Below are positions 1 through 64,000 of a stretch of DNA of 64,000 bases, one piece after another; position 1 is the first letter of the stretch, and the number at the start of each line of letters is the position of its first letter. The position numbers were made by a program, and so were the translations under genes. The stretch covers positions 12,460-76,459 of the forward strand of contig CAUTDF010000002.1 of assembly GCA_963537415.1 (NCBI GenBank), written 5' to 3'. Under the pieces are notes generated by a model that was not told where the DNA came from, did no database searches, and saw only the letters and a list, made by a program, of their open reading frames with translations. Origin of the DNA: an uncultured bacterium (GTDB lineage: Bacteria > Patescibacteriota > Gracilibacteria > Absconditabacterales > Absconditicoccaceae).

Positions 1-811
1 TAGCTTCTTTAGAGTTTTCATTAGCTGTCTTATTCGCTTTTTTGATAAGTTCTTTATTAGAGAGATTTTTTTTAATCTTATTAAAGGCATTGAGTTTATA
101 TTCTTGATTATTTTGTGTAGTACTGATGAGTGCATTTTTAAATCGGTTTGAATCTTTATTTGAAAATTTATCAATACAAAACTGTTCTCGTTGATCGTAG
201 ATTTCATCAACTGTTGCTTTTTCACTTACTGTAAATTCCTCAGATAAATAATCATCAATAAAAGCTTGGAAAGTTAATGTTCCTACGGCATTTCTTTTTG
301 CTTTGATTGGAGCTAGATCGGCCTCAGTAATTTCTTTCTTATTTTTTCATGTGATTTTTATAGCTAGCTCGCTAATTCCGTCATTAATATTTTGATTATT
401 GAGTTCTGCCCTTGCTTTTTCAAAACGAGTGTAGGATATAAAGTTATTGAATTCTTCTCGCCATTCATTGTTAAGTGGGTAGTTGTCTTTATTTCAAACG
501 GGTTGTTGGAGTTGTTTGATTCATTTAAGGAGTTTAACAAAATCAGGGTATTGATCTCTTTGACTAAAGTTGCTATTGATGTATCCAGAAACTCAAAGTT
601 TTCGGTAGTTGAAAATATTTTCTTCATTAAGGTTTCCGTTATCATCGAAAAATTCTTTTTTCTTTGGGTCTTCAGTGTTTTGTATCTCAATAAATTGATT
701 CAGATTGTTAATTATTTGTGGGTTATTTACACTTTCTTTCTCGTATGCTTGTAGCCCTGGAAATTTTTCTTTTAACTTGGTATAAGCTTCATCAAGTTCT
801 TGTTTTGTCAT
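1..811 (-). CDS. hypothetical protein (3' end runs off the window start)
   Basis: ATG at 809-811 (MTKQELDEAYTKLKEKFPGLQ...). Frame checked open down to about position 160 when in-frame TGAs (593-595, 521-523, 494-496, 347-349) are read as Gly, and assumed open to position 1. No recognisable motif. Confidence 0.5.
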
Positions 812-1065
812 TTCTGACTTTAATTCTTTTCAAGATTCAGCCCCTTGTTGTGCCGTATTTTTTTTGATTTTATTGTCGTCATATCTTTGGGATTCAATGC
901 TCATTGTACGATGCAAGGGGATATAAAAGTTTCACAGTTAATTTTAGTGATTTTTTTTGTTTTGTCAAATTTGGGCGTAAGATGCAATAGTAATCTTTTT
1001 CTTTTGCAATTGAGAGAAAAAACGATATAGTGAGTCAGAATTATTTACTTTTTAGCGATAATAGA

Positions 1066-2355
1066 ATGAAACTTAGAGAGGAATTAGAGGCTCGTGGATT
1101 GCTTTATCAGTATACTGATGAGAAATTTTTTGATTTGTATGAAAAGTGAGGCGAGAAATTCTATTGTGGCTATGATCCAACTGCAGATTCTCTTCATCTT
1201 GGGCATTTTTTGACCTTTATGGCTGCAGTAAATTTTATGAAGAGAGGAAATACTTTTGTGATGCTGATCTGAGGTGCAACTGGGATGATTGGTGATCCAA
1301 CTGGGAAAAGTGAGGCGAGAGCTTTTCTTTGACTCGATCAATTAAGGCATAATCAAGAGGCGATTACCAAACAAGTGGGTCAGATTTTGGAAAATTTAAA
1401 AAAACTGACAGGAAAGGATTTTCAATTTAAAGTCGTGAATAATTATGATTTTTACAAGGATTTGTCGGTCTTTGACTGGTATAGAACAGTTGGGAAATAT
1501 ATCACGCTAAATACTATGCTCAGTAAGGAATCAGTGAAAAAGAGGCTCGAGAATACTGAGTCTGGTATCAGTTATACTGAGTTTAGTTATATGCTTTTGC
1601 AAGGAAATGACTTTGTTCATTTATATGAAAATGAAGGTGTAAAGCTTCAGATTTGAGGATCTGATCAGCGAGGGAATATGGTGACTGGAACTGAAATGCT
1701 ACGTAAAAAGACGGAAGGTGAGTTAGAAAGTTATGTTATGACCTTGCCTTTGATGATGGACTCAACAGGAAAAAAATTTTGAAAATCTGAATGAAATGCA
1801 ATTTGGTTAGATCAGGAGAAAAATAGTCCATATTTTGTATATCAGTATTTTGTGAATACTGCGGATGCTGATGTAGAGAAATTTTTGAGGGCATTTACTT
1901 TGCTAGAGATTTCAGAAATAGAGGCGATTGTTTCACAACATGTTCAGCAACCAGAGCTCAGGTATGGACAGAGACAGTTAGCGAATTATGTGATTCAAAC
2001 CCTTTTTGGGAAGGAGGCTGCTCAGCAGGCTGAAAAGATTTCAGAATTCCTTTTTGGGGAAAGAGATAAAATGGAGTTACTTTCAGCTTTTTCTGTTGAT
2101 GAATTGCAGGCTTTAGCAAGAGAAACTGGAGGTTGTAGTGTTCAGGAAGATGAGATCAGAATTTTAGAACTTTTGGTGTTGGCTTGAGTTTGTGAATCTA
2201 ATGGAGATGCGAAGAAACTTATTGCTCAGGGGGCGATCTCTGTAAATGAGCAGCTTGTTTCTGATATTGGTCAGAAGTTTTCAAGGAGTGATGCGGTTAA
2301 TTGAGTTTTGCTTATTAGGAAAGGAAAGAAAAACTATAAAATTGCTCAGTTTTAA
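1066..2355 (+). CDS. tyrS: tyrosyl-tRNA synthetase
   Basis: [13 protein letters not shown] (HIGH), QI-G-GSDQ with TGA at 1654-1656, KF-G-KSE-G-NAIW (KMSKS region) with TGA at 1780 and 1792, C-terminal S4-like domain. 429 aa, about 8 in-frame TGA, TAA stop. Confidence 0.93.
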
Positions 2356-2372
2356 TTTTTTTCTTTACGCAA

Positions 2373-2648
2373 ATGCATACCTTCCAGCTTTTGCTCCCTA
2401 ATGATGGGAGAAAACTTAAAAATCTTTTTACAGCTCTTTTGAAAAAAGGGGTAATTTCTCAGGCGGTTGTGATGAATTATGCTAAGATTTATCAGCTTTC
2501 TGAGCCAAAAATCCAAAAATCTGAAAAAAAACTGGTTATGTTTCTTGGTGTGGCTGAGGAACAAGAAAAATTTCTTCACCTTGTATCTCAGATCAGTTCA
2601 TGGACTTTTGAGAATGGAGATTTGTTTCTTATGCCTGGACTTTCTTAA
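2373..2648 (+). CDS. hypothetical small protein
   Basis: 91-aa ORF with no TGA, TAA stop, directly followed by hairpin terminator 2647-2684. No motif recognised. Confidence 0.35.
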   Translation: MHTFQLLLPNDGRKLKNLFTALLKKGVISQAVVMNYAKIYQLSEPKIQKSEKKLVMFLGVAEEQEKFLHLVSQISSWTFENGDLFLMPGLS

Positions 2649-2934
2649 AAAAAGCCTCTTTGAGTGAAACTCAAGGAGGTTTTTGGGTCTCTCAGGATGC
2701 CTGGAGGGATAGTGGAGGATCTTCAGCATTTTCTTCCTCTTTTTCTGTCATGTCTTCTTTTAGTAGTTCATCACCTTCGGTGATAAAGAGTTTCGATGCT
2801 GCCATAATCGCATACATAATAAATCCACCGATTAAGGCAATTACTCCAATCGCACTATATGCGATTGTTGCTGGCTCTGTTTTGCAACTGACGAGTAATG
2901 TGCCTAAAAGCATAAGGGTAAAATACTTTTTCAT
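2629..2934 (-). CDS. small lipoprotein/membrane protein
   Basis: MKKYFTLMLLGTLLVSC lipobox plus one TM helix. TGA at 2692-2694 sits just before the terminator hairpin. Under table 25 the ORF reads through the hairpin to TAA at 2629-2631. Confidence 0.5.
2647..2684. terminator. bidirectional intrinsic terminator
   Basis: A-run, CCTCTTTGAG (2655-2664) tgaaa CTCAAGGAGG (2670-2679), T-run. Confidence 0.6.
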
Positions 2935-3019
2935 TGTTTTTATGTTTTTTTATTTTTCTGAGTGCTATGATAATTATTTTGTAATAAAAGTCAATATAAA
3001 TAAAAAAGAGAAATCTGAT

Positions 3020-3349
3020 TTATTCTTCCTTTTTTAGGTGGATTGCTAGTACTCAATATTCCTTTTCTTGAATTGCAGTGTAGAATTGATGATAGATTGC
3101 AATTCATTCTTGGATCTCAGAAATTCATGGAATGATCTTACTTATATCCTCTTGTTGGAGCATCGTTTGGAAGTTTTTGTAGTGAGCGATTCTTTTTACC
3201 AGAAATATCTGCCCAGTATTTTCGAGTTCTATTTTATCTCAGGGGATGAGTTTTGCAAATTTTCATTTATTGAGTCTTCATTCTATGCATTTTTCTCAGC
3301 TGAGGAGCTGAGATCTGTAAGGTTCTTGAACATTGAATGTTGTTTTCAT
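3020..3349 (-). CDS. ASCH (PUA-like) domain protein
   Basis: 109 aa. Hand-checked frame has no TAA/TAG and 8 TGA. LLSGEKCIEGRL...IPGDKIEL...GVLAIHLK pattern typical of ASCH domains. Starts 10 nt after the upstream GNAT gene ends. Confidence 0.6.
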
Positions 3350-3358
3350 TTAGTGCTC

Positions 3359-4237
3359 TTATTTACATTTAAATCCGTTAATTCAGTATCTCTTTATACT
3401 TTCTTCATTTCAAATGATTGAGTTATGCATTTTTATTATTTCTATTCAGGAGAGATTAGTTGCTGATATATTTTCAATATAGTCTTCAAGTGAGCTATAT
3501 TTAATATTATTTTTGATTTCTTTTTTCAGTGTTTTTCACTCCTGAGAAAAGGTGAGAAAATCTCAGATCTTATATTTTTGTGCTTCTTCTCCTGATATTC
3601 ATATTCGTGTTTCTTTATCTCCAAAAAGTTGTGGGAAATCAGATTTTCCCGTATCAATGTTCCAATTTCTAGGTTCTAATTTTTGAGATAGAGGACAATA
3701 TAGGTATACTTCGCTGTCTCAGTCTTTTTTGTATTTGTTATAGACTTCGTAGAGTGGTTGAAAGTTCATTTTTTTGAACATATGTAGTGACTTTGGTGCT
3801 TTCTTTTTAGACACTGAAGTATAGATCCCATCTGCATTTGGGTAGTTTTTTTGGATAGTATTTAGAAAGGTTTCCCAGAGCTTCCAAATATGTCCTTTTC
3901 AAAATTCATCAAAGAGGAACATACTTTTAAGCTCTATATATCAGTTTTTAGTCTCTATGCACGGTTCCTCGGATAGGAGTTGATTTTTGAAAACGAGGAT
4001 TCAAATTGGTTTTTCATTATGCTCTAGAAAAACATAGTCTCTGTCAGCTTTTTTTATAACTTTTAGAATATTGTCTTTGAGTTTACTATAAATCGGACTG
4101 AGTTGGCGATAATATGATCTTAGTACTGAAAAAATCTGTTGCTGAGAATACTCTGATCAAGTAGAGATTTTGTAGTCTGTGTCTTTATTTATCTTTGATG
4201 CTATCTGATTTTCCCGTAGTTCAAGAGTATTGTCCAT
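3359..4237 (-). CDS. GNAT-like acetyltransferase domain protein with C-terminal extension
   Basis: 292 aa, hand-checked open frame with 11 TGA. GYIELKSMFLFDEFGKGHIWKLWETF resembles the GNAT acetyl-CoA-binding Q/RxxGxG/A segment. C-terminal about 110 aa unknown. Confidence 0.5.
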
Positions 4238-4272
4238 TTTCGTTGTTTGAAAATGTAAACTAAAATCTTTTT

Positions 4273-5067
4273 CTAAGTTTGATCAAGAGGTATCTCCTGA
4301 TTATCGTTACATATAGGTCTGATGTCCCCATTCTCAATTACCTCACATCTACCATAGATTTTGTTATTGAAAATATAACTCCCATCTCGTAGACCGTAGA
4401 TTTTTCTCGTATAGGATTCTTGAAGTAGTATGTTCATTATTTCAGGATTCTCTCTTTTCTTTTCAAAGTGTGGTTCAATGCTGATTTTACTAAGTCCTAA
4501 TCCCTCCAAAAGCAGAGGTAAATCAGTTTTTTTGATTTTCTCAGAAGTATTTAAGACTGAGTAGGAACAATTCATCGCCCCAGCACTGATTCATACAATA
4601 GGGCAATCTAAATTGATAAGGTAATTTGCTAGGTCTATCTCATGAAAAAAGAGATTTTGCTGATAAGTATTGCCCCCGGCGAGTAAGATCAAAGAAGCCT
4701 GATTTAGGATATTTTTTATATTACCTCTTGTACGGTTATCAATGATTTGATATTCCTTAAAAGATAATCATGAGTATTCTAGAGCCTTTTTGTCTAACTC
4801 TAAGAAAAGATCATTTCCCTTATAATCGTTCGGGGTGCTTGAAATGAGAACAAATTTTTTGTTTCAAGTAACTTCTGATTTTAAATTTACTAAAAAATTA
4901 TTTTTCTCAGAAAACTTTGTTGCAGTATAAGTGTTATTGTCTTTCTTTATGCCTCAGATGTTACTTGTGAGGAAGAGTTTTCTATCTTGCGGTGTTTTAT
5001 TTTTATATGTTTTGAAATTACTATTAAGATCTTTTGTACTGACTGTTTGTTTTTTCAAACTTCCCAT
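4273..5067 (-). CDS. peptidase S51 (dipeptidase E-like) family protein
   Basis: LILLAGGNTYQQ and PIV-G-ISAGAMN (GxSAGA nucleophile elbow, G encoded by TGA at 4591-4593). 264 aa, TAG stop. Confidence 0.7.
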
Positions 5068-5108
5068 TTATACATAAATTTGAGACCTTAAAAACTATTT
5101 GAAAAGGA

Positions 5109-6500
5109 TTAAAACTCGCAATTCTTAGGAGTCCTTGGGAAAGGAATTGCGTCACGAATATTCTCCATACCAGTTACATACATTACGAGTCTCTCAAATC
5201 CAAGTCCAAAACCTGAATGTGGAACGCTTCCATATTTTCTGAGATCAAGATACCATTGATAGTCTTCTGTAGACATTTCGAGGTTTTCCATCTTTTTTGT
5301 TAATTTTTCGTAGTTATCTTCTCTTTGAGATCCTCAGATGAGTTCTCCGATTCCAGGTACGAGCATATCCATTGCTCTAACGGTTTTCCCATCTTCGTTG
5401 AGTTTCATATAGAAGGCTTTAATTTCTTGTGGATAATCGGTTACAAATACTGGTCCGTTAAAGACTTTTTCTGAGAGGAATCTCTCGTGTTCAGTCTGAA
5501 GATCAATTCCCCATTCTGGAGCGTATTCAAAATTTTGTCCTGATTTTTTAAGGAGTTCAATTGCTTCAGTATAGGTTACTCTCGCAAATGTTGAATTAAC
5601 TAGTTTTTCAGCTCTTTCTTTTACTCCTGGGAAAATAAATTGGTCAAAAAATTCCATCTCAGCAGGAGCTTCTTCTAGAACATATCTAAGAACATATTTG
5701 ATCATATCTTCTGCGATTTGCATATTTTCTTTGAGGTCAGCAAATGCGATTTCAGGTTCAATCATCCAAAATTCTGAAAGGTGTCTTGTTGTATTTGAAT
5801 TTTCCGCACGGAATGTTGGTCCGAAAGTGTAGATTTTTCCAAAGGCAGAGGCAAAAGTCTCTCCCTCAAGTTGTCCACTTACTGTCAAACCTGCCTTTTT
5901 TCAGAAGAAGTCTTTAGAAAAATCAACCTCTCCAGATTCAGTTTTGGGAGTATCTTTAAGGTCTAGAGTTGTGATTTGGAACATTTCTCCGGCTCCTTCA
6001 GCATCACTTGCGGTAATAATTGGCGTATGTACTCGGATGAAACCTCTTTCATTAAAGAACTTATGAATAGCGAAAGAAAGCAGACTTCTTACTCTGAATA
6101 CTGCTGAAAAAGTGTTTGTTCTTGGTCTGAGATGTGCGATAGTTCTGAGATATTCAAAAGAGTGTCTCTTTTTTTGGAGTGGGAATGTTTCATCTGCTGC
6201 TCCTAAAAGTGTTATTTTTGTAGCTTTGAGTTCAAAAGCTTGTTTTGCTCATTCGGATTTTATGAGATCTCCTTCAATCTGAAGGCTGCTCCCTGTTCCG
6301 TATTTTACGACTTCATTGAAATTTTCAAGTTCTTGTTCAAAAACGATCTGAAGATTTTTTAGATATGAACCATCATTGAGCTCGATAAATCCAAAAGTCT
6401 TTGAATCTCTGAGACTTCTTACTCGTCCGTTTACGATGATCTTGCTTCCGATAAGTGATTCGTAGCTTTTATAGATCGTTTTGATACTTGTCGTTTGCAT
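5109..6500 (-). CDS. asnS: asparaginyl-tRNA synthetase
   Basis: N-terminal OB fold, class II motifs ([36 protein letters not shown]), C-terminal ...[11 protein letters not shown]. 463 aa joined across TGAs at 5334 and 6249. Confidence 0.93.
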
Positions 6501-6577
6501 TTTGAATGAATATATGAAAAAGTAAATTATCTGATTTATAGTGTTTTTTATAGAGAATACAAGTCTTAACAAGAAAA

Positions 6578-6604
6578 AAAATCTGATTTTTATTCAGATT
6601 TTTC
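6578..6604 (-). terminator. terminator built from an inverted AAAATCTGA/TCAGATTTT pair (downstream of dus)
   Basis: aaaaaaaATCTGAtttttatTCAGATttttt. Confidence 0.5.
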
Positions 6605-6725
6605 TTGAGGCATTGTGGGGTGAAGCTGTGGACATCTTATAGTCAGCAAGTTTGATTTTCATCTAGATACCTTCACTGTCATTCCTAATGATAGCTGCAG
6701 TGAAACCTCGCAATGATAGTTGGTT

Positions 6726-7769
6726 TTATCTGTGAGAGGCTAACTCCTCTAATGCAGAGAAAAGTTCTCCTACAGTTTTGATAGGTATAACCTTTTGTTT
6801 TCGTTCACGAGTATCTGGTATTCCCTTTATGTATTGAAAGAGGTATTTTCTAAACTCTACGACTGAACGATATTCTTTTGAGAAATCAATCAGCTTTTTC
6901 AGCTTTTCTAAGTCTTCAAGTGTTGGTTGGTTGAGAGCGTAGTTATCTACCTTTTCTCACCATTCTTCAAATCGTAGATCACAGGCTATCATCATGAGTA
7001 GATGTTCTTGCATGGTCTCTAGTTTTTCGCTGAGTGATGGGAGATGTTGCGTGAAGATTCGTGGATTTCCTATAGCGCCTTGTCCAATCATGATTCCATC
7101 AAACTTTCATTGATCAAGTACTTCTTTGGCCATTTGATAAGAAGTGATGCCTCAGTTGGCGATAACCTTGCAGGGGAGGACTTCTTTGACTTGGTGGATA
7201 AATCAAAAATCAGCATCTCCTGTATAGAGTTGTTTGAGGGTTCTGCCGTGAATACTAATCAGATCGCAGCTTGGTGCGATACGTTTTAGGAAATCGAGTT
7301 GTTCAGGCTTGTCTTCTTCATGAAGTCCTGCTCTGGATTTTACAGAAAAAGATAAGTCAGAATTTTCTTTTACGATTTTTGAAAGATTTTGGATGATTGT
7401 GATAGTCTTTTCACGATGTCTAAGCATATCAGAGCCACCACCACATTTCATGACGGTATTTGATGGACATCAGGTATTGAGCTCTATCCCTGAGAATTGG
7501 TCGGCATATTTTTCAACTAAGATCTTGGCGGTTTGCAGGAGTGTTGCTTCATTTCCTCAGTAGATCTGAGCGATTGGGAGTTGTTTAGGTGTGGTCAAGA
7601 TATGCCTGATGACTTTGCTTGGATTGATGATAAAACCATCAGCATTCATAAACTCAGTTCGTAGCTGTAGGGTATCGTTTTGATTTTTATAATGATCAAA
7701 AATTTTTTTTGTGATCAGGCGGGTTGCACAATTTGTGATCCCATCCATCGGCGCAAAGCACAGTTGCAT
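6726..7769 (-). CDS. dus: tRNA-dihydrouridine synthase
   Basis: MQLCFAPMDGITN..., GIELNTGCPSNTVMKCGGGSDML, HGRT motif. 347 aa, TAA stop. Confidence 0.85.
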
Positions 7770-7804
7770 ATTGAGATTTTTCTAGGTTCTAAAAAAGAGG
7801 AGTT

Positions 7805-10105
7805 TTAACATTCTTCCAAAAATCTGAGTTCAACCTTTCTGAGTCAGAATTTTGGATTGTGAAATTTTACAATTCCGAGATTATTCCGTATTTCAAGTAC
7901 ATATCCAGTTCCAAAGAGCTTATGTCTTACAGTTGCTCATTCGGTGATTGAAGATTGATGTTGGGCTCCTCAACCTTTGGTGAGGTCGTAGAATTTGAGC
8001 AGATCATTTGGGATTTCCTGGAGAAATCTGCTGACAGGATTCATCTTGGTTTGCCCTCGAGTCATTCTGCTATTTGCATGCGAGATGAAGAGTGCGTCTT
8101 TGGCTCTAGTAATTGCGACATACATTAGTCTCCTTTCTTCTTCTAGCATTTTTGGTTCGAGAAGAGAGTTTGCGAGTGGAAAGATATTGTCCTCAGCACC
8201 TACGATAAATACAGCTGGGAACTCTAGTCCTTTACTAGAGTGGATCGTCATGAGTTTGACTGCGTCAGAATTTTCATCTGTATTTTCGATAGTATCTACC
8301 ATTAGGGTTACTTCTTCCAAAAATCGTCTCAGCAACTCTTCTCCAGAACTGATGATTTCTTCGTTTGCATTTGCGGTTCAAAATTCATATTTGCTCGCCA
8401 TGTTGATCAGTTGTCCAATGTTTTCGTACTTTTCTTCTGCAGTTTGTTCGCTGTCTTCTTCCTTGATAAGGTAGCCTTTATAGTCAATTTTTTTGACAAG
8501 ATATTCCGTGAGATCTGCTGGGTTAAGTGTTTTGATCGCTGTTGTTAATTGATTGAAAAGTTCAATAAAATCTTTGATCCCATCGAGTGCTGGAGTTGTT
8601 AGTTTGATTCAGCATTCTTGTTCAATTATTTTTGTCGTTCCCATTTCAGAAAGTGTGAGAAGTATTTCATAGAGGCTTACTCCCATTTCTAAGGCATAGG
8701 ATTCTAATCTTTCAAGTGAAGTTTTTCAGATTTTTCTATTTGGAATATTGAGTACTCTCTTGAGCGATACCGTATCAAATGGGTTATTGATGACTTTGAG
8801 ATAGGCAAGGATATCCTTGATTTCTTTTCTTTCAAAAAATTTAAATGCTCCATAGATTTTGTAGGGGATTCCTTCTTGGACAAAAAGAGATTCAAAATTC
8901 TGAGATTGAGAGTTTGTTCTATAAAGGATTGCTACCTGTCCTCGTGATTTCAGTTTCCCTTTATCTTTCATTTGTTTGATGAGATCAATTGTATTCGCTG
9001 CTTCATCAATATCGGTATTGTACGTGAGAACAGTAATTTTGTCGTTTCATTCTCTATACGCGATGATATTTTTTTCGTATTGGTTTTTATTCTGCTTGAT
9101 AACAGCATTACCTGCTGATACGATATGCGCTTTTGAACGATAATTGGTTTGGAGCTTAAACATTTGGATATCTGGCCAGTATTGTTTTACATTGAGAAAG
9201 TTCTCCATAAGTGCACCTCTTCGTCCATAGATACTCTGAAAATCATCTCCAATGAGCGTGATATTTGCTCATTCTCAGCTCATCATTTTCATCAGTTCAA
9301 ACTGGATCCAGTTGGTATCTTGCGCTTCATCTACGAGAATATAGTCAAAGCTGTTTTGCCATTTTTGAAGGACTTCAGGGTTTTTTTTGAAGAGTTGATA
9401 GGGGAGGAGCAGTAAATCATCAAAATCAAGGCTGTTTGATTTTTCGAGTTCCTTTTCGTATTCTTGGTAGAGTTTTCCCATCTGATCTTCATAGTTTCCG
9501 TTGCTATATTTGAGGAAAAGTTCTGCAGTTCTTCCTTCGTTTTTTTGCTTTGAAATAAAGCTTTTTACTTCTTGAGGTTTGAAGGTATCCGCCATTGCAT
9601 ATCTTTTGAGAATGTCTCTGATGATTTTTGCGCTATCATCGGCGTCTAAGATTCCAAAGTTTTTATTGTACTTCATCTCTAATTTTTCGATATCTTCCTT
9701 AAGAATTTTGAGGAAAATTGAGTGGAAAGTTCCAATCCATTTGAGTTTTCTTGGATCAAGGTGCTGCATTGAGCTCGGAGTAGTTGTATTCATTTCATTG
9801 AGAAAATCTCAAAAATCTGAGTCAGATTTTTGTTCTTCATTTGTAAATGATTGGCTAGAAATTTCGTCTCAAAGCTTGATCAGTCTTTCTTTCATCTCGT
9901 TTGCTGCTTTGTTGGTGAAGGTTACCGCTAAGATTCTCTCTACTTTGATATTTTTTCACCAGATTAGATATGCGATCTTGTAGGTAAGCACTCTCGTTTT
10001 TCAACTTCCAGCACCAGCAATAATCAGAGTTGATGTATTGGTATGGAGTGCAGCAGCGGTTTGTTCATCATTGAGATTTGAGGCGATATAGTCTTTGAGT
10101 TGCAT
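7805..10105 (-). CDS. pcrA: ATP-dependent DNA helicase PcrA/UvrD
   Basis: Walker A AGAGS-G-KT with the Gly encoded by TGA at 10001-10003, ILVDEAQDTN, TIHSSKGLEF, VAITRAKD, C-terminal Tudor-like tail. 766 aa. Confidence 0.92.
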
Positions 10106-10370
10106 ATTTATATTTTATCTCAAAAGTGGTAAAAATCTGATTTCAGATTGTATGAAATCTACTCTGAGTTTCAATTTCAAATGAGAGATTTTTTTATCAT
10201 TATTTTTCTCTTGATTTTATGTATAAAGAAAATGGCTAAAAATCTGATATATTCAGCTTTTTATTTGATGTTCTCTGCTGAAAATTAAAAACTGTGTTAT
10301 TTTCTCTTGATTATCTATCGCCAATCACTATAAAGGTCTTCAGTCAAATTTTTATATTGTTTGAGGAATA

Positions 10371-10778
10371 ATGGCACACAAAAAAGCCGCTGGTTCGGTT
10401 AAAAATCTAAAGGACTCACAACCAAAATATCGTGGAGTCAAGGTCTTTGGAGGACAGCCAGTTTTAGCTGGAAATATTATTATTAGACAAAAAGGTTCTA
10501 AATATGAATGCGGAAAAAATACTTATGAAGCTGCAGATTTTTCAGTACATGCTGCAATTGATGGAGTAGTTGCATTCAGAAAGAAGAACTTTAAGAAGTT
10601 CAACGGAAGAACTTATCTTAAGACTGTTGTTGAGGTAGTTTCTCCAGAAGATCTATTGAAGGTAAAAGAGGATGCACCAAAGGCTGAAAAAACAGCTAAG
10701 GCTCCTGCAAAAAAGGCTCCAGCTAAGAAAGCAGTAGCTCCAAAGAAGGCTCCTGCAAAAAAAGCAAAGGCTGAGTAA
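10371..10778 (+). CDS. rpmA: 50S ribosomal protein L27 with Lys/Ala/Pro-rich C-terminal extension
   Basis: MAHKKAAGS...RGVKVFGGQ...GNIIIRQKG core, then about 45-aa KAPAKKAPAKKAVAPKKAPAKKAKAE tail. No TGA. Confidence 0.9.
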   Translation: MAHKKAAGSVKNLKDSQPKYRGVKVFGGQPVLAGNIIIRQKGSKYECGKNTYEAADFSVHAAIDGVVAFRKKNFKKFNGRTYLKTVVEVVSPEDLLKVKEDAPKAEKTAKAPAKKAPAKKAVAPKKAPAKKAKAE

Positions 10779-10821
10779 TATTAAGTGATAATTTTTTAAT
10801 TTACTAATCACAACTTATCAA

Positions 10822-11052
10822 ATGACAATTGGTCCAAAGAAAAAGGTGAGTAAAGTGCAATCTCGTAAAAGACACTCAACTTGGAAATCTATTAATCTTA
10901 AGAGATTAGAAAATACTTATCAGACTGCAAAGTGTCCAAACTGTGGTGCTAATAGACTAAATCATAGAGTTTGTCCATCTTGTGGATATTATAATGGTAA
11001 GCAAGTTCTTACTATTAAGTCAAAGGCTAAGGATACTGTAGTAGACGCTTAG
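10822..11052 (+). CDS. rpmF: 50S ribosomal protein L32
   Basis: KKKVSKVQSRKRHS N-terminus, CPNCG...CPSCG zinc ribbon. 76 aa. Confidence 0.85.
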   Translation: MTIGPKKKVSKVQSRKRHSTWKSINLKRLENTYQTAKCPNCGANRLNHRVCPSCGYYNGKQVLTIKSKAKDTVVDA

Positions 11053-11086
11053 TCTCCTTATTATTTAGCTCTGGAAGATTATTCCT

Positions 11087-11698
11087 ATGGATATTAGAAA
11101 AAGAATCAATGCGAGGAAAGTGGTATTAGCCTATATTTACGAGCATTGTTTTTTTTCTGCAATGCAAAAAAATCTGATTGTTCAGCCATCTAAAGTTGCT
11201 GAAGCATGAGATCAGATTTCTTCTTCTGATACTCCAGTTGAAAACTCATTTTTTGATGCTGAATTTCTCAAACAAGTAGCATCAAAAAAACAGCAGCAAG
11301 AGCATATTGATGAGTATGTCCAGGCACAAGTTACTGAGTATTTGATCAATCAGAGTCCTGAGGAAGATGCTGGGTATTTGATGAAGTATGGTTTTGATCA
11401 GTGGCAACTTGAGGAGATTGATACAGATTATGTTTTTAAGGTGACTTCTGCTATTTCTCGTTATGAAGAGGAATTGATTGAGAAGGTTAATCAGAATACG
11501 CAAACTTTCCAATATGAGCAGATGGATATTATGGATCAGGTATGCCTTTTGCAGGGGTATTTAGAGGTAAAGGTGATGGATACGCCGCCTGCTGTGGTGA
11601 TCAATGAGATGGTTGAGCTGGCAAAGAGGTATTCTGATGATGGAGCTCCAAAATTAGTAAATGGGCTGTTGAATACTATTTTGATAGATAAGAAATAA
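11087..11698 (+). CDS. nusB: NusB-family antitermination protein
   Basis: C-terminal MDIMDQVCLLQGYLEV...VVINEMVELAKRYSDDGAPKLVNGLLN matches the NusB fold signature. 203 aa, one TGA. Confidence 0.7.
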
Positions 11699-11704
11699 CT
11701 AGAG

Positions 11705-11727
11705 ACCTGAATTTAAATCAGGTTTTT
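11705..11727 (+). terminator. nusB terminator
   Basis: ACCTGA atttaaa TCAGGT followed by T5. Confidence 0.6.
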
Positions 11728-11746
11728 ATATTTATGGTAGATTTTT

Positions 11747-12703
11747 ATGCAAAAAGACTTGAATAAATTTTTTTGAGTTCTCCTTTGAGGAGCGATAGGG
11801 GATGCACTTTGAGCTCCTGTAGAATTTCTCGCTAGAGGAGAGTTCCCTTGGGTAGATGAATATCTCTCTAATCCTGAATACGATCTCTATGAGGGTGAAC
11901 GAACTGATGATACTGCAATGACACTTCTCTTGGCTGAGAGTCTGATAAAAAAGAATGGATTTGATATTGAAGATCAACTTACTAATTATCTTAAGCGATC
12001 ATTGAGTGGGTATATGGGCTTGAGAGATTATCCTCAGGGAATGGGGAATCAAACTTTAAAAATGCTTCAAGCTTTTCTTAAGTATCGCCAGGCGAAGGAA
12101 AGATGAGAAGAGCATCATAAACCATGGGAAGTTGATTTAAGTGGGTGTGAACTTGATGGGAATGGTTCTTTGATGAGGATTTGATCGATTCCGCTTTTTT
12201 ACTTTGATGATGTAGAGAAAGCGATCTTCTATGCGGAAGAATCGAGTAAATCAACTCATAATACTGATATTTGCATTGCTGCTTGTAGGTATTATGTTGG
12301 ACTGATTTGGGCGATTTTGCATGGGGCAAGTAAAAAAGAGGTATTGAATTCAGCTTTTTCTCCTTTGGACTGATGTTGGGAGAAATATAAGATCCCTAAG
12401 GCATTACAAGCTATATTTGAAGGATCATATAAAGAAAAAACTGCTGAGGAGCTTCAAACTTTTTGATATGTGGCGAATAGTTTGGAAATTGCTCTTTGGT
12501 GATTTTATAATGCTGATAATTTTAAGAGTGGTATGGAGATGGTAGTTAACCTTGGTGGAGATAGTGATACAAATGCTTGTATTTATGGCTTTTTGGCTGG
12601 TGCATATTATGGGTATGAAAGTTTTCCGGAAGCTTGGAAACAAGGCTTGGTAGAGAAAGAAAAAATTATTGATTTTGCAGAGCAACTGTATATCTTAAAG
12701 TAG
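11747..12703 (+). CDS. ADP-ribosylglycohydrolase family protein
   Basis: LL-G-GAIGDAL-G-APVEF (both marked G are TGA), TDDT, GGDSDTNACIYG. 318 aa. Confidence 0.85.
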
Positions 12704-12708
12704 CAAAA

Positions 12709-12743
12709 TAAAAAAAGAAGTCTGATTTTAGACTTCTTTTTTT
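12709..12743. terminator. bidirectional terminator
   Basis: A-run, AGAAGTCT gatttt AGACTTCT, T7. Lies between convergent genes. Confidence 0.65.
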
Positions 12744-12765
12744 GTTGAAACAAGTAATATTTTTT

Positions 12766-13302
12766 TTACTGAAAGATTCTGAGGCTTGAACTTGCTTCAT
12801 TTACTGTTGGGAAAAGAGTTTCTCCATTGGTGATTTCCGTTTGAATCCCTTGCGATTGAAGGTCAGTCACTAACTGTATAAAGCAAGTATCTAGGATGAT
12901 TTTCAGATTTGTCTTTCGTTTTTCATAAGTTGCTGGGTTCGTTGTTTTTTTCTCAGTTAAGAGGCGAGCAAATTCACTCCAGAACATTTTCATTCCCAGT
13001 GTATTCATTACTCCTTTTGCGATAAAGTTTAGCGTGTCGATAAAGCTTGTTAGAAAGCTATCGTATACGATTCAGACCTTTTCATTGGTAAAAGAGAGTA
13101 GGTATTTTCAGTCAGCTTTTTGAGTTAAGAGTCCTGACGTGAAAATACTTTCAGCAACTTTAGGTGCAACTTTATGAGGAGTCTGGTCGTTTACTCATAG
13201 AGGAAGAAAAAACAGACTTCCATATTGGTTTTTGAAGTGATTGAGTAGTGTGGTTGCTGATTTTTCAATAGCGAACTGAACGACCTGTTGTAGTTGGCTC
13301 AT
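12766..13302 (-). CDS. hypothetical protein (apparently co-transcribed downstream of RuBisCO)
   Basis: 178 aa across 3 TGA. Starts 36 nt after the rbcL stop with no intervening terminator. No motif recognised. Confidence 0.5.
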
Positions 13303-13338
13303 TTTTGTTTTTCGTTGGTTTAAAAGTCAGATTTTTTA

Positions 13339-14799
13339 TTATGCTGCAATTCTAAGTGTTTTCATCTTTTCTTTTGTAGATGGTTTTTCAAAGAATGCAA
13401 TCGCTTCAGCGAGTTCAGGCTTATTTTTAGCATATTCATGAATATCTACTCCTTTCTGATATGCTTCACAGGCTTGCACAAGAGCCTTAGCGCCTGACTG
13501 AGTTCCCTTTGGATGAGCGTGACATCCTGCACCCATTGTTGTGATGAAATCTACATTTCCCATGAGATCAATGAAAGGTTTGAGAAGAGTTGGATTGAGA
13601 CCTCCAGAGATGATAGGGCAGCAGGTCTTGATTGCTCTCCAGCTATCATCGGTAAGTACTTCTTCATTATCTTCGTCTCTTTGTACGAGAGCTACGAAGT
13701 CTTTATCAGTTTCTGGGATTGTTCCCCAAGACTGTTCAAAGATATGTCCAGTCTTTTTCATATATCTGATACCTTCTGCTGCAGTTACATCTTCTGCTTT
13801 ATCTCCAGCCATTTTTCCAACTCCTGCGGTTCCTGTATGGATTCCAGAAGCTCCAGCGAGTCTTGCAAATTTTGAAAGGACTAAAACTGAGTATCCAATA
13901 GGGTTTTCTGGTCTAGTGAATGCACCATGCCCAGCTCTATGAAAGTGGATAAATACATCTGGATACTTTCTTCTCAAGGTCTGAACAGCCATCCAACCTG
14001 CTGTTGTTCCATCAATTAGGAAGGCATAAGATCCTGGTTCAAATCCTGCGTTTCTAATCATCTCACATCTTTCGATCATGGTATCGTAATCAGCAGCTGA
14101 TACATTGAAAGAGTGCACCTTTTTCTGTCCAGTTTCTTTTACTGCTTTGTCCATAGCTTCCTTTACATGCTTTACCATTTTATCATAAGGACAAAAATCC
14201 TGATTTGCCTGTGGTTCATCATTTTTTACAAAGTCTCCTCCTCATACCCAAAAATCATAACATACCTCAGCGTATTCAGCAGAAGTAAGTCCCATCTTTG
14301 GTTTGATGATGGTTCCGAGGATTGGTCTATTGTAAACATTGAGGTATTTTCTCATGTCTGCTAGGGTATAGCTTGGTCCATCGTATTGTTCAAGCATTGC
14401 AGGTGGAAACCATACATCAAGAATTTTTAATGCTTTTACTTCCTTCATTCCAAAGACATTTCCCGCAATATAGGTGAGGATATTCTGAATATTTCCACCT
14501 CTATCAAAAAGTCTCCATGGGTATGCGATCCAGATAAGTTCTTTTTCGGCATCTACCTTATATACGAGGGCATTCATTTCTTTTGAAAAGGCAGTTTCCG
14601 TCTCAACTAGGAAATTTGTTCCAGTAGAGGATTCAGCTGCAACTTCACAAGCTGCCTGGAGAATGTTCATTGATTTTCCAGGTTGAAAGTGCGCTGCAAC
14701 AAGCATATATTGTCCATTTTTTGGATTTGGGAGATCAAGATTGACATAGGCCAATTGATGATCATTGAGTGTTGGTAAAAGGTCTTTTACGTTTGACAT
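13339..14799 (-). CDS. rbcL: ribulose-1,5-bisphosphate carboxylase/oxygenase large subunit, form II/III-like
   Basis: IIKPKMGL, FWV-G-GGDFVKNDEPQ (TGA at 14242-14244), IHFHRAGHG, SGGLNP, plus an insertion before SGGLNP (EQSWGTIPETDKDFVALVQRDEDNEEVLTDDSW). 486 aa. Consensus promoter upstream. Confidence 0.93.
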
Positions 14800-14833
14800 A
14801 TTTTATTTGGTATAGAATATAAAGCTAAAGCTG

Positions 14834-14861
14834 ATTATATTCAGATTTTTTTATTTTGCAA
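14834..14861 (-). promoter_or_regulatory. sigma70-type promoter of rbcL
   Basis: TTGCAA (14856-14861)-N16-TATAAT (14834-14839) on the minus strand, about 35 nt upstream of the rbcL ATG. Confidence 0.6.
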
Positions 14862-14886
14862 CTTTTTGAAAGGATTTTAGAGAAAA

Positions 14887-14916
14887 AGAAAAAACCTGAG
14901 TTTGATTCAGGTTTTT
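14887..14916. terminator. rpsA terminator
   Basis: AACCTGA gtttgat TCAGGTT flanked by A-run and T-run. Confidence 0.6.
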
Positions 14917-14934
14917 CTATGATTTAATGACAGA

Positions 14935-16083
14935 TTATTCTGCATCTTCAGTAGCTTCTTTTGCTTTAGGAGCTTTTTTTGTAGTTTCTCCTTCAGCTTT
15001 TTCTTCCAAGTGTTTCATTGAAAGTCCGATCTTTCTATTTTTAGGATCGATGAGGATAAGCTTAGCCTTTACAATTTGTCCAAGTTTTACGATTTCATTT
15101 GGATTGTTAACTGCTTTTTGAGAAAGCTCGCTAAGGTGAACAAGTCCATTGATATCGTCAAATACTCTCACAAATACTCCATAAGGTACAAATCTGATGA
15201 TTTCTCCTTCGATAATATCTCCAACTTTGTACTTCTTTGGAAGTTCTGACCAAGGATCTCCTTTGAGCTGCTTGCTTGAAAGAGAGATCTTTCCGTTTTC
15301 AAGACCAATTACTTTAACTTGCATCTTGTCTCCGATCTTTCCAAGTCTATCGATATCATTTACGTGTCCGTAAGTAATTTCTGAGATGTGAACGAGACCT
15401 TCAACAGTACCTCCGATAGTCACGAAAAGTCCGTATGAAGAGATTCCTGAAACCACTCCGTCAAATACTTTTCCAACTTCAAGTTCAGCAAGAACCTTTT
15501 CTCTTTCTTCTTTGAGAGCTTCTCTTTCAGAAAGGATAATTCTTCTGTCTTCTTCATCGATATTGATTACTCTTACCTTGATTTCCTGTCCGATAAGTTC
15601 AAGAAGTTTATCAAAGATAGCTTCTTGATCTCCATCTTCTACTCTAGGGTAGTGGATAGGAGCAAGTTGAGACAATGGGATGAATCCCTTGATACCATGC
15701 ATATCGATCAAAAGTCCTCCAAGGTTTGCCTCAGTAGGAACAACAGTGATGATTTCATCTTTTTCGAACTTTGCAATAACTGACTTCCATACGTCGTATT
15801 GGAGGAGTCTAGTTACTGAAACGATGTAGTATCCATCTTCGTGTCTTACAGCTGGATTGATAATCTCAAGCTCAAGTTCTGTAGATGGGTTAAGATCAAA
15901 TTGTGATCTTTTAAGTTCCTTAGCTTCTTTTGAAAGGATGATACCAGTAAATGCACCGTTTTCGCAGTTTACAAGAACTCCGTTCTCAATTTCTTTAAGG
16001 ATTGTTCACTTTACTTTTTGCCCTTCCTTGATAAGAGGAACTGTGAACTGGCTTGCCGCTGGGGCAGTAGCTTTTTTAGCCAT
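14935..16083 (-). CDS. rpsA: 30S ribosomal protein S1
   Basis: Four S1/OB repeats (GxVxG...YGLFV..., GLVHISE/GLVHLSE). 382 aa, single TGA. Confidence 0.88.
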
Positions 16084-16120
16084 TAATGATGTAAAATTAA
16101 ATAAATAAAATTAAGAATAA

Positions 16121-16372
16121 TTAGACCTTAAGTCAGATTTTTTTACTGATTTTTGTGTAAGCATCTAGATCCTTTGCTTTTAGGTATCTCAAGAAAGATC
16201 TTCTCTTTGCTACCTTTTTCAAAAGACTTCTCTTTGCATCATAATCTTTTGCATTAGTTGCAACATGTGCTTGCAACATTGCGATTTGATCAGATAAAAG
16301 ACCGATTTGCATTTGTGGAGACCCAGTATCTCTCTCGTGTCTCTGAAATACATTTTCCTGTGTTTTTGCCAT
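16121..16372 (-). CDS. rpsO: 30S ribosomal protein S15
   Basis: MAKTQENVFQRHERDTGSPQ... The C-terminus ...KKI-G-LKV only matches the conserved S15 end (..LGLR.) if TGA 16133-16135 is Gly. Confidence 0.9.
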
Positions 16373-16448
16373 TAAACAAACCACTTATAAAAATAAAAAG
16401 AATTCTGAACAAACCCAAAAGCAAATTGCCTTTTTCGGAATGTCCACG

Positions 16449-16520
16449 TACTCTCGGTAGGAATCGAACCTACATCTAACCCTTAGGACGGGCCTATTCT
16501 ATCCATTGAACTACGAGAGC
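16449..16520 (-). tRNA. tRNA-Arg(CCU)
   Basis: 72-nt cloverleaf folded by hand: acceptor GCTCTCG/CGAGAGT, D stem GTTC/GAAT, anticodon stem GGCCC/GGGTT, loop GTCCTAA, T arm GTAGG-TTCGATT-CCTAC. No encoded CCA. Confidence 0.8.
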
Positions 16521-16604
16521 TTGAGCATACGCAAAAATTTCCTCCTCAAGGGGAATGCTGATCTTTTATATTTATTTGCGATATAAAATCAAGGAGAAAG
16601 AATC

Positions 16605-16647
16605 AGATTTTTTTGATTGAAAAAAGTCCTATGAGTTACATAGGACT
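16605..16647. repeat. direct repeat A (terminator module) flanking the lipoprotein islet
   Basis: agatttttttgattgaaaaaAGTCCTATGagttaCATAGGACT, about 85% identical to 18026-18067. Lies 85 bp from tRNA-Arg(CCU). Confidence 0.7.
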
Positions 16648-16653
16648 TTGGGA

Positions 16654-17178
16654 CTATTGTTCTTCTGATTTTGCGTTATTTGTTGGGAAAGTATTGAGTT
16701 CCCATTTTGCTTCTCTATACCAGATAGTACCTTTAACTTTTGCTCGAGGTTTTATTATACTAGTATTTTCTTTGTATCCACGGAATACATACTCTCCACG
16801 TAGTCGCATCGAATTTTTGTCAAAATACCATTTAAAGCTTTCATCAGATAGCTTGAATTTTCTTGTGCGATTACTTCCTATATTGTATTGAAATATTTCC
16901 CATTCTCCGATAAATTTTGGTATATTAGGAGTCGTTATTTCTGTCGGTTCAAACTCTATGATAAGAGCATATTCAACTTCGCCTTTGTGATATTCTGATT
17001 GTGCTTGAATATAGGTATCCCACATAAAGCCGTTTGAAACTATTACTTCTGATTCAGATTTTTGAGTAGAACTTTCTACAGAAGTAGTGTAGTAATTGTT
17101 AATGATTTCTTCCTTTCTGCAAGAGCTAAAAGAAAGACTTAGTGTAAGCATTGTGATGATAATAATATTTCTTTTCAT
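16654..17178 (-). CDS. lipoprotein, unknown function
   Basis: MKRNIIIITMLTLSLSFSSC lipobox. 174 aa, no TGA, TAG stop, own hairpin terminator (16625-16647). Confidence 0.7.
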   Translation of the reverse strand: MKRNIIIITMLTLSLSFSSCRKEEIINNYYTTSVESSTQKSESEVIVSNGFMWDTYIQAQSEYHKGEVEYALIIEFEPTEITTPNIPKFIGEWEIFQYNIGSNRTRKFKLSDESFKWYFDKNSMRLRGEYVFRGYKENTSIIKPRAKVKGTIWYREAKWELNTFPTNNAKSEEQ

Positions 17179-17295
17179 TGTTCTATAAGTTTAATTTGTT
17201 TTTTTAATCTTTGTGTTTGAGATGAAGGGGACTACTCAGGTTATTAAAATTTTCTCAGTAGAACCCCTTTACTCCTTTGTAATTATCAAGTATAA

Positions 17296-17949
17296 TTATT
17301 TTCTTATTTCTACAGATCTTCTTGGATAGGTATTGAATTTTAGATTGTCGTATGTTTCGTATTTTATACTACCATCAATCCATGCATCCTTTAATTTCCA
17401 TTTGTAAGATTTTTCAATGTTTGATAATTTATACTTGTACTCTAGATAGAGAAACGGACTTTCTCCTTCATTCTTTTCTCCTTCTTTTTGGAATAGGTCA
17501 AAAGATCTGTCGTTTGTTGAAAGATCAATTACTTTTTCAATCATATTCTCTGATCTTTCTCCAATGAGTGACCATTGTCCTTTTAATTGGATATCTCTTT
17601 GATCTTCTATTAGATAGTTTTTGAGGTCATTGTTTCCCTTTTTGCTTGGAATTTTTATCTGTATTATCAGATAACCTTGACTCTCATCTAGTGAAGTATA
17701 CCATTTTACACTGTTAGAGATTGTGACTCTAGGTGGGGTGAATGGTATTAGCGGAGCTTGTTGTTCAGGAGTTGGAGGAGGAAGAAGTGTTTCTCCAGAA
17801 TCTTCTTTTTTGCAAGAAGTTGTCAGAGATACTACTACAAGGGTTGCGAGAAACAAAGTTACTGTCTTCACTTTGTTTGTCATGAGTTGGATGATTTTTC
17901 TCATTTTTGTTAAAATTAATTTGATTATATTTTTTGTTAATGATCTCAA
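17296..17949 (-). CDS. lipoprotein, unknown function (distant paralog of 16654-17178)
   Basis: ...TLFLATLVVVSLTTSC lipobox. No TGA, TAA stop. The true start may be an internal ATG (17904 or 17883). C-terminal W..L...(F/Y)P pattern shared with its neighbour. Confidence 0.65.
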   Translation of the reverse strand: MRSLTKNIIKLILTKMRKIIQLMTNKVKTVTLFLATLVVVSLTTSCKKEDSGETLLPPPTPEQQAPLIPFTPPRVTISNSVKWYTSLDESQGYLIIQIKIPSKKGNNDLKNYLIEDQRDIQLKGQWSLIGERSENMIEKVIDLSTNDRSFDLFQKEGEKNEGESPFLYLEYKYKLSNIEKSYKWKLKDAWIDGSIKYETYDNLKFNTYPRRSVEIRK

Positions 17950-18025
17950 ATCTTAAAGAAATATTTTTTCTTTAGATTTATGTTTTATCTTATATATAAT
18001 TTCTATAAAAAGTCAATATAAAATT

Positions 18026-18067
18026 AGATCTTTTTTGATTAAAAAAATCCTATGAGTTACATAGGAT
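18026..18067. repeat. direct repeat B (terminator module) flanking the lipoprotein islet
   Basis: agatcttttttgattaaaaaaATCCTATGagttaCATAGGAT. Also serves as the mraY terminator. Confidence 0.7.
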
Positions 18068-18092
18068 AGTAATTGAGCTTTTTGATTAGTAT

Positions 18093-19181
18093 CTAAGAAA
18101 TATAGATGATAGGATGTTTAAGAGTTAAGTATTGCACAAGAATGAAAATAACTCAGATAATACCTAGGATTGCTTGGATGAGCCAGATTTTCATTACGAT
18201 TGTAGACTCTTGCATTCCTTTGTATTCAAGTAGATGATGAAAAGGCGCGACCGCAAAGAGTTTTCTTTTGAGGATTTTTTTCCAGAAGATTTGCAGCCCG
18301 CTTGAGAGGAATTCTAAGATAAAAACTCAGAAAATTATGATAAAGGGGATAATGATTCAAAATCTCATATTGAGTAGGTAGAGGAGTGATGCAACAATTC
18401 CTCCTAGTGCGAAAGCTCAGCTATCACCCATAAAAACTTTTGCTGGATTGATATTGTAGAAGAGGAAAGCTACTAAAACTGAAATGAGAATTGAGATAAT
18501 TGTCGTCGCGATATAGGTTCCATTGAGGAAGGTTGAGATACCAAGGCATCAGAGGACGATGATGATGAGTCCACCAGCTAGTCCATCAAGCCCATCTGTG
18601 ATATTGATGGCATTAACGATTCCAATTGTCGTGAGGAAGGTTAAAATTGGGAAGAAGATTCAGATTTCTATTTTTCATCAAAGGGGTCGTAGATTGATAT
18701 AGTTGATACCTAGTTTTACATAAAACCAATACGAGATGAATGCGGAAAATAGGATCATCCCTGTCATTTTTGCCTTTGCGCTTAATCATTTGATCTTTCA
18801 GAAATTTTTGATATTAAGCCAGTCATCAACTAGTCCAATCAATCACATACTAAAGAAACCAAAGAGAATAATATAGGTTTCTTTGCTATTTCGCAGTGAG
18901 TAGGTGATGATCCCTTTTTTTTGTAGGATAAAGGAAAGTCAGATCATGATTAGCATAATCACCATAAAGAGTCCTCATCCCATTGTTGGAGTTCCTGCTT
19001 TGTGAGAGTGGAGTTTTGCAAATATTTCAGACTTTTCTCCAGTGGCGTTGTTTTCACGGATAGTTTTTCCTGCCTTGAGTTTTCTAAGGAGCTTGATATA
19101 CAGCGGATAGAGGAGCATGGCCAGCCCAATACTGATTAAGGAATAGGTTAGAATTCAGATTATGTTTGCTAATGTTGACAT
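18093..19181 (-). CDS. mraY: phospho-N-acetylmuramoyl-pentapeptide transferase
   Basis: HSHKAGTPTMGG, NAINITDGLDGLAGG, PAKVFMGDSGAFALGG, APFHHLLE. 362 aa with about 14 TGA (invisible in the ORF track). Confidence 0.92.
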
Positions 19182-19244
19182 TTTTCCTGAGAGGAATTAA
19201 ATCACAAGAGTTTTCTTGAGTTTTTTTGTTCAAAACTGACTCTG

Positions 19245-19273
19245 AGTATATTTTTTCTCAGGAGAGATTGCAA
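19245..19273 (-). promoter_or_regulatory. sigma70-type promoter of mraY
   Basis: TTGCAA (19268-19273)-N17-TATACT (19245-19250) on the minus strand. Confidence 0.55.
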
Positions 19274-19407
19274 GTCAATTATAATGCTCTAATCATAAAA
19301 AATAAAAATGTCAAGCTATAAACAAGAGAAACAAAAGTCAGAATTTTATTTTTTTTGTACTTTTATGTATACTTATATGGAGAATTTTTATTTCTATTTT
19401 TGTAGTT

Positions 19408-22400
19408 ATGGTTCAAAATTCTATTGATGTTTTAAAGAGTTTGCAGTCTGAGACTGATAAGATCAAGGCAGATCTTGATGCTTTAAAAAAGCTGACAGAA
19501 AGCAAGGAAAAGGCTCAGAAAAAGCTTGAACTTTACCAATCTATTCAGGTTGTTCAGGAGCTTGCAAAAGTTCAGTTTGAGAGGGAGAAAGATCAAAATG
19601 TAAAAGAGAAGATTGCAGAGGTGCAATCTAAGGTTTCTGATTTTTCAAAAGAGCTTTGAAAACTAGAAGATGTGGTTTCTCAAGGGAAAGATCAAGCGGA
19701 TCAGGATTCTAGGACTATGAATCCAGATAATGGGAAAGATAAAACATCAACTCAGAAAAAAGAGGAGTGAACTTGGGCATCTCTCAAACATTTTACTGGA
19801 GAGCAGCGAGATGCGGTTCGTAGTAAGGAAACTTGGAGTAAAGAACCTGGGAAAAATATTCTTCGTACCGCTGGTTTTGTAGCTACAGGAGTTGGTGCTG
19901 CTGCTCTTGTGTATAAGGGGGTTAAGTGGCTCTTTGGTAGTGATGAGGAAGAAGAAAAGGAGGAAAATAGCAAAGAAGAATCAAAGTCAAAAAAAGAGAA
20001 AAAAGGCTGATTTTGGAATAGTTGGTTTTGAAAGGCTTTGAAATGGGGAGGAATAACTGCTGGTTCAATTTGGGGGATTAGTAAGCTCTGGAACTGGTTT
20101 AATGGCGATGTTGAGCCATCAAGGGGAGCTTCATGAGAAGATAAATACAATGGTTATGATAAGTTTCACTCTAATCCAGAAAATAAGGAAAAGGCTGAAA
20201 ATTATGAGAGGATTGGAGAGAATATCGATGTATTATATTCAACTTTTTATCAAAAGGAACTTGATGCTGGATATCAGGATGAGTTAGAAATGCAGAGAAT
20301 TTCTAATGAAATGAAAAAATCTAATCCTGATGCTAAAAATTATAAGTGAATCATCCCATTTTGTCTAGATAATCAATACGGAAGTGTTGCAGCTATTTTG
20401 GAGCAAAATAGTTCATTTAAGAGCTTGTTAGGAGAGGGATTTGCCAAGATGAAGAATCATATTCTCAGCTGGAGTACCGAGAAACTTGCTGTTTTGGTGG
20501 AATCATTTTTTAGTAAGTTGCCGTCTTGGAAATTGGTTGAAAATATTGAAGGATCAATCGTTGATAAAATTAAGGCGTGGGGAGAGAATAGTGAGGAAGC
20601 TCAGAATGAATTAAAATATTTTTTTAGGCAAGGGATCAGAGTTCAGACTTTCCTTTTTGAAAAGAAGGATCAGCTTGCTGATGCTATCGCGGAGAAAAAA
20701 TCTAAAACCCTTAATATTTCTAAGAAAGAGCTTCTATCTGATAGTGATAATTTTGAAAAATATATTGCAAAGGATCCTGATTATCAGGCTTTTGTCGATG
20801 CTCCAATTGCTGGTGCGATGAATATTCTCAAAAAATATGGGCTTGATTCAGCAGATGTTTCACAAGATCTTAAAGATGAGATTCAGAAACTTGATCAGAG
20901 AAGAGATGAGCTTTTGGATGCTCAGAGTGGGCAATCAGATATTTTGCAAGTAGCATATAATAAAAAGTCTGGAGAAGTATTTAGTCCAGATGAGAAAAAG
21001 AATCTTCAATCAGCATGTGAGAATGTTGCCAAAGATATTGATGAAGAATTGATTGATGCTGTTGAGGAGAGTGTATTAAATATGTATGGAGATCTATTTG
21101 CAACAGATAATGCATGTTTAAGAGAATATATTGAAAAATCTGGTCTTCATGAGATCCTTCGTGGTTCTCAGACTTTTCTCCAGCAACAAAAGCAGCGTTT
21201 GGCGAATTGAGAGGAAATTCCTACAGAGGAACTCAAGGCTACAGCTCAGGTGATGAATGATCTTTTAGCACTCAAAAAGGAATGTTTTCTCGGGCAGATG
21301 ACTATCCAAAAAGATATCGATGAGAACTGAAATATTATCTATAGAGTGCCAGGATTTTTGCTTGGATCAATAAAGAATTTATGAAAGAGTCTCAAACAAG
21401 TGTATAACTGAGAATATCTGTCAGGTTTTTCTACTTTTATGGGTTCGCTTTTGGGAACTGGAATTGTGATTAGTGCCGCAGGAGTGCTTATGAGAAGTAA
21501 TAAAACTGTGATTTTGGGACTTAAAACAGCGGGTGCTCCGTTGACAGTACCGCTTTTTGTGCTGAATAAATTGATGGAAAAAACCGCGATTGGAAGTAGA
21601 CTGAGAAATAAGATGATCTATGGATCTCCAAGCTGGGTACAGTCAAATCTTTTCTTTAGAGGTGAACTTGGACAAGAAAAATTGCTTACAGCACTTGATA
21701 ACTGAGATATTTCTCTTGAAAAAGTTGAGCGTATTTTGAGCAGAAAGAGCCATGCTCCGTTTATGGATGTAGATAAAAGAGAAGAGTGGCTCAAGATGTT
21801 CAATATATCCAAAGATACCAAGAAAGAGGACTATCTTGCTAAAATCTTTGATACCTATGTAACAAGAAAGAACGGGCAACAATATCTTTTTGATCTGAGA
21901 AATAATCATAGAAATCTGTATGATGATCTTGTAAAATACTTTGATCATTCTTCAGATATTAGAGAGGCGGTGAGGACCGGTGTAAGTCCAGATGCACTGC
22001 AGATCGGAGTTGATAAATTCAATAAGGGATTGCCTGTTGATTTTAAAGGTATTCAGCAGCTCTTGGATAGTCCTGAGTATAAGGGACTTGTGCAAAGAAC
22101 TCTTAATTCAAAAGCTTCCTTGTCAAAGCAGTTAAAAAAAACTAGTTCAGATGCTGGTAAGCTAAAAATCAAGCAACAACTTGATTCTTATGATGAACTT
22201 TTAGATATGTTGTCTTGAAAAACGAGTTCAGAAGTTGCTCAAATAGTTGATGTTTTAGATATGTTTTGACCATCTCAAGATGCTGGGCTCTCTGTTGCAG
22301 CGATCAAAAAGTTAAAAACTCTTTCTCGTCTTCAGGATGCGGTAGATGCTAATTGAAATAAACTGGTTTCTAATTTTGATGATATTTTGAAAAATCTTGA

Positions 22401-22584
22401 TACTGATGAATTAGTTAAATTGCTTAACAAAAAAATCGGTTGAGTGCTGGATTCAGAATTAGATAGTTTGATTAAAACTTTCAAAACTATTAAAGCTGAT
22501 GGATTTAAAAAGGCAATAAAAAATGCTGATGAGTTTGCAATTTGTGTGAAATCCCTCTTTAAGTTTGCAGCTAAGATTAGCTAA
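19408..22584 (+). CDS. giant orphan membrane-associated coiled-coil protein A (1058 aa)
   Basis: Single frame joins track ORFs 19408, 20398, 21439 and 21736. Gaps translated by hand contain only TGA (15 in total). Glycine-zipper/hydrophobic segments at about 19858-19935, 20011-20100 and 21436-21570. TAA stop. Confidence 0.75.
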
Positions 22585-22612
22585 TTTTATGTAATGAAAT
22601 AAAAAAAGTCTT

Positions 22613-25600
22613 ATGTCAACTCAGGTAGAAACACTTAAACAGGAAATTTCCGGGTATTATCTTGAGGATTTCAAAAAAGAGCTTTGATGGTTTAAATCAA
22701 TAGCACTTTTACCTATTGAGAACAAAGTGAAGGATATTATTGTTGGGAAAACTGAGCTACCAAAGCACTTTGATGAGGCAAAGGAGTTTGGTTGGTGGAG
22801 ATATATTATTGATTTTGTAGCGCCTTCGACTGCAAAGGAGATTTTCGAATTTATGAAAGCAAAAAGAATAGAGATTGAAAAAAGAAATACTCAAGAGGAA
22901 CTTTCCAGACTTAAAGCTGAAATTCTCTGAGAAGCTCCTGTAGCTGATGGGACAGAAAATATAGATCAGAATTCTGATCTTTCTTGAACTTCACATTCTA
23001 CTTCACATTCCGCAGATCAACAGTCTTGAAATACTTCTTCAGGTGCCGGTCTAGAGGGGCAGACTAGTGGAAGCTCTCCTGAGAGTTCTACAAATACTTT
23101 AGGAAATTCTTGGCATAATATTGGGTATGGAGCTTCAACTTCTATGCTTGGAGTTGGGGGAATTGAGACTGTGGATAGGTTGATTAAGCAGGCTGAGGCT
23201 CGCAATCTGAATAATATTGATGCAGCAAAGATGAAATCAGGAATGCATAATCTTATTGAGAACTTGGAAAATCAGAAAAAAGCGTTGAGCTCTCGTTTGA
23301 GTAAAAGACAAATCAAAAATATTGATAAAACGATTCAAAAGATGAGTTCAGGATTCGAATCTTTGGATGATGAAGGACTCGCGGCATTCAAACAGTGGAA
23401 TAGTCTTAAAGGACAGATTCCAGATGAGTTATTGACTGCTGCTGGAATGCATCCTAGGCAATTTTCAAAGCTTGCTCCCTATGCAGATGAATTGATTGGA
23501 AAAACGCCTGCAGAGATCCGTGAGATTATGAAACTGAAAAAAGTTGATATGGAACTCAGCGATGATGTCCTGAAGCTTTTAGGATCGGCTAAGGATGCTC
23601 AGGAGTTTCAAGCGATGAGTAATGTCCTCTCAAAAGGTAAAAAACTCACGCAGTGGGCAAAAAGTTTGAAAGCTGCTATGATGATTGATGTGGCATTTCT
23701 TGGACTAGATGTGTGGACTTACCTTGAGACGATGGATGAAGCGGAATTGATCGCAAAGGTTAATCAAACAAGGGCAGAGAACAAGAAAAATCAGGCAACT
23801 TTTCAGCTTGCAGTTTGACTTTCTTCTTTTGCGATAGAGGCGATTATTATCTGTGGTGGAATTGGAGCCGTAGGTGGTGCTCCTGGAGTGGTCGTTTGAC
23901 TTGCGGTTTGAGTAGTGACTGCTGCTGTGAGTATTGGAGCTGATGCCTTGTATTTTGATACGCATGATTTTTATCTGCAGAATAGGGAGGATTTCTTGAG
24001 GCAGAGTAGAGCTGAGCTTAGGCAAGCAGTTTTGCAAGGTTTACATAGTCAAAAGTTTTGAAACCAGTCTTGGAATGAGAAAATTGGTGCTCCTGCAGAT
24101 AATATAAAATCTAAAAACCTGGATGAAGCCTTGTATTCGCTTCTTTTTATTGAAGAGATGAGAGATAGTACAGATGAGATGCTTCATTATTATATCGCTT
24201 CTAGGAAGTCTGAGTCAGATTTTTTGAAAGATTTATCACCAGAGCAGGCTGAGGCATTTACTACTTCTCTGAAAAAAATCAAGGAGAAAATTGCTGTTAG
24301 GACTAAATATTTAACTGAGCAGTTTAAAAAGCCGAATCTGATGAATAAGCTAAAAAGCTGAGTAGGTACCTCAGGTTTGATTGATCTGGTCGCAGAGTCT
24401 GCTGGATATTTGAAGATGTTTGAAGCAAAAAAATGGGATGAGAATCTTGATTATGCCAAGAATCTGGCACAGTTTAAATCAGAATTTTTTGCAGATTTTC
24501 CGAGAGAGAAAGTTAAAAAACTTGAGGATTTGAGCAAGAATAATTGTTTCCTTTTTGAGGAACTGATTTCGGTTGCTGATTTTGATTCTTTGATGGCTGA
24601 GGGAGATTCTCCTGAGTATAGTCAGAATTTACACCTTATCAAAAAATATAGGGAATGGCTCAGTCTTGAGCAGAGAAGTGAGGAAGTATCATATTTTTCT
24701 CCTCAGGATACTAATAGAAATATGGCTATGCTTGAAAAGTTGATTGAGAATGGCTTTGATGAGCAGAAATTACAGTTTGAAACTTTGAATAAGAATGAAT
24801 TAGTTGATATTGTTCAGTTTGCTAAAGAGAGGAATTCAGATTTAGAGTATTCTGATGATGTAAGTCAAAATGTAAAGTATCAACTAGCCAAGAGGCTTTA
24901 TGGCTATGAGGGAGCGAATTCAGCGGAGGAGTTGATGGCTTTCTTTTCGGAGGATAAGTGAGGAGTTCATGGTATTTACTATACTAGTGAGTGGAAGATC
25001 AATAGAGATTGGCTGATAGATCGTGCATTATCCCAGCAGCTTCCCAAGGAAATAAAATCAGCGGATGTGCCTGGATTGGTTGATCGTTTGATTAGTGCTA
25101 TTCGTGGCTCAAATATTGATACGAAGACTGAGGCGATTGATCCTTATTTACAACAAGAGTTTGAGAAAGTGCTCAGAGGGATTTTGACTGAGGAGCTTGC
25201 AGCTAGAACGCTAGAGGAGCAAACAAGGGTCAAAAACCAGATTTCTACTTTTGTTAAAAATCATGTCTCTAATGGAGAGTATTTAGAATTGCCATATTAT
25301 CTGATTATTGAGGCGAAAAGAGCTGGACTTGGTGATCTGCAGAGAAAGTTTTTCACTTGGGAAGGAGGAAAAATGAAGATTTGTTCGATGAGTTCAGAAA
25401 TATGAGGTTTGGATGCTTTTGCTGGAGTTGAGAAGCAATATCTAGTATCTGATAGAACAAAATATAGTCCTGAACAGCAGAAGTGTATTGATCGTGTTGA
25501 ACTGGCACATAAAAAGTTAGAGGACTTGAGGGGAGTCGACTGAAGCTTTGGCTTTGAGGATGATTTAGATTTGCCTAGGGAACTTGAGCTTATGATCAGT

Positions 25601-26659
25601 CAGAAATATAAAGATCGAGAGCAAGTTAAGGCAAATCTATTGGTGTATGCTCCGTGAACTGCGGCGTCTTTGACATTGAGGCAGTCAGAGGAATATGCTC
25701 AGTATTTTGAAAATTTATATAAAGGTTTACTTTTGAGAGTGAGTCAGTTTAAGTTGACTAATGATATTGATGATTTTGGAAGTTTTCAAGAAGCAGTTAG
25801 GCTTGGTCAACAGAATATTTTTGATAAAGATGGAAATCTGAATGTAGAAAAGGATTCTCCGTTAGATCAGCAACCAATTAAAGCGTATTATGCGAAGAAG
25901 TTAGAAAGTCTTAAACTTAAGGTCAATGGAGAAGAGAAGTTGCTTAAATCACTTTGGTCCTCTGATAAATCTGAGGAACGTAAGTTGGCTTTGCGCGCTT
26001 CAAATCTTGTGATTGAAAAGATTTTAGAGTGATGGATGCTGAGAAATATTTGAACTACGAAGATGAATATTACTAAAATGAATCTAAATCAGTGACTTTT
26101 CGCTCAAATTGATAGGCGTATTCAGGAGCAGATTTCTTCTCTTGAGATAGTTGCGTATATTGATGATACAAAAATTCCTGAATGTACCTATGAAATCAAA
26201 ACACTTTCTCAGCCTGAGAAAGCGGTTATTGGAGGACTTGGAGAGTTGCAAAATCAGATTGAAAATCAGAAAGATACTGTCGTTTGGCAGGGGAAAAGAT
26301 GAAATATCGAGTATCTACCAAAAAGTTCAGAGATTAAAAGTCGAGGTCATAAGGTAAAATTTGAACAAAAGGCTGATAAATTTATGCTGTCAGGTTTATC
26401 TTTGGAGCTTTCTTTAGATGAGATGCTTTGGCTGGCGAACTTTAGAAATCGATGTGTGTCGAAATATCATGGGCAAAAGGTAGGATTTAAGACGGATTTT
26501 ACAAGCTTAGAGATTTTGAAGTTTAGATTTCAGCCGACGCTCGTTATTGATGGTACAACACTCGTGAAGAGATCAGATTTGGAAGCAAAATGTTGAGCAC
26601 TAAAAGATGATGCAAAGATGCAGAAGTTGGCAGATTGGCTGACAAAAGAGCTTTCATAA
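22613..26659 (+). CDS. giant orphan membrane-associated protein B (1348 aa)
   Basis: Single frame joins track ORFs 22727, 23144, 24131, 24377, 25067, 25670 and 26384. All gaps hand-checked (TGA only). S/T/G-rich linker 22931-23143. Glycine zipper IICGGIGAVGGAPGVVVGLAVGVVTAAVSIGA at about 23819-23945. Confidence 0.75.
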
Positions 26660-26665
26660 TTTTAT

Positions 26666-27757
26666 ATGCTTATATTACAAAGAATGTGAACATTAGATCA
26701 TTTAGGGCAGTTTATTGATGCTGTGAGCTGAGAGGCTAGTTCTACTCAGGAAGAACTTGTTGAACTCAAAACTGACTTAGCAAAAGCTGTTGTTGAAAAG
26801 ATGAAGGAGAAAGATCCGCTTTCTATCGTTGGAATCGCAGATGATATGGTAGTTGATTATCTGGTTTCTGAGTGATTTTTTGATGCGATCAAGGATAATA
26901 TGATGGGGAAGGCGCTTGAGCTAAGTTCTTTACATGGGTTGCTATCAGAGATTAGGGAAAAACTAAAAAAAGTTGATACTAAGGAACAACTTGATCAGCT
27001 TAGAGCTGAGGTTTTGAGTAAAATAGATGAAAAATCTGAAGGAAGCCAAGATTCTGCTTGAGAGACTGAGGAGAATACTTCTCAAGATCAGAAAAATAAA
27101 GAAAATCAGAATTCTTCAGCTTCTTCCACTACTGGGGGAGTTTCTCCACAGGAACATAAGGTGCAATCTCTAGATTCTCATCATGAGATCAAGAATCGAC
27201 CGAGTGAGCAGATTCCATACATTGAGGCGACAATCAAGTTTGCAGAGGGGCAAATTGGAAAGCCATATCAATGGTGAGCTACAGGTCCAAGTGGATTTGA
27301 TTGTTCAGGACTTTGGAATTGGGCGTTTCAGGAGCAGGGGATTAAGTTTGATTCTCGTTTTACGGCAGCGGCTTTTGAAGCCAGTGATGTTAATATTCCA
27401 AAAGAAGAAGTCAGAGTTTGAGATTTTATGTATTGGGATGAACAGCCAGGTAAGAAGAGACATAATCCAATCTATCATATTGAGATGGTCGTTGGACAGC
27501 CGTATCAGGAGAATGGGAAATGGTATGTGAAAACAATCGGCTCTTCAACTGATAAGTGAGTTTTAGATCTCAATGGACAAAAGACTGCTAAGAGTTGAGT
27601 TTGATATAGAGTGAGAGAGATTACTGGATATCGTCATTTTGGGCGTCCACCGTATTATCTGCAGTTGGCTAAGCATCAGGCTTCTGGTGATAGGCAGCAG
27701 CTTGTTGCTTCAGCAGGTAGAGTTTCTCCAGATACAAAGAAGGAACTGGTGGCTTAA
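26666..27757 (+). CDS. NlpC/P60-family cell-wall hydrolase with a helical/disordered N-terminal domain and no signal peptide
   Basis: GKPYQW-G-ATGPSGFDCSGLWNWAF (TGA at 27275-27277), GDFMYW, IYHIEMVVG. 363 aa, whole frame hand-checked. Starts 6 nt after the protein B stop. Confidence 0.85.
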
Positions 27758-27772
27758 TTTTATTTTATATAA

Positions 27773-27806
27773 AAAAAGAAAAGAGAAATCTGATTTCTCT
27801 TTTTTA
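27773..27806. terminator. bidirectional terminator closing the giant-protein operon and miaA
   Basis: A-run, AGAGAAAT ctg ATTTCTCT (27782-27800), T5. Confidence 0.65.
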
Positions 27807-28757
27807 TAATTCCCAAACTTTGTATTGAACTCAAGCTTTTGGTGTTTGAATTCCCTCAGCAATATATCTTCTAAACCGAGTCCTTTGTTTTTTTGCCAGA
27901 TGATGCGTGTTCCTTTTTAGGAGTTCCTCCATCTTTTCGCGTCCGTAGTCTCAGTTGAGGTAGTTTACTACTTCTTTGTATCAGATTCCTTGCATAGATT
28001 GAAGGTTTGGACTATAGCCTTCTTTGAGTAAGCCTTCTACCTCTTCGATGAGTCCATCCTTGAACATTTGTTTGATTCTTTGATTGATGAGTTGGTTTGT
28101 GGATTCTTTGTCTCTTCGGAGTCCTAGCATAAGGAGCGGATGTGAAACTGGTTGCTGAATATATCCTTCAGTTTTTGTTTTTCCTGTGAGATAAAAGATT
28201 TCTAGAGCTCTAATGAGGTATCTGGTAGAATTTGGATGTAATTTTTGAGCTTCTTCTGGATCGATGGCTTTAAGTTGTTCGTGGAGAAAACCAGGTTTTT
28301 CAGCTTCTTTTTTTTCTAAGTCTGCTCTGAGAGTATAGTCAGGAGCACATTCAGGCATAGAGAAATTTTTATAAATTGTGTCGATATAGAGTCAGGTTCC
28401 TCCTACGATAAATGGGGTCTTTCCTTTTGCTAAAATTTGATTGAGGAGCTGATCTGTTGTTTCTTTTCGTTCTCATGCAGTATAAGTTTCGTCTGGATTT
28501 ACAATATCTATCTGATGATGGGGAAGTTTTTCTCTAATTTCTTTGCTGATTTTATCAGTTCAGATGTCCATTTTTCTGAAGATTTGTCTACTGTCGCTTG
28601 AGATCACCTCAATATCAAAAAAATCTGATAATAAAACAGAAAGCTTGGTCTTCCCTGTTGCAGTTGCTCACCAGATAATGACCGTTCCGTCAGGATTTTG
28701 ATCTTTGAAATCGCTGATTGTGGTTTTTGCCTCAGCGAGGATTGTAGAGATATCCAT
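27804..28757 (-). CDS. miaA: tRNA dimethylallyltransferase
   Basis: P-loop IIW-G-ATATGKT (TGA at 28668-28670), VGGTGLY, AKKQRTRFRR. 317 aa. Confidence 0.9.
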
Positions 28758-28965
28758 TATAGTTTCGCTTGGTTAAAGTTTTTTATGATAATAAGGAAAG
28801 GGTATTTGGTTTCAATTGAAAATGAGAATTATTCTGCTATGCTTAAAATCTATTGTTACAAATAGGCTCCTTTTATATGAATTTGATTTTTTTAGATATT
28901 TATCATGAGAGAGAAAACAAAAAATCTGACTTTTGTAGTCAGTTTTTTCTTTTATTCAAAATATT

Positions 28966-29036
28966 CAAGAGCAGTAGGAATCGAACCTACACCTCCAACT
29001 TCGGAGATTGGCGTGCTACCACTGCACTATGCTCTT
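28966..29036 (-). tRNA. tRNA-Arg(CCG)
   Basis: 71-nt cloverleaf: acceptor AAGAGCA/TGCTCTT, D stem GTGC/GCAC, anticodon stem CCAAT/GTTGG, loop CTCCGAA, T arm GTAGG-TTCGATT-CCTAC. Own promoter (29049-29076) and terminator. Confidence 0.8.
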
Positions 29037-29048
29037 TTGCAGAGTGAA

Positions 29049-29076
29049 ATATTAGTCAATCAGTCTGAAAATGCAA
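29049..29076 (-). promoter_or_regulatory. promoter of tRNA-Arg(CCG)
   Basis: TTGCAT (29071-29076)-N16-TAATAT (29049-29054) on the minus strand. The -10 ends 12 nt before the tRNA 5' end. Confidence 0.55.
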
Positions 29077-29104
29077 GGATATCTAGAGTCCTCTTGTTCA
29101 ACCA

Positions 29105-29347
29105 TTATTTTTTACTCTTCTGTTTTGCCCAAAGTATGGTACTTTGTGCGGCATTTTTTGCCTGTGGACTATTTTTATAGCAGGAACTTCATGTTATTTC
29201 TGCTCAGCGGGTAACTATTTGTTCCGTAGAGGTATTTTTAAGTTTTTCCACTGATCAGAAGCCCATTTCTTCTAAACGATCTATGAAAGTGTTACCGATT
29301 CACTTGATAGCAAGGAGCTTTTCTCTTTCTTCCTTTGTGAATGCCAT
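29105..29347 (-). CDS. small helix-hairpin-helix protein
   Basis: 80 aa. LLAIK-G-IGNTFIDRLEEMGF-G-SVEKL looks like an HhH motif with GIG and G encoded by TGA. Last gene of the murE-comF string. Confidence 0.45.
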
Positions 29348-29412
29348 GCTTATCTCTCAAACAGTGATAAAATAAAGATGCTTTGAAAAATAATTAGATG
29401 CGTTGAATAAAG

Positions 29413-30117
29413 TTATCAGGTATGCCTTGCGAGAACGCCTCATCGAATCTTGAGATCAGGTCTATTTGATTTAATACAAGTTGCGACCTCTTTGAGTGTG
29501 GATGCGGTAGTCGTGACATCATCAACTAGGAGGATGTGGGAGCTTATCGGTATTTTTTCAAGGTGTAATGGAGAGAAGGCTGAATTCAGATTTTTTTGTC
29601 TTTGTGATCTAGAAAGTTTGAGTTGAGATGCAGTGTATTTGCCCTTTTTTGCAAGTTGCAAAACTGGGATATTAAGCTCTTTAGCGAGATGCTTTGCTAA
29701 AAGTTCAGATTGATTGTATCCTTTCTCAAAGTAGTGTCTCCATCGATGTGAAGGGATAAAAGAGATGATGAGATTTCCCTGGTTTAATGCTTCACTTAGA
29801 GTTTGGTGTGTCTGAGTCAAAAGGCTGAGTCTCTGAGCCAAGAAAGGTCCAATATCTTTTTTATGATAAAATTTGAGCTTAAGGATTAGTTTTTTGATGA
29901 GTGTTTGATAGGAGAAACAGATAAGTACTCATTCAAGAGCAGTTTCTCAGTTGGATTTGCAGAGTTGGCAGGTCTTGAAATCTTTTTGAGGGCTATGGCA
30001 GAAAGGACATAGTTCTGGGTGGGGAGTGAGTTTCTTTTTGCACTCAAAACAGAGATAGGATCCCTGTTTACCGCAACCAAGGCATTCACGCGGGAAAATC
30101 AGATCAATCAGCGACAT
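29413..30117 (-). CDS. comF: ComF-family phosphoribosyltransferase (competence protein F-like)
   Basis: N-terminal double CxxC zinc ribbon (CLGCG...CFEC...CPFC...CQLC), PRTase motif ILLVDDVTTTASTL. 234 aa. Confidence 0.8.
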
Positions 30118-30142
30118 TATTCAGTTTTGGACTCTTTAAAAA

Positions 30143-30703
30143 TTAGAGAGTTGGCTCGTCTTTTGAGATAGTAAGTTTGATATTGATATGAGAAGAACAG
30201 ATGATTACTAGCAGTCCAACGACACAACAAAAAAGTGGCAAATACTGTGTGTAAGTCAGAATTTCTGGGTTCATAAAGAGCCATTCATAAATGCCTCCTT
30301 TAAAATAGCTTAGGGTGAAAAAAAGATAAGAAATCAGACTTCCAATGCAGAGTGGTAGCCAAACTAAAGCTTGTAATTTTCAACTAATCATTGAGAATGA
30401 GATTTGCAAATGTGAGTTTTGTGCAAAGAACCATAATAAAAGACCGGAAAGTACGAGAATGATTGTTGGTTGTGCATTGATGAGAAAATTTGCGTATGCT
30501 CCGTAGCGGATTCCTAAAAATATTAGTTCTGGATTGGTATTAAGTGTTCAGGAATACGTGATCAGCATTGTTCCTAGTGCAAGCGAAATTGCAAGCATAA
30601 CATAGCTCGCAAACGTGATTTTGATCAGTTTTTCTGCTGATAGAAGTCCTAAGAGAATAATTGCTATCAGAATGACAACCAAATATAGCAAAGGAATTGG
30701 CAT
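30143..30703 (-). CDS. polytopic membrane protein, unknown function
   Basis: 186 aa, about 5 hydrophobic helices (MPIPLLYLVVILIAIILLGLL...). Sits between murE and comF on the same strand. Confidence 0.55.
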
Positions 30704-30734
30704 CTTTGTAAAAAAGATAAAAAGTCAGATTTTT

Positions 30735-32057
30735 TTATTGGTTTGTATTTTGTGCAAAAGATTTGACTACAACTTGGTCACTTCGTTCTCTTTTCCCAAA
30801 ATTTGTGAGTTGGATTTTTTCGTGTCCTTTCCCAGCGATCAAGACGATATCTCATGGTTTTGCCAGATCTCTAGCGAGTTTAATAGCATAGAGTCTTTCT
30901 GGAATGATAAAGAGTTCTTTCCCTTGTGAAAAGAGTTTTGTCTGGATTTGACTTGTGAGCTGATCGAGGATCTCAAGTCTATTTTCGCTACTTGGATCAT
31001 CATCAGTTGCGATCAGGATATCCGAATATTGGCCTGCGATTTCTCACATGATCGGTCTTTTTGCTTTGTCTCTATTTCCTGGAGCACCAAAAACAGTAAT
31101 CAGCTTTCAGTCTCCTTTTTGGTTATGAAGAAATGTAAGTGTTTTTTCCAGTCCATCAGGTGTGTGTGCAAAATCAACAAAATACTGAACCCCATTGATC
31201 GTAAAGTTTTGCATTCTTCATTCAATACCTTCAAACCTTTCTACTGAAGCGAGGATACTCTCCATACTTAGTCAGATCTGAATACCAACTGATATTGCAG
31301 CAAGGATATTGCTGATATTGTAGGTTCAGAGTAATTTTGTAGAGCTACGATAAAGTTTTCCTAGGTATGAAAAAGTGAATTCGGTATGATCTATGTACTC
31401 GATGATTTGAGTAGCTTTGAGGATAGCAGATGCTTGGAGGGCATAATTGATCTTTTTATCAAAAGGCATTTCTTCAAACCATTTTCTTCCATAACTGTCA
31501 TCGCTTGGGAAAATTCAGAATTTATTCTGTTTTTTATTGTTGAGCACTCATTTGAAAAGTTTTTTTTTGCTCTCAGCGTAGTTTTCCATAGTCCCATGAT
31601 AGTCGAGATGATCGTGGGTAATATTCGTTAATACTGCTACATCAAAATCTACCCCTTCAAATCTGTGTTGATCGAGACCTTGAGAACTGGCTTCTAGGAT
31701 TGCTATTTTGCAGCCATTATTTTTTGCAGTAGAGAGAAGCGCTTGAAGGTCAAAAGCATCTAGAGAGGTCATTTTTTTGAGGTTATTGAGATTTTTATTT
31801 CAGATTTTTATATTTGCTGTGCTTACTGCGACAGCGGGTGCAAGGTTATCATTGAGAATTTGGTGAATGAGATTTACTGTGGTTGTTTTTCCGTTTGTTC
31901 AGGTTACACCGATAAGAAAAAATCCCTCAGCTGGGTTTCCGTAGAGGCTACGAGCGACTGATGCCTGAGTCTTTTTAAAAAAGTGGTAAAAGGCTGAATT
32001 TTGTAAAAGTGGGTAGAGTTTGTCATAAGCGATGAGTTTTTTTAGGAGGGCTTTCAT
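30735..32057 (-). CDS. murE: Mur ligase, MurE-like (UDP-MurNAc-tripeptide synthetase)
   Basis: GVT-G-TNGKTT (TGA at 31899-31901), LEASSQGL, TNITHDHLDYHGTMENY, IAGKGHE. 440 aa. Confidence 0.85.
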
Positions 32058-32216
32058 TTTTTTGAAAATGAGAGATAAATTTTCAGAAAAACTATAGTGA
32101 ATTTATGCATATTTACAAGGGAAATCGTAATATTGGATTTTTATTGCTTGGTGGATATTCTCGATAATGTGAAAATTTTTATTTGCTAAGTAGGCAAATA
32201 AATTCTTTTTTGTTTT

Positions 32217-32244
32217 TTGACAAATTAAAAAAACTGAGTATACT
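32217..32244 (+). promoter_or_regulatory. promoter of the 32279-33607 small-gene string
   Basis: TTGACA (32217-32222)-N16-TATACT (32239-32244). Confidence 0.55.
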
Positions 32245-32278
32245 TAGTAAAAACCTTTATTTTACTTCTTGGTATTCT

Positions 32279-32557
32279 ATGACAAAAAAGGAATTTATGC
32301 TTCAAGTGATTGCTTTTCTTCCTGATTGGAAGATGGGATGGGGACTTAAGCCTCTTATTGAAAATAATCAGCTAGAGCCTGATGTTTTTGAGAAATTGTA
32401 TCAGATTTTTAGGGAAAATGTCCATTCGACCTATTCTCAATACGAGAAACTTCAATTTAAGGAGAGACTTTTGAATTCTGAGGCTTTGAAACTTCAGGAA
32501 AGAGCTCAAAATGAATCAGATCAGGTTGATTTAGAAGCAATGTTTGAAACATTGTAG
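32279..32557 (+). CDS. hypothetical small protein
   Basis: 92 aa from ATG 32279, downstream of promoter TTGACA-N16-TATACT (32217-32244). No motif. Confidence 0.45.
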   Translation: MTKKEFMLQVIAFLPDWKMGWGLKPLIENNQLEPDVFEKLYQIFRENVHSTYSQYEKLQFKERLLNSEALKLQERAQNESDQVDLEAMFETL

Positions 32558-32578
32558 TTTTTAGTTCCTAACAAGAAA

Positions 32579-33100
32579 ATGCAAATGAGTGAAGAAAAGC
32601 AGACAATCCTTGGAGGAACTCAGCCTTCAAATATGAACTTAGATCAAGGGATCTTGGATCTGATCCAAAATTCTAAGTCTGGAAGCGGATTAGAGGGGCT
32701 TTTGGATTTTGAATCTAAGTTGACAAAAAATGAGAAAAAACTCAGTCCATCAGAGATAAAGGCTCTTTTGGAAAGGACAAAAAAAGATATTCAAAATCCA
32801 GATTTTTTGTCTTTTGAAAGTGGAAAAAAAGATGATAAGGATTTTGGTTTTGAGGGACTTGGTGTAGACGTGATCCCGACTTTAACTCCGAATGGAGACT
32901 GTATTATCCCAGTGAATTTCTGGTATGATGGGCAGAGGAGAACGATTCTGCTTGTTCTCAATGTGCAGTCTGATGGAGAGGCGAATATTTATGAACTCCC
33001 AGAGTGAGATAATCATTATAAGCTTGCGATCAATAATATTGAATTTACCTACCAATTGATCCAAGAAAATAAAACTTTTAAGATGCATTATGATCATTAA
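32579..33100 (+). CDS. hypothetical protein
   Basis: 173 aa (the track ORF extended through TGA 33005 to TAA 33098). No motif. Confidence 0.5.
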
Positions 33101-33127
33101 TATTTTATTTGCTGATATAAAAAGAAG

Positions 33128-33607
33128 ATGAGTGGAGAAAATCCAGATATGAAAACAGATATATATAAGTATCCAAACGAGACTGTTAACCATTATGAGC
33201 AACCAGTTGGTAAGAATGAAGAAAATGCGCTTCGCACTCTTGGTAGGCTCTTCCATTGGAAAGAGTATAAGGATGCTAATACCTTTGTTTCAAATGTTAT
33301 AGATGGTCCGAAAACTTTGGGAGGAACTATTTCTCAGGAAATTATGGATTTGAGAGAGCAATTTGTGAGTCTCAAAAAAGAAGTAGAAACTCTTAAATGA
33401 AATCTCTCAATTAACTTGGAAAATAAAATTTTGGATACTCCAACTATTGCTAGTGTTCTTCAAAAAAATTGATATATAAATTATGATCCATCTGCTCAAT
33501 GAAAGATGTTTAATACTCAAAGTAAGGAGCTAACACCTGAAGCTTCAGATAAATCAATTGAATGAAAGAATCCTCTTCCAGCATGAGGAGCTACTAAGAT
33601 AGCTTAA
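33128..33607 (+). CDS. hypothetical protein
   Basis: 159 aa (the track ORF extended through 5 TGA to TAA 33605, hand-checked). No motif. Confidence 0.5.
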
Positions 33608-33681
33608 TTAAAAATCTGGCTTGCATTTTTTTGACTGATCTTTAGTATGAGTCGCTAGAATTTTTATATTGATATTGTACT

Positions 33682-34326
33682 ATGAGAGATCTTATTTTGG
33701 CGGGAATTCAGTGAAGTGGAAAGGGGACACAAGCTCAGCTTTTGCTTGAAGAATTTTGAAATCAGATTCAGTACTTTGAGACAGGGAATATTCTAAGAGC
33801 ACTGATGAGCAATGAAAATGCTATTGGTCAGTATCTAAAAGAGCTTGTGAATGCAGGACGTTTGGTAAAAGATGAGGTTGTAGTCTGACTTTTTAAGGTT
33901 TTTTTGGAGACCTTGGATAATAAGTCTGTTTTATGAGATGGAAGTCTGAGGAGGGTAGGTCAGACAAAGGGAATCCTTGACGCTCTGCTAGAAAAAGGCA
34001 GAAAGCCGATTGTTGTTCAGCTTGAAATCCCTGAAGAGGAAGTATATAAAAGGCTCTCTCATCGTAAAATGTGTAAAAACTGCGGGAAAATTCACTCAAC
34101 GCTCTTAAGTCCAGAAATTCAACAGTGTCAGAAATGCTGATGAGAACTCTATGTTCGTGCTGATGACGCAGATAGTACTGCCGTTGAGACGAGAATCTCT
34201 GAGTATAAGAAAGAAACTATCCCAGCTTTGGATTATGTGAACGAGCTTTGATTGCTTGTAAAGATTGATGGGATGCAGAGTATAGAAGCTATCTATGCAC
34301 AAATTAAGGAATTAATTTTGAATTAA
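33682..34326 (+). CDS. adk: adenylate kinase (zinc-lid type)
   Basis: GIQ-G-SGKGTQ P-loop (TGA), CKNCG...CQKC-G lid. 214 aa. Confidence 0.9.
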
Positions 34327-34394
34327 CAAAACTCTCTGGAAAGAAAAACTTCCAGAGAGTTGAATAATTTAAAAAACATATACGAAAAAACTGT
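34325..34394 (-). ncRNA. candidate sRNA unit 1 (orphan promoter-to-terminator unit)
   Basis: Minus-strand TTGACT (34423-34428)-N16-TATACT (34401-34406), then about 70 nt ending in a perfect 12-bp hairpin AACTCTCTGGAA/TTCCAGAGAGTT (34330-34361) plus U-run. Lies in the adk/dprA convergent spacer. Confidence 0.35.
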
Positions 34395-34481
34395 ACTTGC
34401 AGTATATGGTTTCTTTAGAAAAAGTCAAGATAAACATAGAAATGAAATATCTACAACGCAATCTGAGTATCGATCTTAAAT

Positions 34482-34558
34482 CAAAAAACTCTCTAGGAGA
34501 ATACTCCGAGAGAGTTAGATAATCAATTCTAAAATTTAATAATTATGAGAAATATCGT
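34482..34558 (-). ncRNA. candidate sRNA unit 2
   Basis: Minus-strand TTGACA (34587-34592)-N16-TATACT (34565-34570), then about 77 nt ending in hairpin AACTCTCTAGGAG/CTCCGAGAGAGTT (34487-34516) plus T6. The hairpin is related to unit 1. Confidence 0.4.
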
Positions 34559-34619
34559 ACCGGGAGTATACACATCTTTTCTAAAATGTCAAGTAAAAAT
34601 CTGAGAGAATCAGATTTTT

Positions 34620-35615
34620 TTATTTTTGTAGAGAATAGTATCCAGGACTAGTTTCTTTAATAGTGCTGTTGAGTAGGAGGAGGGTTATTTCTTGCAAGAG
34701 TGAAGAATACTCGAGTTCTGTGCTTACTAATAACTCCTCAAAGGAGGCAGGAGTAGTATTGAGATGATTGTAAATTTTGAGTTGGGATGGAGTGAGTTCT
34801 GAGATAGTAGCTGCTGGAATACAAGAGGGAGAAAAATCAGATTTTTTTTGAAAGTGCTGCGAGAGATGATAGTCAAAATCTGATATCAGCTCGATTTTAT
34901 TTTCAGTCACTTTTTGGAAAATACCAGCACTAGAGGAGCTGAAAAGCTGCGCAGGTACAGAGTAGACTTTTTTGTGATATTGGTTGGCGAAATCTGTTGT
35001 AATAAGGCTTCAAGATTTTTCTTTTGCCTCTGGGAGAAAGAGGATATCTGCAAGTTGAGCTAAAAGTTTATTTCTCTGTGGGAAACTTCGTTTTGTTGGT
35101 TCAAATCAGATTTTGAATTGTGAAATAATCAGTCCTCAGTTTTCTAGGATTTTTTCTAGAAATAGGCGGTCCTTAGATTTATGATAATGTTGAAATCCTC
35201 AGCCAAGTACTGCGATTGTTGGGAGTTTGTATTTAAGGGAGAGTTCATGTGCTAATTGGTCTATTCCCCTAGCAAATCCAGAAATTGTGGCAATTTGGTA
35301 TTTTTCTGCAGATTTGAAGAAAAGTTCCATCACTTCTAGTGCATAGGAAGAGGGGAGTCTTGGTCATACGATTCAGAGTTTTTTTTCTTTGAGGAGATCC
35401 AGGTTTCCTTGGTAATAAAAAAGGTAGGGACTATCTCTATAATTTCTGAGTTGAGCAGGGTATCAGCTGTCTTTTTGCGTGAGTCCTAAAATATTGTGCT
35501 CTTGGCAGTAGTCAATCAGTTTCTGGTCTAAGTTTTGTATATCATAGTTGCCTTTTTTGAAGTCTGAGAGTTTGAGTTCTGGTTGACTACTGTAGGTGAT
35601 GAGTTCTGGTAGCAT
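34620..35615 (-). CDS. dprA: DNA processing protein DprA
   Basis: SPYLFYYQGNL, L-G-IV-G-PR, SGFARGIDQLAH, TIAVLGGG, FPQRNKLLA, EKS-G-SLITT, C-terminal winged helix. 331 aa. Confidence 0.88.
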
Positions 35616-35812
35616 GATGTATTTGTTTGATAAAGGTTATTTTTTTGTATTCTTTTCTTTTTGAAAATCAAGTAAAAATCTGATAATATTCTTTTGTCAA
35701 AAAAATATTTGATGATTTTTGGGTTTGGTTTTGCGACAGGATTTTGGATTTATCCGTTGCTTTTTAGGATGATTTCAGTACAAGTAGAGTCAGTTTTTTT
35801 AGATTTTTTGGT

Positions 35813-37135
35813 ATGATGGCAGAGCTTCGTCCAAGTGGTTTTCCTGAGTATAGTCCAGCAGAGCAGCTGGTTTTTGATCAGATTGTGGGTATTATTCAGG
35901 CGCAGTATCAGCAATTTTGATATACTCATATTCATACTCCAGCAGTGGAAAAAAATGATGTTCTACTCGCAAAAAACTGAGAAGAAACAGGGAAACAGAT
36001 TTTTTGACTGTATGGAATGGCTCAAGGAGCTGAAGATTTGAAAGAGTACGGTTTGCATTTTGATCTGACAGTGCCATTTGCAAGATATACGCTAGATTGG
36101 GAACATCAGCTTACTTTTCCGTTCAAGAGGTATCAGATTCAACCTGTTTGGAGATGAGAAAGGGCACAGAAGGGGAGATTTAGAGAGTTCTTTCAGTGTG
36201 ATATTGATGCTATCTGGAAGGGAGAAAAGGATTATTTTTATTATGATGCAGAAATTATTGCTGTATTAGGTAAGACTTTGACTGAGGTTTTAGCTGCAGT
36301 TAATATTCAGGATTCGGTATGTTTTCATATCAATAATAAAAAGATTATTAGAGCTTTTTTGCAGGAAATTGCTTGAGATAAAGCTCAAGATCTATGAAAT
36401 CTAATTGATAAATATGCAAAGATTGGTCAGGAGAAGTTTTTGGCAAGTTTGCAGGAGGATTTTTGATTTGACGCGGAAAAACAGCAAAAAATTCTGAAAT
36501 TTATTCAGCTGTCTTCTGATAAAATTGAGGATTTGGATCAGCTTTTGCTTTTTTCTCAGAATGAGGATTTTTTGGTATGAATTTTTGAATTAAGATCAGT
36601 TTTGACCTTGATTCAGGATTTTCAAAAGAGTCTTTGATTGGTCTTTCACTGGGTATTTGATATGCAGATCATTAGAGGGCTAGACTATTATACTGGTACT
36701 ATTTTTGAGGCGCTTTTTGAAAATGAACCGCAGCTTGGATCCATTTGTTGAGGTGGAAGATATCAGAATCTAACTGGTTATATTGATCCAAAGAGAAATG
36801 AATATTGTGGGGTCTGAGGTAGTATCTGAATTAGTAGGATTCTTAGTAGGGTTTTCTCTGTTCAAGAGACAAGAAAACAGACTGTTGCGGATTACTTGAT
36901 CCTACAGTTTGAGGTAGGAATGGCTGATTCACTTGCTGTAGGAGCTAGATTTTTAGCAGAGGGGAAAAGTTTTGAAGTTTATCCTTATGCAGAAAAGCTT
37001 TGAAAGCAGTTTGCCTATGCGGATAAAAAGGGGATTCCTTTTGTCGTTATTTATGGGGAGTGAGAAAGGGAAAAATGAATCTATAAGCTCAAAAATATGC
37101 AGAGCTGAGAAGAGCAAGAAGTTCCTTTACATTAG
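35813..37135 (+). CDS. hisS: histidyl-tRNA synthetase
   Basis: [49 protein letters not shown]. Whole frame hand-checked (only TGA interruptions). 440 aa. Confidence 0.9.
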
Positions 37136-37181
37136 TATGTTGAGATAGTCAGTATTTTATTTATTTTGAACGTTGAGAAGA

Positions 37182-37628
37182 ATGAATTATGATGATTTTT
37201 TGAAGGAGCAGTCTGCAAGTCCATGTTTTTTTTGTGGATTCCCATCTGAACCTTTTGTAGATGAAAATGAACATTGCTATGTGGTTTTGGCGAGGGCTCC
37301 TTATACGGCGGATCATTTGTTGGTCGTGCCAAAGGATCATGTGATTTTCCTTAATGAACTTAGTTCTGCTCAGCTAGATGCTGCGATGGCATTGATTACA
37401 AAATGGACCGCAAAACTTCATGAGACATATCCTTGATTGACGTTACTTTTGAGGGATGGATTAACTGGTTGAGAATTGGGGAAAAGTGTTAATCATCTTC
37501 ATTTTCATTTGATTCCTAAAGTTGCAGTCACTGCTATTGGAAATAGAGATGATCGCGAGTATTTTGATAATGAGACGTTTAGCTTGAAGACTGAGGAATT
37601 TAAAGAGAAGTTTAAAGTTGAAAATTAG
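37182..37628 (+). CDS. HIT-family nucleotide hydrolase/transferase
   Basis: Histidine triad NHLHFHLIP. 148 aa from ATG 37182 (the track ORF starts at TTG 37173). Confidence 0.8.
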
Positions 37629-37650
37629 GCTTTATGATAAAAAAAACAAA

Positions 37651-37676
37651 AACCTGAATATATCAGGTTTTTTTTG
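37651..37676 (+). terminator. HIT gene terminator
   Basis: AACCTGA atata TCAGGTT followed by T8. Confidence 0.65.
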
Positions 37677-37685
37677 ATTTGAGGA

Positions 37686-39251
37686 TTATTTTCTCTTTGA
37701 TTTTTTCTTATTATTCTTTTTCTTTGCTTTAGATTTGTTTCACTGCGTTGGTTTTGTTCAGGAATTTTTTTCTAAAGTAGGTGGGGTAGGATTCTCGAGA
37801 GATTCCCACTTGAAGGCTTGAGGATCTGCTAACCTTTGTCCATATCGAATTCAGAAGATGAGCATAAATGGATAGACGATCATTCTATCAACAAAGGAAT
37901 GAAGTACCAGTCCTTCAATAGCCAGTCCCAAGAGTCAGAGTCCAAGCCCGATTGCTATGAGTATTTGAGTTAGCTTTTTTTGATCAGCTTTTTTTCATTT
38001 TTTGACTTCTATTAGGTAGGTTCTGATTTCTTTGAGTCCTTGCCAAAGGAGTCGTCCAAAACAAAATATCCATGGAATAAAGCCGAGTATTCCATATTCC
38101 ATAAAAATCTGGACATATTGGTTTTCTGGATTGAAGCCTGGAGTATCCATGCTATATTTTTGGTTGATTTCAGTGATAGTAGCACATCTTGTGTCTGTAG
38201 TTGCGTTTAGGCAGAGCTGATGCGAGGCTGGTCCAGAGTATCCTGCTCCTCGTCCAAAGAAAGGCTTTTGTAATCCTAGTTCAATACCAGCTTCGAGGAG
38301 TTTAATATGTCAGGTATTGCTGTGCTCTCTGGCGAATGCTCCTCTAAAGTAGAAAAATGCTCAAAGTAAGAGGATAAAAGCTGGAATTCAGATTTTTATA
38401 ATAATTTTTTTTGCGTCTTTTCGATGAAAAATGAGGATAAGGACTGCTGTTTGAAGGATCCATACTCCGATAGCGGCTCTTGAATAGGTTGAAAGAACGA
38501 TTGCTCCTGTTGCGATAGTTCGTCAGATCTGGGTTTTTCTAGACTGTTTTCTAAGGTAGGTGAGAGCAAAAAGTGGCCAGAATGCGATCAACCAGAATCC
38601 AAAACTGATAGGTCTCTCAAAGAGGAATTGATTTCTGGCGAGTCATTGGTTGATCTGTGTGTAGTAGACGGCAGGAGGATTTCCAGTCAGCGTTCCCTCA
38701 AAACTATCGCGAGAATAACCAAAGAGTTTAAGAAAGCTCGGAAGCAGTCCAATGATTGCCCACCAAATTACTCCTCCATAGATTGCTCATTTAAAAAGGT
38801 TTTCGTATCGCTTGTGAAATTTTGTATTGATAGGGAGGGCTCGGGCGAGTAGTCCTCAGAGAATAAATATGAGGAATCAGATCAGGTCATACTTTGCTGA
38901 GAGAATATAGGTTGAGATACTGACTTTTTGAACAATGACTGCGAGGAATGCTGTAACTATGCAGAGGATTAGAAATCAGCAAATAAATCTGAAAAAAGAG
39001 GTCTGTAAGAGTTGTTTTTGAGATAGGTTTTCAGATTTTTCTGATGATAAAAGGTATTTTTGTACCAGGAGTCGTCCAGCAATTAGCATAAAGATGAAAA
39101 TGAGTGCTTCTTTTCGTAGTCGGACTCGGTTTCGTATACCTTCGCTTCGTCAGAACTTGTAAGTGAAGAGCGTATGGAGAAAAAATTGGAGAAAGAGTCC
39201 AATCAGGAAGACTTTGATTAAAATATTAACGATTTTTGTGAGAGTTTTCAT
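37686..39251 (-). CDS. O-antigen ligase/polymerase-like (Wzy_C) polytopic membrane protein
   Basis: 521 aa. Frame hand-checked codon by codon (no TAA/TAG, about 19 TGA). More than 10 hydrophobic helices, STYSRAAIG and NPENQYVQIFMEYGILGF resemble the Wzy_C loop. Basic K-rich tail. Confidence 0.65.
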
Positions 39252-39287
39252 ACAAAATTGACTAGAAATAAAGCTGGATATTTTGGA

Positions 39288-40343
39288 TTAGATGAGTTTT
39301 TCATCTTTTTGTATGGTGGTTCGTATTTTTGTTGAGAAAAGTTTTTTGAAAGCTGGTGAGTATTCGCAAATTCATTTTGTGATTGGAGACTTATTGATCT
39401 CTAGGATATATCCATCAGCTAGTTCTCCCTCTGAGATGATATCAATTCAGAAGTATCTTGCTCAGAAAGCTGCTGCGATCTTTCTTAGAAAGATGGTATC
39501 ACGGTCTGTATATTTGATCTCTCTGATTGCCCCTCAGGTTGCAATGTTTGCGGTTGGTAGGAGAGGGAGTGTTTTATTTTTTTCTAAGATAGATTCTGTA
39601 TTAATCCCTTGGATTTCGAGGTAGTGTTCAACTTTTTTCTGCTTGATCGTTGGAAAGTTTGTCTCAATCAGGTTTTTAATTGTATTTTCTCCGTCTCCTG
39701 TAATGGCTGGTGGGATTCTATCGTAGGCAACTAGGATTTCTCCATCCAAATAGAGTACTCTATAATCTCTACCTGGAATGTAGGTTTGTAAGAGATGCAT
39801 ATTTTTATTGCTCTGATTGAAATGAGAAAGCGTAGCTAACAACTGATTATTATCAAATATCTTTGAAACTCAAGATCAGAGGCTTCCATCATTTGGCTTG
39901 AAGATTAGTGGATATCCGTATTTTTCTGCAAATTGGATGCAGGCAGAAGTAGTATTTTCTTGGTTGCTATATCTTGTATTTTCTCTAGCAACGAGCATAT
40001 CTTCCGCGACTAAAAATCAGTTTTTTCTAAGAATTTTTGAGGTGTAGATTTTGTCTTCAAAGATTCTTCTCAGTGTCGAACTATCAAAACCATAGTCTGC
40101 ATGATAAATGATCCTATTTTGTCCGTTTGGAAGATGTATAGTTAGCATAAATCAGTATTCATCTATGGTATAAGGAGTTTGAGATTTTTCTATTTCATCA
40201 ATCAAGATCCAAATCCCATGTTGGACTTGATATTCGCTTTTCATGAGGGATGATTTGTTCGTGAGATAGTTGAGCTGTGTTATTTTTTCCTTTTGAGTAG
40301 CTGTGATATTTATGTAGCTATTTTCTGAGGTGATAATTCACAT
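39288..40343 (-). CDS. ATP-grasp protein (cyanophycin synthetase/RimK-like)
   Basis: FKPNDGSL-G-S-G-V, RVLYLDGE, ITGDGENTIKNLIE, TANIAT-G-GAIREI, FGIDII...ILEINKSP. 351 aa. Start uncertain (the ATG is followed directly by TGA). Confidence 0.6.
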
Positions 40344-40424
40344 CTTAGGTATTCAAAAGCTAAAACCAAGCGATCTGATTTCGAAAAAAGAATGAAGTCA
40401 GATTTTTGATTTAGTTTTTTATTT

Positions 40425-42005
40425 TTATTCAACAGAAGCCATATCTTCAAAGAGATGCTGGAGCTCACTTGAGTTTTGTTCTTCAGTTGGAGGTGTCTCT
40501 AGATAGGTATTTAAGTGCGGCTTCTTTTTGAGAAGAGGATTTAGAGAGTCTATCAGCATCCCGTAATCTCAAGATTTTGGATAGACATAGGTGATTGGAT
40601 CAAGCAATCCTGTTGGCCTAATAATCTGCTCCACAACTTGTTCAGAAAGCTCTAATTCATATTCAGCTGGAGTTGCTGAAAGGAAGATGGCCTTTGATCA
40701 GCTTTTTATTTTTTGTTTGAGGCTAGAGTAGTGATTTGCTTTTCTTGCCTCGCTTTTGATGATTGATGAGGTATCAAGCACCTGCTGATGAGCGGTTGAA
40801 ACAAGCTCTAGGTCTTGAGTAGCTTGATCAAGTTTTACCGTATCTAGAGATTTTCGTCAAAGAGAAACCTCAAGTTCCTCAAATCTTAGTGGTCTATGGT
40901 CAATTGCTGAAGGGAGGCGGAATCCGTAGCGGATAAGATTATTTTTTCTCGCTCTATCTCCTTCAGCCATTGCTCTGAGCTGAGGGATTGTCATATGAGA
41001 CTCGTCTACAATCATCAAGAAATCATCTGGGAAATAATCAAAAATTGTATTCGGTGGTTCTCCAGGCAGTCTCTGGTCAAAGTAGAGAGAGTAGTTTTCG
41101 ATTCCGTTGACAAATCAGGTTTCTCTGATCATTCTAATGTCATATTCTACTTTTTTCTTGATCCTTTCTGCCTCTAGAGCCATCCCCATTTTCTCAAATT
41201 CTTTAACTCTGAGCTCTTTTTCGGCATCCATTTGTTGAAGGATTTTTTCTAGGTCTGATACATCTTGGAGGTATTGGGTAGCTGGCCAGAGCATAGTTTT
41301 TTGGACTGGCTCTAGGAGTTCATAGCTTAATGAATCTCTCTTTTCTATTCTCTCAAGTGTCTCTTCATCAAAAAAACAGCGATAGAGGCATTTTTCTGTA
41401 GAGGAGAAAATATCAAGGATATCTCCTTTGATTTCAAACATTCCTGCTTCTATTTTCCCTTGGATAGGTTTGTATTGCATATGAAGGAGCTGTTTTTTGA
41501 TCGCATCAAAGCTGTATTTGTGGTTTACATAGAGCTGGAGACAGTTTTCTTCAAAGAATCTGCTTTGTCAAAGTCCATAGAGTGATGATGCAGATGCAAC
41601 CACGATCACATCTGGTCTACTGAGGAGAGATGCCATTGTTGCGAGTCTGTACATCTCGATTTCTTGGTTGATGGTAGCTTCTTTTTCAATGTAGGTTCCA
41701 GAGCTTGGAAGGTAGCTTTCTGGTTGGTAATAATCAAAGTAGGAAACAAAATAATGTACTGCGTTATCAGGAAAAAATGATTTGAATTCGGTTGCGAGCT
41801 GAGCAGCTAGGGTTTTGTTGTGAGAAATCACCAGAGTCGGCTTTTGAACTTTTTGAATAATATTTGCCATGGTAAAGGTTTTTCCCGTTCCTGTCGCTCA
41901 TAGTAGAGTCAGATGATGTTTCCCCTCATCAAAGGCACGAGAAATCTGATCAATCGCTTTGGGTTGGTCTCCAGCAGGAAGGTAGCTCGCCTTGAGTTGA
42001 AACAT
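40425..42005 (-). CDS. uvrB: excinuclease ABC subunit B, N-terminal two thirds only (C-terminal helicase and UVR domains absent)
   Basis: [60 protein letters not shown]. It then ends after about 55 more residues (TAA 40425). No LREGLD or QTIGRAAR motifs. Confidence 0.85.
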
Positions 42006-42035
42006 CAGCTTGATAAGTAAGTAAATCAGTTTCTG

Positions 42036-42063
42036 AGTATAAAAAAATGTTTTCAGATTTCAA
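42036..42063 (-). promoter_or_regulatory. promoter of uvrB
   Basis: TTGAAA (42058-42063)-N16-TATACT (42036-42041) on the minus strand. Confidence 0.5.
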
Positions 42064-42072
42064 CTGATAATC

Positions 42073-42144
42073 AAAAAAATCCTCAAGTATTCTTGAGGAT
42101 TTTGTCTGAAAACTACAAAAATCAAACATATGATCAATTACGTA
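42073..42144 (-). ncRNA. candidate sRNA unit 3 (could also be the 3'UTR and terminator of 42187-42579)
   Basis: TTGATT (42174-42179)-N17-TATCTT (42151-42156) on the minus strand. Hairpin ATCCTCAAG/CTTGAGGAT (42079-42100) plus T6. Confidence 0.25.
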
Positions 42145-42186
42145 GTATATAAGATATATGAAATTGGTACAAAAATCAAGTCAGGT

Positions 42187-42579
42187 TTATTTGTTTTTGA
42201 AGATGTCTTCATAAACTCATTCCTCAAACCATTTTTTTTGAAGTTCCATAAATTCTTCTGGTTCCGATCTGTTTTCTTCTAGAGTTTGCTCTGGAAACTT
42301 TTCTCCCGTGAAGCCTTTGGTATAGTTTTTATCGTATTGAGCATAGGTGGGATCAAGGATGGTTTCCTTGTCTCAGTCTTTTTCTACTACAAAGCGGTGA
42401 CCTTCCCCTTTTTCAATATATGAAAACTGAAGTCTGACCTCTTTCCCTTGAGTTTTAAGAATGTCAAAAAGTTCTTTGCTTGCAACATTGCAGTAGTCTT
42501 CAGGAAAGCCTTTCTCTTTTGAGAATTTTTCGATAACTTGATGCATAATTTCTTCCGAACTCTGAGCTGTGTTTATCAT
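42187..42579 (-). CDS. hypothetical protein
   Basis: 130 aa (the track ORF extended through 2 TGA). Consensus promoter TTGCAA-N17-TATAAT at 42610-42638. Confidence 0.5.
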
Positions 42580-42609
42580 GAGTATCCAAGCAAATAAAAG
42601 TTTACTTTA

Positions 42610-42638
42610 ATTATATCGGTATTGCCTTTGTTTTGCAA
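42610..42638 (-). promoter_or_regulatory. promoter of 42187-42579
   Basis: TTGCAA (42633-42638)-N17-TATAAT (42610-42615) on the minus strand. Confidence 0.55.
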
Positions 42639-42671
42639 GTTTTTAGGTTTAGAATTTTGTTTTTTTAATAA

Positions 42672-42751
42672 AGAAAAACTTCTCAAGAATACTTGAGAAG
42701 TTCAACTGTTTTTAATGTACTAATTTACTTAATTTATGTATGGATCATTGT
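42672..42751 (-). ncRNA. candidate sRNA unit 4
   Basis: TTGACT (42780-42785)-N16-TATATT (42758-42763) on the minus strand, then about 80 nt to hairpin AACTTCTCAAG/CTTGAGAAGTT (42677-42702) plus U-run. Lies in a divergent spacer, upstream of the separate promoter of 42579. Confidence 0.4.
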
Positions 42752-42831
42752 TTGATGAATATATAAAATTTCTTTTAAAAGTCAAGTAAAAAAATACTTG
42801 AATTTGATTTTGTCTTTTTGGGACTGATTTG

Positions 42832-42916
42832 AAAAAAAATCCTCAGTAGAAAACTGAGGATTCTCGTGAATAGGTAACTCTTTTAGAATGTTGTGATTAG
42901 AAAAAACTTCATTCCG
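42832..42916 (-). ncRNA. candidate sRNA unit 5
   Basis: TTGACA (42945-42950)-N16-TATCTT (42923-42928) on the minus strand, then about 85 nt to hairpin ATCCTCAGT/ACTGAGGAT (42839-42861) plus T7. Only a 9-codon ORF inside. Confidence 0.4.
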
Positions 42917-43026
42917 TTCTTTAAGATAAAGAATTACTTTGAAATGTCAAGATATTTTTTGCCCTTGATTTATTGAGAGGAAATAGTAGACTGAAATTCA
43001 GAATTTTTATCTTTTTTTCTTGCAGG

Positions 43027-43632
43027 ATGAGGCAAATTGTATTTATTCACGGGTGAAATTTGATAAAAGATAATGATGAACTTCTAAAAGTCATGCAAAC
43101 TTGGGAAGTGAATCCTTTTGAAGAAAAAAAGAGACGAAGACTGGTTTTACAGGAAAGGTTGCCTGAGTTTGTCGTTATAAAACCTGAAATGCCAAATAAA
43201 GATATGGCACGTTATAGTACTTGGAAGCTTTGGTTTGAGAAGTATTTTCAGTTTCTGGATGATGAAGAGCTGATTTTGATTGGGCATTCGCTTGGGGCGA
43301 TGTTTTTGGTGAAGTATTTTGCTGAAAATCAGTTTCCAAAAAAAGTAGCTCAGTTGCATTTGGTAGCTCCTGTGCTGGATGCTGAGGGATTACCAGAGGG
43401 GGATAATTATCTATGAGATTTTGCCTATGATTTTGCAGCAGTGAAAAATATCTCATCAAAAGCAGAGAAAGTCGTGATTTGGAGTTCAAAGGATGATCCA
43501 ACCGTTCCCTATCAGCATAGTGTGCGTATTCAGTCTCAGATTGCTGGTTCTCAGCTGAAAATGTTTGAAGATAGGGGACATTTTAATCAGGCTGAGTTTC
43601 CTGAGTTGATCGAAGAAATTAAGAAAAAATAG
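43027..43632 (+). CDS. alpha/beta hydrolase (YdeN/RBBP9-like serine hydrolase)
   Basis: VFIHG-G-N, GHSLG nucleophile elbow, late D and H (DDP..., GHF). 201 aa. Confidence 0.7.
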
Positions 43633-43655
43633 GGGAAAAACCAGATTCCCCTTTT

Positions 43656-43973
43656 TTATTTGGATAAGACTCGGTTTGCGAGCTGATTGAGCTGTTCTTG
43701 CAGGGCTTTTCACTCTGGACTGAGATAGTAATTAATTTTTAGCGGTTTTGACTGTGAAACTTCCCTGATAATCAGGTTTTTTTCTAATAGAAGGTCCAAT
43801 CTCTCAGTGAGCACTTTTGAGTTTATTTGTGGGAGCCTTCTCATGATTCCTGAGAAGCTGGAAATCCCCTCAGATAGTGTTTGGAGAATATGGAGGGTCC
43901 GCTTTTTACCAAAGGTTTCAAAAAGCTGATAAATTGGACATTCGCTTGATCGTGCTTGAATAGAGGATTCCAT
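43656..43973 (-). CDS. HxlR-family winged-helix transcriptional regulator
   Basis: CPIYQLFETFGKKRTLHILQTL...FSGIMRRLPQINSKVLTERLDLLLEKNLI. 105 aa. Divergent from an NAD(P)-binding gene (the classic HxlR arrangement). Confidence 0.75.
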
Positions 43974-44175
43974 CAGATTTTTCTTTTTTGAACTAAAAGA
44001 TAGTTACTTGACTATAGTAATTTAGTGTAAAAAGTAAAGTTGTTTTTCTCGTGCTTACTTTTTGGTAAGTAGATTGTCTTTCGCCTATTGAAAATTTTAT
44101 TTTTTTCACTATAAGTACGCCAACACTTAACTTTATAAAAGAAAGTGATTTACTTTATTAAAGAATATTAAAATA

Positions 44176-44805
44176 ATGAAAATTGCAGTAATTGGAGCGA
44201 ATGGGAAAGCTGGTAAATTGATCGCAAATGAGGCGGTAAAAAGAGGATTTGATGTAACGGCTATTGTCCGCAGTGAAAATCAGTCTCAAGCACAGCATGT
44301 TTTACAAAAGGATCTTTTTGCCTTGACCCGTGAGGATTTGCAGGGATTTGATGCTGTTGTAGATGCTTTCGGTGTGTGGAATGAGGAACAATTTCCTTTT
44401 CATATTACTTCTCTTAGACACCTTGCAGATCTTGTGGAGTGACAAAATGGTAAGTTATTCATAGTTTGATGAGCAGGAAGTTTGATTGTAGATAAGGAAA
44501 AGGGAGTTAGATTGGTTGACTCTCCAGATTTCCCAGCTGAATTTAAGGTTTTAGCTGATGTTGAGGCAGAAGCTTTTCTAGAGCTTAGAGAAAGGGCTAA
44601 TGTAAATTGGATTTATGTTTGCCCACCAGCTGACTTTAGACCTGAGATTGAGAATAGAGGAGCTTATAGCCTCTGAAATGGTGAATTTGCATTGAATAGC
44701 AGAGGAGAAAGTGCTATTAGTTATGCAGATTATGCATTAGCAATGGTCGATTTAATTGAGCAGAATAAATACAACCAGCAGATTGTTTCAGTAAATGGGA
44801 AATAA
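44176..44805 (+). CDS. NAD(P)H-binding (atypical SDR/NmrA-like) protein
   Basis: MKIAVIGANGKAGKLI Rossmann start. FIV-G-G-AGSL, where the GG is a tandem TGA-TGA (44467-44472). 209 aa. Confidence 0.8.
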
Positions 44806-44867
44806 GTAAACAGAGGAGGAAAGTCAGATTTCTTTCTTCTTAATCAGAAAAGTCTACAGCGAAAACG

Positions 44868-45170
44868 CTATAGACTTTTTTTGGAGAATCTTATTTCCAT
44901 GATTGAGATAAATCTACTATGGAGCTCGTTTGCTTTAACAAATGTATCTGCTATTTTTATAATGACTATAATAGTACAAAGCAAGATCGGTACTAGGAGG
45001 ATATCAGGCGATCTTGAGGGATTTTCTGCGTTTTCAATTAAGAACATCAGAGTAATCAAGCTACCAGATACTAGTGATGCCCACCATAATCTTACTTTAA
45101 AGCAATGAACTTTTAACTGTCTCCAAACACAAATCCAGTAAAGGATCTCTTTTTTTGATTTAGTGATCAT
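44868..45170 (-). CDS. hypothetical membrane protein
   Basis: 100-aa ORF, two hydrophobic helices, no TGA, TAG stop. Weak support. Confidence 0.4.
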   Translation of the reverse strand: MITKSKKEILYWICVWRQLKVHCFKVRLWWASLVSGSLITLMFLIENAENPSRSPDILLVPILLCTIIVIIKIADTFVKANELHSRFISIMEIRFSKKSL

Positions 45171-45298
45171 AATACATTATTTTTTATTTTGTTAATAATG
45201 TATATGTATTTATTTAATAATGTCAATACTTTCTTTGTGGAATTTGTTGATATTGTGGTGCTTCGTGTTGTGGAGGATTAAAAATAAAAAAAATCAGA

Positions 45299-45345
45299 CT
45301 TTTTTGAGTTTTCATTTGAAGTTTTGATATAAAACGATATAATGA
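45299..45345 (+). repeat. duplicated promoter block, copy 1 (drives 45384-45989)
   Basis: cttttttgagttttcatTTGAAGttttgatataaaacgaTATAATga. -35 at 45316-45321, -10 at 45338-45343. Confidence 0.7.
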
Positions 45346-45383
45346 TGTTAACAATTTTTACAATTGTATTAAATTTTTTATAC

Positions 45384-45989
45384 ATGAGAAAAAAAATTAT
45401 TGGGCTTCTATTTTTGCTATTTTCTTTTTTTTGCTTCTTCCAAAATCAAAGATTGTTTCAAAAAAAGGACGCTTTATTTCATTTGAAGGGGTTAGTTGAA
45501 AGTTGAATTCCTTTAACATTTTCAGTCTCTCAGACATGAGAAATATTATATCAATTAGGAGATTGGTATTTAAGAGTTATAACAAGATGAGAACAAACTT
45601 ATTTGCTACAAATAAAAAAATGGGGTGAAAATCGACAAATATTACAGGAATTTGAAACAGATGTCGTAGATAGGGTTCCCTTTCTTTTGAGAATAAAAGA
45701 CAAAAAACTAAATTTTCTTTTTTGAAAGAAGTCAGGAGGTGGATCTATGGAATATATGATTTCTTCTTTTATTTTAGATCAAAGTCTAGTTTTCCAAGAA
45801 GAAAACTGCTGATATATTTACCCTGCAGAACTTTCTTATTCAAGTCCTATTTGTAATTTAGATTTTTCTGGGAAACAATTTGATGAGGCTCTACTTGAAA
45901 ACTGTAAAGCATTATCTATTTTAAGAGAGAAAGAATCTTATTATCTTCATCTGCAATACTTGAAATTTAACAAGAAATTTTGCGAGTAA
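45384..45989 (+). CDS. hypothetical secreted protein
   Basis: MRKKIIGLLFLLFSFFCFF signal-like N-terminus. 201 aa with 5 TGA. Driven by a duplicate of the serS promoter. Confidence 0.5.
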
Positions 45990-46219
45990 AAAATAATAAA
46001 ATTTATGTTGTATTTTATTTCTATATTCTTATGGTAACTCAGGATTCATCGTATTCTTTAAGTGGTGATGAAAGAAATGTCCCAACTTATTTAGTAGTTA
46101 AAGATTCTAAATAAGTTGTGATGAAAAAATGTAGAACATGAACACATGAAAAAAAGGAGGAGTATTGTACTCTACCTTTTTTGTTTTGTTTTTGAGAGGA
46201 TTCCATTTTATGAAATCTA

Positions 46220-46267
46220 ACTTTTTTGAATTTTCATTTGAAGTTTGAGTATAAAACTGTACAATCA
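46220..46267 (+). repeat. duplicated promoter block, copy 2 (drives serS)
   Basis: acttttttgaattttcatTTGAAGtttgagtataaaactgTACAATca. -35 at 46238-46243, -10 at 46260-46265. About 85% identical to copy 1. Confidence 0.7.
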
Positions 46268-46309
46268 CTAGTGTATTTCAGATTTTTTTATCTTTTAAAG
46301 ATATGTTCC

Positions 46310-47545
46310 ATGATTGATATCAAAAAAATTCGCGATGATGTAGCTGCTTACAAGCTTATTTGTCAGAAGAGAAACATGAATATTGATGTAGACTGAGTAC
46401 TTGCACTTGATGATGAGAGAAAACAGTTGCAATTTTCTATTGATCAGGCAAAAGCTGAGCAAAAGCAATTGGCAAGTCAACAGGACTATGAATGAGCTAA
46501 AAACCTCAAGGTTAAGATTCAGGAACTTGAGGCTCAACATACTGAAATTGCGGCTCAACTTGAGAAGATGCTTTTGAAGATGCCAAATACGAGTCTTGAT
46601 CCAAAAATTCCTGTTGGAAAGGATGATAGTGAAAATGTGGTAGCTGAGGTATTTTGAGAAATTCCTCAATTTTGATTTGAGCCACAGAGTCATATTGATT
46701 TGATGAAAAAACTTGATTTGGTTGATTTTGAGAGAGGAGTGAAGATCGGAGGAGCGAGGAGTTATTTTCTGAAATGAGATGGAATGCTTTTGGAGCAGGC
46801 TGTTTTGCAATATACTTTGAAAAAATTGGTAGAAAGAGGATTTACTCCACTTCAGGTGCCAAATATTGTGAATCCTGAATGTCTTATGGGGACTGGATAT
46901 TTCCCTGGAGGAGAGGAAGATGCTTACTGGATGGAGAGAGATAATCAGTGGTTGATTGGAACTTCTGAGATTTCAGTTACTGCCTATCATATGGGAGAGG
47001 TTTTGGAAGAAAATGAACTTCCAAAGAAGTATTGTGGATATTCTGCGTGTTATCGTCGTGAAGCTTGAAGTTATGGTAGAGATACCGCAGGTCTTTATAG
47101 GGTACATCAGTTTATGAAGGTAGAGCAGGTTGTGATCTTACCAGCTGACCTCAAGATGACTGAACAATATTATCAGCAGATTCTCCAGAATGCGATGGAC
47201 GTTTTGAGTGACTGTGAGGTGCCATATCGTCTTTTACAGCTTTGTACTGGGGATTTAGCAATTGGTAAGTATATGTCTCATGATCTAGAGTGTTGGATGC
47301 CATCTAGAAATAGCTATGGAGAGACGCATTCAGTGTCTGCGTTCCTAGATTTTCAGGCTCGTAGGCTTAATCTAAGATATCGTGATCAAGAAGGAAAGCT
47401 CCAGTATTGTTATACTATGAATAATACTGCGATTGCGACTCCAAGATTTTTGATCGCATTGATAGAAAATCATCAAACAGCAGATGGAAGAATTAGGATT
47501 CCAAAGGTGCTTCAGCCGTATATGGGTAAAGAGTTTATAGGATAA
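46310..47545 (+). CDS. serS: seryl-tRNA synthetase
   Basis: MIDIKKIR start, coiled-coil arm, GARSYFLK-G, YRREA-G-SYGRDT.GLYRVHQF, TMNNTAIATPR. 411 aa. The frame stays open 63 codons further upstream, but homology sets the start. Confidence 0.93.
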
Positions 47546-47625
47546 AAGTACTTGATTTTTTGAGATGTTTGTTTATAGTTGACTCCAATCCTGATATTGG
47601 GAGAAAAAATAAAAATAGTTTGATT

Positions 47626-47772
47626 ATGGCAGAACACACAAAAAATGCTAGACCGTCTACTTATGACAAACACACCTCTCGTTCGAAAAAACTTAACAAA
47701 CAAGAAAAAGTTAAGAATGGAAGTTATACTTCTGGAGGTAGTCCCAAGGGACGGCACAGGAAGGATAAGTAA
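47626..47772 (+). CDS. hypothetical small basic protein
   Basis: 48 aa from ATG 47626 (MAEHTKNARPSTYDKHTSRSKKLNKQEK...GRHRKDK). Possible promoter TTGATT-N16-TATAGT upstream. Weak. Confidence 0.3.
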   Translation: MAEHTKNARPSTYDKHTSRSKKLNKQEKVKNGSYTSGGSPKGRHRKDK

Positions 47773-47849
47773 ATACACTATCCTCATTCTTTAGGGTGAT
47801 TGAGTTTTTACTCTTTCACCTTTATTTTTTAACTTGATTGGATCAGCTG

Positions 47850-48764
47850 ATGCAAATCTATATAAAAACAGCTCCTTATAATCAAAATAGTTATTTTCAA
47901 CATCTCATTGAACATTTAGTTATTGGGGGATATTGAAGCCTACAACAGTATTTTAAGGTTGCTTATGGTGTTCAGTGAACAAGTTGGCTTAACTACTCAA
48001 GTTATTTTCTGCCTCCAACTATTAAGCTACAAGATATGTTGAAACAGATTTTTTCTCCTTTGGATATGTCTATTGCTAATAGAGAAGTTGAAATGATAAA
48101 AGAGGAATTATCTGGAAACATTTCAGATGTGACACTTCTTGTAAATCGTATTGGAAGATCTTTGTACTGAAGTACATTTTGACGAGCACAATTTTGAACT
48201 AAATTTTCAAAAAAAACTATACAGCTAGAACATCAAAAATATTATAATGAGGATCATCTTCGAATCGCTGATGATGATTTTTTGATTTTACAGAGGCCAT
48301 CTAATATTCTACAATCAGTGAAGTTTGATGAATTGGAGTATTTAGTTTCCTCTAGAAAATATCATGTAAGATGAGATTCTTATTTTGTTAAGATATTTAA
48401 TGAAACACCTTCATCTTATGTTTTGTGTTATTTCCTTGACTGGTTGATGGGAGTTCGAGGAGAATATTCCTCTAACTATATAGGTAGACAATATATGTCT
48501 CCAGTTTTTAGGGAGTTCTTTGAGTATCCTAGACATTTTTTGCTGGTTGTAGATAGAGAAACAAGAGCATTTTTATCTAGTACGCCGATTGATCAAGAGT
48601 TTTTTGTTTTAGCAAAAAAAAGATTTCTTGAAACATCTGTACTTTTGCAAGAGATTTCTTTAATATTAGAGATTAGAACTGGGAAGATAGTAGAAATTTT
48701 TGATTTGAAAAAAACTATTAATTCTTTAAAAGTAGAATATATTAGACAATTGTTATTCTTTTAA
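47850..48764 (+). CDS. short M16 (insulinase)-like HxxEH protein
   Basis: FQHLIEHLVIGG contains the inverted zincin HxxEH motif near the N-terminus. 304 aa, shorter than typical M16 peptidases. Confidence 0.45.
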
Positions 48765-48781
48765 AACTGCTCCACTAAACT

Positions 48782-49996
48782 ATGCTCCTAATCTGAGATA
48801 TTCATATCAATAGTAAAATTAAGACAGATTTGCTTTTTACACTTCGTGAGTTTGTGCAGGCTCATCCAGAAGAAAAAAATCTGATTTTTCTGTGAGATTT
48901 TGTGTATCATTTTAGTTATGATAGGTCTGCATTATTGTCTCTCTTTGAATGGTTTTTGGAACTCTATGCTCAAGGGAGATCGCTCTATATTTTGGCGGGA
49001 AATCATGATTGGCTTGGGAATTCGTTTGTTTTTGAAGAGGGGAAGAGAGTTTTTGATCTCTTAGAGTCTAGTTCATCAGCTGGGAAACTTAACTTTATTA
49101 CAGAGCCGATGTTGACCGAGATTGAGGGAGAGAAGATTTTGTTTTTGCCGTTTTGCTTAGATATTGATGAAAGTAAATATCCTGAATATCAGCTAGGAAG
49201 CTCACTATTGACTGAGGCTCTTTTGCAGTCAAAGGATAAAAATGAAGTTTTCTCAGGGAAGATCAATCAGCTTTTGAACTGATATATCAAGCAAGAAAAA
49301 AAGCTGACAATTATTCACCACTATTACACCAATAAACAGCAGTTCCCATGATATCTTTCGAGTTTTTCATTTAAGGATATTGCACTTTCTGAGCAACTTT
49401 TGGATAATCCAGATATTAAGCTGATTTCTGGGCATCTGCATGCGCCATTTGTTTTCAAAAATTGTTTTTGTGCAGGAAGTGTTTGGGCGACTTCCCCTCT
49501 GGAGATGAATCAGGTAAAGGGGCTTTGGACTTGGAGAGATGGGCAGCTTTGATTTTTTGAGCAGCAGGTTAATTCGTATTTTCAGATTGAACAATCAAGA
49601 CCTGTTGTTGCTCAAGATGTTGAGAAGATTCATGAGGAATGTTTAGAGTTTTTGAAAAAGCAGTTTGAAAATCAGAATTTTTTTCCTTTGTGAGCTTTTG
49701 AAAAACAAGCTCTTAATCTTAAAAAAACAACTTTGAATCTTAAGGTTGAACAGCTCAATTATGATCAAGTAAATAGTGTGATTGATGATCAGCTTAGGGA
49801 GCAATTGGCTGATTTTAGGCTTAAAAAATCAACGAAAAAGGTCAATGATCTTTTGGAAAAGTTGGAGACTCCTGACAAGGATAGTCTTTTGACCTTTGGA
49901 TGATGGAAGGAGTTATTGAGAGACTTTCTCAATAAGCAATATCCAGAGGAATATTCAGCTTATGAGAAAGCGCTCAAGGAACTTAAGATTTTATAG
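48782..49996 (+). CDS. calcineurin-like metallophosphoesterase with helical C-terminal domain
   Basis: LI-G-DIH, L-G-DFV, AGNHD, SGHLH motifs in order. 404 aa. The 3' half of the frame was hand-checked. Confidence 0.75.
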
Positions 49997-50017
49997 CTTT
50001 TATTTGCCTGAAATCAG

Positions 50018-50581
50018 ATGGAAAACGCTGAATCTCCCAAGAGAGTTTGGAAATACCTTAAGCCAACTTTGCAATCAATGTCTTGTTTACAGCGTATTAG
50101 AGCGGAGATTTCGAACTTTTTGCAGGAGAGATGAATTGAACATAGGGCTTTAGAAAATCCTCATTTGACTCTGGCGTATCTAACTGGGATTGCTCAAGAT
50201 CAGATTTCTCAGTTATTTATTGCTAATGAGGGGAGGTTGCAGGGGAGAGGTGATCCTTCGATTCAAGAGAAGTCTCTTTTAGAAAAGAAGTCAGAAATCT
50301 GGTTTTCTCAGTTGAAAGTTCGGAGATTGTTTGTTGATAATCAGGTATATTTGGTGCTCGTTCAAGAGCAAGAAAATTATGAGCTTCGTGTGAAAATGAT
50401 GAATTCTCAGAGTGAACCTCATATTAGTTTATTTTGTCTTTGAGAGATGACCGAGGAGGATTATTTCAGGTTTGAAAAAGAGGTTTTCCCACAGCTTAAG
50501 AAGAAAATTTGAAGTTATTTACAGAGAGATCAGATACAGATTGATTTGGTAAATGAATATATTGATATTAAGGATATTTAG
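50018..50581 (+). CDS. 2H phosphoesterase (LigT/2'-5' RNA ligase-like)
   Basis: Two HxT/S motifs: PHLTLAY and PHISLF. 187 aa. Confidence 0.65.
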
Positions 50582-50612
50582 TCAGAATTTTATTTTTAGT
50601 CTTATTATAAAG

Positions 50613-51140
50613 ATGGCAAAACTCTTATTTGTCGTAGCTAATGTATGATTTCAGGATGATGAATTCTGAATTCCTTACGACGTTCTCTCTGATCAGGGGC
50701 ATGATATAGATGTTGCCTCAGGACTTGGATGAAGGTGTAGAGGAGTTTTTATGAAGTCGATTGATGAAACAAAGGCGTTTTCTGAGGTGAATACTGAGGA
50801 GTATGATATGGTCGTGTTTGTTGGTGGAGGAGGTGCTTATGATCAGTATTATAAAAATTCTGATTATCTTGAGCTTGCTAAAAAAGCTAAATCAATAGCG
50901 GCAATTTGTATTGCTCCAACATTACTCTCGGATAGTGGGCTCTTTGTTGGCAAGCAAGTGACTGGTCGAGATGATGGGTTTTGAACGCAGATTACTTATC
51001 TTAAGAATCAGGGGGCTATCTATAAAGATCAGCCCGTAGTTCAGGATTGAAATTTGATTACAGCAAATGGACCACAAGCAGCGCCGCAATTTGCTCGGAT
51101 GATTGCAGATTATTTACAAGAGAAAAAATCAGCCTTTTAG
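50613..51140 (+). CDS. DJ-1/PfpI-family protein
   Basis: VVFVGGGGA, nucleophile elbow AAICIAP, LITANGP. 175 aa. Confidence 0.8.
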
Positions 51141-51173
51141 ACTGATTTTTTTGTATTTGAAAGATTATATTTT

Positions 51174-52532
51174 TTAGAGTTTGAAGAGGTCATTTAGTGC
51201 TTCACTCATTGTTGGATGAGTAAAAATATGATTACTAAGTGCAGTGTATGGGAGATTTCGCTTCATAGCTAGAGATATGATATTTATCATTTCATGCGCT
51301 TCTGAGCAATACAGTGATGCTCCAAGGATGAGTCCAGTTTTCTCGTCGATAACTGCTTTTAAGAGTCATTGTGCTTTTCCAAGGATTCTTGCTTTGGGAA
51401 TTGCTGCTCATTCTAGTTTTCAAACTTTTATAGTATATCCTTGTTCAATTGCTTGTTTTTCGGTAAGTCCAATTCTCGCGAAAGGTGGGTTGAGAAAAGA
51501 GCAATAAGCAAATGTTGCTCTGTCTTTTGTCGATCTCTGAGCGTTCCCAAAGAGCTGATCTGTGATGATTCTAAAGTCATCAAGAGAAATATAGGTAAAT
51601 TGAGGATTTCCTGTTACGTCTCCTATTGCATAGATATTAGGAGCAGAAGTCTGAAGGTGTTCATTGACCTTTATCGCACCTTTGGCTGTGGTTTCAATTT
51701 TTGTGTTTTCTAGGTGGAGATCTTTGATATTAGGGCTTCTTCCAACGGCAAGAAGAAGTGCATCAGCTGTCAGATTTTTTGTCTGATCTTCAGTCTCAAG
51801 TGTAAGATTGAGTTTATTGTTTTCCTCGTTGATTTCGGTGAGCTTTGTTGAGTCGAGAAACTGGATACCTCTTTGTTCAAAATCGGCTCTAATTCTTGCT
51901 ACGACTTCTTCATCTTCATTAGGAAGAATATTTGGATGGGTATTGATGATAGTAACTTTGCATCAAAAGTCTGCATAAATTGAAGCAAATTCTAGTCCAA
52001 TAAATCCGGCACCTAGGATTGCTAAGTGTTCAGGGTATTCTCTGGTTTTCATGAGTTCTGTACTGGTATAGACTTTTGTTGTGTTTTCAATTCATGGGAT
52101 TTCTGGGCGGTTGCTTGTTGCTCAGGTATTGATAAAGATTTTCTCTCCTGAGATTGTTCTTTCTCATTCTGGACTAGTTATTTTGATTTCATGATCAGAA
52201 ATAAAGCTAGCAGTTCCATCAATGATTTGAATATTTTCAAAGGCTGCAAGCATTGCATAATTTTTTTCTCTCAGAAAAGCTGTTAGCTTAGTTGTCTCAT
52301 CTATAGCTTGCTCGTAGTATTCAGATTTCTCTTGAAGTGTTGTTGGATGTTTTTCCTGAGAAAGTGTGAGGAGTTTTTTTGATGGAATACATCAAATATT
52401 GATACATGTTCCTCCGTACATTTCCGGATTTTGCTCAATAAGAGCTACAGTTTCTCATTTTTTTGCGAGCGCAACTGCGAGGGTTTTCCCTCCTTTTCAG
52501 AATCAAATAATAATATTATCAAAGGTATTCAT
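51174..52532 (-). CDS. class I pyridine nucleotide-disulfide oxidoreductase (dihydrolipoamide dehydrogenase/glutathione reductase family)
   Basis: II-G-F-G-KGG (both Gly are TGA, 52497-52499 and 52503-52505), redox centre GGTCINI-G-CIPSK, second GAGFIGLE, C-terminal HPTMSE. 452 aa. Confidence 0.88.
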
Positions 52533-52598
52533 TGGTATAATAAAAAAAGATAAAATACTGAGTTCAGAATTTTATCTTTTTGCCTTGAGAGGTCAAGT

Positions 52599-53291
52599 TT
52601 AGTTGATATGTTTTCTGAAACTTTCCTCAATACGGTAGAAAAGACTTATTATATCATGTTTAAGCCTCGAGTCCTTGCTTCGAAATTCTCAGAGGTATTT
52701 ATGGATTACTTCTTCATGTACTGATATTCTAGGACCATAGAGATCTTGTGCGTCTGAGGATTCTGGTTCTTGGGTGTCTTTATACTCGAGATAACACTCA
52801 TAAAAAAGATCTACAACAACCTTTTTCCCTTTATGTTTTTTGCATATTTTTTCAAATAGCTTTTGCTCATCAGCTGTTAGGTCTAAAGCTGCTTTCCCTA
52901 TTTTTAGAAGTCTGATATATTCTGGTTGATCGTTAGTTTTTGTATTAAGATTTCCGATGAGTTGGCTCTGAGTCGTCTCTTTCTGTGATTTCTGCGCTTT
53001 ACGAAAAGCAAGATACGTTGAGAAAAAGGAGCTTATTTCTTTTGCTGAAGCTTGTCGTCCTACCAATTTCACTGCAGATTGGAAATTGTGCCCAGCTCTA
53101 TTCCGTATTTCATCTAGAAAACGGATGAAGTTCATTTGTTTAAGCTCTAAGCTCTGTCAAAATGGAGTAGTTTGACAGAAATTGTTAAAAAAGAGAGAAA
53201 ATTCAGATTGTTTATTTTTCTCCTTGAAAAAATTCCTTAATTCTTGATATCCGCTTGGAGGCAATTCCGGTCCACTACCTGGAGTATTCAT
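52599..53291 (-). CDS. hypothetical protein
   Basis: 230 aa (the track ORF 52689-53135 extended at both ends across TGA). No motif. Confidence 0.5.
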
Positions 53292-53421
53292 CTTTTTATG
53301 AGAAATGGTGCTAAATTGCTTATAGTATACTTAAAGCTCAAGAGATGTCAAATTTTTTAATTTTTTATTGTATCTATAGGGAAAATTACTAGACTTGGAT
53401 TGTTTTATATTGCAATGGAAA

Positions 53422-55329
53422 ATGGCTTGGGAGTTAAAGGTAGATCAGTTGACAAAAATTTATACTGGGAGACCAATTATTGATCATCTAAGTTTTACTG
53501 TAGAGCAGGGGCAAAAGATTGCTCTTGTTGCCAAGAATGGTGGCGGGAAGACCACACTTTTGAGGCTTCTTATTTGAGAACTAGATAAAACTGATGGAAA
53601 GATTGAATGGAGAAAGGGGCTTAAAATCTGATATTTGCCTCAGGATTTTCGTGGAGATCTGAATCATACGATAGCAGAGGAGTTGTTTGCGATTTCTCAT
53701 CCAGCTGCAAGTCTGATTAGGGAATATGAATGACTTGTGCAAAATCCAGATACTGATCCTGAGCGTTTTCGGCAGCTTTTTGATGAAATTGATGCGATCC
53801 AGGCGTGGGACTATGAGTCTAAGGTAAACACTATTATTTCTAGATTACAGTTGACGTCTCTTCTTCAGCAACCGCTTTCAACGCTCTCGGGGTGAGAGTT
53901 GAAAAGAGTAGCCTTAGCAAAAACACTGATTGATGAACCAGATTTTTTGGTACTTGATGAACCAACTAATCACTTGGATTTACAGATGATTGAGTGGCTT
54001 GAAAATTATCTCAAAAATCAGCATTCTACCTTGTTTATGATAACGCATGATAGGTATTTTTTGGAAAGTGTATGTGATGAGATTTATGAGCTAGATAGAT
54101 GAAAATTGTACTTTTATCCGTGAAATTATAGTTATTTTTTGCAGAAGCAAGCTGAGAGGAGAGAAAATGAATCGATTGCCACAGAAAAGCTTCGTCAGCT
54201 CCTCAAAAGGGAACTCGTTTGGATGCGTAAATCGCCAAGGGCAAGAGCGACCAAACAAAATTATAGACAAAAAGAATTTTATCAGTTAGAAAGTCAGTAT
54301 GATGAGCAAAAAGAGCTTTTGTATTCGGAATCTGGTACGCTTGATATCCCAGTGCAGGAGAGGAGACTTTGAACTAAGATTCTTAAAATAAAAAATCTGA
54401 AAAAAGCTTTCGGTCAAAAAATGATTTTAGATCAGTTTTCTTATGATTTTAAGTTTCAGGAGCGTATTTGAATTATTGGGAAAAATGGAGTTGGAAAGTC
54501 GACTTTTATAAAACTTTTGCTCTGAGAGGAGCAGCCTGATAGTGGAGTGCTTCAAGTTGGGCAGACTGTAGTGTTTTGACATTATCAGCAGGGTGAGATT
54601 GAGTTTCCAGAGTGAAAAAGAGTGATTGATGTGATTAGAGATGTTGGTGAATATCTGGTTTTGGCTGGTGGAGAGAAGATATCGGCTTCAATGCTTTTAG
54701 AAAGGTTTTTGTTTCCTGCTCAGCAACAGTATCAGTTTGCTACTTCCCTTAGCTGAGGTGAGAAAAGGAGGCTCTTTCTTTTAAAAACGTTGATGGCAAA
54801 TCCAAATTTTTTGATTTTAGATGAACCAACAAATGATTTAGATCTTTTGACGATCAGAATTTTAGAGGATTTTTTGTTGCAATTCCGTGGATGTTTACTG
54901 ATTGTCTCTCATGATAGAGCATTTATGGATAGATTGGTTGATCATTTGTTTGTTTTTGAGGGGGAGGGAAAGGTAACTGATTTTCGAGGAACATACACAG
55001 AGCGAAATCATCTCCAAACTCAGCAAAAAGAACAAAAAACTGATCTTTCTCATCAGGTTTCAGTTGATCTTTCCTCAAAAGCTTCTGAGTCATCCACTTC
55101 AATAAAAAAGCTCTCATATGCAGAAAATATTGAGCTTCAGCAATTGATCAAGGAGCTTGAAGAACTTGAAGATGAAAAGCAACAAATTAGTCGCATCTTT
55201 GATAATAAGGATTTGCCTTATGATGAGATTGCTTTGCTTTCCGAACACTTGTGAGGTATTATTAAAACTATTGAACTCAAAGAGGCCAGGTGTTTTGAAT
55301 TGATGGAGAGACAAGAGGCTACTTTATAA
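53422..55329 (+). CDS. ABC-F family ATPase (Uup/EttA-like translation factor)
   Basis: Two ABC cassettes: AKNGGGKTT / LSG-G-E / LVLDEPTNHLD and -G-IIGKNGVGKST / LS-G-GEKRR / LILDEPTNDLD, plus a C-terminal coiled coil. Gaps hand-checked. 635 aa. Confidence 0.9.
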
Positions 55330-55418
55330 ATAGGGAGAAAAGTCTGATTTTTTTGACTTTTTATAAAAAAGAACTATACTTAGATATGAAGACTTTTAGT
55401 TCTTTATAAAAACAAAAG

Positions 55419-56714
55419 ATGCCAGAAGCAGTAGTTGCTCAAAATATTACTACGGTTCCGCTTTCTGAGGTGAATCCACCAGAGCAAAAGAAACCTTCTT
55501 TTTTTGATAGAACGCTTGGAAAGCTTGTCGGATTTATTGCTAAGGCGACTGGACAGCCTGATCCTATTACTGGGATTAAAAATGGAGAATCTGCTCCAGC
55601 TCAGCAGGGGATGAATCAAGAATGAGTAGCGCAAATGCCTATTGAGGGGCAACAAGTTCCTCAGCAGGAGCCTTGATTTTTCCAAAAATTGGTTGCGAGT
55701 ACACAAAACCTGCTCAATAAGACAAATTCTGTAGCTAGCAGTATTACCAGCACGACCTCAAATATTGCTGGAAAGATTACTGAGAAAACGAATGCTGTTG
55801 CAGGTGCGATAACCTCAGCTCCAACAATGGTTGCAAATCAGGCAACAAACCTGATCAATAAGGGGGTTGATATGTGAGGTCAGCTTAAGGACTCTATCCA
55901 GACTAATGCACAAAGTCTTGCTGGGAATGTTCAAAATTTTGCAAGTAATCCAGTTTGAGGAGTGCAAAATTTTGTAGCTAATCCAATAGCTGGAGTCCAA
56001 AACATAGGAAATCAAGTTATGCAATCAGGTCAACAGGTGATGGCTTCTGCTCAACAGATGTGAGGTCAAGTAGTACATGGCGTTCAAAATGCTGGAGGTC
56101 AGGTAATGAACGGTGTTCAGAATGTTTGATGAGGAGTAGTTTCGAATATGCAAAATATGTGAGGACAGATGATGAATGGGGTTTCGCAGTTTGCAAGTAA
56201 TCCAGTTTGATGAGTTCAGAATTTTGTAGCTAATCCAATGGCTGGAGTCCAAAATATAGGAAATCAAGTAATGCAATCAGGGCAGCAAGTTGTTACTTCT
56301 GCTCAGCAGATGTGAGGACAAGTTGTGAATTCAGTTCAGGGTGTAGGAGTTCAGGTTCCTTTTCAAGTTCCAGTTCAGGCGACTGAATCTGTTCCTGTAC
56401 AAACTCAAGATGCGGTTGCTGTTCAAATACCTGAGAATGCTTCTCAGACTCAGGTAGTGGCGCAATCAGTTCCTGTTCAGCTTAATCCTATTGAAAATGT
56501 TTTCTCAGGAATCAAACAGGGGGCAACTAACTTTGTTGAGAAAACCAAGCAGTTTGTCCAAAATCCTGTTGAAAGTATTGATGGTTTTGCTGGATCTGGT
56601 GCTCAAACTGACCAAGTTTCAGTTCAAACAGAAACTGAGAATACAACCAGCTTAGATCAATTAGGAAATGGAAATCAGATAGAAAAATCTGAATCAGTTC
56701 CTGTGCAAATGTAG
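55419..56714 (+). CDS. Q/N/V/G-rich repeat protein, unknown function
   Basis: 431 aa in one frame with about 13 TGA, including two tandem TGA-TGA. 138-nt internal direct repeat (55938-56075 / 56190-56327) encoding FASNPVGGVQNFVANP.AGVQNIGNQVMQSGQQV..SAQQMGGQVV. Confidence 0.65.
55938..56327 (+). repeat. intragenic 138-nt direct repeat pair (55938-56075 and 56190-56327, offset 252 nt)
   Basis: The two copies align codon for codon with about 15 substitutions. Both contain TGA-encoded Gly. Confidence 0.8.
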
Positions 56715-56784
56715 CGAATTTAATGTATCAAATAGTGAAAAAAGAGCCAGATTTTTGGCTCTTTTTTTATTATCTTGAGAGAAA

Positions 56785-57282
56785 CTATTGCAAAGTCTCA
56801 ACTGTGAAAGTCCAGTTTTGTTCTTGAATTGTATATGCAGGATTTGGATCAAGAACAGCTTTTTCTACCCCTTCTTCGTTAATGATGCTCGTGATGGTAT
56901 ATGGTGTATCATCAAGAGTCACTACAGTTCCAATTGTTGTGTCTGTGCTCATCTGTGAGAGGAGCATCGTTGGCATCTTTTGAACGAGGCTATCATCGTG
57001 GAGAGAAAGTGGGTCAGTTAGTAGCGCGGTTTTGCTTTCTCATTTTTTGGCTCCTAAAAGGGTATTGAAAACTTGAGCTACATTTGAACTGTATTGAAGA
57101 TGTTCAACTACTCCAGAGAATTTTTCTTCAGTATTTTGAGTGTTTAGATATGGTGTAGTATACCTTACGGTAATGATTGATTTTTCAGTGATGGTGTCTG
57201 ATTTGAAAGGATTTTTTCGGAGGAGGAAAACTCCAGCAGCTATAATGAGTATAGCAAGTAGTCCTTTGAGTAGGGATTTCAT
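56785..57282 (-). CDS. hypothetical membrane-anchored protein
   Basis: 165 aa. N-terminal anchor MKSLLKGLLAILIIAAGVFLL. Two track ORFs joined across TGA 57040. Confidence 0.5.
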
Positions 57283-57510
57283 CTTTTATTTCTGATAAGA
57301 AAATAAATGTTTTCTCAAAGTGTATGAAATATTTGTCTGTTTTCAAGGAAAAATTGTGATTCTCATTAGATTTATTTTTTTGATGGAGTGTAAAAAGGAT
57401 GAAAAATCAGATTTTTTTGTTTTTTTGAAGAAAAAATGCGAAATCACTCTTGCTTTTTAAGAGGATTTTAATACAAGTAAGATTGATTTTATATTCTATA
57501 CATTAGCAAA

Positions 57511-57861
57511 ATGACACAAGAATTGCTTCAAGTGAGTGATGTTAAGTTTAAGTTTGTAAACGTATCAGAGGTGATGGAGGCTGATATTAAGAAGGCTGTA
57601 GATCATCAGATCGCCAATAAAGGGCAGACTATCCTTAAAAAGATTTACGCTAAAAATATTGATGCAGAGGTAATTATTGATTATACTATTACAAAAAATA
57701 AGAGCGGACTTTATGAGGCTACTTTTGCTTTCCTTTACAATGGAGAGAGATTTGTAGTTGAAAATCATAAAGGATTCAAGGTTGCAACTGATCTTGTTTC
57801 TCATGCATTTGATAAACGAAAGAGAAAAGTACTTGGTTTCTGGGGAATCTTCTCTAGATAG
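57511..57861 (+). CDS. possible ribosome hibernation factor (HPF/RaiA-like)
   Basis: 116 aa. Beta-alpha-beta-beta-beta-alpha spacing and a C-terminal basic helix (DLVSHAFDKRKRKV) resemble HPF. Weak, by eye only. Confidence 0.35.
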   Translation: MTQELLQVSDVKFKFVNVSEVMEADIKKAVDHQIANKGQTILKKIYAKNIDAEVIIDYTITKNKSGLYEATFAFLYNGERFVVENHKGFKVATDLVSHAFDKRKRKVLGFWGIFSR

Positions 57862-57912
57862 TGCACAGTAGTTTAGGAGTACTTTGTTTCTTTATATTGC
57901 ATTCAAATAATT

Positions 57913-58392
57913 ATGAGTAAAAATTTTCTTACCAGAGAGTGATATGATAAGTTGATTAATGAACTTCAGGAGCTAAAACAGGAGAAATTGCCCGCGGTCT
58001 TAGAAAGACTTGCTGAGGCAAAGGCTATGGGAGATCTTTCGGAAAACTTTGAGTACAAATCAGCTATGGAAGATAAGGATTTTATCAATTCAAGAATTGC
58101 TGAAATTACTAATCTTATCGCTGATGTTGAGATTGTAGAAAAGGAAAAAGATATCAAAAAATCTGACAAAGTCGTTGATTTTGGATCAAAAGTGACTGTG
58201 AGAATTGAAGATGATGATAAAGAATATCAGGTTTCTATTGTTGGTACCTGAGAAATCGGTATCGAGGATGGTTTAAAGATATCATTTGAATCTCCGCTTG
58301 GTCAGGCAATCAGAGGAAAAAAGGTTGGAGATACGGTGAAAATGAGACATGAAGGTGGAAGAAAAGATGTGAAAATTATAGCGGTAGACTAA
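57913..58392 (+). CDS. greA: transcription elongation factor GreA
   Basis: LT.E-G-Y.KL..EL..L, GDLSENFEYKSA, C-terminal FKBP-like domain SPLGQAIRGKKVGD. 159 aa. Confidence 0.9.
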
Positions 58393-58445
58393 AACTCTAC
58401 TGTTTTTGCTTTTTTAGTGTGCTTTGATTTTTGATATAAGACGAG

Positions 58446-59057
58446 ATGTATAATCCCTATGATTTCTATTTTAAAAAGGCGAAAAAAGAGTGATATAAGG
58501 CGAGGAGTGCTTTCAAGCTTCAGGAGATACAGGATAAATTCTGACTAATTACTAAAAGCACTCGTAGTGTCTTGGATATTGGATGTGCACCATGAAGTTG
58601 GCTTCAGTATACTATTGGGCAACTTAAGAAATTTGGAGTGCAACAATATCAAGTAATCGGTTTTGATCTTAAAAAGGTTGAGCTAAACTTTCCAGGATTG
58701 AGTACGTATGTGCAGGATATTACAGAGCAGGAAAAAGTACATTCAATCCTTAGGCAACATCAGCTTTCTCAGTTTGATTTTATTCAGTCTGATATAGCTC
58801 CAAATACTATTGGGCTTAAGGACATTGATGCCATGAGATCAATTGATCTGTTAGAGCAAACATATTGGATGTATGATGAATTGCTGAGGGATGATGGTAC
58901 CTTTGTAATCAAAATCTTTATGTGACCTGGTTTTGATGAGTTCGTTGCAAAGATAAAAAAGAGATTTTGAGCAAAAACAATCAAGCTTTTTAAGCCTCAG
59001 AGTTGTCGTGCTAATAGTAAAGAGACCTATATTGTGAGAGTTTCTCCTCAAAAATAA
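58446..59057 (+). CDS. rlmE: 23S rRNA (uridine-2'-O)-methyltransferase RlmE/FtsJ
   Basis: ARSAFKLQEI, VLDIGCAP-G-SW, SDIAPN, FVIKIFM-G. 203 aa. Confidence 0.88.
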
Positions 59058-59139
59058 AAACAGCACTCTTCAAGGGAGGCTGCTTTTATCGCGAAATACA
59101 GAGCTGTCTCTTTATTTCACTTACAAGGTTCTACTACAC
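59058..59139 (-). ncRNA. candidate sRNA unit 6 (antisense to the rlmE-rpoD spacer)
   Basis: Perfect TTGACA (59168-59173)-N16-TATAAT (59146-59151) on the minus strand, then about 80 nt to the bidirectional hairpin at 59061-59083. No ORF. Confidence 0.35.
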
Positions 59140-59239
59140 AACAATATTATATGTATTTTTTGAAAAATGTCAAAAATGGCGAGAGATTTTTGATTTTAGG
59201 TTTTTGATAGTTGAGGACTACTTTATTTGCTAGTTGAGT

Positions 59240-60547
59240 ATGATGGCTATGGATTCGACAAAAAAACAGTTGCGAGATAAGTTGCAAGATGATATTAATG
59301 AGCTTACTCCCGGTTTGCAGGCTCTTTTAGAGACTGGGGCGAATAGGGGTATGATCGAGGAAGAAGAAGTGATCTCTGAAATTGATGATATGGAAGGAAA
59401 TATCAAGCTTCTTGAAAAGTTCTATGATCTCTCAGAAAAACTTGGAATCAAAATTGTAACGATTGAAGAGTTGCTTGAAAAAGAGCAGGAGTCTTTGAAA
59501 AAAGAGACTAAGCTTTGAAAAATTACGCTTTATGGTAAGGCGGATTATGCAGTTGATAATCAGTATAAGGATTATATCAAACTTTATTTTAATGATATCT
59601 CAAAAATTCCACTTCTGAACTATGAAGAGGAGAAGGAGGTTGCAAGAAGAATTAAAAAGTGAGATGAAGAAGCAAAGAAAAAGCTGATTGAGTCAAATTT
59701 AAGACTTGTGATTTCTATTGCTAAGAGATATTTGGGTTCTCGTTTGACGTTTTCTGATTTGATTCAGGAGGGGAATATCGGGCTTATTAAGGCTATTGAA
59801 AAATTTGATCCAGATAAGGAGTTTAAGTTTTCAACTTATGCGACTTGGTGGATTAAACAGTCGATCACAAAAGCGATTGCTGATATGACGAGACATGTGA
59901 GAATTCCAGTTCATTTGATTGATGAGATCAATTCCTATAATAAAACTTATCAGCTTCTTTTTCAAAAACTTGGTCGTGAACCGACAAGTAAAGAAATCGG
60001 ACAAAAGCTTTGATTCCCGATTAAAAAGATTAAAAAGCTGGAAGAAGTGATCTTTTGAAATGTTTCTCTGGATAGAGAAGTTGGGGATGAGGGAAGAGAT
60101 ACGCTTGCAGATCTTCTAGAGGATGGAAATACTCTTAGACCAGATCAGTTAGCCGAGAGAGCTGCTCTTAGAAATAACTTAGATAGTATTCTGGCTATGC
60201 TCGATGATAGAGAGGCAAAGATCGTGAAGATGAGATATGGAATTGATGGTCCGAAATTTACTCTTGAACAAGTTGGAGAAGAGTTTGATGTAACGAGGGA
60301 AAGAGTGAGACAAATTGAGCAAAAGGTTATTCAAAAACTGAAAGAACATCAGGGGCTTCAAAAAATGCTCGGAATTGAAGATGATATCGAAAAGCTTAAT
60401 AGTGAGTGAGGAAAGAAGAAAAGATGAAGAAAGCCAGCTCAGAAGCAGAAAGATGAATATCTTGATGATGAGGATTATGGAAGAGATGACTATGATGATA
60501 ATGATGATTTTGAGGAGTATAATTTTGATGAAGATGATGAGAGTTAG
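59240..60547 (+). CDS. rpoD: RNA polymerase sigma-70 factor with basic/acidic C-terminal tail
   Basis: [37 protein letters not shown], region 4 [20 protein letters not shown]. After TGA 60407 the frame continues with [46 protein letters not shown]. Start ATG 59240 (TTG 59234 also possible). Confidence 0.9.
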
Positions 60548-60582
60548 AGGCAAGGCTTCTAACTTTTTCTTAAAAAAATATC

Positions 60583-60610
60583 TTGACTTTCATAAAAAAA
60601 TCGTTATTTT
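60583..60610 (+). promoter_or_regulatory. cassette 1 promoter
   Basis: TTGACT (60583-60588)-N16-TATTTT (60605-60610). The block aaaaatcgtTATTTT is shared with cassette 2. Confidence 0.5.
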
Positions 60611-60654
60611 GTATTTTACAAATAAAAAAGTTGTACTAATTAAATTGTTTTTTT

Positions 60655-61179
60655 ATGGAAAAGATTTATCCTTCCGTAGGAGATGTTATCTCCCCAGTTG
60701 TTCCTAAAGCAACATTGTCAGCGTCAATAGAACTTTCTTATGCTGATCTCAAAGAAATTTCTAAAGCATTTTCTAGAGTTAATAAAGCTCTGGATAAAAA
60801 GATGAAAAGTTTGGGACCGGACTCTGGCGTTTCTCAAGAAGAGATCGTTGGAGATGTGGTTGATACACTTGCATCATCTGGGCGTCTTGCTGGGCTCGCT
60901 GCAGCTCCTGTAAAGGAGCTTGTGCTGAGTGATGATTTCTCGCTCTTCAAGCGGAATCTTGATGCTGAGATTAAACGCTATGGAGCTGAATGTAGAGATA
61001 AGGGGCAACCTCTGGTAACTTTTTATGCCCTCAACGGTAAAAAAGTTAGATCTAGGTTGGAAACTTGGATCCCTAAGTTGTTCGCAATTGAAAGCTGATG
61101 AACATTGCATCTTTTAGATGCGAAAACAGTACCTATATACAGGTGCTGTTTTTTGTTTAAAAAATATTGACTTTTATAG
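60655..61179 (+). CDS. orphan paralog cassette protein 1
   Basis: 147-aa core with no TGA, ending ...WIPKLFAIES. It is then followed by TGA-TGA (61096-61101). Strict table-25 translation runs through the terminator hairpin into the next promoter (TAG 61177). Confidence 0.6.
61125..61155 (+). terminator. cassette 1 terminator
   Basis: AACAGTACCT atatac AGGTGCTGTT plus T-run. Starts 24 nt after the TGA-TGA. Confidence 0.6.
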
Positions 61180-61194
61180 AAAAATCGTTATTTT
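61167..61194 (+). promoter_or_regulatory. cassette 2 promoter
   Basis: TTGACT (61167-61172)-N16-TATTTT (61189-61194). Confidence 0.5.
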
Positions 61195-61241
61195 ATAGAT
61201 TATATAAATAAAAGTAATCATTACTAAAAACATCATTTTTT

Positions 61242-61757
61242 ATGAGACAAAAAGGTCAAAATCAGATTGGGAGTTCTCTTTTCTCAGTCGAACTTCGGAA
61301 AATTATGCTGCCATTTATCGTGCTGTCTTACAATGATCTCAAAGAGCTTTCAAAAGCAATTACTAGAGTGAATAAACTTCTTAAGAAGTATAAAGATCAG
61401 AATCTTGAACTTGATTTATTCTCTAATGATTGTGAATCTTCCTTTTTGGGAGATGGGCTTGCTCAATTGGCAAATGAGCAAAAGCTTGCGCGCATGAAGC
61501 CTATGATTTTAAAAGAGTTGATGCTTTCTGATGACTTCTTGGAGTTTAAAAAAGGTCTTAAGGTTTATTTAGAATCTGCATCTTATCTGTTCCGAGATTC
61601 TGAGCAACCTGAGTTTCTTTTCTCAGATTCTCAAATCCTTCCTCCTGGAGTTTCTAAGTTTGAGCTTTGGGTTCCCAAGCTTTTATCTTTAGAAAGTTGA
61701 GGAAGATTGTATTCACTTTGAATAGGAAACAGTATCTGTCTCAGATACTGTTTTTAA
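61242..61757 (+). CDS. orphan paralog cassette protein 2
   Basis: 152-aa core, LSYNDLKELSKAITRVNKLL and ...WVPKLLSLES shared with cassette 1. TGA at 61698, then read-through of the hairpin to TAA 61755. Confidence 0.6.
61728..61756 (+). terminator. cassette 2 terminator
   Basis: Perfect 11-bp AACAGTATCTG tct CAGATACTGTT plus T-run. Confidence 0.65.
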
Positions 61758-61762
61758 ATTTC

Positions 61763-61790
61763 TTGACTTTTTCTTAAAAATGTTTATCTA
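61763..61790 (+). promoter_or_regulatory. cassette 3 promoter
   Basis: TTGACT (61763-61768)-N16-TATCTA (61785-61790). Confidence 0.45.
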
Positions 61791-61817
61791 TATATTCACA
61801 ATTAAATAAAAAAGGAT

Positions 61818-62237
61818 ATGGGAACAAAAGAAAAAAATCTGATTTTTGTCGCTCGTTGTCTAGGTAATGGAAAGATTATTCATTATTCTTTAGATGAGGT
61901 TAGTATTTTGGCTGAAGATGTTTTAGTCTATGCTCAGGCGCTTAAAGAGAAGAAGGACAACCGTTTGAAGAATGGTTTGTATCGTTATGATTATGCGAAT
62001 ATCGCACCAGATATTCTCTACAAATTAAAAGAGGAAAATAAGCTTAAGCTTGCAAATTCTCAAGTTTTATTAGCACTTGGGCGAGGCGCAGATTTCTTTC
62101 CACTAGTTTGTGAAATCAAGAATATTCAGTCTAAACTAGGAATGGGTAAAATAGGTAATTCTGGTCAACTTGAGCTTTCATCTGAAGCTCCTCTTTTTAA
62201 TACTTGGATTACTCGACTTCTACCCAAGCGGAATTAA
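61818..62237 (+). CDS. orphan paralog cassette protein 3 (divergent)
   Basis: 139 aa, no TGA. C-terminal FNTWITRLLPKRN aligns with cassettes 1 and 2, and its TAA falls exactly where they have TGA. Confidence 0.6.
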   Translation: MGTKEKNLIFVARCLGNGKIIHYSLDEVSILAEDVLVYAQALKEKKDNRLKNGLYRYDYANIAPDILYKLKEENKLKLANSQVLLALGRGADFFPLVCEIKNIQSKLGMGKIGNSGQLELSSEAPLFNTWITRLLPKRN

Positions 62238-62248
62238 AAAATTAGAAA

Positions 62249-62277
62249 AACAGCACCTGTATGAGGTCGCTGTTTTA
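62249..62277. terminator. cassette 3 / ruvX bidirectional terminator
   Basis: AACAGCACCT gtatg AGGTCGCTGTT plus T-run. Same AACAG...CTGTT stem family as cassettes 1 and 2. Confidence 0.6.
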
Positions 62278-62679
62278 GTTTTCAGATTTTTTTGATTGTT
62301 TTCGTCTTTCAAGGATAATCATTGCACTGATGGTGTCTGTCGTTGCATTTTTTTTGAAGTCAGAAACGATTTCTCCTGATTGCACACTACTGAAATCTTC
62401 ATCTATAGTTTCGATTTCAATCCTTTGATTTTCAATGATATAATTAAGAGATTCCATAAATTTTGTGATATGTTCTTGGATATCTTTTTGTTTCTGGGGC
62501 CATCAGAGAATGATTTTTCTAATGTGATATCTCTGGATGAGATCTGCTATATAGTAATAGGTCATTGCATCATTCATTACATATCCAATCGGAAAAACGA
62601 CATCTGCATTGAGCGGAGTATAGGCGAGGCCAATATATTTACTACCTCGATCAATACCAAGAGCATGAGAAACTTTCAT
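62275..62679 (-). CDS. ruvX: YqgF/RuvX-family nuclease (pre-16S rRNA nuclease)
   Basis: LGIDRGSKYIGLAY, IIL-G-WPQ, IDEDFSSVQS, DTISAMIILE. 134 aa. Confidence 0.75.
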
Positions 62680-62918
62680 TGTTTATCTATCGAAAATAAA
62701 GAAAAAGAAATCAGAATTTATTGTCTTTTTTCTGTCTATAATCCTAAGAATATGCTTGATAAAAGCAAGGGCATTTCTTTCACTGGGCTTTTAGATCTTT
62801 GGGAGTGGGGGAGGGGAGGAACAGTAGATTTTTTCTCTTGAAAACAAGGAGCGAATAGCTAGACTTAATTTCGGTTTCAAATTTTTTATTATTTCATTAT
62901 TTTGGACAATGGATAAGA

Positions 62919-64000
62919 AATTAGCAAAAGCTCAACAGAGCAATTATACTATTACGATTTCGTTTTCTGATGAGGAAAAAAATGGAGTGAGAAGTCATGT
63001 TTTGCAACATTTTGCAAAGGATATGAATGTTCCAGGTTTTAGAGCTGGGAAAGTGCCTTTGCATATTGTAGAGCAGAAGGTTTCTCCTGAATATATCAGT
63101 ATGGCAATCAATGAACATTTGATCAATAAGGGACTTCAGGCTTTATTAGCTGAAAATGCTGATATTAAGTTTATCGGAGAGCCTTACGCTTTTGATACTA
63201 AAGATGAGAAGGGAACTACAACGGTAACTTTTTCTCTTGATGCATATCCTGAGGTTGATGTAAAGGGAAAGAACTGGTCTGCAGTTAAAATGGATGGAAT
63301 TAGCGTAGAAGCTACAGAGCAGGAAGTAGAGGATTCTTTGCTCAATATTCAGAAGAATTATGCTGATTATAAGGATGCTGAAGTTGTAGCTTTGGATACT
63401 ATTTCAAAGCTTGGGCTTGAATTTTTTGATGCTGAGGATAAGAGTATTGAAAAGGGGACAACATATCTTGGAGAAGTAGAGTTTGCTGAGGATAAGTTTT
63501 GGGCAAAGACCTTTGAGGGAAAAAAGAAAGGAGAAGTGATTGAGCTTAAGTATGATGAGAAGAAACTTCCTGCTGTTCTTAAAGCAAAGCATGAAGGAGC
63601 AAAAGTTTTGAAGGTAACTATTCAAGATGTGAAGCAGATTGTACTTCCTGAACTTAATGATGAAATGATCGTAAAGCTTTTTGGGAAGGATGCAGAGGTA
63701 AAGACTAATGCTGAGCTTAGAGAATATATTAAAAAGGAGATTCTTAAACAAAAGCAGGAAAATAGTTTGATTCAGACTGTTGAGAACTATCTTTCTGAGG
63801 TAAAGAAGAGTGGGGTTGAGGTAATTATCCCTAAGACTATGGTTGATCAAGAATTAAAGGTAAGAATGCAGAATTTGGAAAAGAGGTTTGGATCTGCTGA
63901 GAAGGTTGCTGAATATTTCTCTCAGATCGGAGAAGAAAAGGCAAAGGAATTTATAGAAGGAATTCAATCAGCAGCTAAGGAGAGTCTTGAAAAGTTCTTT
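62919..64000 (+). CDS. tig: trigger factor (3' end beyond window)
   Basis: NVPGFRAGKVPL, PELNDEM... Open frame with no stop of any kind, and no TGA, over 360 codons to the window edge. Confidence 0.9.

What the first reader, a model, noticed from the sequence alone, without database searches (positions are those of the whole stretch)
1..64000. TGA is a sense codon for glycine across the window (translation table 25, Gracilibacteria/Absconditabacteria-type genome)
Nearly every conserved gene is broken by in-frame TGA in the standard-code ORF track. The fragments join in one frame, and the TGAs fall on invariant glycines.
- PcrA Walker A GS-G-KT (10001-10003).
- MiaA P-loop G-ATATGKT (28668-28670).
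- MurE GVT-G-TNGKT (31899-31901).
- TyrRS QI-G-GSDQ (1654-1656) and KF-G-KSE-G (1780, 1792).
- The oxidoreductase dinucleotide fold I-G-F-G-KGG (52497-52505).
- ABC signature LSG-G-E (53893).
- NlpC/P60 YQW-G (27275).
- S15 C-terminus KI-G-LKV (16133).
- A tandem TGA-TGA encoding the GG of FIV-GG-AGS (44467-44472).

Trp (table 4) does not fit these positions. The result redefines every gene model in the window and identifies the lineage.
Basis: partly seen in the sequence, partly recalled or inferred. Interest (0 to 1): 0.7.

Follow-up and report, generated by a model that had tools for sequence, protein, structure and literature searches.

The report
UGA-glycine, CGA/CGG-tryptophan recoded genome

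Summary
All 13 quoted TGA codons are in frame at the stated coordinates. With TAA/TAG as the only stops the window resolves into 63 gene models covering 90% of it. These carry 333 in-frame TGA codons, spread over 54 of the models.

TGA means glycine, not tryptophan. E. coli orthologues have Gly at 38 of 67 TGA columns and Trp at none. This matches ordinary GGN codons, where 132 of 210 are Gly. Seventy-two standard-code HisRS genes have invariant Gly at several TGA columns.

CGA (71 codons) and CGG (12) behave as tryptophan, so NCBI table 25 alone mistranslates about a third of the Trp positions. E. coli has Arg at 0 of 16 CGA/CGG columns and Trp/Phe/Tyr at 8. The true arginine codons AGR and CGY give Arg at 105 of 168.

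The window also carries a tRNA with anticodon CCG at 28966-29036 (-). It has tryptophan identity features (A1:U72, G73, no A20).

The nearest named relatives are Absconditicoccaceae and SR1 oral taxon HOT-345, and identical DNA occurs in human oral metagenomes. Both reassignments are published (2013 and 2021). The finding is correct and useful for annotation, but not new.

The parts
1..64000 (.). Whole window: genes terminate only at TAA/TAG. It holds 333 in-frame TGA (Gly), 71 CGA and 12 CGG (Trp) codons. GC content is 35.8%.
1066..2355 (+). TyrRS. TGA at 1654-1656 (QI-G-GSDQ), 1780-1782 and 1792-1794 (KF-G-KSE-G). CGA at 1669-1671 is the Trp of GSDQ-W-GN.
   Evidence: four PDB TyrRS have G at aa 69, 197 and 241, and W at aa 202. 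Searches give the coordinates.
5109..6662 (-). AsnRS-type class II synthetase. CGA at 6423-6425 and 6033-6035 both align with Trp in E. coli AsnS. TGA at aa 443 aligns with Gly in 14 of 16 standard-code homologues.
6726..7769 (-). Dihydrouridine synthase. CGA at 7059-7061 aligns with Trp in E. coli DusB. The Pfam Dus score is 163.1 bits with W and 152.8 with R at the four CGA codons.
7805..10105 (-). PcrA/UvrD helicase.
- TGA at 10001-10003 is the Walker A GS-G-KT glycine.
- CGA at 9221-9223, 8942-8944 and 8057-8059 sit on aromatic columns.
- CGG at 7886-7888 is TGG in a strain-level relative.
   Evidence::
- TGA-35: G 21 of 22
- TGA-460: G 54 of 54
- CGA-295: F20 W12 R1
- CGA-388: Y10 W9 F5
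- CGA-683: F64 Y53 W12 R8
- CGT-323: R 37 of 37
Also.
16121..16372 (-). Ribosomal protein S15. TGA at 16133-16135 is the C-terminal K-I-G-L-K glycine.
   Evidence: Gly in the Bacillus subtilis S15 chains
16448..16520 (-). tRNA-Arg(CCU) with ordinary arginine features (A20 in the D-loop, A73). It serves as the in-window contrast to the CCG tRNA.
26666..27757 (+). NlpC/P60 peptidase. TGA at 27275-27277 is the Gly of PYxW-G.
   Evidence: Gly in three of three PDB homologues
27804..28757 (-). MiaA.
- TGA at 28668-28670 is the P-loop Gly.
- CGG at 27876-27878 is the Trp of QxT-W-F.
- CGA at 28467-28469 sits on a Phe column.
   Evidence: (IPPT score 263.7 bits with W, 248.5 with R)
28966..29036 (-). 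tRNA with anticodon CCG, which reads CGG. ARAGORN labels it Arg from the anticodon alone. It carries A1:U72, G73 and U (not A) at position 20, with a 5-bp anticodon stem. This is the Trp-acceptor pattern.
   Evidence: Criteria are from PMC8629427. The 5-bp stem agrees with PMC13092985.
30735..32057 (-). MurE. TGA at 31899-31901 is the Gly of GVT-G-TNGKT. CGA at 30783-30785 sits on a Tyr/Phe column.
35813..37135 (+). HisRS with 16 in-frame TGA codons.
   Evidence: In 72 standard-code HisRS genes the TGA columns give Gly as follows:
- aa 36: 72 of 72
- aa 339: 72 of 72
- aa 335: 70
- aa 115: 69
- aa 397: 67
- aa 432: 47 of 49
Trp is never seen. Also.
37686..39251 (-). O-antigen-ligase-like membrane protein with 13 CGA codons, including a cluster at aa 35-46.
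   Evidence: Clade orthologues have W 85-91 and 'R' 27-33 with no K at aa 40, 44 and 46. True Arg columns (AGA 206, 213, 258, 308, 456) are 100% R. Pfam Wzy_C match.
44176..44805 (+). NAD(P)H-binding reductase. The tandem TGA-TGA at 44467-44472 encodes the GG of V-GG-AGS.
   Evidence: GG in three of three PDB homologues
51174..52532 (-). RclA-like pyridine-nucleotide-disulphide oxidoreductase. TGA at 52497-52499 and 52503-52505 lie in the dinucleotide-binding G-x-G motif.
   Evidence: Gly at 9 of 11 TGA columns in 6kgy
53422..55329 (+). ABC-F ATPase. TGA at 53893-53895 is the second Gly of LSG-G-E. CGA at 55003-55005 sits on a Tyr column.
   Evidence: (EttA has Gly at 9 of 12 aligned TGA columns)

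Best explanation
The window is chromosomal DNA of a human-oral member of the SR1/Absconditabacteria lineage, probably family Absconditicoccaceae. Its genetic code differs from the standard bacterial code at three codons:
- UGA is read as glycine instead of stop.
- CGA is read as tryptophan instead of arginine.
- CGG is read as tryptophan instead of arginine.

Shown here:
- The three codons occupy Gly and Trp/aromatic columns of conserved proteins.
- Genes end only at UAA/UAG.
- A tRNA with anticodon CCG and tryptophan identity features (A1:U72, G73, no A20) is encoded in the window. It would insert Trp at CGG.

Inferred from the lineage and the literature, not seen for this genome:
- UGA is decoded by a tRNA-Gly with anticodon UCA (G1:C72, C2:G71, G3:C70, U73).
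- Release factor 2 has been lost.
- CGA is decoded by a Trp-type tRNA(UCG).
- CGU/CGC remain arginine through a tRNA-Arg(GCG).
For: UGA = Gly:
- E. coli orthologues of 11 genes have Gly at 38 of 67 TGA columns and Trp at 0. This is indistinguishable from GGN columns (132 of 210, p=0.39) and unlike TGG columns (p=5e-8).
- By my reading of the printed alignments, the best PDB homologue has Gly at about 49 of 76 aligned TGA columns and Trp at none.
- 72 standard-code HisRS genes have invariant or near-invariant Gly at eight TGA columns.
- Relatives translated with table 4 show only G or W(=TGA) at conserved TGA columns.

CGA/CGG = Trp:
- E. coli has Arg at 0 of 16 columns, against 105 of 168 for AGR+CGY (p=5e-7).
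- E. coli has W/F/Y at 8 of 16, against 2 of 168 (p=2e-8).
- Invariant Trp motifs are CGA or CGG: TyrRS GSDQ-W-GN, UvrD SIYG-W-RGA, MiaA T-W-F.
- 150 PcrA representatives put CGA on F/Y/W columns, while CGT-323 is R in 37 of 37.
- In 120 clade relatives, window CGA/CGG columns are a W/'R' mix without K. TGG columns look the same, and AGR columns do not (R 86%, K 7%, W 0).
- A same-species strain has TGG where the window has CGG.
- Pfam scores rise by 9.7, 10.3 and 15.2 bits with W instead of R for three families.

tRNA(CCG) features.

Lineage tRNA(UCA):
- 100 of 120 metagenomic loci matching a Gly-type UCA tRNA pattern carry such a tRNA.
- All 51 of those loci that are at least 5 kb long have 28-40% GC, and freeing TGA multiplies their long-ORF content.

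Published precedent: PMC8629427 and PMC13092985.
Against: - No tRNA(UCA), tRNA(UCG), TrpRS, ArgRS or release-factor gene lies in the window, so the decoding machinery for UGA and CGA in this genome is inferred.
- All evidence is comparative. Nothing shows which residue is actually inserted, and partial or ambiguous decoding of CGA/CGG cannot be excluded.
- Several CGA columns are variable: PcrA-594, MiaA-214, RclA-425, ABC-F-522.
- One PDB homologue has Arg at PcrA-388.
- Pfam scores for Wzy_C and the AsnRS core do not improve with W.
- Ranking the CCG tRNA by overall similarity to other tRNAs did not single out tRNA-Trp.
Confidence: 0.9

Rival explanations
1. Plain NCBI table 25. UGA is glycine, but CGA and CGG are still arginine. 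The aromatic columns reflect lineage-specific Trp-to-Arg substitutions.
For: - Table 25 is what public annotation applies to this lineage. NCBI proteins of relatives have G at UGA and R at these columns.
- One PDB homologue has Arg at PcrA-388.
- Wzy_C and AsnRS core Pfam scores are no better with W.
Against: - E. coli has Arg at 0 of 16 aligned CGA/CGG columns, against 63% for AGR/CGY.
- Catalytically conserved Trp residues would all have been replaced by Arg, and only at CGA/CGG codons.
- Relatives never show Lys at these columns, unlike true Arg columns.
- The tRNA reading CGG lacks the A20 arginine determinant and has G73 and A1:U72.
Confidence: 0.04
2. Ambiguous or transitional decoding. 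CGA and/or CGG are read partly as Trp and partly as Arg, or UGA occasionally still terminates. The code is then not cleanly reassigned.
For: - About half of the CGA columns are variable and uninformative.
- The 2021 screen notes that only experiments can rule out ambiguous translation, and that a U34 tRNA could read both members of a codon pair.
- CGA/CGG are still rare, at 37 and 6 per 10,000 codons.
Against: - CGA/CGG already make up 83 of 242 Trp-type codons (34%), including invariant catalytic Trp positions.
- No model ends at TGA, and C-terminal TGA codons are conserved as G/TGA in relatives.
- No Arg-type tRNA for CGA/CGG is seen, though the window is only a small part of the genome.
Confidence: 0.08
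3. Table 4-type code: UGA is tryptophan, as in Mycoplasma and several insect endosymbionts.
For: - Low GC and UGA in frame.
- ENA, Logan and JGI gene calls for this organism were evidently made with table 4 and show W at these positions.
Against: - Trp is at 0 of 67 E. coli-aligned and 0 of about 76 PDB-aligned TGA columns, and Gly is at 57-64%.
- TGA falls on P-loop, Rossmann GxG and ABC LSGG glycines.
- True TGG columns never exchange with G in relatives, while TGA columns do.
Confidence: 0.005
4. Not a code change. The TGAs would be sequencing or assembly errors, pseudogenes, selenocysteine sites or programmed read-through.
For: None beyond the bare presence of in-frame TGA.
Against: - There are 333 TGA codons in 54 of 63 genes, always in frame, at 90% coding density.
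- Independent human oral metagenome contigs are 100% identical across 3.4 kb, including the TGAs.
- The aligned residue is Gly, not Cys.
- The same columns are GGN or TGA in over 100 relatives.
Confidence: 0.003

Closest known systems
NCBI translation table 25 (Candidate Division SR1 and Gracilibacteria code; Campbell et al. 2013, Rinke et al. 2013, as cited in PMC8629427)
   Same: UGA is read as glycine. UAA/UAG are the only stops. The genome is a low-GC, CPR-type genome of the SR1/Gracilibacteria group. Lineage contigs carry a Gly-identity tRNA(UCA).
   Different: Table 25 keeps CGA and CGG as arginine. In this window they sit on Trp/aromatic columns and never on Arg columns.
Absconditabacteria code with UGA=Gly plus CGA/CGG=Trp, predicted by Codetta (Shulgina & Eddy 2021, eLife, PMC8629427). 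Restated for Absconditabacterales in PMC13092985.
   Same: - All three codon meanings match.
- GC is 0.36, within the reported 0.26-0.38.
- CGG is 6 per 10,000 and CGA 37 per 10,000, at the reported ceilings (under 7 and under 37).
- AGA is the main Arg codon.
- The tRNA(CCG) has G73, no A20 and a 5-bp anticodon stem.
   Different: Nothing substantive. This is a further human-oral representative. Here the Trp-type tRNA(CCG) is seen directly next to miaA. The partner tRNA(UCG) and tRNA-Arg(GCG) were not observable.
CGG to Trp reassignment in Anaerococcus and RFN20 Bacilli (PMC8629427)
   Same: An arginine codon is captured by a tRNA(CCG) with tryptophan identity features in a low-GC genome.
   Different: Those are unrelated Bacillota. 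There CGA stays arginine and UGA stays stop.
Translation table 4 (Mycoplasmatales/Entomoplasmatales and insect endosymbionts)
   Same: UGA is a sense codon in a small, low-GC genome, and gene callers rescue long ORFs when UGA is freed.
   Different: The inserted residue there is Trp. Here UGA columns are Gly and never Trp.

Membership tests
NCBI table 25 (SR1/Gracilibacteria code) | UGA occurs in frame inside conserved genes, and genes end at UAA/UAG only | tested here: met
   There are 333 in-frame TGA codons in 54 of 63 models, and 61 of 61 complete models end in TAA/TAG. ORFs of at least 300 aa rise from 2 to 30 only when TGA is freed.
NCBI table 25 (SR1/Gracilibacteria code) | UGA columns correspond to glycine in standard-code homologues | tested here: met
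   E. coli has Gly at 38 of 67 columns and Trp at 0. In 72 HisRS genes Gly is 72 of 72 at two columns and at least 67 of 72 at three more. PDB alignments agree.
NCBI table 25 (SR1/Gracilibacteria code) | tRNA with anticodon UCA and glycine identity (G1:C72, C2:G71, G3:C70, U73) in the genome | tested here: inconclusive
   None is in the 64-kb window, which has only two tRNAs. Such tRNAs were found on 100 of 120 metagenomic loci. All 51 of those loci that are at least 5 kb long are low-GC and look TGA-recoded. None of the loci is from this organism.
NCBI table 25 (SR1/Gracilibacteria code) | Release factor 2 (prfB) absent from the genome | not testable with these tools
   Only 64 kb of roughly 1 Mb is available, and the rest of the genome could not be retrieved.
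NCBI table 25 (SR1/Gracilibacteria code) | Organism belongs to the Absconditabacteria/Gracilibacteria clade | tested here: met
   Best named relatives:
- Candidatus Absconditicoccaceae bacterium, PcrA 78% (taxonomy)
- SR1 oral taxon HOT-345, HisRS 67%
- Candidatus Gracilibacteria bacterium, HisRS fragment 95%
This rests on best hits, not a phylogeny.
NCBI table 25 (SR1/Gracilibacteria code) | All other 63 codons keep their standard meaning | tested here: not met
   CGA/CGG align with Arg at 0 of 16 columns and with W/F/Y at 8 of 16. In a 4,159-codon comparison with E. coli, the departures from the standard meaning that are not conservative swaps on small counts are TGA and CGA; CGG has too few aligned columns (2) to be scored there.
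Absconditabacteria UGA=Gly + CGA/CGG=Trp code (Shulgina & Eddy 2021) | CGA and CGG occupy tryptophan columns of conserved proteins while CGU/CGC/AGR stay arginine | tested here: met
   CGY gives R at 14 of 26 and AGR gives R at 91 of 142. CGG rests on few codons: 12 in the window, 2 aligned with E. coli, one of them an invariant Trp.
Absconditabacteria UGA=Gly + CGA/CGG=Trp code (Shulgina & Eddy 2021) | tRNA reading the reassigned codon has G73 and lacks A20, with A/G1:U72 as support | tested here: met
   The tRNA(CCG) at 28966-29036 (-) has A1:U72, G73 and D-loop AGUGGUA with U at position 20. The neighbouring tRNA-Arg(CCU) has A20 and A73. The criteria are quoted. A tRNA(UCG) for CGA is not in the window.
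Absconditabacteria UGA=Gly + CGA/CGG=Trp code (Shulgina & Eddy 2021) | Low genomic GC, with CGA/CGG rare and AGA the dominant Arg codon | tested here: met
   GC is 0.358. Codon counts are CGA 71, CGG 12, AGA 408 and TGG 159 of 19,191 codons.
Absconditabacteria UGA=Gly + CGA/CGG=Trp code (Shulgina & Eddy 2021) | Tryptophan actually inserted at CGA/CGG | not testable with these tools
   This needs proteomics or aminoacylation assays. The 2021 paper says the same.
Translation table 4 (UGA=Trp) | UGA columns correspond to tryptophan | tested here: not met
   Trp is at 0 of 67 (E. coli) and 0 of about 76 (PDB) columns. TGA against TGG for Trp gives p=1e-7.
Selenocysteine recoding | Rare UGA at Cys/Sec columns of a few selenoproteins | tested here: not met
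   UGA is 1.7% of all codons, occurs in 54 of 63 genes, and aligns with Gly.

The most novel reading that the evidence does not exclude
In this oral lineage the single Trp-type tRNA(CCG) seen next to miaA might read both CGG and CGA, through a C:A 'superwobble'. Alternatively, CGA/CGG might be decoded ambiguously as Trp and Arg. Either would make this organism a living intermediate of a sense-codon reassignment that has never been confirmed experimentally. My data do not exclude this, because the tRNA(UCG), TrpRS and ArgRS of this genome were not observable.
Probability: 0.06. Interest if true: 0.6.

Novelty: already known. Interest (0 to 1): 0.25.

Why it matters
The practical consequence is annotation.
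- With the standard code, almost every gene in this window is shattered.
- With table 4, which several public pipelines evidently used for this organism, 333 glycines become tryptophans.
- Even with the 'correct' table 25, 83 tryptophans (about a third of all Trp positions) are written as arginine. These include catalytic-motif residues of TyrRS, UvrD/PcrA and MiaA.

Any structure prediction, family assignment or phylogeny built on those translations inherits the errors.

Biologically the window is one more clean example of a bacterium with three reassigned codons. The CGA/CGG change is still only computationally supported in the literature. A human-oral representative with abundant metagenomic coverage is therefore a reasonable target for metaproteomic confirmation.

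Tried and rejected
I used a 135-aa TGA-free fragment instead.
- Ranking all tRNAs in hand by identity to the CCG tRNA did not separate isotypes. tRNA-Trp(CCA) of a lineage contig scored 0.73, and long Ser tRNAs scored as high. I rely on identity elements instead.
- GTDB loci around hisS share almost no synteny with the window, so a codon-by-codon comparison with other genera was not possible. Only a strain-level comparison was possible. It gave a few GGA<->TGA sites and one CGG->TGG site, with counts doubled by two overlapping contigs.
- A pooled codon table that included 72 copies of HisRS produced spurious 'reassignments' through pseudo-replication. I replaced it with an E. coli-only table.
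- The look-up of the L27 protein returned only 2-3 kb oral-metagenome contigs. The one longer contig on record was not delivered.
- The metagenomic contigs carrying tRNA(UCA) are not close relatives of this organism, so its own tRNA-Gly(UCA) was not found.
- I suspected that the CGA cluster in the Wzy-like gene (aa 35-46) was a genuine positively charged Arg loop. Clade orthologues show W/'R' without K at aa 40, 44 and 46, so it is a conserved Trp motif.
- I did not look for release factors. Absence from 64 kb would prove nothing.

Full report
**Observation**

The signal is specific to TGA:
- Under the standard code the window has only 2 ORFs of at least 300 aa.
- Treating TGA as sense gives 30.
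- Treating TAG or TAA as sense still gives 2 each.

With TAA/TAG as the only stops I obtained 63 non-overlapping gene models covering 90% of the window. They hold 333 in-frame TGA codons, or 1.74% of 19,191 codons. These occur in 54 of the 63 models. Every complete model ends in TAA (44) or TAG (17).

GGN codons alone give 4.8% glycine, which is low. Adding TGA gives 6.5%. Reading TGA as Trp would give an implausible 2.6% Trp.

**Which amino acid UGA encodes**

Four independent comparisons agree on glycine.

1. *Solved structures.* I aligned ten window proteins, with X at TGA, to PDB chains. These were TyrRS, PcrA, HisRS, MurE, MiaA, an RclA-like oxidoreductase, S15, an NAD(P)H-binding reductase, ABC-F and NlpC/P60. 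By my reading of the printed alignments, the best homologue has Gly at about 49 of 76 aligned TGA columns and Trp at none.
   - the Walker A and P-loop glycines
   - GVT-G-TNGKT
   - QI-G-GSDQ
   - the GxG of the dinucleotide fold
   - LSG-G-E
   - PYxW-G
   - the S15 C-terminus
   - the tandem GG

2. *E. coli orthologues.* An automated tally against E. coli K-12 orthologues of 11 genes (loci L084-L095) covers 4,159 aligned codons. Gly is at 38 of 67 TGA columns and Trp at 0. This is statistically the same as GGN columns (132 of 210, p=0.39). It is very different from TGG columns (p=5e-8).

3. *Standard-code HisRS genes.* The GTDB scan happened to return 72 of these, mostly from Actinomycetota. 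They have Gly in 72 of 72 at two TGA columns, in 67-70 of 72 at three more, and in 47 of 49 at a sixth. None has Trp at any TGA column. The one invariant Trp column is TGG in the window.

4. *Relatives within the clade.* Many were translated with table 4 by ENA, Logan or JGI, so W marks their TGA codons. In these relatives, conserved window-TGA columns are only G or W. Window-GGN columns show the same G/W mix. True TGG columns never show G.

While reading the alignments I saw Arg in the window at invariant Trp positions:
- TyrRS GSDQ-W-GN
- UvrD/PcrA SIYG-W-RGA
- MiaA QxT-W-F

The underlying codons are CGA, CGA and CGG (coordinates). The window has 71 CGA and 12 CGG codons, against 159 TGG, 99 CGY and 522 AGR.

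| Window codon | E. coli aligned columns | Arg | Other notable residues |
|---|---|---|---|
| CGA | 14 | 0 | W4, Y2, F1 |
| CGG | 2 | 0 | W1, E1 |
| CGY | 26 | 14 | |
| AGR | 142 | 91 | |

The Arg difference gives p=5e-7. Aromatic residues are at 8 of 16 CGA/CGG columns against 2 of 168, p=2e-8.

Further support:
- In 150 representatives of the PcrA/UvrD family, three of the four CGA columns are aromatic: F20 W12 R1, then Y10 W9 F5, then F64 Y53 W12 R8. The CGT column is R in 37 of 37.
- In 120 clade relatives of PcrA, window CGA/CGG columns are W 52-72% and 'R' 27-34% with no Lys. That is the same pattern as TGG columns (W 65%, R 32%). AGR columns are R 86%, K 7%, W 0%.
- A same-species strain (P0271) has TGG where the window has CGG at aa 740.
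- Pfam scores rise with W instead of R at CGA/CGG:
  - ADP-ribosylglycohydrolase: 241.9 against 232.2 bits
  - Dus: 163.1 against 152.8 bits
  - IPPT: 263.7 against 248.5 bits
- The Wzy-like membrane protein has 13 CGA codons. One cluster would read GRSEGIRNRVRLRK as Arg and looked like a normal basic loop. Its orthologues have W 85-91 and 'R' 27-33 with no K at three of those columns. Its AGA columns are 100% R. So this cluster too is a conserved Trp motif.

**Decoding machinery visible in the window**

The window has two tRNA genes.
- The one at 16448-16520 (-) has anticodon CCU, A20 in the D-loop and A73. It is an ordinary tRNA-Arg.
- The one at 28966-29036 (-), between miaA and a comF-like gene, has anticodon CCG. 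ARAGORN names it Arg from the anticodon alone. Its sequence has A1:U72, discriminator G73, D-loop AGUGGUA (U, not A, at position 20) and a 5-bp anticodon stem.

G73 without A20, supported by A/G1:U72, is exactly the rule Shulgina & Eddy used to call Trp-acceptor tRNAs (PMC8629427). A 2026 survey states that Absconditabacterales tRNA(CCG) genes all have 5-bp anticodon stems (PMC13092985). The window therefore contains a plausible Trp-inserting decoder for CGG.

It contains no tRNA(UCA), tRNA(UCG), TrpRS, ArgRS or release-factor gene that I recognised. The rest of the mechanism is inferred.

To see the lineage's UGA decoder, I scanned JGI metagenome contigs for a class-I tRNA pattern with anticodon UCA, 5' GCG and 3' CGC-U.
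- 100 of the 120 loci returned carry such a tRNA.
- All 51 of those loci that are at least 5 kb long have 28-40% GC, and freeing TGA multiplies their long-ORF content about 2-fold to more than 20-fold.
- The tRNA usually sits beside tRNA-Ala(UGC), Tyr(GUA), Arg(UCU) and Glu(CUC).
- None of these contigs is from the window's organism.

**Source and lineage**

- Three human oral metagenome contigs are 100% identical to the window over up to 3.4 kb.
- A 173.6-kb ENA scaffold is about 96% identical at the DNA level over the shared genes.
- The nearest named proteins are from 'Candidatus Absconditicoccaceae bacterium' (PcrA 78%), 'Candidatus Gracilibacteria bacterium' (a HisRS fragment, 95%) and 'candidate division SR1'.
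- The nearest GTDB species genomes by HisRS are an unnamed MAG (68%) and SR1 bacterium human oral taxon HOT-345 (67%).
- NCBI places Absconditicoccaceae in Absconditabacterales.

I did not build a tree, so family-level placement rests on best hits.

**Comparison with what is known**

UGA=Gly in SR1 and Gracilibacteria dates from 2013 (Campbell et al.; Rinke et al., as cited in PMC8629427) and is NCBI table 25. CGA+CGG=Trp in Absconditabacteria was predicted computationally in 2021 (PMC8629427). That prediction came with the following features, all matched here:
- low GC of 0.26-0.38 (0.358 here)
- CGG under 7 per 10,000 codons (6 here)
- CGA under 37 per 10,000 codons (37 here)
- AGA as the main Arg codon
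- Trp-type tRNAs

The window fails one defining feature of table 25, that all other codons are standard. It meets every testable feature of the 2021 Absconditabacteria code. Nothing here departs from that description, so I rate it as already known.

The 2021 paper stresses that the Arg-to-Trp change lacks experimental proof and that ambiguous decoding is possible. That remains the only open, modestly novel angle.

**Verdict**

Its interpretation is supported but incomplete. The correct translation of this window needs UGA=Gly and CGA/CGG=Trp.

My confidence is about 0.98 for UGA=Gly and about 0.9 for the three-codon statement as a whole.

Noticed in passing
window 13339-14799 (-): A RuBisCO large-subunit homologue of 486 aa (Pfam RuBisCO_large 311 bits plus the N-terminal domain) in a genome otherwise typical of a reduced episymbiont. 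The strain contig L216 encodes a PYNP_C-domain protein nearby. Together these suggest the nucleoside-salvage type of RuBisCO pathway seen in CPR bacteria.
   Followed up: partly
window 40425-42005 (-): The UvrB homologue is only 526 aa. Pfam finds the N-terminal helicase part and the UvrB interaction domain, but no Helicase_C, UvrB C-terminal or UVR domain. The protein ends about 45 residues after the [10 protein letters not shown] motif and is followed directly by an ATP-grasp gene. It may be truncated or degenerate.
   Followed up: partly
window 3020-5067 (-) and 11747-12703 (+): Strain-variable content. Three genes between tyrS and asnS (109 aa, 292 aa, and a peptidase S51 of 264 aa, all TGA-rich) have no counterpart in the roughly 96%-identical scaffold L216/L217. 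Neither does the ADP-ribosylglycohydrolase gene next to nusB. The start of the ADP-ribosylglycohydrolase gene (the first ~295 bases) is present at 100% identity at the ends of contigs L001/L002.
   Followed up: partly
window 19408-22584 and 22613-26659 (+): Two adjacent very large ORFs of 1058 and 1348 aa, with 15 and 18 TGA codons, sit immediately upstream of the NlpC/P60 peptidase gene. The 1058-aa product has no Pfam hit on record. They may form a cell-surface or attack module. I did not analyse them.
   Followed up: no
window 55419-56714 (+): A 431-aa low-complexity protein made of Gly/Gln/Val/Asn-rich repeats (GVQN.GGQVMNG...). Eleven of its glycines are written as TGA.
   Followed up: no
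window 60655-61179 and 61242-61757 (+): Two tandem paralogous small ORFs of 174 and 171 aa share motifs: LSYADLKEISKAFSRVNK against LSYNDLKELSKAITRVNK, and WIPKLFAIESGG against WVPKLLSLESGG. Function is unknown.
   Followed up: no
window 16654-17178 and 17296-17904 (-): Two adjacent lipoprotein-like ORFs with signal peptide and Cys, and without any TGA, lie between tRNA-Arg(CCU) and mraY. The related strain scaffold has a single 210-aa gene at this position.
   Followed up: no
window about 10800-11060 (+): By synteny with L216 (L27, then L32, then NusB), a 76-aa ribosomal protein L32 gene probably lies in the gap between rpmA and nusB. My 80-aa cut-off left it out of the gene models.
   Followed up: no
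public protein records P0001, P0271, P0391 (ENA/Logan) and P0005 (NCBI): Public databases hold this organism's proteins in two wrong translations. ENA, Logan and JGI calls have W at every UGA (table 4). NCBI calls have G at UGA but R at CGA/CGG (table 25).
   Followed up: yes
loci L097-L215 (metagenome contigs): In recoded-lineage contigs the tRNA-Gly(UCA) gene usually lies in a conserved tRNA cluster with tRNA-Ala(UGC), Tyr(GUA), Arg(UCU) and Glu(CUC). The counts are 100, 75, 70, 51 and 46. ARAGORN labels it tRNA-SeC.
   Followed up: partly
window 51174-52532 (-): The oxidoreductase is a close full-length homologue (E=4e-125) of PDB entry 6kgy, deposited as a 'pyridine nucleotide-disulphide oxidoreductase'. 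From memory, not from the record, I take 6kgy to be E. coli RclA. This is an oxidative or chlorine-stress enzyme, plausible for an oral organism.
   Followed up: no

Follow-up and report, generated by a model that had tools for sequence, protein, structure and literature searches.

Sequence tags of this kind for the uptake of self DNA are so far known only from relatives of Neisseria and Haemophilus. The close known systems are the DUS of Neisseriaceae (GCCGTCTGAA or AT-DUS, together with their dialects), for which the minor pilin ComP is the receptor, and the USS of Pasteurellaceae, in which the core AAGTGCGGT is accompanied by two AT-rich flanking tracts and ComN is the predicted receptor. 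These tags amount to 1,892 DUS in N. meningitidis and 1,465 USS in H. influenzae (PMC7811141). In Patescibacteria, transformation is mediated by a ComEC/ComFC/DprA system (PMC10633639). Here we analyzed the genome (985,910 bp) of an uncultured mouth/gut SR1 (Absconditabacteria) bacterium, in which the word TCAGATTTT is hyper-abundant. Judged from sequence, this word probably represents, with moderate confidence, the core of a transformation-linked DNA uptake sequence in one Absconditabacteria clade, which would be the first outside Proteobacteria.

An earlier note on the window, the whole stretch of 64,000 nucleotides that was analyzed, had claimed the over-representation of this 9-mer on the basis of at least 30 copies. 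The enrichment turned out to be even stronger, with 46 exact copies of TCAGATTTT or its complement AAAATCTGA in the window against 4.25 ± 2.1 (maximum 13) in dinucleotide shuffles, and every coordinate given previously corresponds to a genuine copy at an offset of 0–6 bases. Genome-wide, there are 624 copies of TCAGATTTT in 985,910 bp, or one per 1.58 kb, and the word heads the frequency ranking at 8-, 9-, 10- and 11-mer length. The 421 coding copies represent a 10-fold excess over genes with shuffled codon order (42 ± 6) and a 4.3-fold excess over genes with shuffled synonymous codons (97 ± 9), the Markov expectations being 74 (order 3) and 165 (order 5); for the 198 intergenic copies, the respective Markov expectations are 22 and 104. 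The excess thus persists under higher-order Markov and codon-shuffled nulls. The focal genome uses genetic code 25, in which TGA encodes Gly, a feature that had been overlooked. Given TGA read as Gly, Pfam analysis bore out the gene names proposed before: TyrRS, PcrA, MiaA, ComF, Mur ligase, DprA, Wzy_C ligase, metallophosphoesterase, ABC-F, GreA and RuvX. The recoded TGA sits in AAAATCTGA; the word shows no preference for in-frame TGA, with 80/78/83 copies across the three frames.

The fuller consensus of the copies is TCAG-NN-TTYT with phased A/T tracts; the 9-mer first noticed is indeed over-represented, but this longer pattern is the true consensus. The degenerate form TCAGNNTTTT occurs 1,452 times where 285 copies would be expected; of the 256 4-mers in the TCAGNNTTTT configuration, TCAG takes the top rank. 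Position T0 is strict and its palindromic partner A4 is loose, and the motif is thus asymmetric. A-tracts lie upstream and T-tracts downstream of the core at a spacing of about one helical turn, a pattern common to intergenic, sense coding and antisense coding copies, and these phased tracts suggest bent DNA. The excess is 11-fold for the 10-mer, the phased flanks extend to about 35 bp, and one-mismatch variants form a halo around the word. TCAGATTTT is AT-rich, and its information content is low compared with that of DUS and USS, a point against the uptake reading.

Copies in the window are distributed over genes and spacers on both strands. Those within named genes are found in TyrRS (1380–1388, +; 1782–1790, −), PcrA (7819–7827, −; 8726–8734, +; and an in-gene inverted pair of dG −8.7 with its left arm at 9812–9820, −, and right arm at 9822–9830, +), MiaA (28620–28628, −), ComF (29586–29594, +), Mur ligase (31800–31808, +), DprA (34837–34845, +; 34875–34883, −; 35106–35114, +), the O-antigen-ligase-like Wzy_C gene (38388–38396, +; 39031–39039, +), metallophosphoesterase (48876–48884, −), ABC-F (53623–53631, −; 54392–54400, −), GreA (58158–58166, −) and RuvX (62282–62290, +). 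Further copies lie in ORFs 2373–2648 (2516–2524, −), 3359–4237(−) (3639–3647, +), 11087–11698 (11169–11177, −), 16654–17178(−) (17054–17062, +), 22613–26659 of 1348 aa (24215–24223, +), 26666–27757 (27031–27039, −), 32183–32557 (32401–32409, +), 51174–52532(−) (51770–51778, +), 55419–56714 (56684–56692, −) and 61818–62237 (61834–61842, −). At gene boundaries, there are copies at the 3′ edge of ORF 16121–16384(−) (16133–16141, +), at the 5′ edge of the membrane-protein ORF 30143–30757(−) (30725–30733, +), in an intergenic or boundary position (43973–43981, +) and in the 5′ part of ORF 46118–47545 (46278–46286, +), the last of which may be intergenic given an uncertain start codon. Intergenic copies occur on the downstream (13327–13335, +) and upstream (14841–14849, +) sides of the RuBisCO gene, next to tRNA-Arg (28921–28929, −), in the divergent spacers between PcrA and the 10371 ORF (10132–10140, −; 10239–10247, −) and upstream of DprA (35675–35683, −), and at 16603–16611 (+), 40398–40406 (+) and 57407–57415 (+). 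Among the DNA-metabolism genes of the window, in which the word is enriched, PcrA and the DprA region hold four copies each.

Genome-wide, about two thirds of the copies lie within genes, where all six coding frame/orientation classes are represented (73/28/77 and 80/78/83), and the density is 3.6-fold higher in intergenic DNA. Divergent, co-directional and convergent spacers are equally dense (1.6, 1.9 and 1.7 per kb, respectively), and copy spacing is Poisson-like. The leading-strand bias of 58:42 compares with 59:41 expected from composition, with no further polarity. Word placement follows no transcriptional or replication logic.

Comparison of 141 genomes of the order revealed that TCAGATTTT is hyper-abundant in some genera, that others have the reciprocal one-base dialect TCAGATTAT, and that many have neither. 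The focal genus carries 370–640 copies of TCAGATTTT against 20–40 of the A-form, and the same dialect is found in genera g52, g56, g49 and g58; the TCAGATTAT dialect prevails in g29 (405–619 against 26–67) and also occurs in g48 and g51. Motif status is clustered on the DprA tree, none of 200 shuffles giving an equally low value. The word is kept in sister genomes, as a DUS-like reading implies; between close strains it is gained and lost by point mutation, and in distant congeners the copy positions differ, indicating a turnover of copies.

The focal genome encodes ComEC, ComF, DprA, two PilB/T ATPases and at least five pilin-like ORFs, so that the machinery for which the earlier note advised a search is present except for canonical ComEA; the search for the latter found none, and no receptor was identified. 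In the window, dprA (DNA_processg_A; 34620–35615, −) and a comF/comFC-type gene with a double zinc ribbon and a PRTase domain (29413–30117, −) represent this machinery. A small helix-hairpin-helix-like ORF (29105–29443, −), whose product is probably an 80-aa protein starting at Met33, overlaps the 3′ end of comF and may, as a lead only, be a candidate com-associated DNA-binding protein. Across the order, ComEC is present in 121 and DprA in 131 of the 141 genomes. In the focal genus, ComEC is present in each of the 14 motif-rich genomes, whereas the three motif-poor congeners lack both ComEC and DprA and keep the pilus ATPases. In G009, ComEC is reduced to a 43-aa relic with stop codons. The whole genome of G013, in which the absence of ComF was checked, is devoid of ComEC, ComF, DprA and a homolog of the small ORF, retains pilins and PilB/T, and has preserved the word as no more than a faint fossil (2.3-fold; top 10-mer AGTCAGATTT). 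The coincident loss of com genes and motif is probably a single evolutionary event in one low-GC sub-clade. Besides the com genes, about 196 further focal proteins are missing from this motif-poor clade (G013), and the link is therefore not specific by itself. Moreover, G136 of genus g56 (90% complete) holds 361 copies with neither ComEC nor DprA detected. Many genera with ComEC and DprA carry no such word, as expected, so that the presence of competence genes is no predictor of the motif. What we observed directly comprises the word's statistics and anatomy, its dialects and its co-distribution with com genes.

From these observations we infer a bias of uptake or transformation toward the word, as well as the step concerned. 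In our putative model, type IV pili would bind extracellular double-stranded DNA, ComEC would import one strand, and this strand would be processed and recombined by ComF, DprA and RecA. Preference for word-bearing fragments would arise at a single step. Attachment at the cell surface is the likeliest one, where a protein associated with the pilus would recognize the strict TCAG and TT positions in DNA that the A/T tracts have pre-bent. Favored fragments would replace homologous alleles, such that molecular drive spreads the word within coding constraints; after import ends, the word would decay. The earlier DUS-like reading, which had drawn on the presence of DprA and ComF, is favored by this evidence, and neither the null models, nor the test for confinement to terminator stems, nor the comparison with sister genomes refuted it.

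Alternatively, the word might be the binding site of an abundant nucleoid-associated, DNA-bending or other architectural protein unrelated to transformation, its dialects reflecting co-evolution. The orientation-neutral, evenly spread DNA-level signal, the bent DNA suggested by the phased tracts and the persistence of the motif in G136 would all suit such a protein, and with about 196 non-com proteins missing in G013, another reader could have been co-lost. We nevertheless consider this unlikely: it did not predict that the sole motif loss in the genus coincides exactly with the loss of ComEC, DprA and ComF, the turnover of copies between species leaves no conserved architectural positions, and we know of no nucleoid protein that makes a 9-mer the commonest in-gene word against codon preference. 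The same coincidence is unexplained if the word is a by-product of sequence-specific mutation or repair, such as very-short-patch-type repair or a methyltransferase-linked process at TCNGA-like sites. Such a bias could account for the one-mismatch halo, the point-mutation gains and losses and the lineage-specific pattern, and the core resembles TCNGA-type restriction/modification sites. Known repair biases, however, produce modest 4–5-mer excesses rather than an 11-fold 10-mer with flanks of about 35 bp, restriction targets are usually avoided rather than enriched, and the motif is asymmetric, making this origin very improbable. A role as self-DNA marker in another recombination or defense process, as a Chi-like helicase-nuclease modulator or as a mark that protects from a nuclease, seems if anything slightly less probable still; density, lineage specificity, dialects and the copies in PcrA and the DprA region agree with it, but the orientation ratio is that expected from composition, no tie to a particular nuclease was found, and the co-loss of com genes points to DNA import rather than double-strand-break processing.

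The inverted pairs bear on the remaining explanation, the earlier alternative, in which a favored bidirectional terminator design (A-tract, stem, T-tract) combines with preferred codons or peptides (Lys/Asn/Ser-Asp-Phe usage). Two of the three pairs named before are clear gene-end hairpins: 6578–6602 (dG −12.4; left arm 6578–6586, −, at the 5′ edge of the LysRS ORF; right arm 6594–6602, +) and 34596–34618 (dG −9.2; 34596–34604, −, and 34610–34618, +), which lies in the convergent spacer downstream of DprA and is plausibly a bidirectional terminator. The third, 10131–10149, folds weakly (dG −6.2) with one imperfect arm (TCAGATTGT). Such pairs are a small minority and no main feature: the whole genome has only 14 tight ones, and stable hairpins with the word as their 3′ arm account for about 6.6% of intergenic copies, fewer than the 12% of control T-run sites. 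The word is thus not restricted to terminator stems. The tight pairs, the two clear hairpins and the higher intergenic density would agree with terminators, but divergent spacers, where these are not expected, are equally dense; two thirds of the copies are genic, occupy every frame in either orientation and exceed the codon-shuffle nulls 4–10-fold, and terminator design does not account for a dialect that changes by one base from genus to genus. This explanation is largely refuted, and for the bulk of the copies we regard it as extremely unlikely.

Among known systems, the word resembles Chi sites and the FtsK-orienting KOPS in being a short, over-represented chromosomal word, these being read by proteins; unlike them, with their strong co-orientation with replication, its 58:42 ratio equals the compositional expectation. 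HIP1 of cyanobacteria (GCGATCGC) is likewise a hyper-abundant, lineage-specific octamer, at about one per kb in genes and spacers, of debated function; it is a perfect palindrome tied to methylation, whereas the focal word is asymmetric and its upkeep tracks com genes. With DUS it shares a hyper-abundant 9–10-mer at about one per 1–1.6 kb on both strands, in genes as well as in spacers, occasional inverted pairs near the ends of genes, co-occurrence with type IV pili, ComEC and DprA, and lineage-specific single-base dialects around an invariant core that track phylogeny (PMC3630211). TCAG, or CTGA on the other strand, even includes the CTG invariant in all DUS dialects, which may be a coincidence. 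Unlike DUS, it occurs in a Patescibacteria/CPR host with code 25 and no outer membrane expected, combines an AT-rich sequence with phased A/T tracts and a loose spacer of two bases, and has no known ComP homolog; its uptake bias is putative. Its hairpin share is below 10% (about 7% of intergenic copies), whereas terminators hold about half of the DUS (bioRxiv 10.1101/2025.10.24.684340) and likewise of the USS, a difference counted against the uptake reading. Compared with USS, the core of this putative uptake word is unrelated and is flanked on either side, by A-tracts upstream and by T-tracts downstream, and the host is ultra-small and probably epibiotic. In both, however, most copies lie in genes in several frames, accumulation proceeds via point mutation with two or more family dialects, and a short strict inner core is supplemented by AT-tracts on its flanks, which are weaker and pre-bend the DNA (PMC7811141).

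The word TCAGATTTT (complement AAAATCTGA) occurs 46 times in the window, compared with 4.25 ± 2.1 copies expected from dinucleotide-preserving shuffles, and all the positions picked out by eye in the earlier note are true copies. In the focal genome as a whole (985,910 bp in 28 contigs, 99.8% complete), of which the window is C2:12460-76459, there are 624 copies, one per 1.58 kb, and the most frequent 8-, 9-, 10- and 11-mers are the word and its extensions. Coding and intergenic copies were separated with a gene model in genetic code 25 based on in-frame/off-frame hexamers (829 genes, 88% coding), in which some start codons are over-extended, so that a small number of the copies counted as coding close to gene starts probably belong to spacers. 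The coding copies number 421, against 42 ± 6 after shuffling of codon order, 97 ± 9 after shuffling of synonymous codons, and 74 and 165 under order-3 and order-5 Markov models, respectively; the 198 intergenic copies compare with 22 and 104 under the same two models. The maximum-order Markov expectation was set aside as uninformative, since the sub-words of the word are themselves enriched. The over-representation claimed previously thus survives both the Markov and the codon-shuffled nulls, and the genome displays a hallmark of uptake sequences: a word of 9-10 nt that recurs hundreds to thousands of times, far more often than either composition or codon usage would lead one to expect.

Under table 11, the ORFs are broken up, and long genes return once TGA is read as sense. 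Furthermore, codon 35 of PcrA (window 7805-10105), a TGA, falls on the invariant glycine of the Walker-A motif, and the genome has a tRNA(UCA). Thus, the genome uses genetic code 25 (TGA = Gly), and the table-11 gene calls were dropped. Among named organisms, SR1 bacterium human oral taxon HOT-345 is the closest relative. The window also encodes a RuBisCO large subunit of form II/III type (13339-14799, minus strand), which shares 76-81% identity with archaeal (DPANN, methanogen) and Peregrinibacteria homologues and is typical of the nucleotide-salvage kind of the candidate phyla radiation (CPR).

The single-mismatch spectrum revealed that positions T0, C1, A2 (T tolerated), G3, T6 and T7 are strict and that C is allowed at T8, whereas positions 4 and 5 are loose, all their variants still being 3-8-fold enriched. 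The corresponding degenerate form TCAGNNTTTT is present in 1,452 copies against 285 expected, and TCAG ranks first among all 256 4-mers placed in the degenerate-motif configuration. The core, which reads TCAGATTTTT when written after AAA and before the T-tract, is preceded by A-rich patches at -16..-10 and -4..-1 and followed by a T-run at +9/+10 and, further on, by another T patch (+14..+18). Given that the same flank pattern accompanies intergenic, coding-sense and coding-antisense copies, the element is asymmetric, spans about 35 bp and probably has an intrinsic bend. Enrichment extends to the perfect palindrome AAAATCAGATTTT (106 copies vs 2). A palindromic iterated word of the HIP1 type or a symmetric dimer site was nevertheless rejected: both call for two-fold symmetry, whereas here T0 is strict but its symmetric partner A4 is loose, and the central A is favored over T by 2:1.

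Coding copies occupy every frame and orientation (sense 73/28/77, antisense 80/78/83), and spacers carry the word at 3.6 times the density of coding DNA. The complement of the word contains TGA; an in-frame TGA (Gly) context was rejected as its driver, none of the latter three frames being preferred. Copies follow one another at Poisson-like distances (CV 1.02); for the degenerate motif, the longest gap measures 5.3 kb where about 4.9 kb would be expected, and no significant motif desert or island was detected genome-wide. The word is therefore chromosome-wide and in both orientations, within genes in several frames as well as in spacers and free of replication polarity, as is the rule for uptake sequences. 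Two of the longest motif-free stretches (C3:54214-59517 and C4:25247-29881 of the focal genome) have an unusually low GC content of 24% and 27%, hold genes without counterpart in G013, a motif-poor congener, and may be recently acquired islands. In the window, a single copy was seen in the 7 kb across two adjacent, very large plus-strand ORFs (19408-22584, 1058 aa; 22613-26659, 1348 aa), which have the top coding scores of the window and no Pfam match. The DprA region (34596-35683) holds six copies in about 1.1 kb, three in the gene, one upstream and an inverted pair downstream, and the PcrA gene holds four; among the genes of the window, these two recall the reported bias of DUS and USS, the uptake sequences of Neisseriaceae and Pasteurellaceae, toward genome-maintenance genes.

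Of 16 congeners in a panel of 41 genomes, 13 carry the word in hyper-abundance (370-640 copies), in agreement with its anticipated conservation in sister genomes; every genus of the panel other than the focal one has it at background level, with the reversed-word control at 10-30 copies throughout. Close strains have positions in common, with point gains and losses; distant congeners have a like density at different positions, which indicates that copies turn over. An order-wide scan of 141 genomes, combined with a handle scan and de novo k-mer statistics, revealed two dialects. The T-dialect TCAGATTTT dominates in its own genus and in genera g52 (565 vs 29), g56 (300-470 vs 48-79), g49 and g58, and the one-base variant TCAGATTAT, the A-dialect, in all five g29 species (405-619 vs 26-67), g48 and g51; the two preferences are reciprocal and 10-20-fold. 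No hyper-abundant word of any kind was found in five other sampled lineages. A dialect of their own was considered for the low-GC congeners and also for G017, G023 and G032, and dismissed, as they are simply motif-poor. On a tree of DprA domains, genomes of like motif status group together strongly (none of 200 shuffles gave as low a value); T-dialect genera g1, g56, g49, g47 and g58 fall in a clade with 89/91 support that they share with two motif-poor genomes and the moderately enriched G060, while g29 forms a monophyletic group. Thus, the dialects are lineage-specific, have a common core and follow phylogeny, as uptake-sequence dialects do.

The focal genome encodes ComF, DprA and a 509-aa ComEC without the C-terminal beta-lactamase domain (C13:17902-19431), together with two full PilB/T ATPases and at least five pilin-like ORFs. 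Of the machinery that the earlier note wished to see, ComEC and the type IV pilus genes are therefore present, whereas canonical ComEA was not found in the focal genome, the sole HHH_3 match being a 759-aa Tex-like protein (C6:27564-29843). Across the order, ComEC was detected in 121 and DprA in 131 of 141 genomes, and many com-positive genera lack the word. In the focal genus, ComEC is present in each of the 14 motif-rich genomes; the motif-poor congeners G009, G013 and G016 have no DprA and keep both PilB/T ATPases, and no ComEC was recovered from them even when the focal protein served as query at E<=1. All that G009 keeps is a 43-aa ComEC-like relic broken by TAG and TAA stops (G009:C3:41323-41451), which looks like a pseudogene remnant of the lost comEC. 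The whole genome of G013 (1.29 Mb, 99% complete) was stitched and searched by tblastn, which returned no ComEC, ComF or DprA (the loss of ComF being verified in G013 only), but all five pilin-like proteins (30-43% identity) and PcrA (74%). In G013 the word is only 1.9-2.3-fold enriched, and the top 10-mer by z-score, AGTCAGATTT, is a fossil of it. Since the focal genus is nested among T-dialect genera, the motif-poor congeners are best read as having lost the word secondarily, after loss of DNA import. In cultured Patescibacteria, natural transformation needs ComEC, and type IV pili are indispensable on grounds other than transformation (PMC10633639), which fits the survival of pili in the com-less clade. 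Hence, the host possesses a type IV pilus, ComEC and DprA and the word depends on them, with two reservations: the three com-less species are probably one clade and so amount to one evolutionary event, and G136 of g56 (90% complete), in which neither ComEC nor DprA was detected, still has 361 TCAGATTWT copies. G136 has either lost its com genes recently or has a gap in its assembly there, and it makes a test case for motif decay.

Known uptake sequences have a cognate sequence-specific receptor, ComP in Neisseria and, by prediction, ComN in Pasteurellaceae. Co-loss does not single out a receptor for the SR1 word: G013 lacks counterparts of 196 focal proteins besides the com proteins, which also qualifies the link between word and com genes, and it has a counterpart for each of the five pilin-like ORFs. 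The candidates are the at least five pilin-like ORFs and a small helix-hairpin-helix-like ORF that overlaps the 3' end of comF (29105-29443, minus strand), whose product is probably 80 aa from Met33. This protein has no homologue in com-less G013. In oral Aggregatibacter (Pasteurellaceae), 80-aa homologues about 50% identical to it carry the annotation "recombinase RecA" and point to cross-phylum sharing among oral bacteria; there the gene adjoins a fructose PTS operon, so no functional context is gained.

The earlier note had offered a preferred terminator design as an alternative, and the window pairs 6578-6602 and 34596-34618 are plausible terminators. This explanation is not borne out for more than 90% of copies, given that only 14 tight inverted pairs exist genome-wide, that only 6.6% of intergenic copies act as 3' arm in a stable hairpin, compared with 12% of the T-run sites used as controls, and that word density is as high in divergent spacers (1.6 per kb) as in co-directional (1.9) and convergent ones (1.7). 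Terminators contain about half of the known uptake-enhancing sequences (bioRxiv 10.1101/2025.10.24.684340), among which inverted pairs are frequent, a typical but not defining trait of DUS and USS that the word does not have. The same independence of gene arrangement, with both orientations present in spacers, speaks against a promoter or another transcription-linked signal. Nor does the 58:42 leading-strand preference call for a polar signal of the Chi, KOPS or primase type; composition alone predicts 59:41, and the 240:171 copies observed have the same ratio as the compositional expectation of 37.4:25.8, whereas Chi and KOPS are strongly co-oriented with replication. The promoter, polar-signal and mobile-element readings were thus all rejected for the bulk of copies.

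Uptake sequences are defined by function, in that DNA bearing them is preferentially taken up or preferentially transforms. The reading of the word as an uptake sequence is supported by an excess that resists every informative null, by dialects, by the lack of polarity and by loss together with ComEC and DprA within the genus. We consider it more probable than not that the word is a transformation-linked uptake sequence; what probability remains is shared by the site of an architectural protein, a bias of repair, some other system of self-marking, and terminators. A broader proposal, to which we give an even chance, is that SR1 bacteria independently evolved a third uptake-specificity family, the first outside Proteobacteria and in the CPR, with two or more dialects (TCAGATTTT and TCAGATTAT). 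Its reader would be a protein of the pilus or com apparatus, unrelated to ComP and ComN, that recognizes it on DNA pre-bent by phased A/T tracts, and the word would persist only as long as the genome has ComEC, ComF and DprA. If so, uptake specificity would evolve repeatedly, without need for an outer membrane or ComP-type pilins, and the com-less congeners would offer a natural experiment on word decay after competence loss. The right dialect on donor DNA should then sharply raise transformation of these ultra-small, UGA-recoded bacteria, to date genetically intractable, a guide to donor-DNA design for oral SR1 comparable to the natural transformation of Saccharibacteria (PMC10633639). Moreover, such a system would help explain the species cohesion of these epibionts, and word density and dialect would be a cheap genomic marker for actively transformable uncultured lineages.

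Two families of Proteobacteria, Neisseriaceae and Pasteurellaceae, are the only groups from which uptake-enhancing sequences have been described (bioRxiv 10.1101/2025.10.24.684340), and we found no published literature on them in Absconditabacteria or the CPR, nor any on uptake or transformation assays in SR1 co-cultures. All DUS dialects have an invariant CTG in common (PMC3630211), and USS combines an essential inner core with bent AT-tracts; 1,465 USS and 1,892 DUS have been counted (PMC7811141). The SR1 word differs from both in phylum, envelope, sequence and its rarity in hairpins, and resembles them in its density and neutrality, in accumulating against codon preference, in having dialects, in its AT-tract architecture and in its dependence on com genes.

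Follow-up and report, generated by a model that had tools for sequence, protein, structure and literature searches.

A conserved gene pair of TGA-recoding bacteria is recurrently followed by genes for exchangeable, signal-less peptidoglycan peptidases

We analysed a 64,000-nucleotide stretch of DNA (the window) from a human-mouth SR1 (Absconditabacteria) bacterium in which TGA encodes glycine, and find that three adjacent plus-strand genes, A, B and C, make up a module that recurs across a group of tiny, partly predatory bacteria. A and B are members of an undescribed family with many homologues that is specific to bacteria reading TGA as sense, SR1/Absconditabacteria and relatives, and C is a modular peptidoglycan peptidase. 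Several lines of evidence indicate, as a preliminary description of the locus had proposed, that this is a dedicated module and not a chance neighbourhood: A and B are adjacent wherever DNA upstream of B is available, they are fused in two relatives, enzymes recur after B in 11 of 18 lineages, and B and C share an N-terminal domain that we call the handle.

Translated with table 25, A (19408..22584, 1058 aa), B (22613..26659, 1348 aa) and C (26666..27757, 363 aa) are intact, each with a single terminal stop, and are separated by 28 nt (A-B) and 6 nt (B-C), exactly as first described. Table 11 gives 16, 19 and 10 stops, respectively, every internal one being TGA (15, 18 and 9 in frame), and the table-11 ORF list shows the genes only as fragments. 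The reading of TGA as glycine is supported by one such codon in C that occupies the position of the Gly conserved in the 'PYxWG' motif of NlpC/P60, where aligned solved homologues have G, and by the NCBI table-25 translation P0017, in which the aligned 'KELGW' site reads G. Against strains of 93-97% identity, dN/dS is 0.10 for A, 0.14 for B and 0.06-0.14 for C, indicating real coding genes under purifying selection, which is 5-15 times more relaxed than on MraY, MurLig and MiaA. Upstream of A lies mraY, in the divergent orientation reported earlier (PF00953 was found on a 99%-identical orthologue), and in the window clade the module sits between mraY and the Mur ligase region. The gene after C is a convergent miaA. 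Between them a hairpin (27777..27805, assigned to neither strand) with a 13-bp A/U-rich stem, flanked by A and T runs and with a U run after the stem, has a dG of -11.7 kcal/mol (z = -3.28; 0 of 200 shuffles fold as well); the suggested terminator is thus real and is likely to be bidirectional, and a simple terminator scan overlooked it because its stem is A/U-rich.

Gene A, for which we found 11 full-length homologues, encodes an all-alpha protein whose AF2 model (pLDDT 60.9) is of low confidence in the membrane regions. Its N-terminal coiled-coil-like helices (aa 1-95, 19408..19692; DSSP helices 2-95 in the AF2 model, pLDDT 60-81) form, together with aa 96-231, a module common to a 645-aa paralogue in three lineages (L001, L003 and L022). 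This module includes a Gly-rich hairpin (aa 151-231, 19858..20100) composed of a hydrophobic helix, a charged loop and a Trp/Gly-rich helix, for which the membrane propensity, calibrated on MraY transmembrane helices and soluble controls using a crude hydrophobicity scale, is marginal in the window protein (+4.1); the counterpart of this pair is the sole hydrophobic element in the A part of A-B fusions. The best-conserved part of A is a central helical domain (aa 243-632, 20134..21303) with 42 of 390 columns at least 90% conserved and pLDDT of 70-88 across most of aa 320-630, which is 42-47% identical in relatives, against only ~27-33% for the N- and C-terminal parts of the same proteins. A second hydrophobic segment, rich in Gly and Ala (aa 673-720, 21424..21567), scores +1.4 over aa 677-695, a value that falls among those of MraY transmembrane helices and is better than that of each soluble control, and is lineage-specific. 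All of the hydrophobic segments originally quoted are present; of the hairpins proposed for A, the pair at aa 151-231 is conserved but aa 673-720 is not hydrophobic in distant relatives, the Vampirococcus and L031 fusions. The C-terminal helical domain (aa 755-1058, 21670..22581) bears a weak, short similarity to B aa 195-337 and is missing from the fusions, where the A-family profile ends at about position 695-724.

Relatives of B comprise 25 full-length homologues in a word-indexed search and about 147 clusters in an exhaustive one, and every relative examined contains in-frame TGA. The B handle (aa 1-108, 22613..22936) has 11 of 108 columns at least 93% conserved and is followed by the Ser/Thr/Gly-rich low-complexity linker already recognised in the preliminary description (aa 109-180, 22937..23152), which is without secondary structure (pLDDT 22-33) and is the least conserved region of the family (mean top-residue frequency 0.29). 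The membrane core (aa 345-463, 23645..24001) consists of a conserved acidic/basic juxtamembrane helix, a Gly-zipper helical hairpin (aa 397-447, nt 23801-23953) in which Glu409 is mostly conserved, and a 'YFDxxDFYxQN' motif. The two hairpin helices, the second of which carries a GxxxGxxxG zipper run, score +2.1 and +1.4, values that lie within the span of MraY and are lower than those of all soluble controls. Nowhere is the family better conserved than in the flanks of this hairpin, where 22-31% of columns reach at least 93% conservation. The remaining ~885 aa (24002..26656) form a mostly helical C-terminal domain with a small beta sheet and many invariant polar residues; in the AF2 model, made for a B homologue (pTM 0.53, low confidence in membrane regions), pLDDT is 80-92 over aa 505-790 and 880-970.

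As had been noted, C combines a helical N-terminal domain without a Sec signal and a canonical NlpC/P60 core. Its handle (aa 1-120, 26666..27025) is followed by a low-complexity acidic/Ser/Gln-rich linker, delimited by sequence composition (aa 121-185, 27026..27220), that cannot be aligned among homologues, and by the catalytic domain (27221..27655) with Cys213, His271 and the GFDCSG and YHIEMV motifs. PF00877 matches at 2.3e-13 with 50.5 bits (cutoff 23) across profile positions 1-72 of 105, leaving the region of the third catalytic residue outside. The nearest solved relatives of this head include a C. difficile wall hydrolase, RipC and LytE, and it also matches phage minor-tail/tail PHROGs (1e-16), Tn916-type conjugative hydrolases and the cytoplasmic recycling enzyme YkfC (3h41, E 8e-6). 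The C handle is homologous to B aa 3-108: in the oral clade, where this homology was established, hhalign of the two handles by themselves gives a probability of 95.4% and E 1.7e-8 over 92 columns (reversed control, 1.6%), and a whole-family comparison places the C handle on B columns 4-110. The same domain, with an invariant Y-x-x-x-[DE] motif (DYLVSEG), is conserved in the post-B proteins of L017, L019, L020, L025 and L051 despite their differing catalytic heads; it has no match in Pfam or the PDB, and its conservation is undetectable in third-gene proteins of the most distant loci. The C-terminal tripeptide LVA (27746..27754) is likewise of a type common to third-gene proteins with different heads (LVA, ELA, ILS, LVA, QLA, QVA and RLVA across seven lineages).

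Wherever the available sequence extends upstream of B, an A-like gene directly precedes B. These pairs span at least six different housekeeping neighbourhoods, lying outside the window clade among hisS, gyrA-like, glyS, rpoD, uvrC and infB, and the module occurs singly per locus examined. The two fusions are those of L031 (1789 aa; A profile E 1.5e-14, B profile 6e-38) and Candidatus Vampirococcus lugosii (1723 aa; 7e-34 and 8e-25). The latter, the 'hypothetical protein' VAMP_54_69 / WP_213348997.1, is among the ten largest V. lugosii proteins and was inferred to be membrane-located (PMC8080830). It is a true homologue, with an A-family region at aa 282-783 and a B-family region at aa 1049-1715, yet unlike the window proteins it is fused, lacks the C-terminal domain of A and the B handle, and has no adjoining peptidoglycan enzyme gene.

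In the 11 lineages with enzymes, the most distant included, B is followed after a few to about 50 nt by genes for one or two proteins in which a low-complexity linker joins a helical N-terminal domain to an exchangeable head. NlpC/P60, present in the window clade, L019, L020, L027 and L029, is one of at least five alternatives; the others are YkuD_2 (L030, L032 and L051), Peptidase_M15_4 (L051, in tandem with YkuD_2) and two further Cys/His domains of unassigned family, one in L017/L025 and one in L018. The heads with a family assignment target the stem peptides of peptidoglycan. In L019 and L020, where B identity is 38-39%, the gene immediately after B is a C orthologue. The order B, third gene, convergent miaA is identical in the window, L017, L025 and L030 with different heads, which points to a long-standing chromosomal locus; the catalytic head has been exchanged repeatedly, in situ at one locus. 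The other 7 of 18 lineages, Vampirococcus among them, have no such enzyme beside A-B; C-type genes are thus not universal. Handle-less, signal-less NlpC/P60 and YkuD_2 genes adjoin the L020 module. Signal peptides were found in none of A, B or the third-gene proteins in all lineages examined, an absence that is meaningful because true secreted proteins of the same genomes bear ordinary ones. The module encodes no ATPase or other energy source, and a conserved P-loop is absent from A, B and C.

These observations are compatible with a model, possible but still doubtful, in which A-B forms a membrane platform, anchored by hairpins, where peptidases dock at the cytoplasmic face and from which they are probably passed wallward without Sec. 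A and B would be two subunits of one membrane complex, each using a Gly-rich helical hairpin as its anchor in the cytoplasmic membrane; given such anchors and the lack of signal peptides, the bulk of both proteins, the B handle included, is presumably cytoplasmic and not surface-exposed. The handle homology suggests that C may dock onto this complex through its handle, and a channel-like bundle of the glycine-zipper hairpins of B (and A) might then pass or present the enzyme. The enzyme could thereby reach the wall independently of the Sec pathway, the most conjectural step, and its target might be the cell's own wall or that of a host or prey. NlpC/P60, YkuD and M15 enzymes nearly all act outside the membrane. 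Counting against a platform with export are the missing ATPase, the seven enzyme-less lineages and the undetected handle in the most distant loci, together with the low-confidence AF2 membrane regions and the crude hydrophobicity scale.

A close rival, which we consider rather unlikely, is a cytoplasmic salvage station: A-B would serve as a cytoplasmic scaffold tethered to the membrane, perhaps where uptake occurs, and handle-tagged peptidases would stay in the cytoplasm to dismantle imported stem peptides, yielding diamino acid, D-Glu and D-Ala that this reduced organism cannot make. The universal lack of signal peptides and of an export ATPase suits this arrangement, hairpin anchors would keep both ends of a protein on the same side of the membrane, and M15_4, YkuD_2 and NlpC/P60 map onto the three bonds cut to dismantle a stem pentapeptide, the first two joined in L051. 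The handle-less enzymes of L020, unexplained by handle-dependent export, better fit a cytoplasmic role, and the YkfC match and the third-gene tails, which we take to resemble cytoplasmic ClpXP degrons, point the same way. However, a cytoplasmic enzyme with the YkuD fold would, as far as we know, be without precedent, the solved structures that match the C head best are wall hydrolases, the need for two >1000-residue proteins and long disordered tethers is hard to see, and a metabolic scaffold would be expected to change more slowly than this module does. It is unlikely that A-B is instead a lineage-specific cytoskeletal, divisome or membrane-organising scaffold that makes no direct physical contact with C, and that the wall enzymes are merely co-transcribed because both serve envelope growth; the position near mraY and the Mur ligase region, the enzyme-less lineages and the EzrA-type-like length and helicity of A and B would agree with this, but B/C handle homology and leaderless enzymes recurring right after B in distant lineages, although their heads are replaced, are hard to explain without a functional link, and elsewhere the pair lies among unrelated housekeeping genes.

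Quite unlikely, too, is a host/prey penetration device, in which exported A and B, like the ejection proteins of phages or the translocators of type III systems, would insert their hairpins into the prey envelope and C would locally open the prey wall, creating a feeding or attachment pore. Documented epibiotic predators occur in the lineage to which the family is restricted, among them Vampirococcus with its large fused protein, divergence is fast (B identity is 40%, against 78-80% for MiaA), the Gly/Ala-rich bilobed hairpin resembles those of pore formers, and wall-degrading heads are swapped on a constant N-terminal domain, as is typical of effector families. Yet there is no apparent export route for >1000-residue proteins without signal peptides, C is followed by miaA and not by an immunity gene, the single module per locus has a housekeeping context, similarity to T3SS translocon and colicin models is at noise level, and fold comparison with internal virion and tape-measure proteins of phages gave nothing significant. 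Under the most improbable reading, the module is a mobile-element remnant: the tail of a prophage, with a tape-measure protein and a tail lysin, or a conjugation module of Gram-positive type, with a VirB6/TcpH-like protein and a VirB1-like hydrolase. The phage-tail and conjugative matches of C and the resemblance of large helical proteins with Gly-rich hydrophobic stretches to tape-measure proteins would favour it, but A and B have no Pfam and no significant PHROG match (TMP and VirB6/TrbL included), and none in NCBIfam, PADLOC, PDB sequences or folds; 33 distant B members lack any Pfam domain, and Foldseek found no match for A with its AF2 model or for B against the PDB and BFVD. By tblastn no A-B match occurs in 50,697 phage and 72,556 plasmid records, IMG/VR contigs hold no relative, Foldseek against viral models gives nothing below E 0.07 (TM-scores 0.13 or less), capsid, terminase, integrase, VirB4 and VirD4 genes are absent from every neighbourhood examined, and the B-third gene-miaA order is kept in four lineages. 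With no phage, plasmid or conjugation link in sequence, fold or neighbourhood, this origin is effectively refuted. The proteins initially called orphans thus belong to no described family, but the label fails in that both have many homologues.

Known systems each share part of this design. Like phage tape-measure and T7-type internal virion (ejection) proteins, which often have an associated wall-hydrolase domain and head the Foldseek list non-significantly, A and B are very long and helical with Gly-rich hydrophobic segments, but they lack phage context and homologues in phage or viral contigs. Holin-endolysin pairs and holin-dependent 'type 10' secretion (Serratia ChiW/ChiX, Salmonella TtsA) also place a leaderless hydrolase beside membrane-protein genes and take it to the wall by a non-Sec route, such as C might follow; holins, however, are small (about 70-150 aa) and phage-derived, whereas A and B exceed 1000 aa, consist mostly of soluble-looking helical domains, and occur in every strain without phage relatives. 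LXG toxins of type VIIb secretion, which are polymorphic effectors, similarly have a constant ~110-aa helical N-terminal domain, a linker, exchangeable heads, no signal peptide and a Y-x-x-x-[DE] motif. In contrast to these, the proteins here have no LXG/WXG100 Pfam match, EssC/EccC ATPase and immunity genes are absent from all neighbourhoods, and the identified heads are all peptidoglycan peptidases, unlike the broad LXG repertoire. We also compared the FtsEX-dependent hydrolases PcsB (Streptococcus), CwlO (Bacillus), RipC (Mycobacterium/Corynebacterium) and EnvC (E. coli). These undergo secretion and meet FtsX on the outer side of the membrane, whereas C has no Sec signal peptide, their coiled coils have no sequence or fold relation to the handle, and A and B lack an ABC ATPase or FtsX signature. 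Both arrangements nevertheless combine a membrane complex with a hydrolase made of a helical N-terminal adaptor and a catalytic head, the C head matches RipC in the FtsEX-RipC structure 8idc (E 3e-9), and the heads of FtsEX partners vary by lineage (CHAP, NlpC/P60, LytM), as do those of the C-type proteins.

The window has a G+C content of 35.8% and carries in-frame TGA codons in almost every long gene. Genes A (19408-22584, 1058 aa), B (22613-26659, 1348 aa) and C (26666-27757, 363 aa), all on the + strand, are open only under table 25, in which TGA encodes glycine; under table 11 they contain 16, 19 and 10 stops, respectively, every internal one a TGA, and because of these interruptions a mechanical ORF list holds only fragments of the three. 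As all 8.3 kb appears non-coding under table 11, table-25 translation is essential. Two observations support the glycine assignment: one TGA codon of C occupies the conserved Gly position in the NlpC/P60 'PYxWG' motif, and the NCBI table-25 translation of a homologue shows Gly at the window's TGA site. The intergenic gaps are 28 nt (A-B) and 6 nt (B-C), the upstream neighbour of A is the divergent mraY, and a 13-bp A/U-rich hairpin with a U tail (27777-27805; dG -11.7 kcal/mol, z -3.3) folds between C and the convergent miaA, confirming the arrangement of three table-25 genes and a terminator put forward in the preliminary description.

Comparison of the window with strains of 93-97% protein identity gave dN/dS values of 0.10 for A, 0.14 for B and 0.06-0.14 for C, as against 0.01 for MraY, 0.02 for a Mur ligase and 0.03 for MiaA. 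A, B and C are real genes under purifying selection, with constraint 5-15 times more relaxed than in the neighbouring genes; across species, B is ~40% and A 26-33% identical, compared to 78-80% for MiaA. A T-rich tract upstream of A (19309-19407) differs in length between strains and in some relatives puts an upstream ATG in frame, with the result that callers annotate A as 1091 rather than 1058 aa. We regard the 33-aa hydrophobic N-terminal extension so created as a spurious product of the variable poly-T tract because it is not in frame in the window and is missing from all other family members.

Loci near-identical to the window are found in many human oral metagenome assemblies, and the same locus is present in GTDB SR1 genomes. 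A word-indexed search recovered 25 full-length homologues of B and 11 of A, and an exhaustive HMMER scan of 1.84 billion representatives, queried with a single B sequence rather than a family alignment, placed the relatives of B in 147 clusters, ~40 of them full length, with identity down to 25%. Given so many homologues, the term 'orphan' first applied to A and B is wrong in its literal sense and holds only as 'undescribed family'. In-frame TGA codons occur in all seven B-family genes checked (11-80 codons each; L017, L023 and the distant loci L027-L032), and on this basis the family looks confined to TGA-recoded CPR bacteria.

The earlier statement that A and B belong to no known family was borne out by profile and structure searches alike. 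Neither A, B nor distant relatives of B had a significant hit in Pfam, PHROGs, NCBIfam or PADLOC; this holds for 33 of 33 distant B members in Pfam and for five A/B family members against the PADLOC anti-phage defence models. The best PHROGs values for A and B (E 0.004-0.085) are not significant, and the sole domain match in scans of the three proteins is the NlpC/P60 domain of C. PDB sequence profile searches with A, B, wide-B and handle alignments returned only noise (colicin Ib at 1e-3, prefoldin at 0.035, Med21 at 0.05, and designed helical bundles). AF2 models of moderate confidence, obtained for A through its database homologue P0026 and for B through residues 1-1018 of its homologue P0017, gave nothing under E 0.07 in Foldseek searches of PDB and BFVD. 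No relatives were found by tblastn in 50,697 phage and 72,556 plasmid records or in scans of IMG/VR contigs, and literature searches yielded no description of the family. By homology, the A-B module is outside every described family. We rate its components and their combination as categorically new; the function we infer.

Several lines of evidence indicate that A and B form an obligate pair, a conclusion that is firmly supported. Table-25 gene calls at every locus analysed put an A-like gene immediately 5' of B wherever upstream DNA is present, and the flanks of the pair vary (mraY/miaA; hisS, a gyrA-like gene and glyS; ruvX and infB; rpoD and uvrC; others). In two relatives, A and B are fused into one protein of which the first half is matched by the A profile and the second half by the B profile: a 1789-aa protein at locus L031 and the 1723-aa WP_213348997.1 of Candidatus Vampirococcus lugosii. 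The latter is among the ten largest proteins of this epibiotic predator, where it was listed as a 'hypothetical protein' (PMC8080830). Both fusions are without the C-terminal domain of A and the first 220-330 residues of B; these parts, which bear a short, weak similarity to each other, may hold the split subunits together. The similarity between A and B is too short and weak (hhalign 59% and 74%, 26-130 columns) for us to regard them as paralogues. A 645-aa paralogue found in some lineages does share the first 230 residues of A, and genes of this kind (645-663 aa) lie directly upstream of A in lineages that are without a third gene (L001 4839-6776; L003 4785-6776; L022 2839-4776), with 33-55% identity to A over the N-terminal module and a Gly-rich hydrophobic segment of their own.

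The homologue models indicate that A and B are almost wholly helical; neither has a signal peptide, and no P-loop is conserved in either family. On a crude biological hydrophobicity scale calibrated on MraY, whose TM helices score from -2.3 to +4.8, no soluble control from the same window falls under +4.2; the bilobed segment of B (aa 397-447) scores +2.1 and +1.4, and residues 677-695 and 151-169 of A score +1.4 and +4.1, respectively. A single hairpin is present in B, as against the five or more transmembrane helices of a polytopic VirB6-like protein, and the only hydrophobic elements kept in the fusions are this hairpin and the equivalent of the first Gly-rich pair of A (aa 151-231). The first helix of the B hairpin contains a Glu conserved in most members and the second forms a GxxxGxxxG zipper. 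In the whole of B, conservation is highest in the polar stretches on either side of the hairpin ('DxAxxGxDV...EAELIAKVN..R..NK.NQA' on the N-terminal side, 'YFDxxDFYxQNxxDF' on the C-terminal side), where 22-31% of columns reach at least 93% conservation vs 1-10% elsewhere. Long N-terminal domains without a signal peptide are not normally exported and, as each anchor is a hairpin and the long N-terminal domains are leaderless, we infer that the bulk of A and B, including the B N-terminus, is probably cytoplasmic.

C carries a PF00877 domain at aa 198-271 (50.5 bits against a cutoff of 23, E 2.3e-13) and matches 21 solved NlpC/P60 structures at E < 1e-3, with Cys213 (GFDCSG) and His271 (YHIEMV) aligned with the catalytic Cys motif and the His of the solved homologues. 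The match spans profile positions 1-72 of 105, and the sequence diverges around the third catalytic residue: ~12 residues are inserted after His271, and the site where a third polar residue is expected reads TIGSS. Neither C nor any third-gene homologue has a hydrophobic N-terminal segment. Signal-less proteins directly follow B in 11 of 18 distinct B lineages, sharing a plan in which a helical N-terminal domain leads through a low-complexity linker to a catalytic head. The head is NlpC/P60 in the window clade, L019, L020, L027 and L029, YkuD_2 in L030, L032 and L051, and Peptidase_M15_4 in L051, which has two third genes in tandem; at least three peptidoglycan stem-peptide peptidase folds are swapped on the handle domain. 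Two further types of head, one in L017 and L025 and one in L018, have no family match and no link to NlpC/P60, YkuD, PDB or Pfam; that these Cys/His domains may also be peptidases is only our reading of their Cys...His...Asp pattern. Although their heads differ, the window, L017, L025 and L030 all have B followed by the third gene and then a convergent miaA, indicating that the head was exchanged in place, and the interchangeability of the heads is firmly supported. The interpretation in the preliminary description is partly supported: the module is real, whereas an envelope-spanning or host-directed role would be conjecture. In the other seven lineages, no third-gene enzyme adjoins B: there B is followed by a 76-aa gene (L001/L022, L021), a 129-aa lipoprotein gene (L010, L024), infB (L007) or no co-oriented gene up to the contig end (L023), or is part of the fusion (L031).

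The Vampirococcus fusion locus (L052, JAEDAM010000027.1, 735-15198), outside the 18 lineages counted, has no adjacent wall-enzyme gene. It is a run of seven co-oriented genes, none with a Pfam domain, in which three leaderless acidic/helical proteins (332, 543 and 617 aa) precede the fusion and three with classic signal peptides (431, 349 and 714 aa) follow it. An oral SR1 genome (L020, 6996-8142 and 11972-12994) has four signal-less wall-peptidase genes around the module: one joins the handle to NlpC/P60, two encode a head alone, YkuD_2 (190 aa) or NlpC/P60 (180 aa), and the product of the fourth, of 340 aa, has NlpC/P60 behind a different helical N-terminal domain. Third-gene proteins also end alike despite their different heads (LVA, ELA, ILS, LVA, QLA, QVA and RLVA, in the window at 27746-27754 and in L017, L018, L019, L020, L025 and L051); such tails resemble ssrA-type or tail-specific-protease recognition ends. 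The window contains no tmRNA gene.

What connects A-B with these enzymes is a ~110-residue domain common to one giant protein and the leaderless family. The N-terminal 120 residues of C are conserved across oral-clade proteins with different heads and, compared as domains alone, align with the first 110 residues of B at an hhalign probability of 95.4% (E 1.7e-8, 92 columns; reversed control 1.6%); an independent whole-family comparison places the C handle on B columns 4-110. A 'T.EEL..LKAEIL' helix closes the domain in both proteins and leads into a disordered linker. At the level of sequence profiles, the handle of C is homologous to the B N-terminus in the oral clade; it is borderline in the L029 protein and undetectable in third-gene proteins of the distant loci L027, L030, L032 and L018, and it has no Pfam or PDB relative. 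The A N-terminus was rejected as a third copy (hhalign 0.7-9.6%). Y65-x-x-x-[DE]69 is conserved in the handle and could match the YxxxD/E signature that type VII secretion substrates carry behind a helical hairpin or, being so short, be due to chance.

Among known systems, the logic of the module resembles that of FtsEX with PcsB, CwlO or RipC, likewise a membrane complex with an adaptor-headed hydrolase and lineage-specific heads. FtsEX systems, however, have their own ABC proteins and a Sec-exported hydrolase, both absent here: A and B have no Pfam or NCBIfam match to the FtsE ATPase or FtsX permease, and C and its homologues start without a hydrophobic segment. Holin-dependent export also handles leaderless wall enzymes, but A and B are no holins, and polymorphic effector families have a similar domain architecture but bring secretion ATPases and immunity genes that the module is without. 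The handle has no Pfam match to type VII LXG/WXG100 proteins, and neither the 64-kb table-25 ORF map nor the loci contain an FtsK-type (EssC/EccC) ATPase. The colicin Ib match falls on a non-hydrophobic helical stretch of A, as noise, and the best T3SS translocator value (SseD, E 0.087) is also noise, with no Foldseek match for A or B. A phage tape-measure protein or tail lysin is not indicated by Pfam, PHROGs or BFVD for A or B, nor by viral-contig homologues, and the surroundings of A-B are housekeeping genes with no phage structural genes. VirB4/VirD4 Pfam families occur in no called neighbour, and B has no plasmid homologues that would suggest a VirB6/TcpH-like protein of conjugative type IV secretion. 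Phage or conjugation neighbours, which the preliminary description held would speak against its reading, were absent from the neighbourhoods examined, and we consider a mobile-element origin essentially excluded.

It is firmly supported that A-B is encoded with, and has a domain in common with, a family of leaderless enzymes that, where the head is identified, act on peptidoglycan stem peptides. The module bears on how SR1/Absconditabacteria and relatives reshape their own cell wall or penetrate that of a host, and what is at stake is either a new way of bringing wall enzymes to or across the membrane or the cytoplasmic theft of wall building blocks. The handle presumably docks the leaderless enzymes on the cytoplasmic face of an A-B complex. 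Beyond this step, we tentatively favour the former: the glycine-zipper hairpins might bundle into a channel-like structure by which the enzyme is passed to, or presented at, the wall. Several features would fit a cytoplasmic salvage station, a close rival that we consider possible, if doubtful. Dismantling a stem pentapeptide requires cleavage of three bonds, which match the three identified heads; handle-less, leaderless NlpC/P60 and YkuD_2 genes adjoin the module in L020, the module encodes no energy source, and the LVA-like tails recall cytoplasmic degrons. Passage to the wall is preferred over salvage because NlpC/P60, YkuD and M15 enzymes are, to our knowledge, almost always active outside the membrane, and we know of no cytoplasmic role for a leaderless YkuD enzyme.

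That A-B is a scaffold unrelated to the enzymes is unlikely, since the homology of the handle speaks against it. Among SR1/Absconditabacteria and relatives are disease-linked species of the human mouth and the only CPR predators on record, and a translocon directed at prey would suit this biology but would be without any export route, making it quite improbable; we know of no dedicated secretion system past Sec and type IV pili assigned to these bacteria. More ambitiously, A-B and its handle-tagged cargo might constitute a new Sec-independent presentation or translocation apparatus, unique to TGA-recoded CPR including Vampirococcus, that brings wall-peptide-cutting enzymes to the host/prey contact zone as part of the long-sought attachment and feeding machinery of these epibionts, which we judge a long shot. 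The conserved, lineage-restricted module itself comprises two giant membrane proteins kept as one unit, adjacent or fused.

Beyond mraY, two predicted lipoprotein genes on the - strand vary between strains. The 202-aa protein (17296-17904) is 99.5-100% identical in L004-L006 and L028 vs ~48% in L013, L014, L016 and L026, where the flanking genes are 98-99% identical and the 174-aa protein (16654-17178) has no counterpart; the pair resembles a cassette of allelic surface proteins. A 486-aa RuBisCO large-subunit homologue (13339-14799, - strand; PF02788/PF00016 on a near-identical orthologue), 4.6 kb upstream of A, has one TGA codon vs 9-18 in A, B and C. No tRNA genes occur in the 64 kb apart from two for tRNA-Arg, at 16448-16520 and at 28966-29036 (- strand), with CCT and CCG anticodons.

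Follow-up and report, generated by a model that had tools for sequence, protein, structure and literature searches.

What becomes of a native gene under purifying selection when its end falls on a codon that means an amino acid to its own cell, with no release factor there to recognize it? We describe a locus that offers a compact test case of this question. It lies in a window of 64,000 nucleotides (the whole stretch of DNA that was analyzed) from one of the uncultured human oral Absconditabacteria, a group of which hardly anything is known, either of its biology or of its dealings with hosts. Since at least two further gene families of the clade show the pattern seen here, the answer bears on the annotation of all code-25 genomes, on gene movement between organisms with different codes, and on whether bacterial codon reassignment can be incomplete. 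Herein, we set out the architecture of the locus, its proteins, its evolution, and its gene ends, and afterward weigh the explanations for them.

Three tandem cassettes downstream of rpoD

The first-pass annotation had described three tandem units after rpoD, each made up of a promoter, an open reading frame (ORF), and a hairpin, and all of its coordinates proved correct, with a spacing of 584 and 596 bp (Table 1). The TTGACT −35 boxes and the −10 hexamers 16 nt further 3′ are present in every unit, and the AACAG...CTGTT hairpins were verified by folding (−14.8 to −17.7 kcal/mol, z −3.9 to −5.3). All three promoters are putative sigma-70-type elements by their match to the consensus, and four hairpins, including that of rpoD, are predicted intrinsic terminators (z −3.3 to −5.3, each followed by a T-run). 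With TGA taken as a stop, the ORFs (60655–61098, 61242–61700, and 61818–62237) encode proteins P1, P2, and P3 of 147, 152, and 139 aa.

That whole cassettes were duplicated, regulatory parts included, had been suggested before and is borne out at both ends of the units. The promoter module TTGACTTT-N4-6-AAAAAT-N1-3-TTAT occurs at the three cassette sites and nowhere else in the 986-kb genome. The terminators belong to one family: AACAG...CTGTT ends were found in 6 of the 467 terminator-like hairpins genome-wide, the P1 and P2 terminators being among these 6. The P3 hairpin is bulged and was thus missed by the strict hairpin scan, so that it falls outside this count.

Table 1. Features of the cassette locus and its borders (positions in the window)
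Feature	Positions	Strand	Details
rpoD (sigma-70), 437 aa under code 25	59234–60547	+	6 in-frame TGA; context, outside the cassettes
rpoD intrinsic terminator (predicted)	60542–60564	+	Overlaps the TAG stop of rpoD; −15.3 kcal/mol, z −3.3, then T-run
Cassette 1 promoter (putative)	60583–60610	+	TTGACT (60583), 16 nt, TATTTT
P1 conserved coding body, 147 aa	60655–61095	+	Internal TGA absent
TGA TGA at functional end of P1	61096–61101	+	Gly-Gly under code 25
Small conserved 3′ hairpin of P1	61107–61121	+	GCATC-loop-GATGC
Cassette 1 intrinsic terminator (predicted)	61123–61156	+	AAAACAGTACCT / AGGTGCTGTTTT + T-run; AACAG...CTGTT at 61125–61150
Cassette 2 promoter (putative)	61167–61194	+	TTGACT (61167), 16 nt, TATTTT
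First in-frame TAG of P1, code 25	61177–61179	+	Within cassette 2 promoter, past the U-tract
P2 (type P2a) conserved coding body, 152 aa	61242–61697	+	Internal TGA absent
TGA at functional end of P2	61698–61700	+	
Cassette 2 intrinsic terminator (predicted)	61725–61757	+	AACAG...CTGTT at 61728–61752; code-25 stop TAA (61755–61757) at U-tract end
Cassette 3 promoter (putative)	61763–61790	+	TTGACT (61763), 16 nt, TATCTA
P3, 139 aa	61818–62237	+	TAA-terminated in this genome
Cassette 3 terminator (predicted)	62246–62279	.	AACAG...CTGTT at 62249–62274; also reads as terminator of convergent ruvX
ruvX	62275–62679	−	Convergent to the cassettes

The position right after the housekeeping sigma factor had been called notable, with any functional link left as speculation, and no such tie was found. 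It could be proposed that the cassette proteins are sigma-70 partners (Rsd- or AsiA-like anti-sigma or accessory proteins) co-regulated by their placement after rpoD, as they are small, helical, and cytoplasmic and as each of the five genomes, like the metagenomic strains, has their genes directly 3′ of rpoD. However, rpoD carries its own strong predicted terminator, which would insulate the cassettes from it, and each cassette gene has its own putative promoter. The sigma-factor gene rpoD (Sigma70_r1_2/r2/r3/r4 domains in the syntenic gene) is near-invariant, a poor fit to partners that are hypervariable in sequence and copy number, and P1–P3 share no sequence or fold similarity with Rsd/AlgQ, AsiA, or any sigma-binding protein in Pfam, NCBIfam, and PDB. 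Moreover, the adjacency is confined to one tight clade, beyond which the synteny downstream of rpoD differs and rpoD is not followed by cassettes. We consider a sigma partnership highly improbable and read the cassette genes as functionally independent of rpoD.

An orphan protein family with at least four lineages

Each unit encodes a signal-less, mainly helical protein of ~140–150 aa, and all belong to one orphan family with at least four deep lineages (P1, P2a, P2b, and P3). The paralogy of P1 and P2 claimed earlier is solid (36% identity, E=2e-25 by BLASTP; hhalign 99.5%), and P3 is indeed divergent, its BLASTP alignments being not significant against either P1 (E 1.4) or P2 (E 0.055). We nonetheless count P3 in the family because P2b, the middle gene of G010-type alleles, bridges the gap (E 2e-10 to P1, 3e-6 to P2, and 6e-5 to P3) and because the predicted fold is the same. 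The predicted secondary-structure elements of P3 have the order and lengths of those in its relatives, and the AF2 models (pLDDT 81 and 76, pTM 0.74) have an identical element order. The predicted fold comprises a beta-strand pair and five helices of unequal length. The conserved core consists of LSYxDLKEISKA..RVNK in helix 1, KELxLSDDF in helix 3, and a C-terminal W-I-P-K-L helix.

The first reading had recognized no known domain, and neither did the searches of Pfam, PHROGs, NCBIfam, PADLOC, PDB, and viral structures. P1, P2, and P3 had no domain match in Pfam, PHROGs, or NCBIfam; the PADLOC defense-protein models gave nothing for these three and noise only for P2b, with no toxin match. A sequence-profile search of PDB returned nothing, and fold searches with the P1 model (PDB, BFVD) and with the P3 model (PDB) returned no match with E below 0.4. 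The profile search of 1.84 billion representatives yielded the family itself and TPR repeat proteins only. Membership of the TPR group was rejected, as these matches stem from one helix motif and the number of repeats inflates their scores. With this locus, a new family of orphan proteins is defined, and its predicted fold is new as well.

A strain-variable chromosomal island

The locus forms a chromosomal island that varies between strains and holds two or three cassettes, each a predicted self-contained transcription unit; it arose by tandem duplication of the whole cassette. The family is restricted to five species that share one genus and are close relatives of each other (human-mouth Absconditabacteria). 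Counting copies and locations in these related genomes, as had been proposed, revealed an invariant slot, greA-ftsJ-rpoD-(2 or 3 cassettes)-ruvX-tig, and all metagenomic copies sit in this same chromosomal slot.

The cassette genes are real coding genes, as follows from their dN/dS of 0.25–0.54 (vs 0.01 for rpoD). Their GC3 is native and their codon adaptation index (CAI) average, so they are not compositionally foreign. Recombination shuffles the variable segments among strains: segment identity spans 100% to 68% within one allele pair, 1306 of the 3916 site pairs fail the four-gamete test, and the groupings of genomes differ between P1 and P3. Mosaic alleles of this kind, together with a variable copy number, mark a conflict or specificity determinant at the population level. 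The duplication had been taken as a sign of dosage or diversification pressure, and it is the latter half that stands, given the dN/dS values, the mosaic alleles, and the copy number of 2 or 3; a dosage explanation fits poorly because the copies are far too diverged.

Genetic code and gene ends

The genome uses code 25, with a tRNA-Gly(UCA) and with TGA making up 26.5% of the Gly codons genome-wide. RF1, which has an ordinary P-x-T motif, is the only class-I release factor, and neither RF2 nor ArfB was found in the genome. It follows that the TGA of P1 and that of P2 are not stops. Under code 25, ORF1 runs to 61179 (174 aa) and ORF2 to 61757 (171 aa), both through their own terminators. The earlier description of TGA-free ORFs of 139–152 aa is thus right for the bodies, which lack TGA, but the lengths are valid only if TGA is a stop; gene callers give 147-aa or 174–186-aa products, depending on the code chosen. 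The label "TGA-free" also masked that ORF1 and ORF2 end on TGA, a Gly codon here. Judged by their letters, the cassettes, with TGA never inside and mostly at the end, resemble genes composed in the ordinary code.

None of the 25 Gly codons in the cassette genes of the window is an internal TGA, nor is any of the 103 in 13 orthologs. At the terminal position, exactly 10 codons after a conserved Trp, the 26 genes carry TGA (20), TAG (4), or TAA (1), or have it displaced by a 1-nt insertion (1), and a sense codon was found in none. The codon right after it takes 8 different states. All P1 copies examined have retained the first TGA, whereas the codon after it is TGA, CAA, or CGA; P2b has TAG where P2a has TGA, and P3 has TAA in this genome and TGA in near-identical alleles elsewhere. 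The standard code and code 25 give the same reading of these genes, and selection maintains their terminal standard-code stop, which is mostly TGA.

The stretch 3′ of the terminal codon evolves as a structured 3′ untranslated region (UTR), since the frameshifting 1-nt insertion of two genomes (G006 and G001) falls within the loop of the P1 hairpin GCATC-loop-GATGC and since terminator stem changes across species keep the base pairing. The next TAA or TAG follows 19–45 codons past the terminal codon, a distance that varies between species. P1 has its first in-frame TAG at 61177, past the U-tract (about 61152). Pairing within the mRNA between the start region and the post-TGA stretch is absent.

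Two unrelated clade-specific orphan families have the same TGA pattern. Both are among 6 genes that read through their own terminator with a TGA just upstream and with TGA-free bodies. Genome-wide, no TGA excess at 3′ ends was found, and a general role of TGA as gene end was rejected for lack of this enrichment; a distinctive nucleotide context around the terminal TGAs was not found either.

Explaining the TGA ends

The best explanation as a whole, which we hold with about even confidence, is that of duplicated orphan cassettes, code-11-compatible, which are moron-like accessory genes not tied to rpoD. In the SR1 cell (tRNA-Gly(UCA), RF1 only), ribosomes would read the terminal TGA as Gly and enter the hairpins. 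As the terminator-ended transcripts would then hold no in-frame stop, the product would pass to tmRNA/SmpB rescue; tmRNA, SmpB, and ClpP are all present in the genome (tmRNA was found by Rfam and missed by ARAGORN). The cassettes would have a conflict or specificity function, either versus phage or in the host-bacterium interaction, which we infer from their evolutionary behavior only. Their source was probably TGA-avoiding, code-11-compatible mobile DNA, by analogy with the predicted phages of that kind described for Absconditabacteria/Gracilibacteria of the human mouth (Liu et al. 2023, mBio, PMC10746230). Homologs were found neither in IMG/VR viral contigs nor in INPHARED/GenBank phages, and no mobile-element genes were found near the slot, whose neighbors are greA, ftsJ, rpoD, ruvX, and tig. 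Since viral homologs are missing and all variants sit in one slot without mobile genes, we only infer the mobile origin.

A plainer account, possible though doubtful, sees the cassettes as ordinary native orphan paralogs whose TGA avoidance serves translation efficiency at abundant expression and whose terminal TGA is a relic of a TAA-to-TGA change that leaves a harmless tail at the C-terminus, the gene end itself being unremarkable. TGA avoidance alone may indeed reflect translational selection, since about 10% of the genes (81/814) are TGA-free, including those for EF-Tu, ribosomal proteins, tig, and lipoproteins. TGA is likewise rare among the Gly codons of highly expressed genes (EF-Tu 0/35, EF-G 1/57, tig 0/21), and its share falls as CAI rises (rho −0.41). 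However, P1–P3 rank only at the 31st–62nd percentile of CAI, where ~30% of Gly codons are TGA and 3–9% of the genes are TGA-free, and high-expression codon bias was rejected as the full cause on account of this average CAI. The native GC3, the lack of a genome-wide 3′ TGA excess, and the alternation of TAA and TGA between near-identical P3 alleles all suit native paralogs, but neutrality predicts drift to sense codons, of which there are none in 26 genes and the two other families. Furthermore, the P1 tail appears to have no in-frame stop before the predicted transcript end.

The conservation of the terminal TGAs as if they were stops, swapping only with TAA or TAG in three unrelated families, could alternatively point to a UGA with a second, context-dependent meaning: Gly inside genes and an end-of-gene signal in the cassettes, for instance by slow decoding close to the 3′ end of the transcript plus rescue or release. 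The TGA-free bodies of all six read-through genes with an upstream TGA would fit, and TGA also appears disfavored in highly expressed genes. Nevertheless, we deem it quite improbable, as RF2 and ArfB are absent and the sole RF1 has its ordinary motif, the terminal TGAs lack a distinctive context, a genome-wide signal is absent, and no such mechanism is known in bacteria. That UGA keeps a second, selected end-of-gene role in lineage-specific cassette genes, with translation finishing at UGA or right behind it by a route other than classical RF2 termination (e.g., slow decoding at the transcript end plus rescue), we regard as unlikely; if true, one bacterial cell would use one codon in two ways. 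Finally, expression in a standard-code cell may be what keeps the cassettes legible in that code, by way of either the bacterial host of the epibiont or a dual-host mobile element that trades alleles with the locus. A portable sigma-70 promoter and intrinsic terminator for each gene, the absence of internal TGA, the selected standard-code stops, and the mosaic alleles are compatible with this, and for these bacteria code-11-compatible phages with two hosts have been proposed. Yet no copy was found outside SR1 chromosomes or in viral collections, no transfer mechanism is known, and the composition is native, which makes such expression very improbable.

Comparison with known systems

Helix 1 of the cassette proteins (DLKEISKAFSRVNKALDK) resembles the repeat consensus of TPR_10/TPR_12 (PF13374, PF13424; EYSKALSFYEKALDI), and the family profile matches multi-repeat TPR proteins. 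Unlike these, P1–P3 have a single motif, no Pfam TPR model exceeds any threshold, and their predicted fold is not a TPR solenoid.

With respect to the gene ends, context-dependent stop codons occur in the eukaryotes Condylostoma and Blastocrithidia, where eRF1 and poly(A)-linked termination are at work. Here too, one codon apparently acts as sense inside genes and as a signal to end close to the 3′ terminus of the mRNA; in contrast, the cassette evidence is evolutionary only, and a UGA-reading factor is absent. The genes arfA of Escherichia coli and brfA of Bacillus subtilis are translated from non-stop mRNA, and trans-translation keeps them in check. The cassettes resemble them in having a terminator inside the reading frame, with a predicted mRNA that lacks an in-frame stop, and the fate of their product would likewise depend on tmRNA/SmpB. 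They differ in that they share no sequence or fold similarity and bear no sign of a role in ribosome rescue, and in that their presumed non-stop state would come from codon reassignment.

The code-11-compatible phages mentioned above come closer, as they too come from the human mouth, lack in-frame TGA though their bacterium reads TGA as Gly, and have TGA at the ends of genes, after which further stops follow (PMC10746230). Where TGA is a stop in these phage genes, other stops lie in close proximity, and the integrated prophages of that study were all clearly code 25 (Liu et al. 2023, PMC10746230). The cassettes, on the other hand, occupy a fixed chromosomal locus, no homologs of them were found in the phage and viral collections, and their back-up stop is 19–27 codons off, in P1 past the terminator.

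Phage "morons" (Hendrix and colleagues) are reportedly promoter-gene-terminator units inserted between conserved genes. Like them, the cassettes are autonomous, with a putative sigma-70-type promoter and a predicted intrinsic terminator each, lie between unrelated conserved genes, vary between strains, and may be read as genes for accessory proteins. Unlike morons, they stand outside any prophage, and the unit itself has been tandemly duplicated and diversified.

Three cassettes of one protein family

The three units of TTGACT promoter, open reading frame (ORF) and hairpin terminator that the first-pass annotation placed directly after rpoD are borne out (see table). Their architecture is not generic for this genome (985,910 bp in 28 contigs, 99.8% complete). 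In the whole genome, only the three cassette sites carry the extended promoter module TTGACTTT-N4-6-AAAAAT-N1-3-TTAT. Among 467 terminator-like hairpins just six have AACAG...CTGTT ends, including those of P1 and P2 (the bulged P3 hairpin failed the strict hairpin scan and hence lies outside the six). Given this unique promoter module and these rare terminator ends, the regulatory parts were therefore duplicated along with the genes, as had been proposed. Convergent ruvX has its stop at the terminator of cassette 3, which also forms a hairpin with a T-run when read on the minus strand and is probably bidirectional.

Locations of the cassettes and other features (C numbers, contigs; all others, window positions). 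The window covers C2:12460-76459. TGA-ended genes are lineage-specific; their bodies are free of TGA, and a TGA immediately precedes an intrinsic terminator.
Feature	Location	Strand	Remarks
TTGACT boxes	60583, 61167, 61763		TAnnnT/A hexamer 16 nt downstream of each
ORFs P1, P2, P3	60655-61098, 61242-61700, 61818-62237		
Hairpins with T-runs	61125-61150, 61728-61752, 62249-62274		-14.8 to -17.7 kcal/mol, z -3.9 to -5.3
Cassette 3 terminator	62246-62279		probably bidirectional
ruvX	62275-62679	-	convergent
rpoD	59234-60547		437 aa
rpoD tail	60400-60547		~50 aa, after region 4
rpoD own terminator	60542-60564		13 bp, overlaps rpoD TAG stop
9-mer examples	61835-61850, 61256-61266		
Q/V/N/G-rich protein	55419-56714	+	431 aa
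tmRNA	C3:60710-61092	-	Rfam match, 75 bits
TGA-ended gene	C1:10951-11508	+	
TGA-ended gene	C10:20362-20976	+	
TGA-ended gene	C10:34846-35316	-	
TGA-ended gene	C26:3673-4707	-	
TGA-ended gene	C7:795-1124	+	
TGA-ended gene	C19:8837-9154	+	

Some further sequence features were noted. The 9-mer AAAATCTGA/TCAGATTTT is present in 624 copies in 986 kb (27x expectation), and TCAGA/TCTGA occurs in 106 of the 467 terminator-like hairpins. The tail of rpoD is basic at first and then extremely acidic, with a 6-aa insertion in one related genome (G010). Upstream, a 431-aa protein with 11 in-frame TGA codons carries long internal repeats, NPVGGVQNFVANP(I/M)AGVQNIGNQVMQSGQQV.

The reported similarity of P1 and P2 holds on alignment (36% identity, E=2e-25), and hhalign of profiles from trimmed sequences agrees at 99.5%. 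P3 is indeed divergent: BLASTP against P1 and P2 is not significant, and by profile it is weakly similar to them and colinear (P=6e-4). The link is provided by P2b, the middle-slot gene of some strains (G010 type), which differs from the P2a of the window and matches P1 (2e-10), P2a (3e-6) and, colinearly, P3 (6e-5). Moreover, the AlphaFold models of P1 (pLDDT 81, pTM 0.74) and P3 (pLDDT 76, pTM 0.74) have elements alike in order and length, namely a beta-strand, four helices (about 25, 14, 9 and 18 residues long), a loop and a helix at the C-terminus, with P3 offset by about four residues. The P2b linkage, the weak profile similarity and the matching elements identify P3 as a diverged paralog.

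No known domain had been recognized, and P1-P3 remain without a match in Pfam, PHROGs, NCBIfam and PADLOC. Foldseek searches with the P1 model (PDB and BFVD) and the P3 model (PDB) gave no significant match, nor did a PDB sequence-profile search, and IMG/VR and GenBank phages yielded no homologs. Among 1.84 billion representatives, a profile search recovered nothing but the family itself and TPR_10/TPR_12 repeat proteins; the latter were rejected because the consensus of their repeat is similar to helix 1 and 3-7-fold repetition of partial matches inflates their E-values.

A restricted and hypervariable locus

The cassette genes are real, restricted and hypervariable. Within the genus, 5 of 17 genomes contain the family, two of them with P1 and P3 as sole cassettes; it is absent from 44 more genomes at family and class level. 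The slot is the same in every contig examined (greA-ftsJ-rpoD-[cassettes]-ruvX-tig). A collection of 5.8 billion proteins holds about 37 P1, 4 P2 and 18 P3 variants, all without a name and sharing 61% or more identity with the query.

Between orthologs, dN/dS is 0.25-0.54 in all three lineages versus 0.01 for rpoD, and dS reaches 0.9 versus 0.13-0.2, rpoD being near-identical across the five genomes. P1 alleles are mosaic: one pair matches at 100% over its initial 75 nt and at 68% in a segment further along, a second pair has segment identities of 99% and 60%, and 1306 of 3916 informative site pairs fail the four-gamete test. Genome groupings by P1 and by P3 disagree. Variation is mostly in the disordered N-terminus, the inter-helix loops and helix 4; helices 1 and 3 and the C-terminal region are conserved. 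Of the two pressures suggested earlier, diversification is supported by dN/dS and the mosaic alleles, whereas dosage is not supported; nor is a functional link to rpoD.

Gene ends at TGA

The most interesting aspect of the locus is how its genes end. TGA is glycine in this genome (code 25): rpoD is a single ORF solely with six TGA codons read through, a tRNA-Gly with anticodon UCA is encoded, and TGA makes up 26.5% of Gly codons in 376 long ORFs (17.7 per 1000 codons). The sole class-I release factor is RF1, above the prfA and below the prfB cut-off, with a P-D-T motif and an in-frame TGA in its own gene. Neither RF2 nor ArfB was found in the genome, and tmRNA, SmpB and ClpP are present. ARAGORN misses the tmRNA both in a genome scan and in the locus.

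Under code 25, P1 runs on past a TGA to 61179 and P2 to 61757, both through their own terminators, and the code-25 products (171-192 aa) have unrelated ends. Ten codons after a conserved Trp, 26 genes compared at the DNA level (fewer independent cases, as three added strains are near-identical) carry TGA in 20, TAG in 4 (all P2b) and TAA in one (P3 of the window); in the 26th, P3 of G001, a 1-nt insertion just upstream displaces the terminal codon. A sense codon is never found there, and the following codon has eight states. Near-identical P3 alleles differ solely in TAA versus TGA. All of some 30 database P1 variants end in ...IES; what follows is a stop call or, from code-4 gene callers, a W (equivalent to TGA), and then R, Q or W. 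Past the terminal codon the frame is not conserved, with a 1-nt insertion in G006 and G001. A small hairpin (GCATC-loop-GATGC) accommodates this insertion in its loop, and terminator-stem substitutions preserve pairing; it is RNA structure, not reading frame, that is conserved downstream. The gene bodies lack TGA, which accounts for 0 of 103 Gly codons in 13 orthologs; at the genome-wide rate, the 25 Gly codons of the cassette genes in the window would all avoid TGA with a probability of about 4.5e-4. Codon constancy, database ends, the unconserved downstream frame and the TGA-free body together show that the conserved protein nonetheless ends at the terminal codon.

TGA avoidance could be a mere effect of high expression, which is partly plausible, as TGA is scarce among the Gly codons of EF-Tu (0/35), EF-G (1/57), FtsZ (1/37), RuBisCO (1/38) and tig (0/21), and the 81 TGA-free genes among 814 of at least 100 aa are chiefly those of ribosomal proteins and lipoproteins. 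The share of TGA falls with codon adaptation (rho -0.41), suggesting that UGA is decoded poorly as glycine. However, in a codon-adaptation index calculated without Gly codons, P1, P2 and P3 rank at the 47th, 62nd and 31st percentiles, a range where TGA is 27-31% of Gly codons and just 3-9% of genes are TGA-free. With this mid-range index and a GC3 (0.26-0.32) typical for the genome, the genes show neither codon adaptation nor a foreign composition.

With tRNA-Gly(UCA) and without RF2, a ribosome would insert Gly at the terminal TGA and enter the 3' hairpins. The first TAA/TAG lies past the U-tract for P1 in all five genomes and likewise in TGA-ended P3 alleles, and at its edge for P2; terminator-ended transcripts would therefore be non-stop. 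Such transcripts would be routed to tmRNA/SmpB and proteolysis, and a tailed product would come from read-through transcripts alone. Selection keeps a standard-code stop at this position; pairing of the start region with the stretch after the TGA was checked as one lead, and none was found.

A small class of TGA-ended genes

A 3' terminator is predicted for about 284 genes; 270 of them stop at TAA/TAG before the hairpin and 14 read through it. Six of the latter carry an in-frame TGA inside the hairpin or shortly before it, and all six are TGA-free over 105-299 body codons. The other members of this class are orphans too, one with an NYN domain, and the six further genes in the table are mostly orphans. 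In the C10:20362 family, four genomes end in ...VKAER|TGA and the G008 ortholog, one codon longer, in ...DAEQC|TAA; in the C1:10951 family, five end in ...VQFT|TGA and G004 in ...IDFI|TAA at the corresponding end. All of these orthologs have an interior without TGA and are followed by the same terminator. No distinctive context of terminal TGAs was found. There is no genome-wide TGA excess near 3' ends (14/70 versus 25/81 at 5' ends), and the phenomenon is thus confined to lineage-specific, fast-evolving cassette genes.

Comparison with code-11-compatible phages

The most fitting description of the locus is a hypervariable island of orphan gene cassettes, moron-like and dual-code-compatible. 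Judging from evolutionary behavior only, their function most likely lies in conflict or specificity. Predicted phages of oral Absconditabacteria and Gracilibacteria have been described as compatible with the standard bacterial code 11 (Liu et al. 2023, PMC10746230): their genes are without in-frame TGA, and where TGA is the stop, further stops are close by. The authors proposed that such compatibility broadens host range, and reported all integrated prophages as clearly code 25. A limited literature search, in which absence is not proof, found no description of chromosomal genes of this style. Compared with the code-11-compatible phages, the cassettes lack homologs in the phage collections searched and are chromosomal and fixed in position, yet they are alike in coding style.
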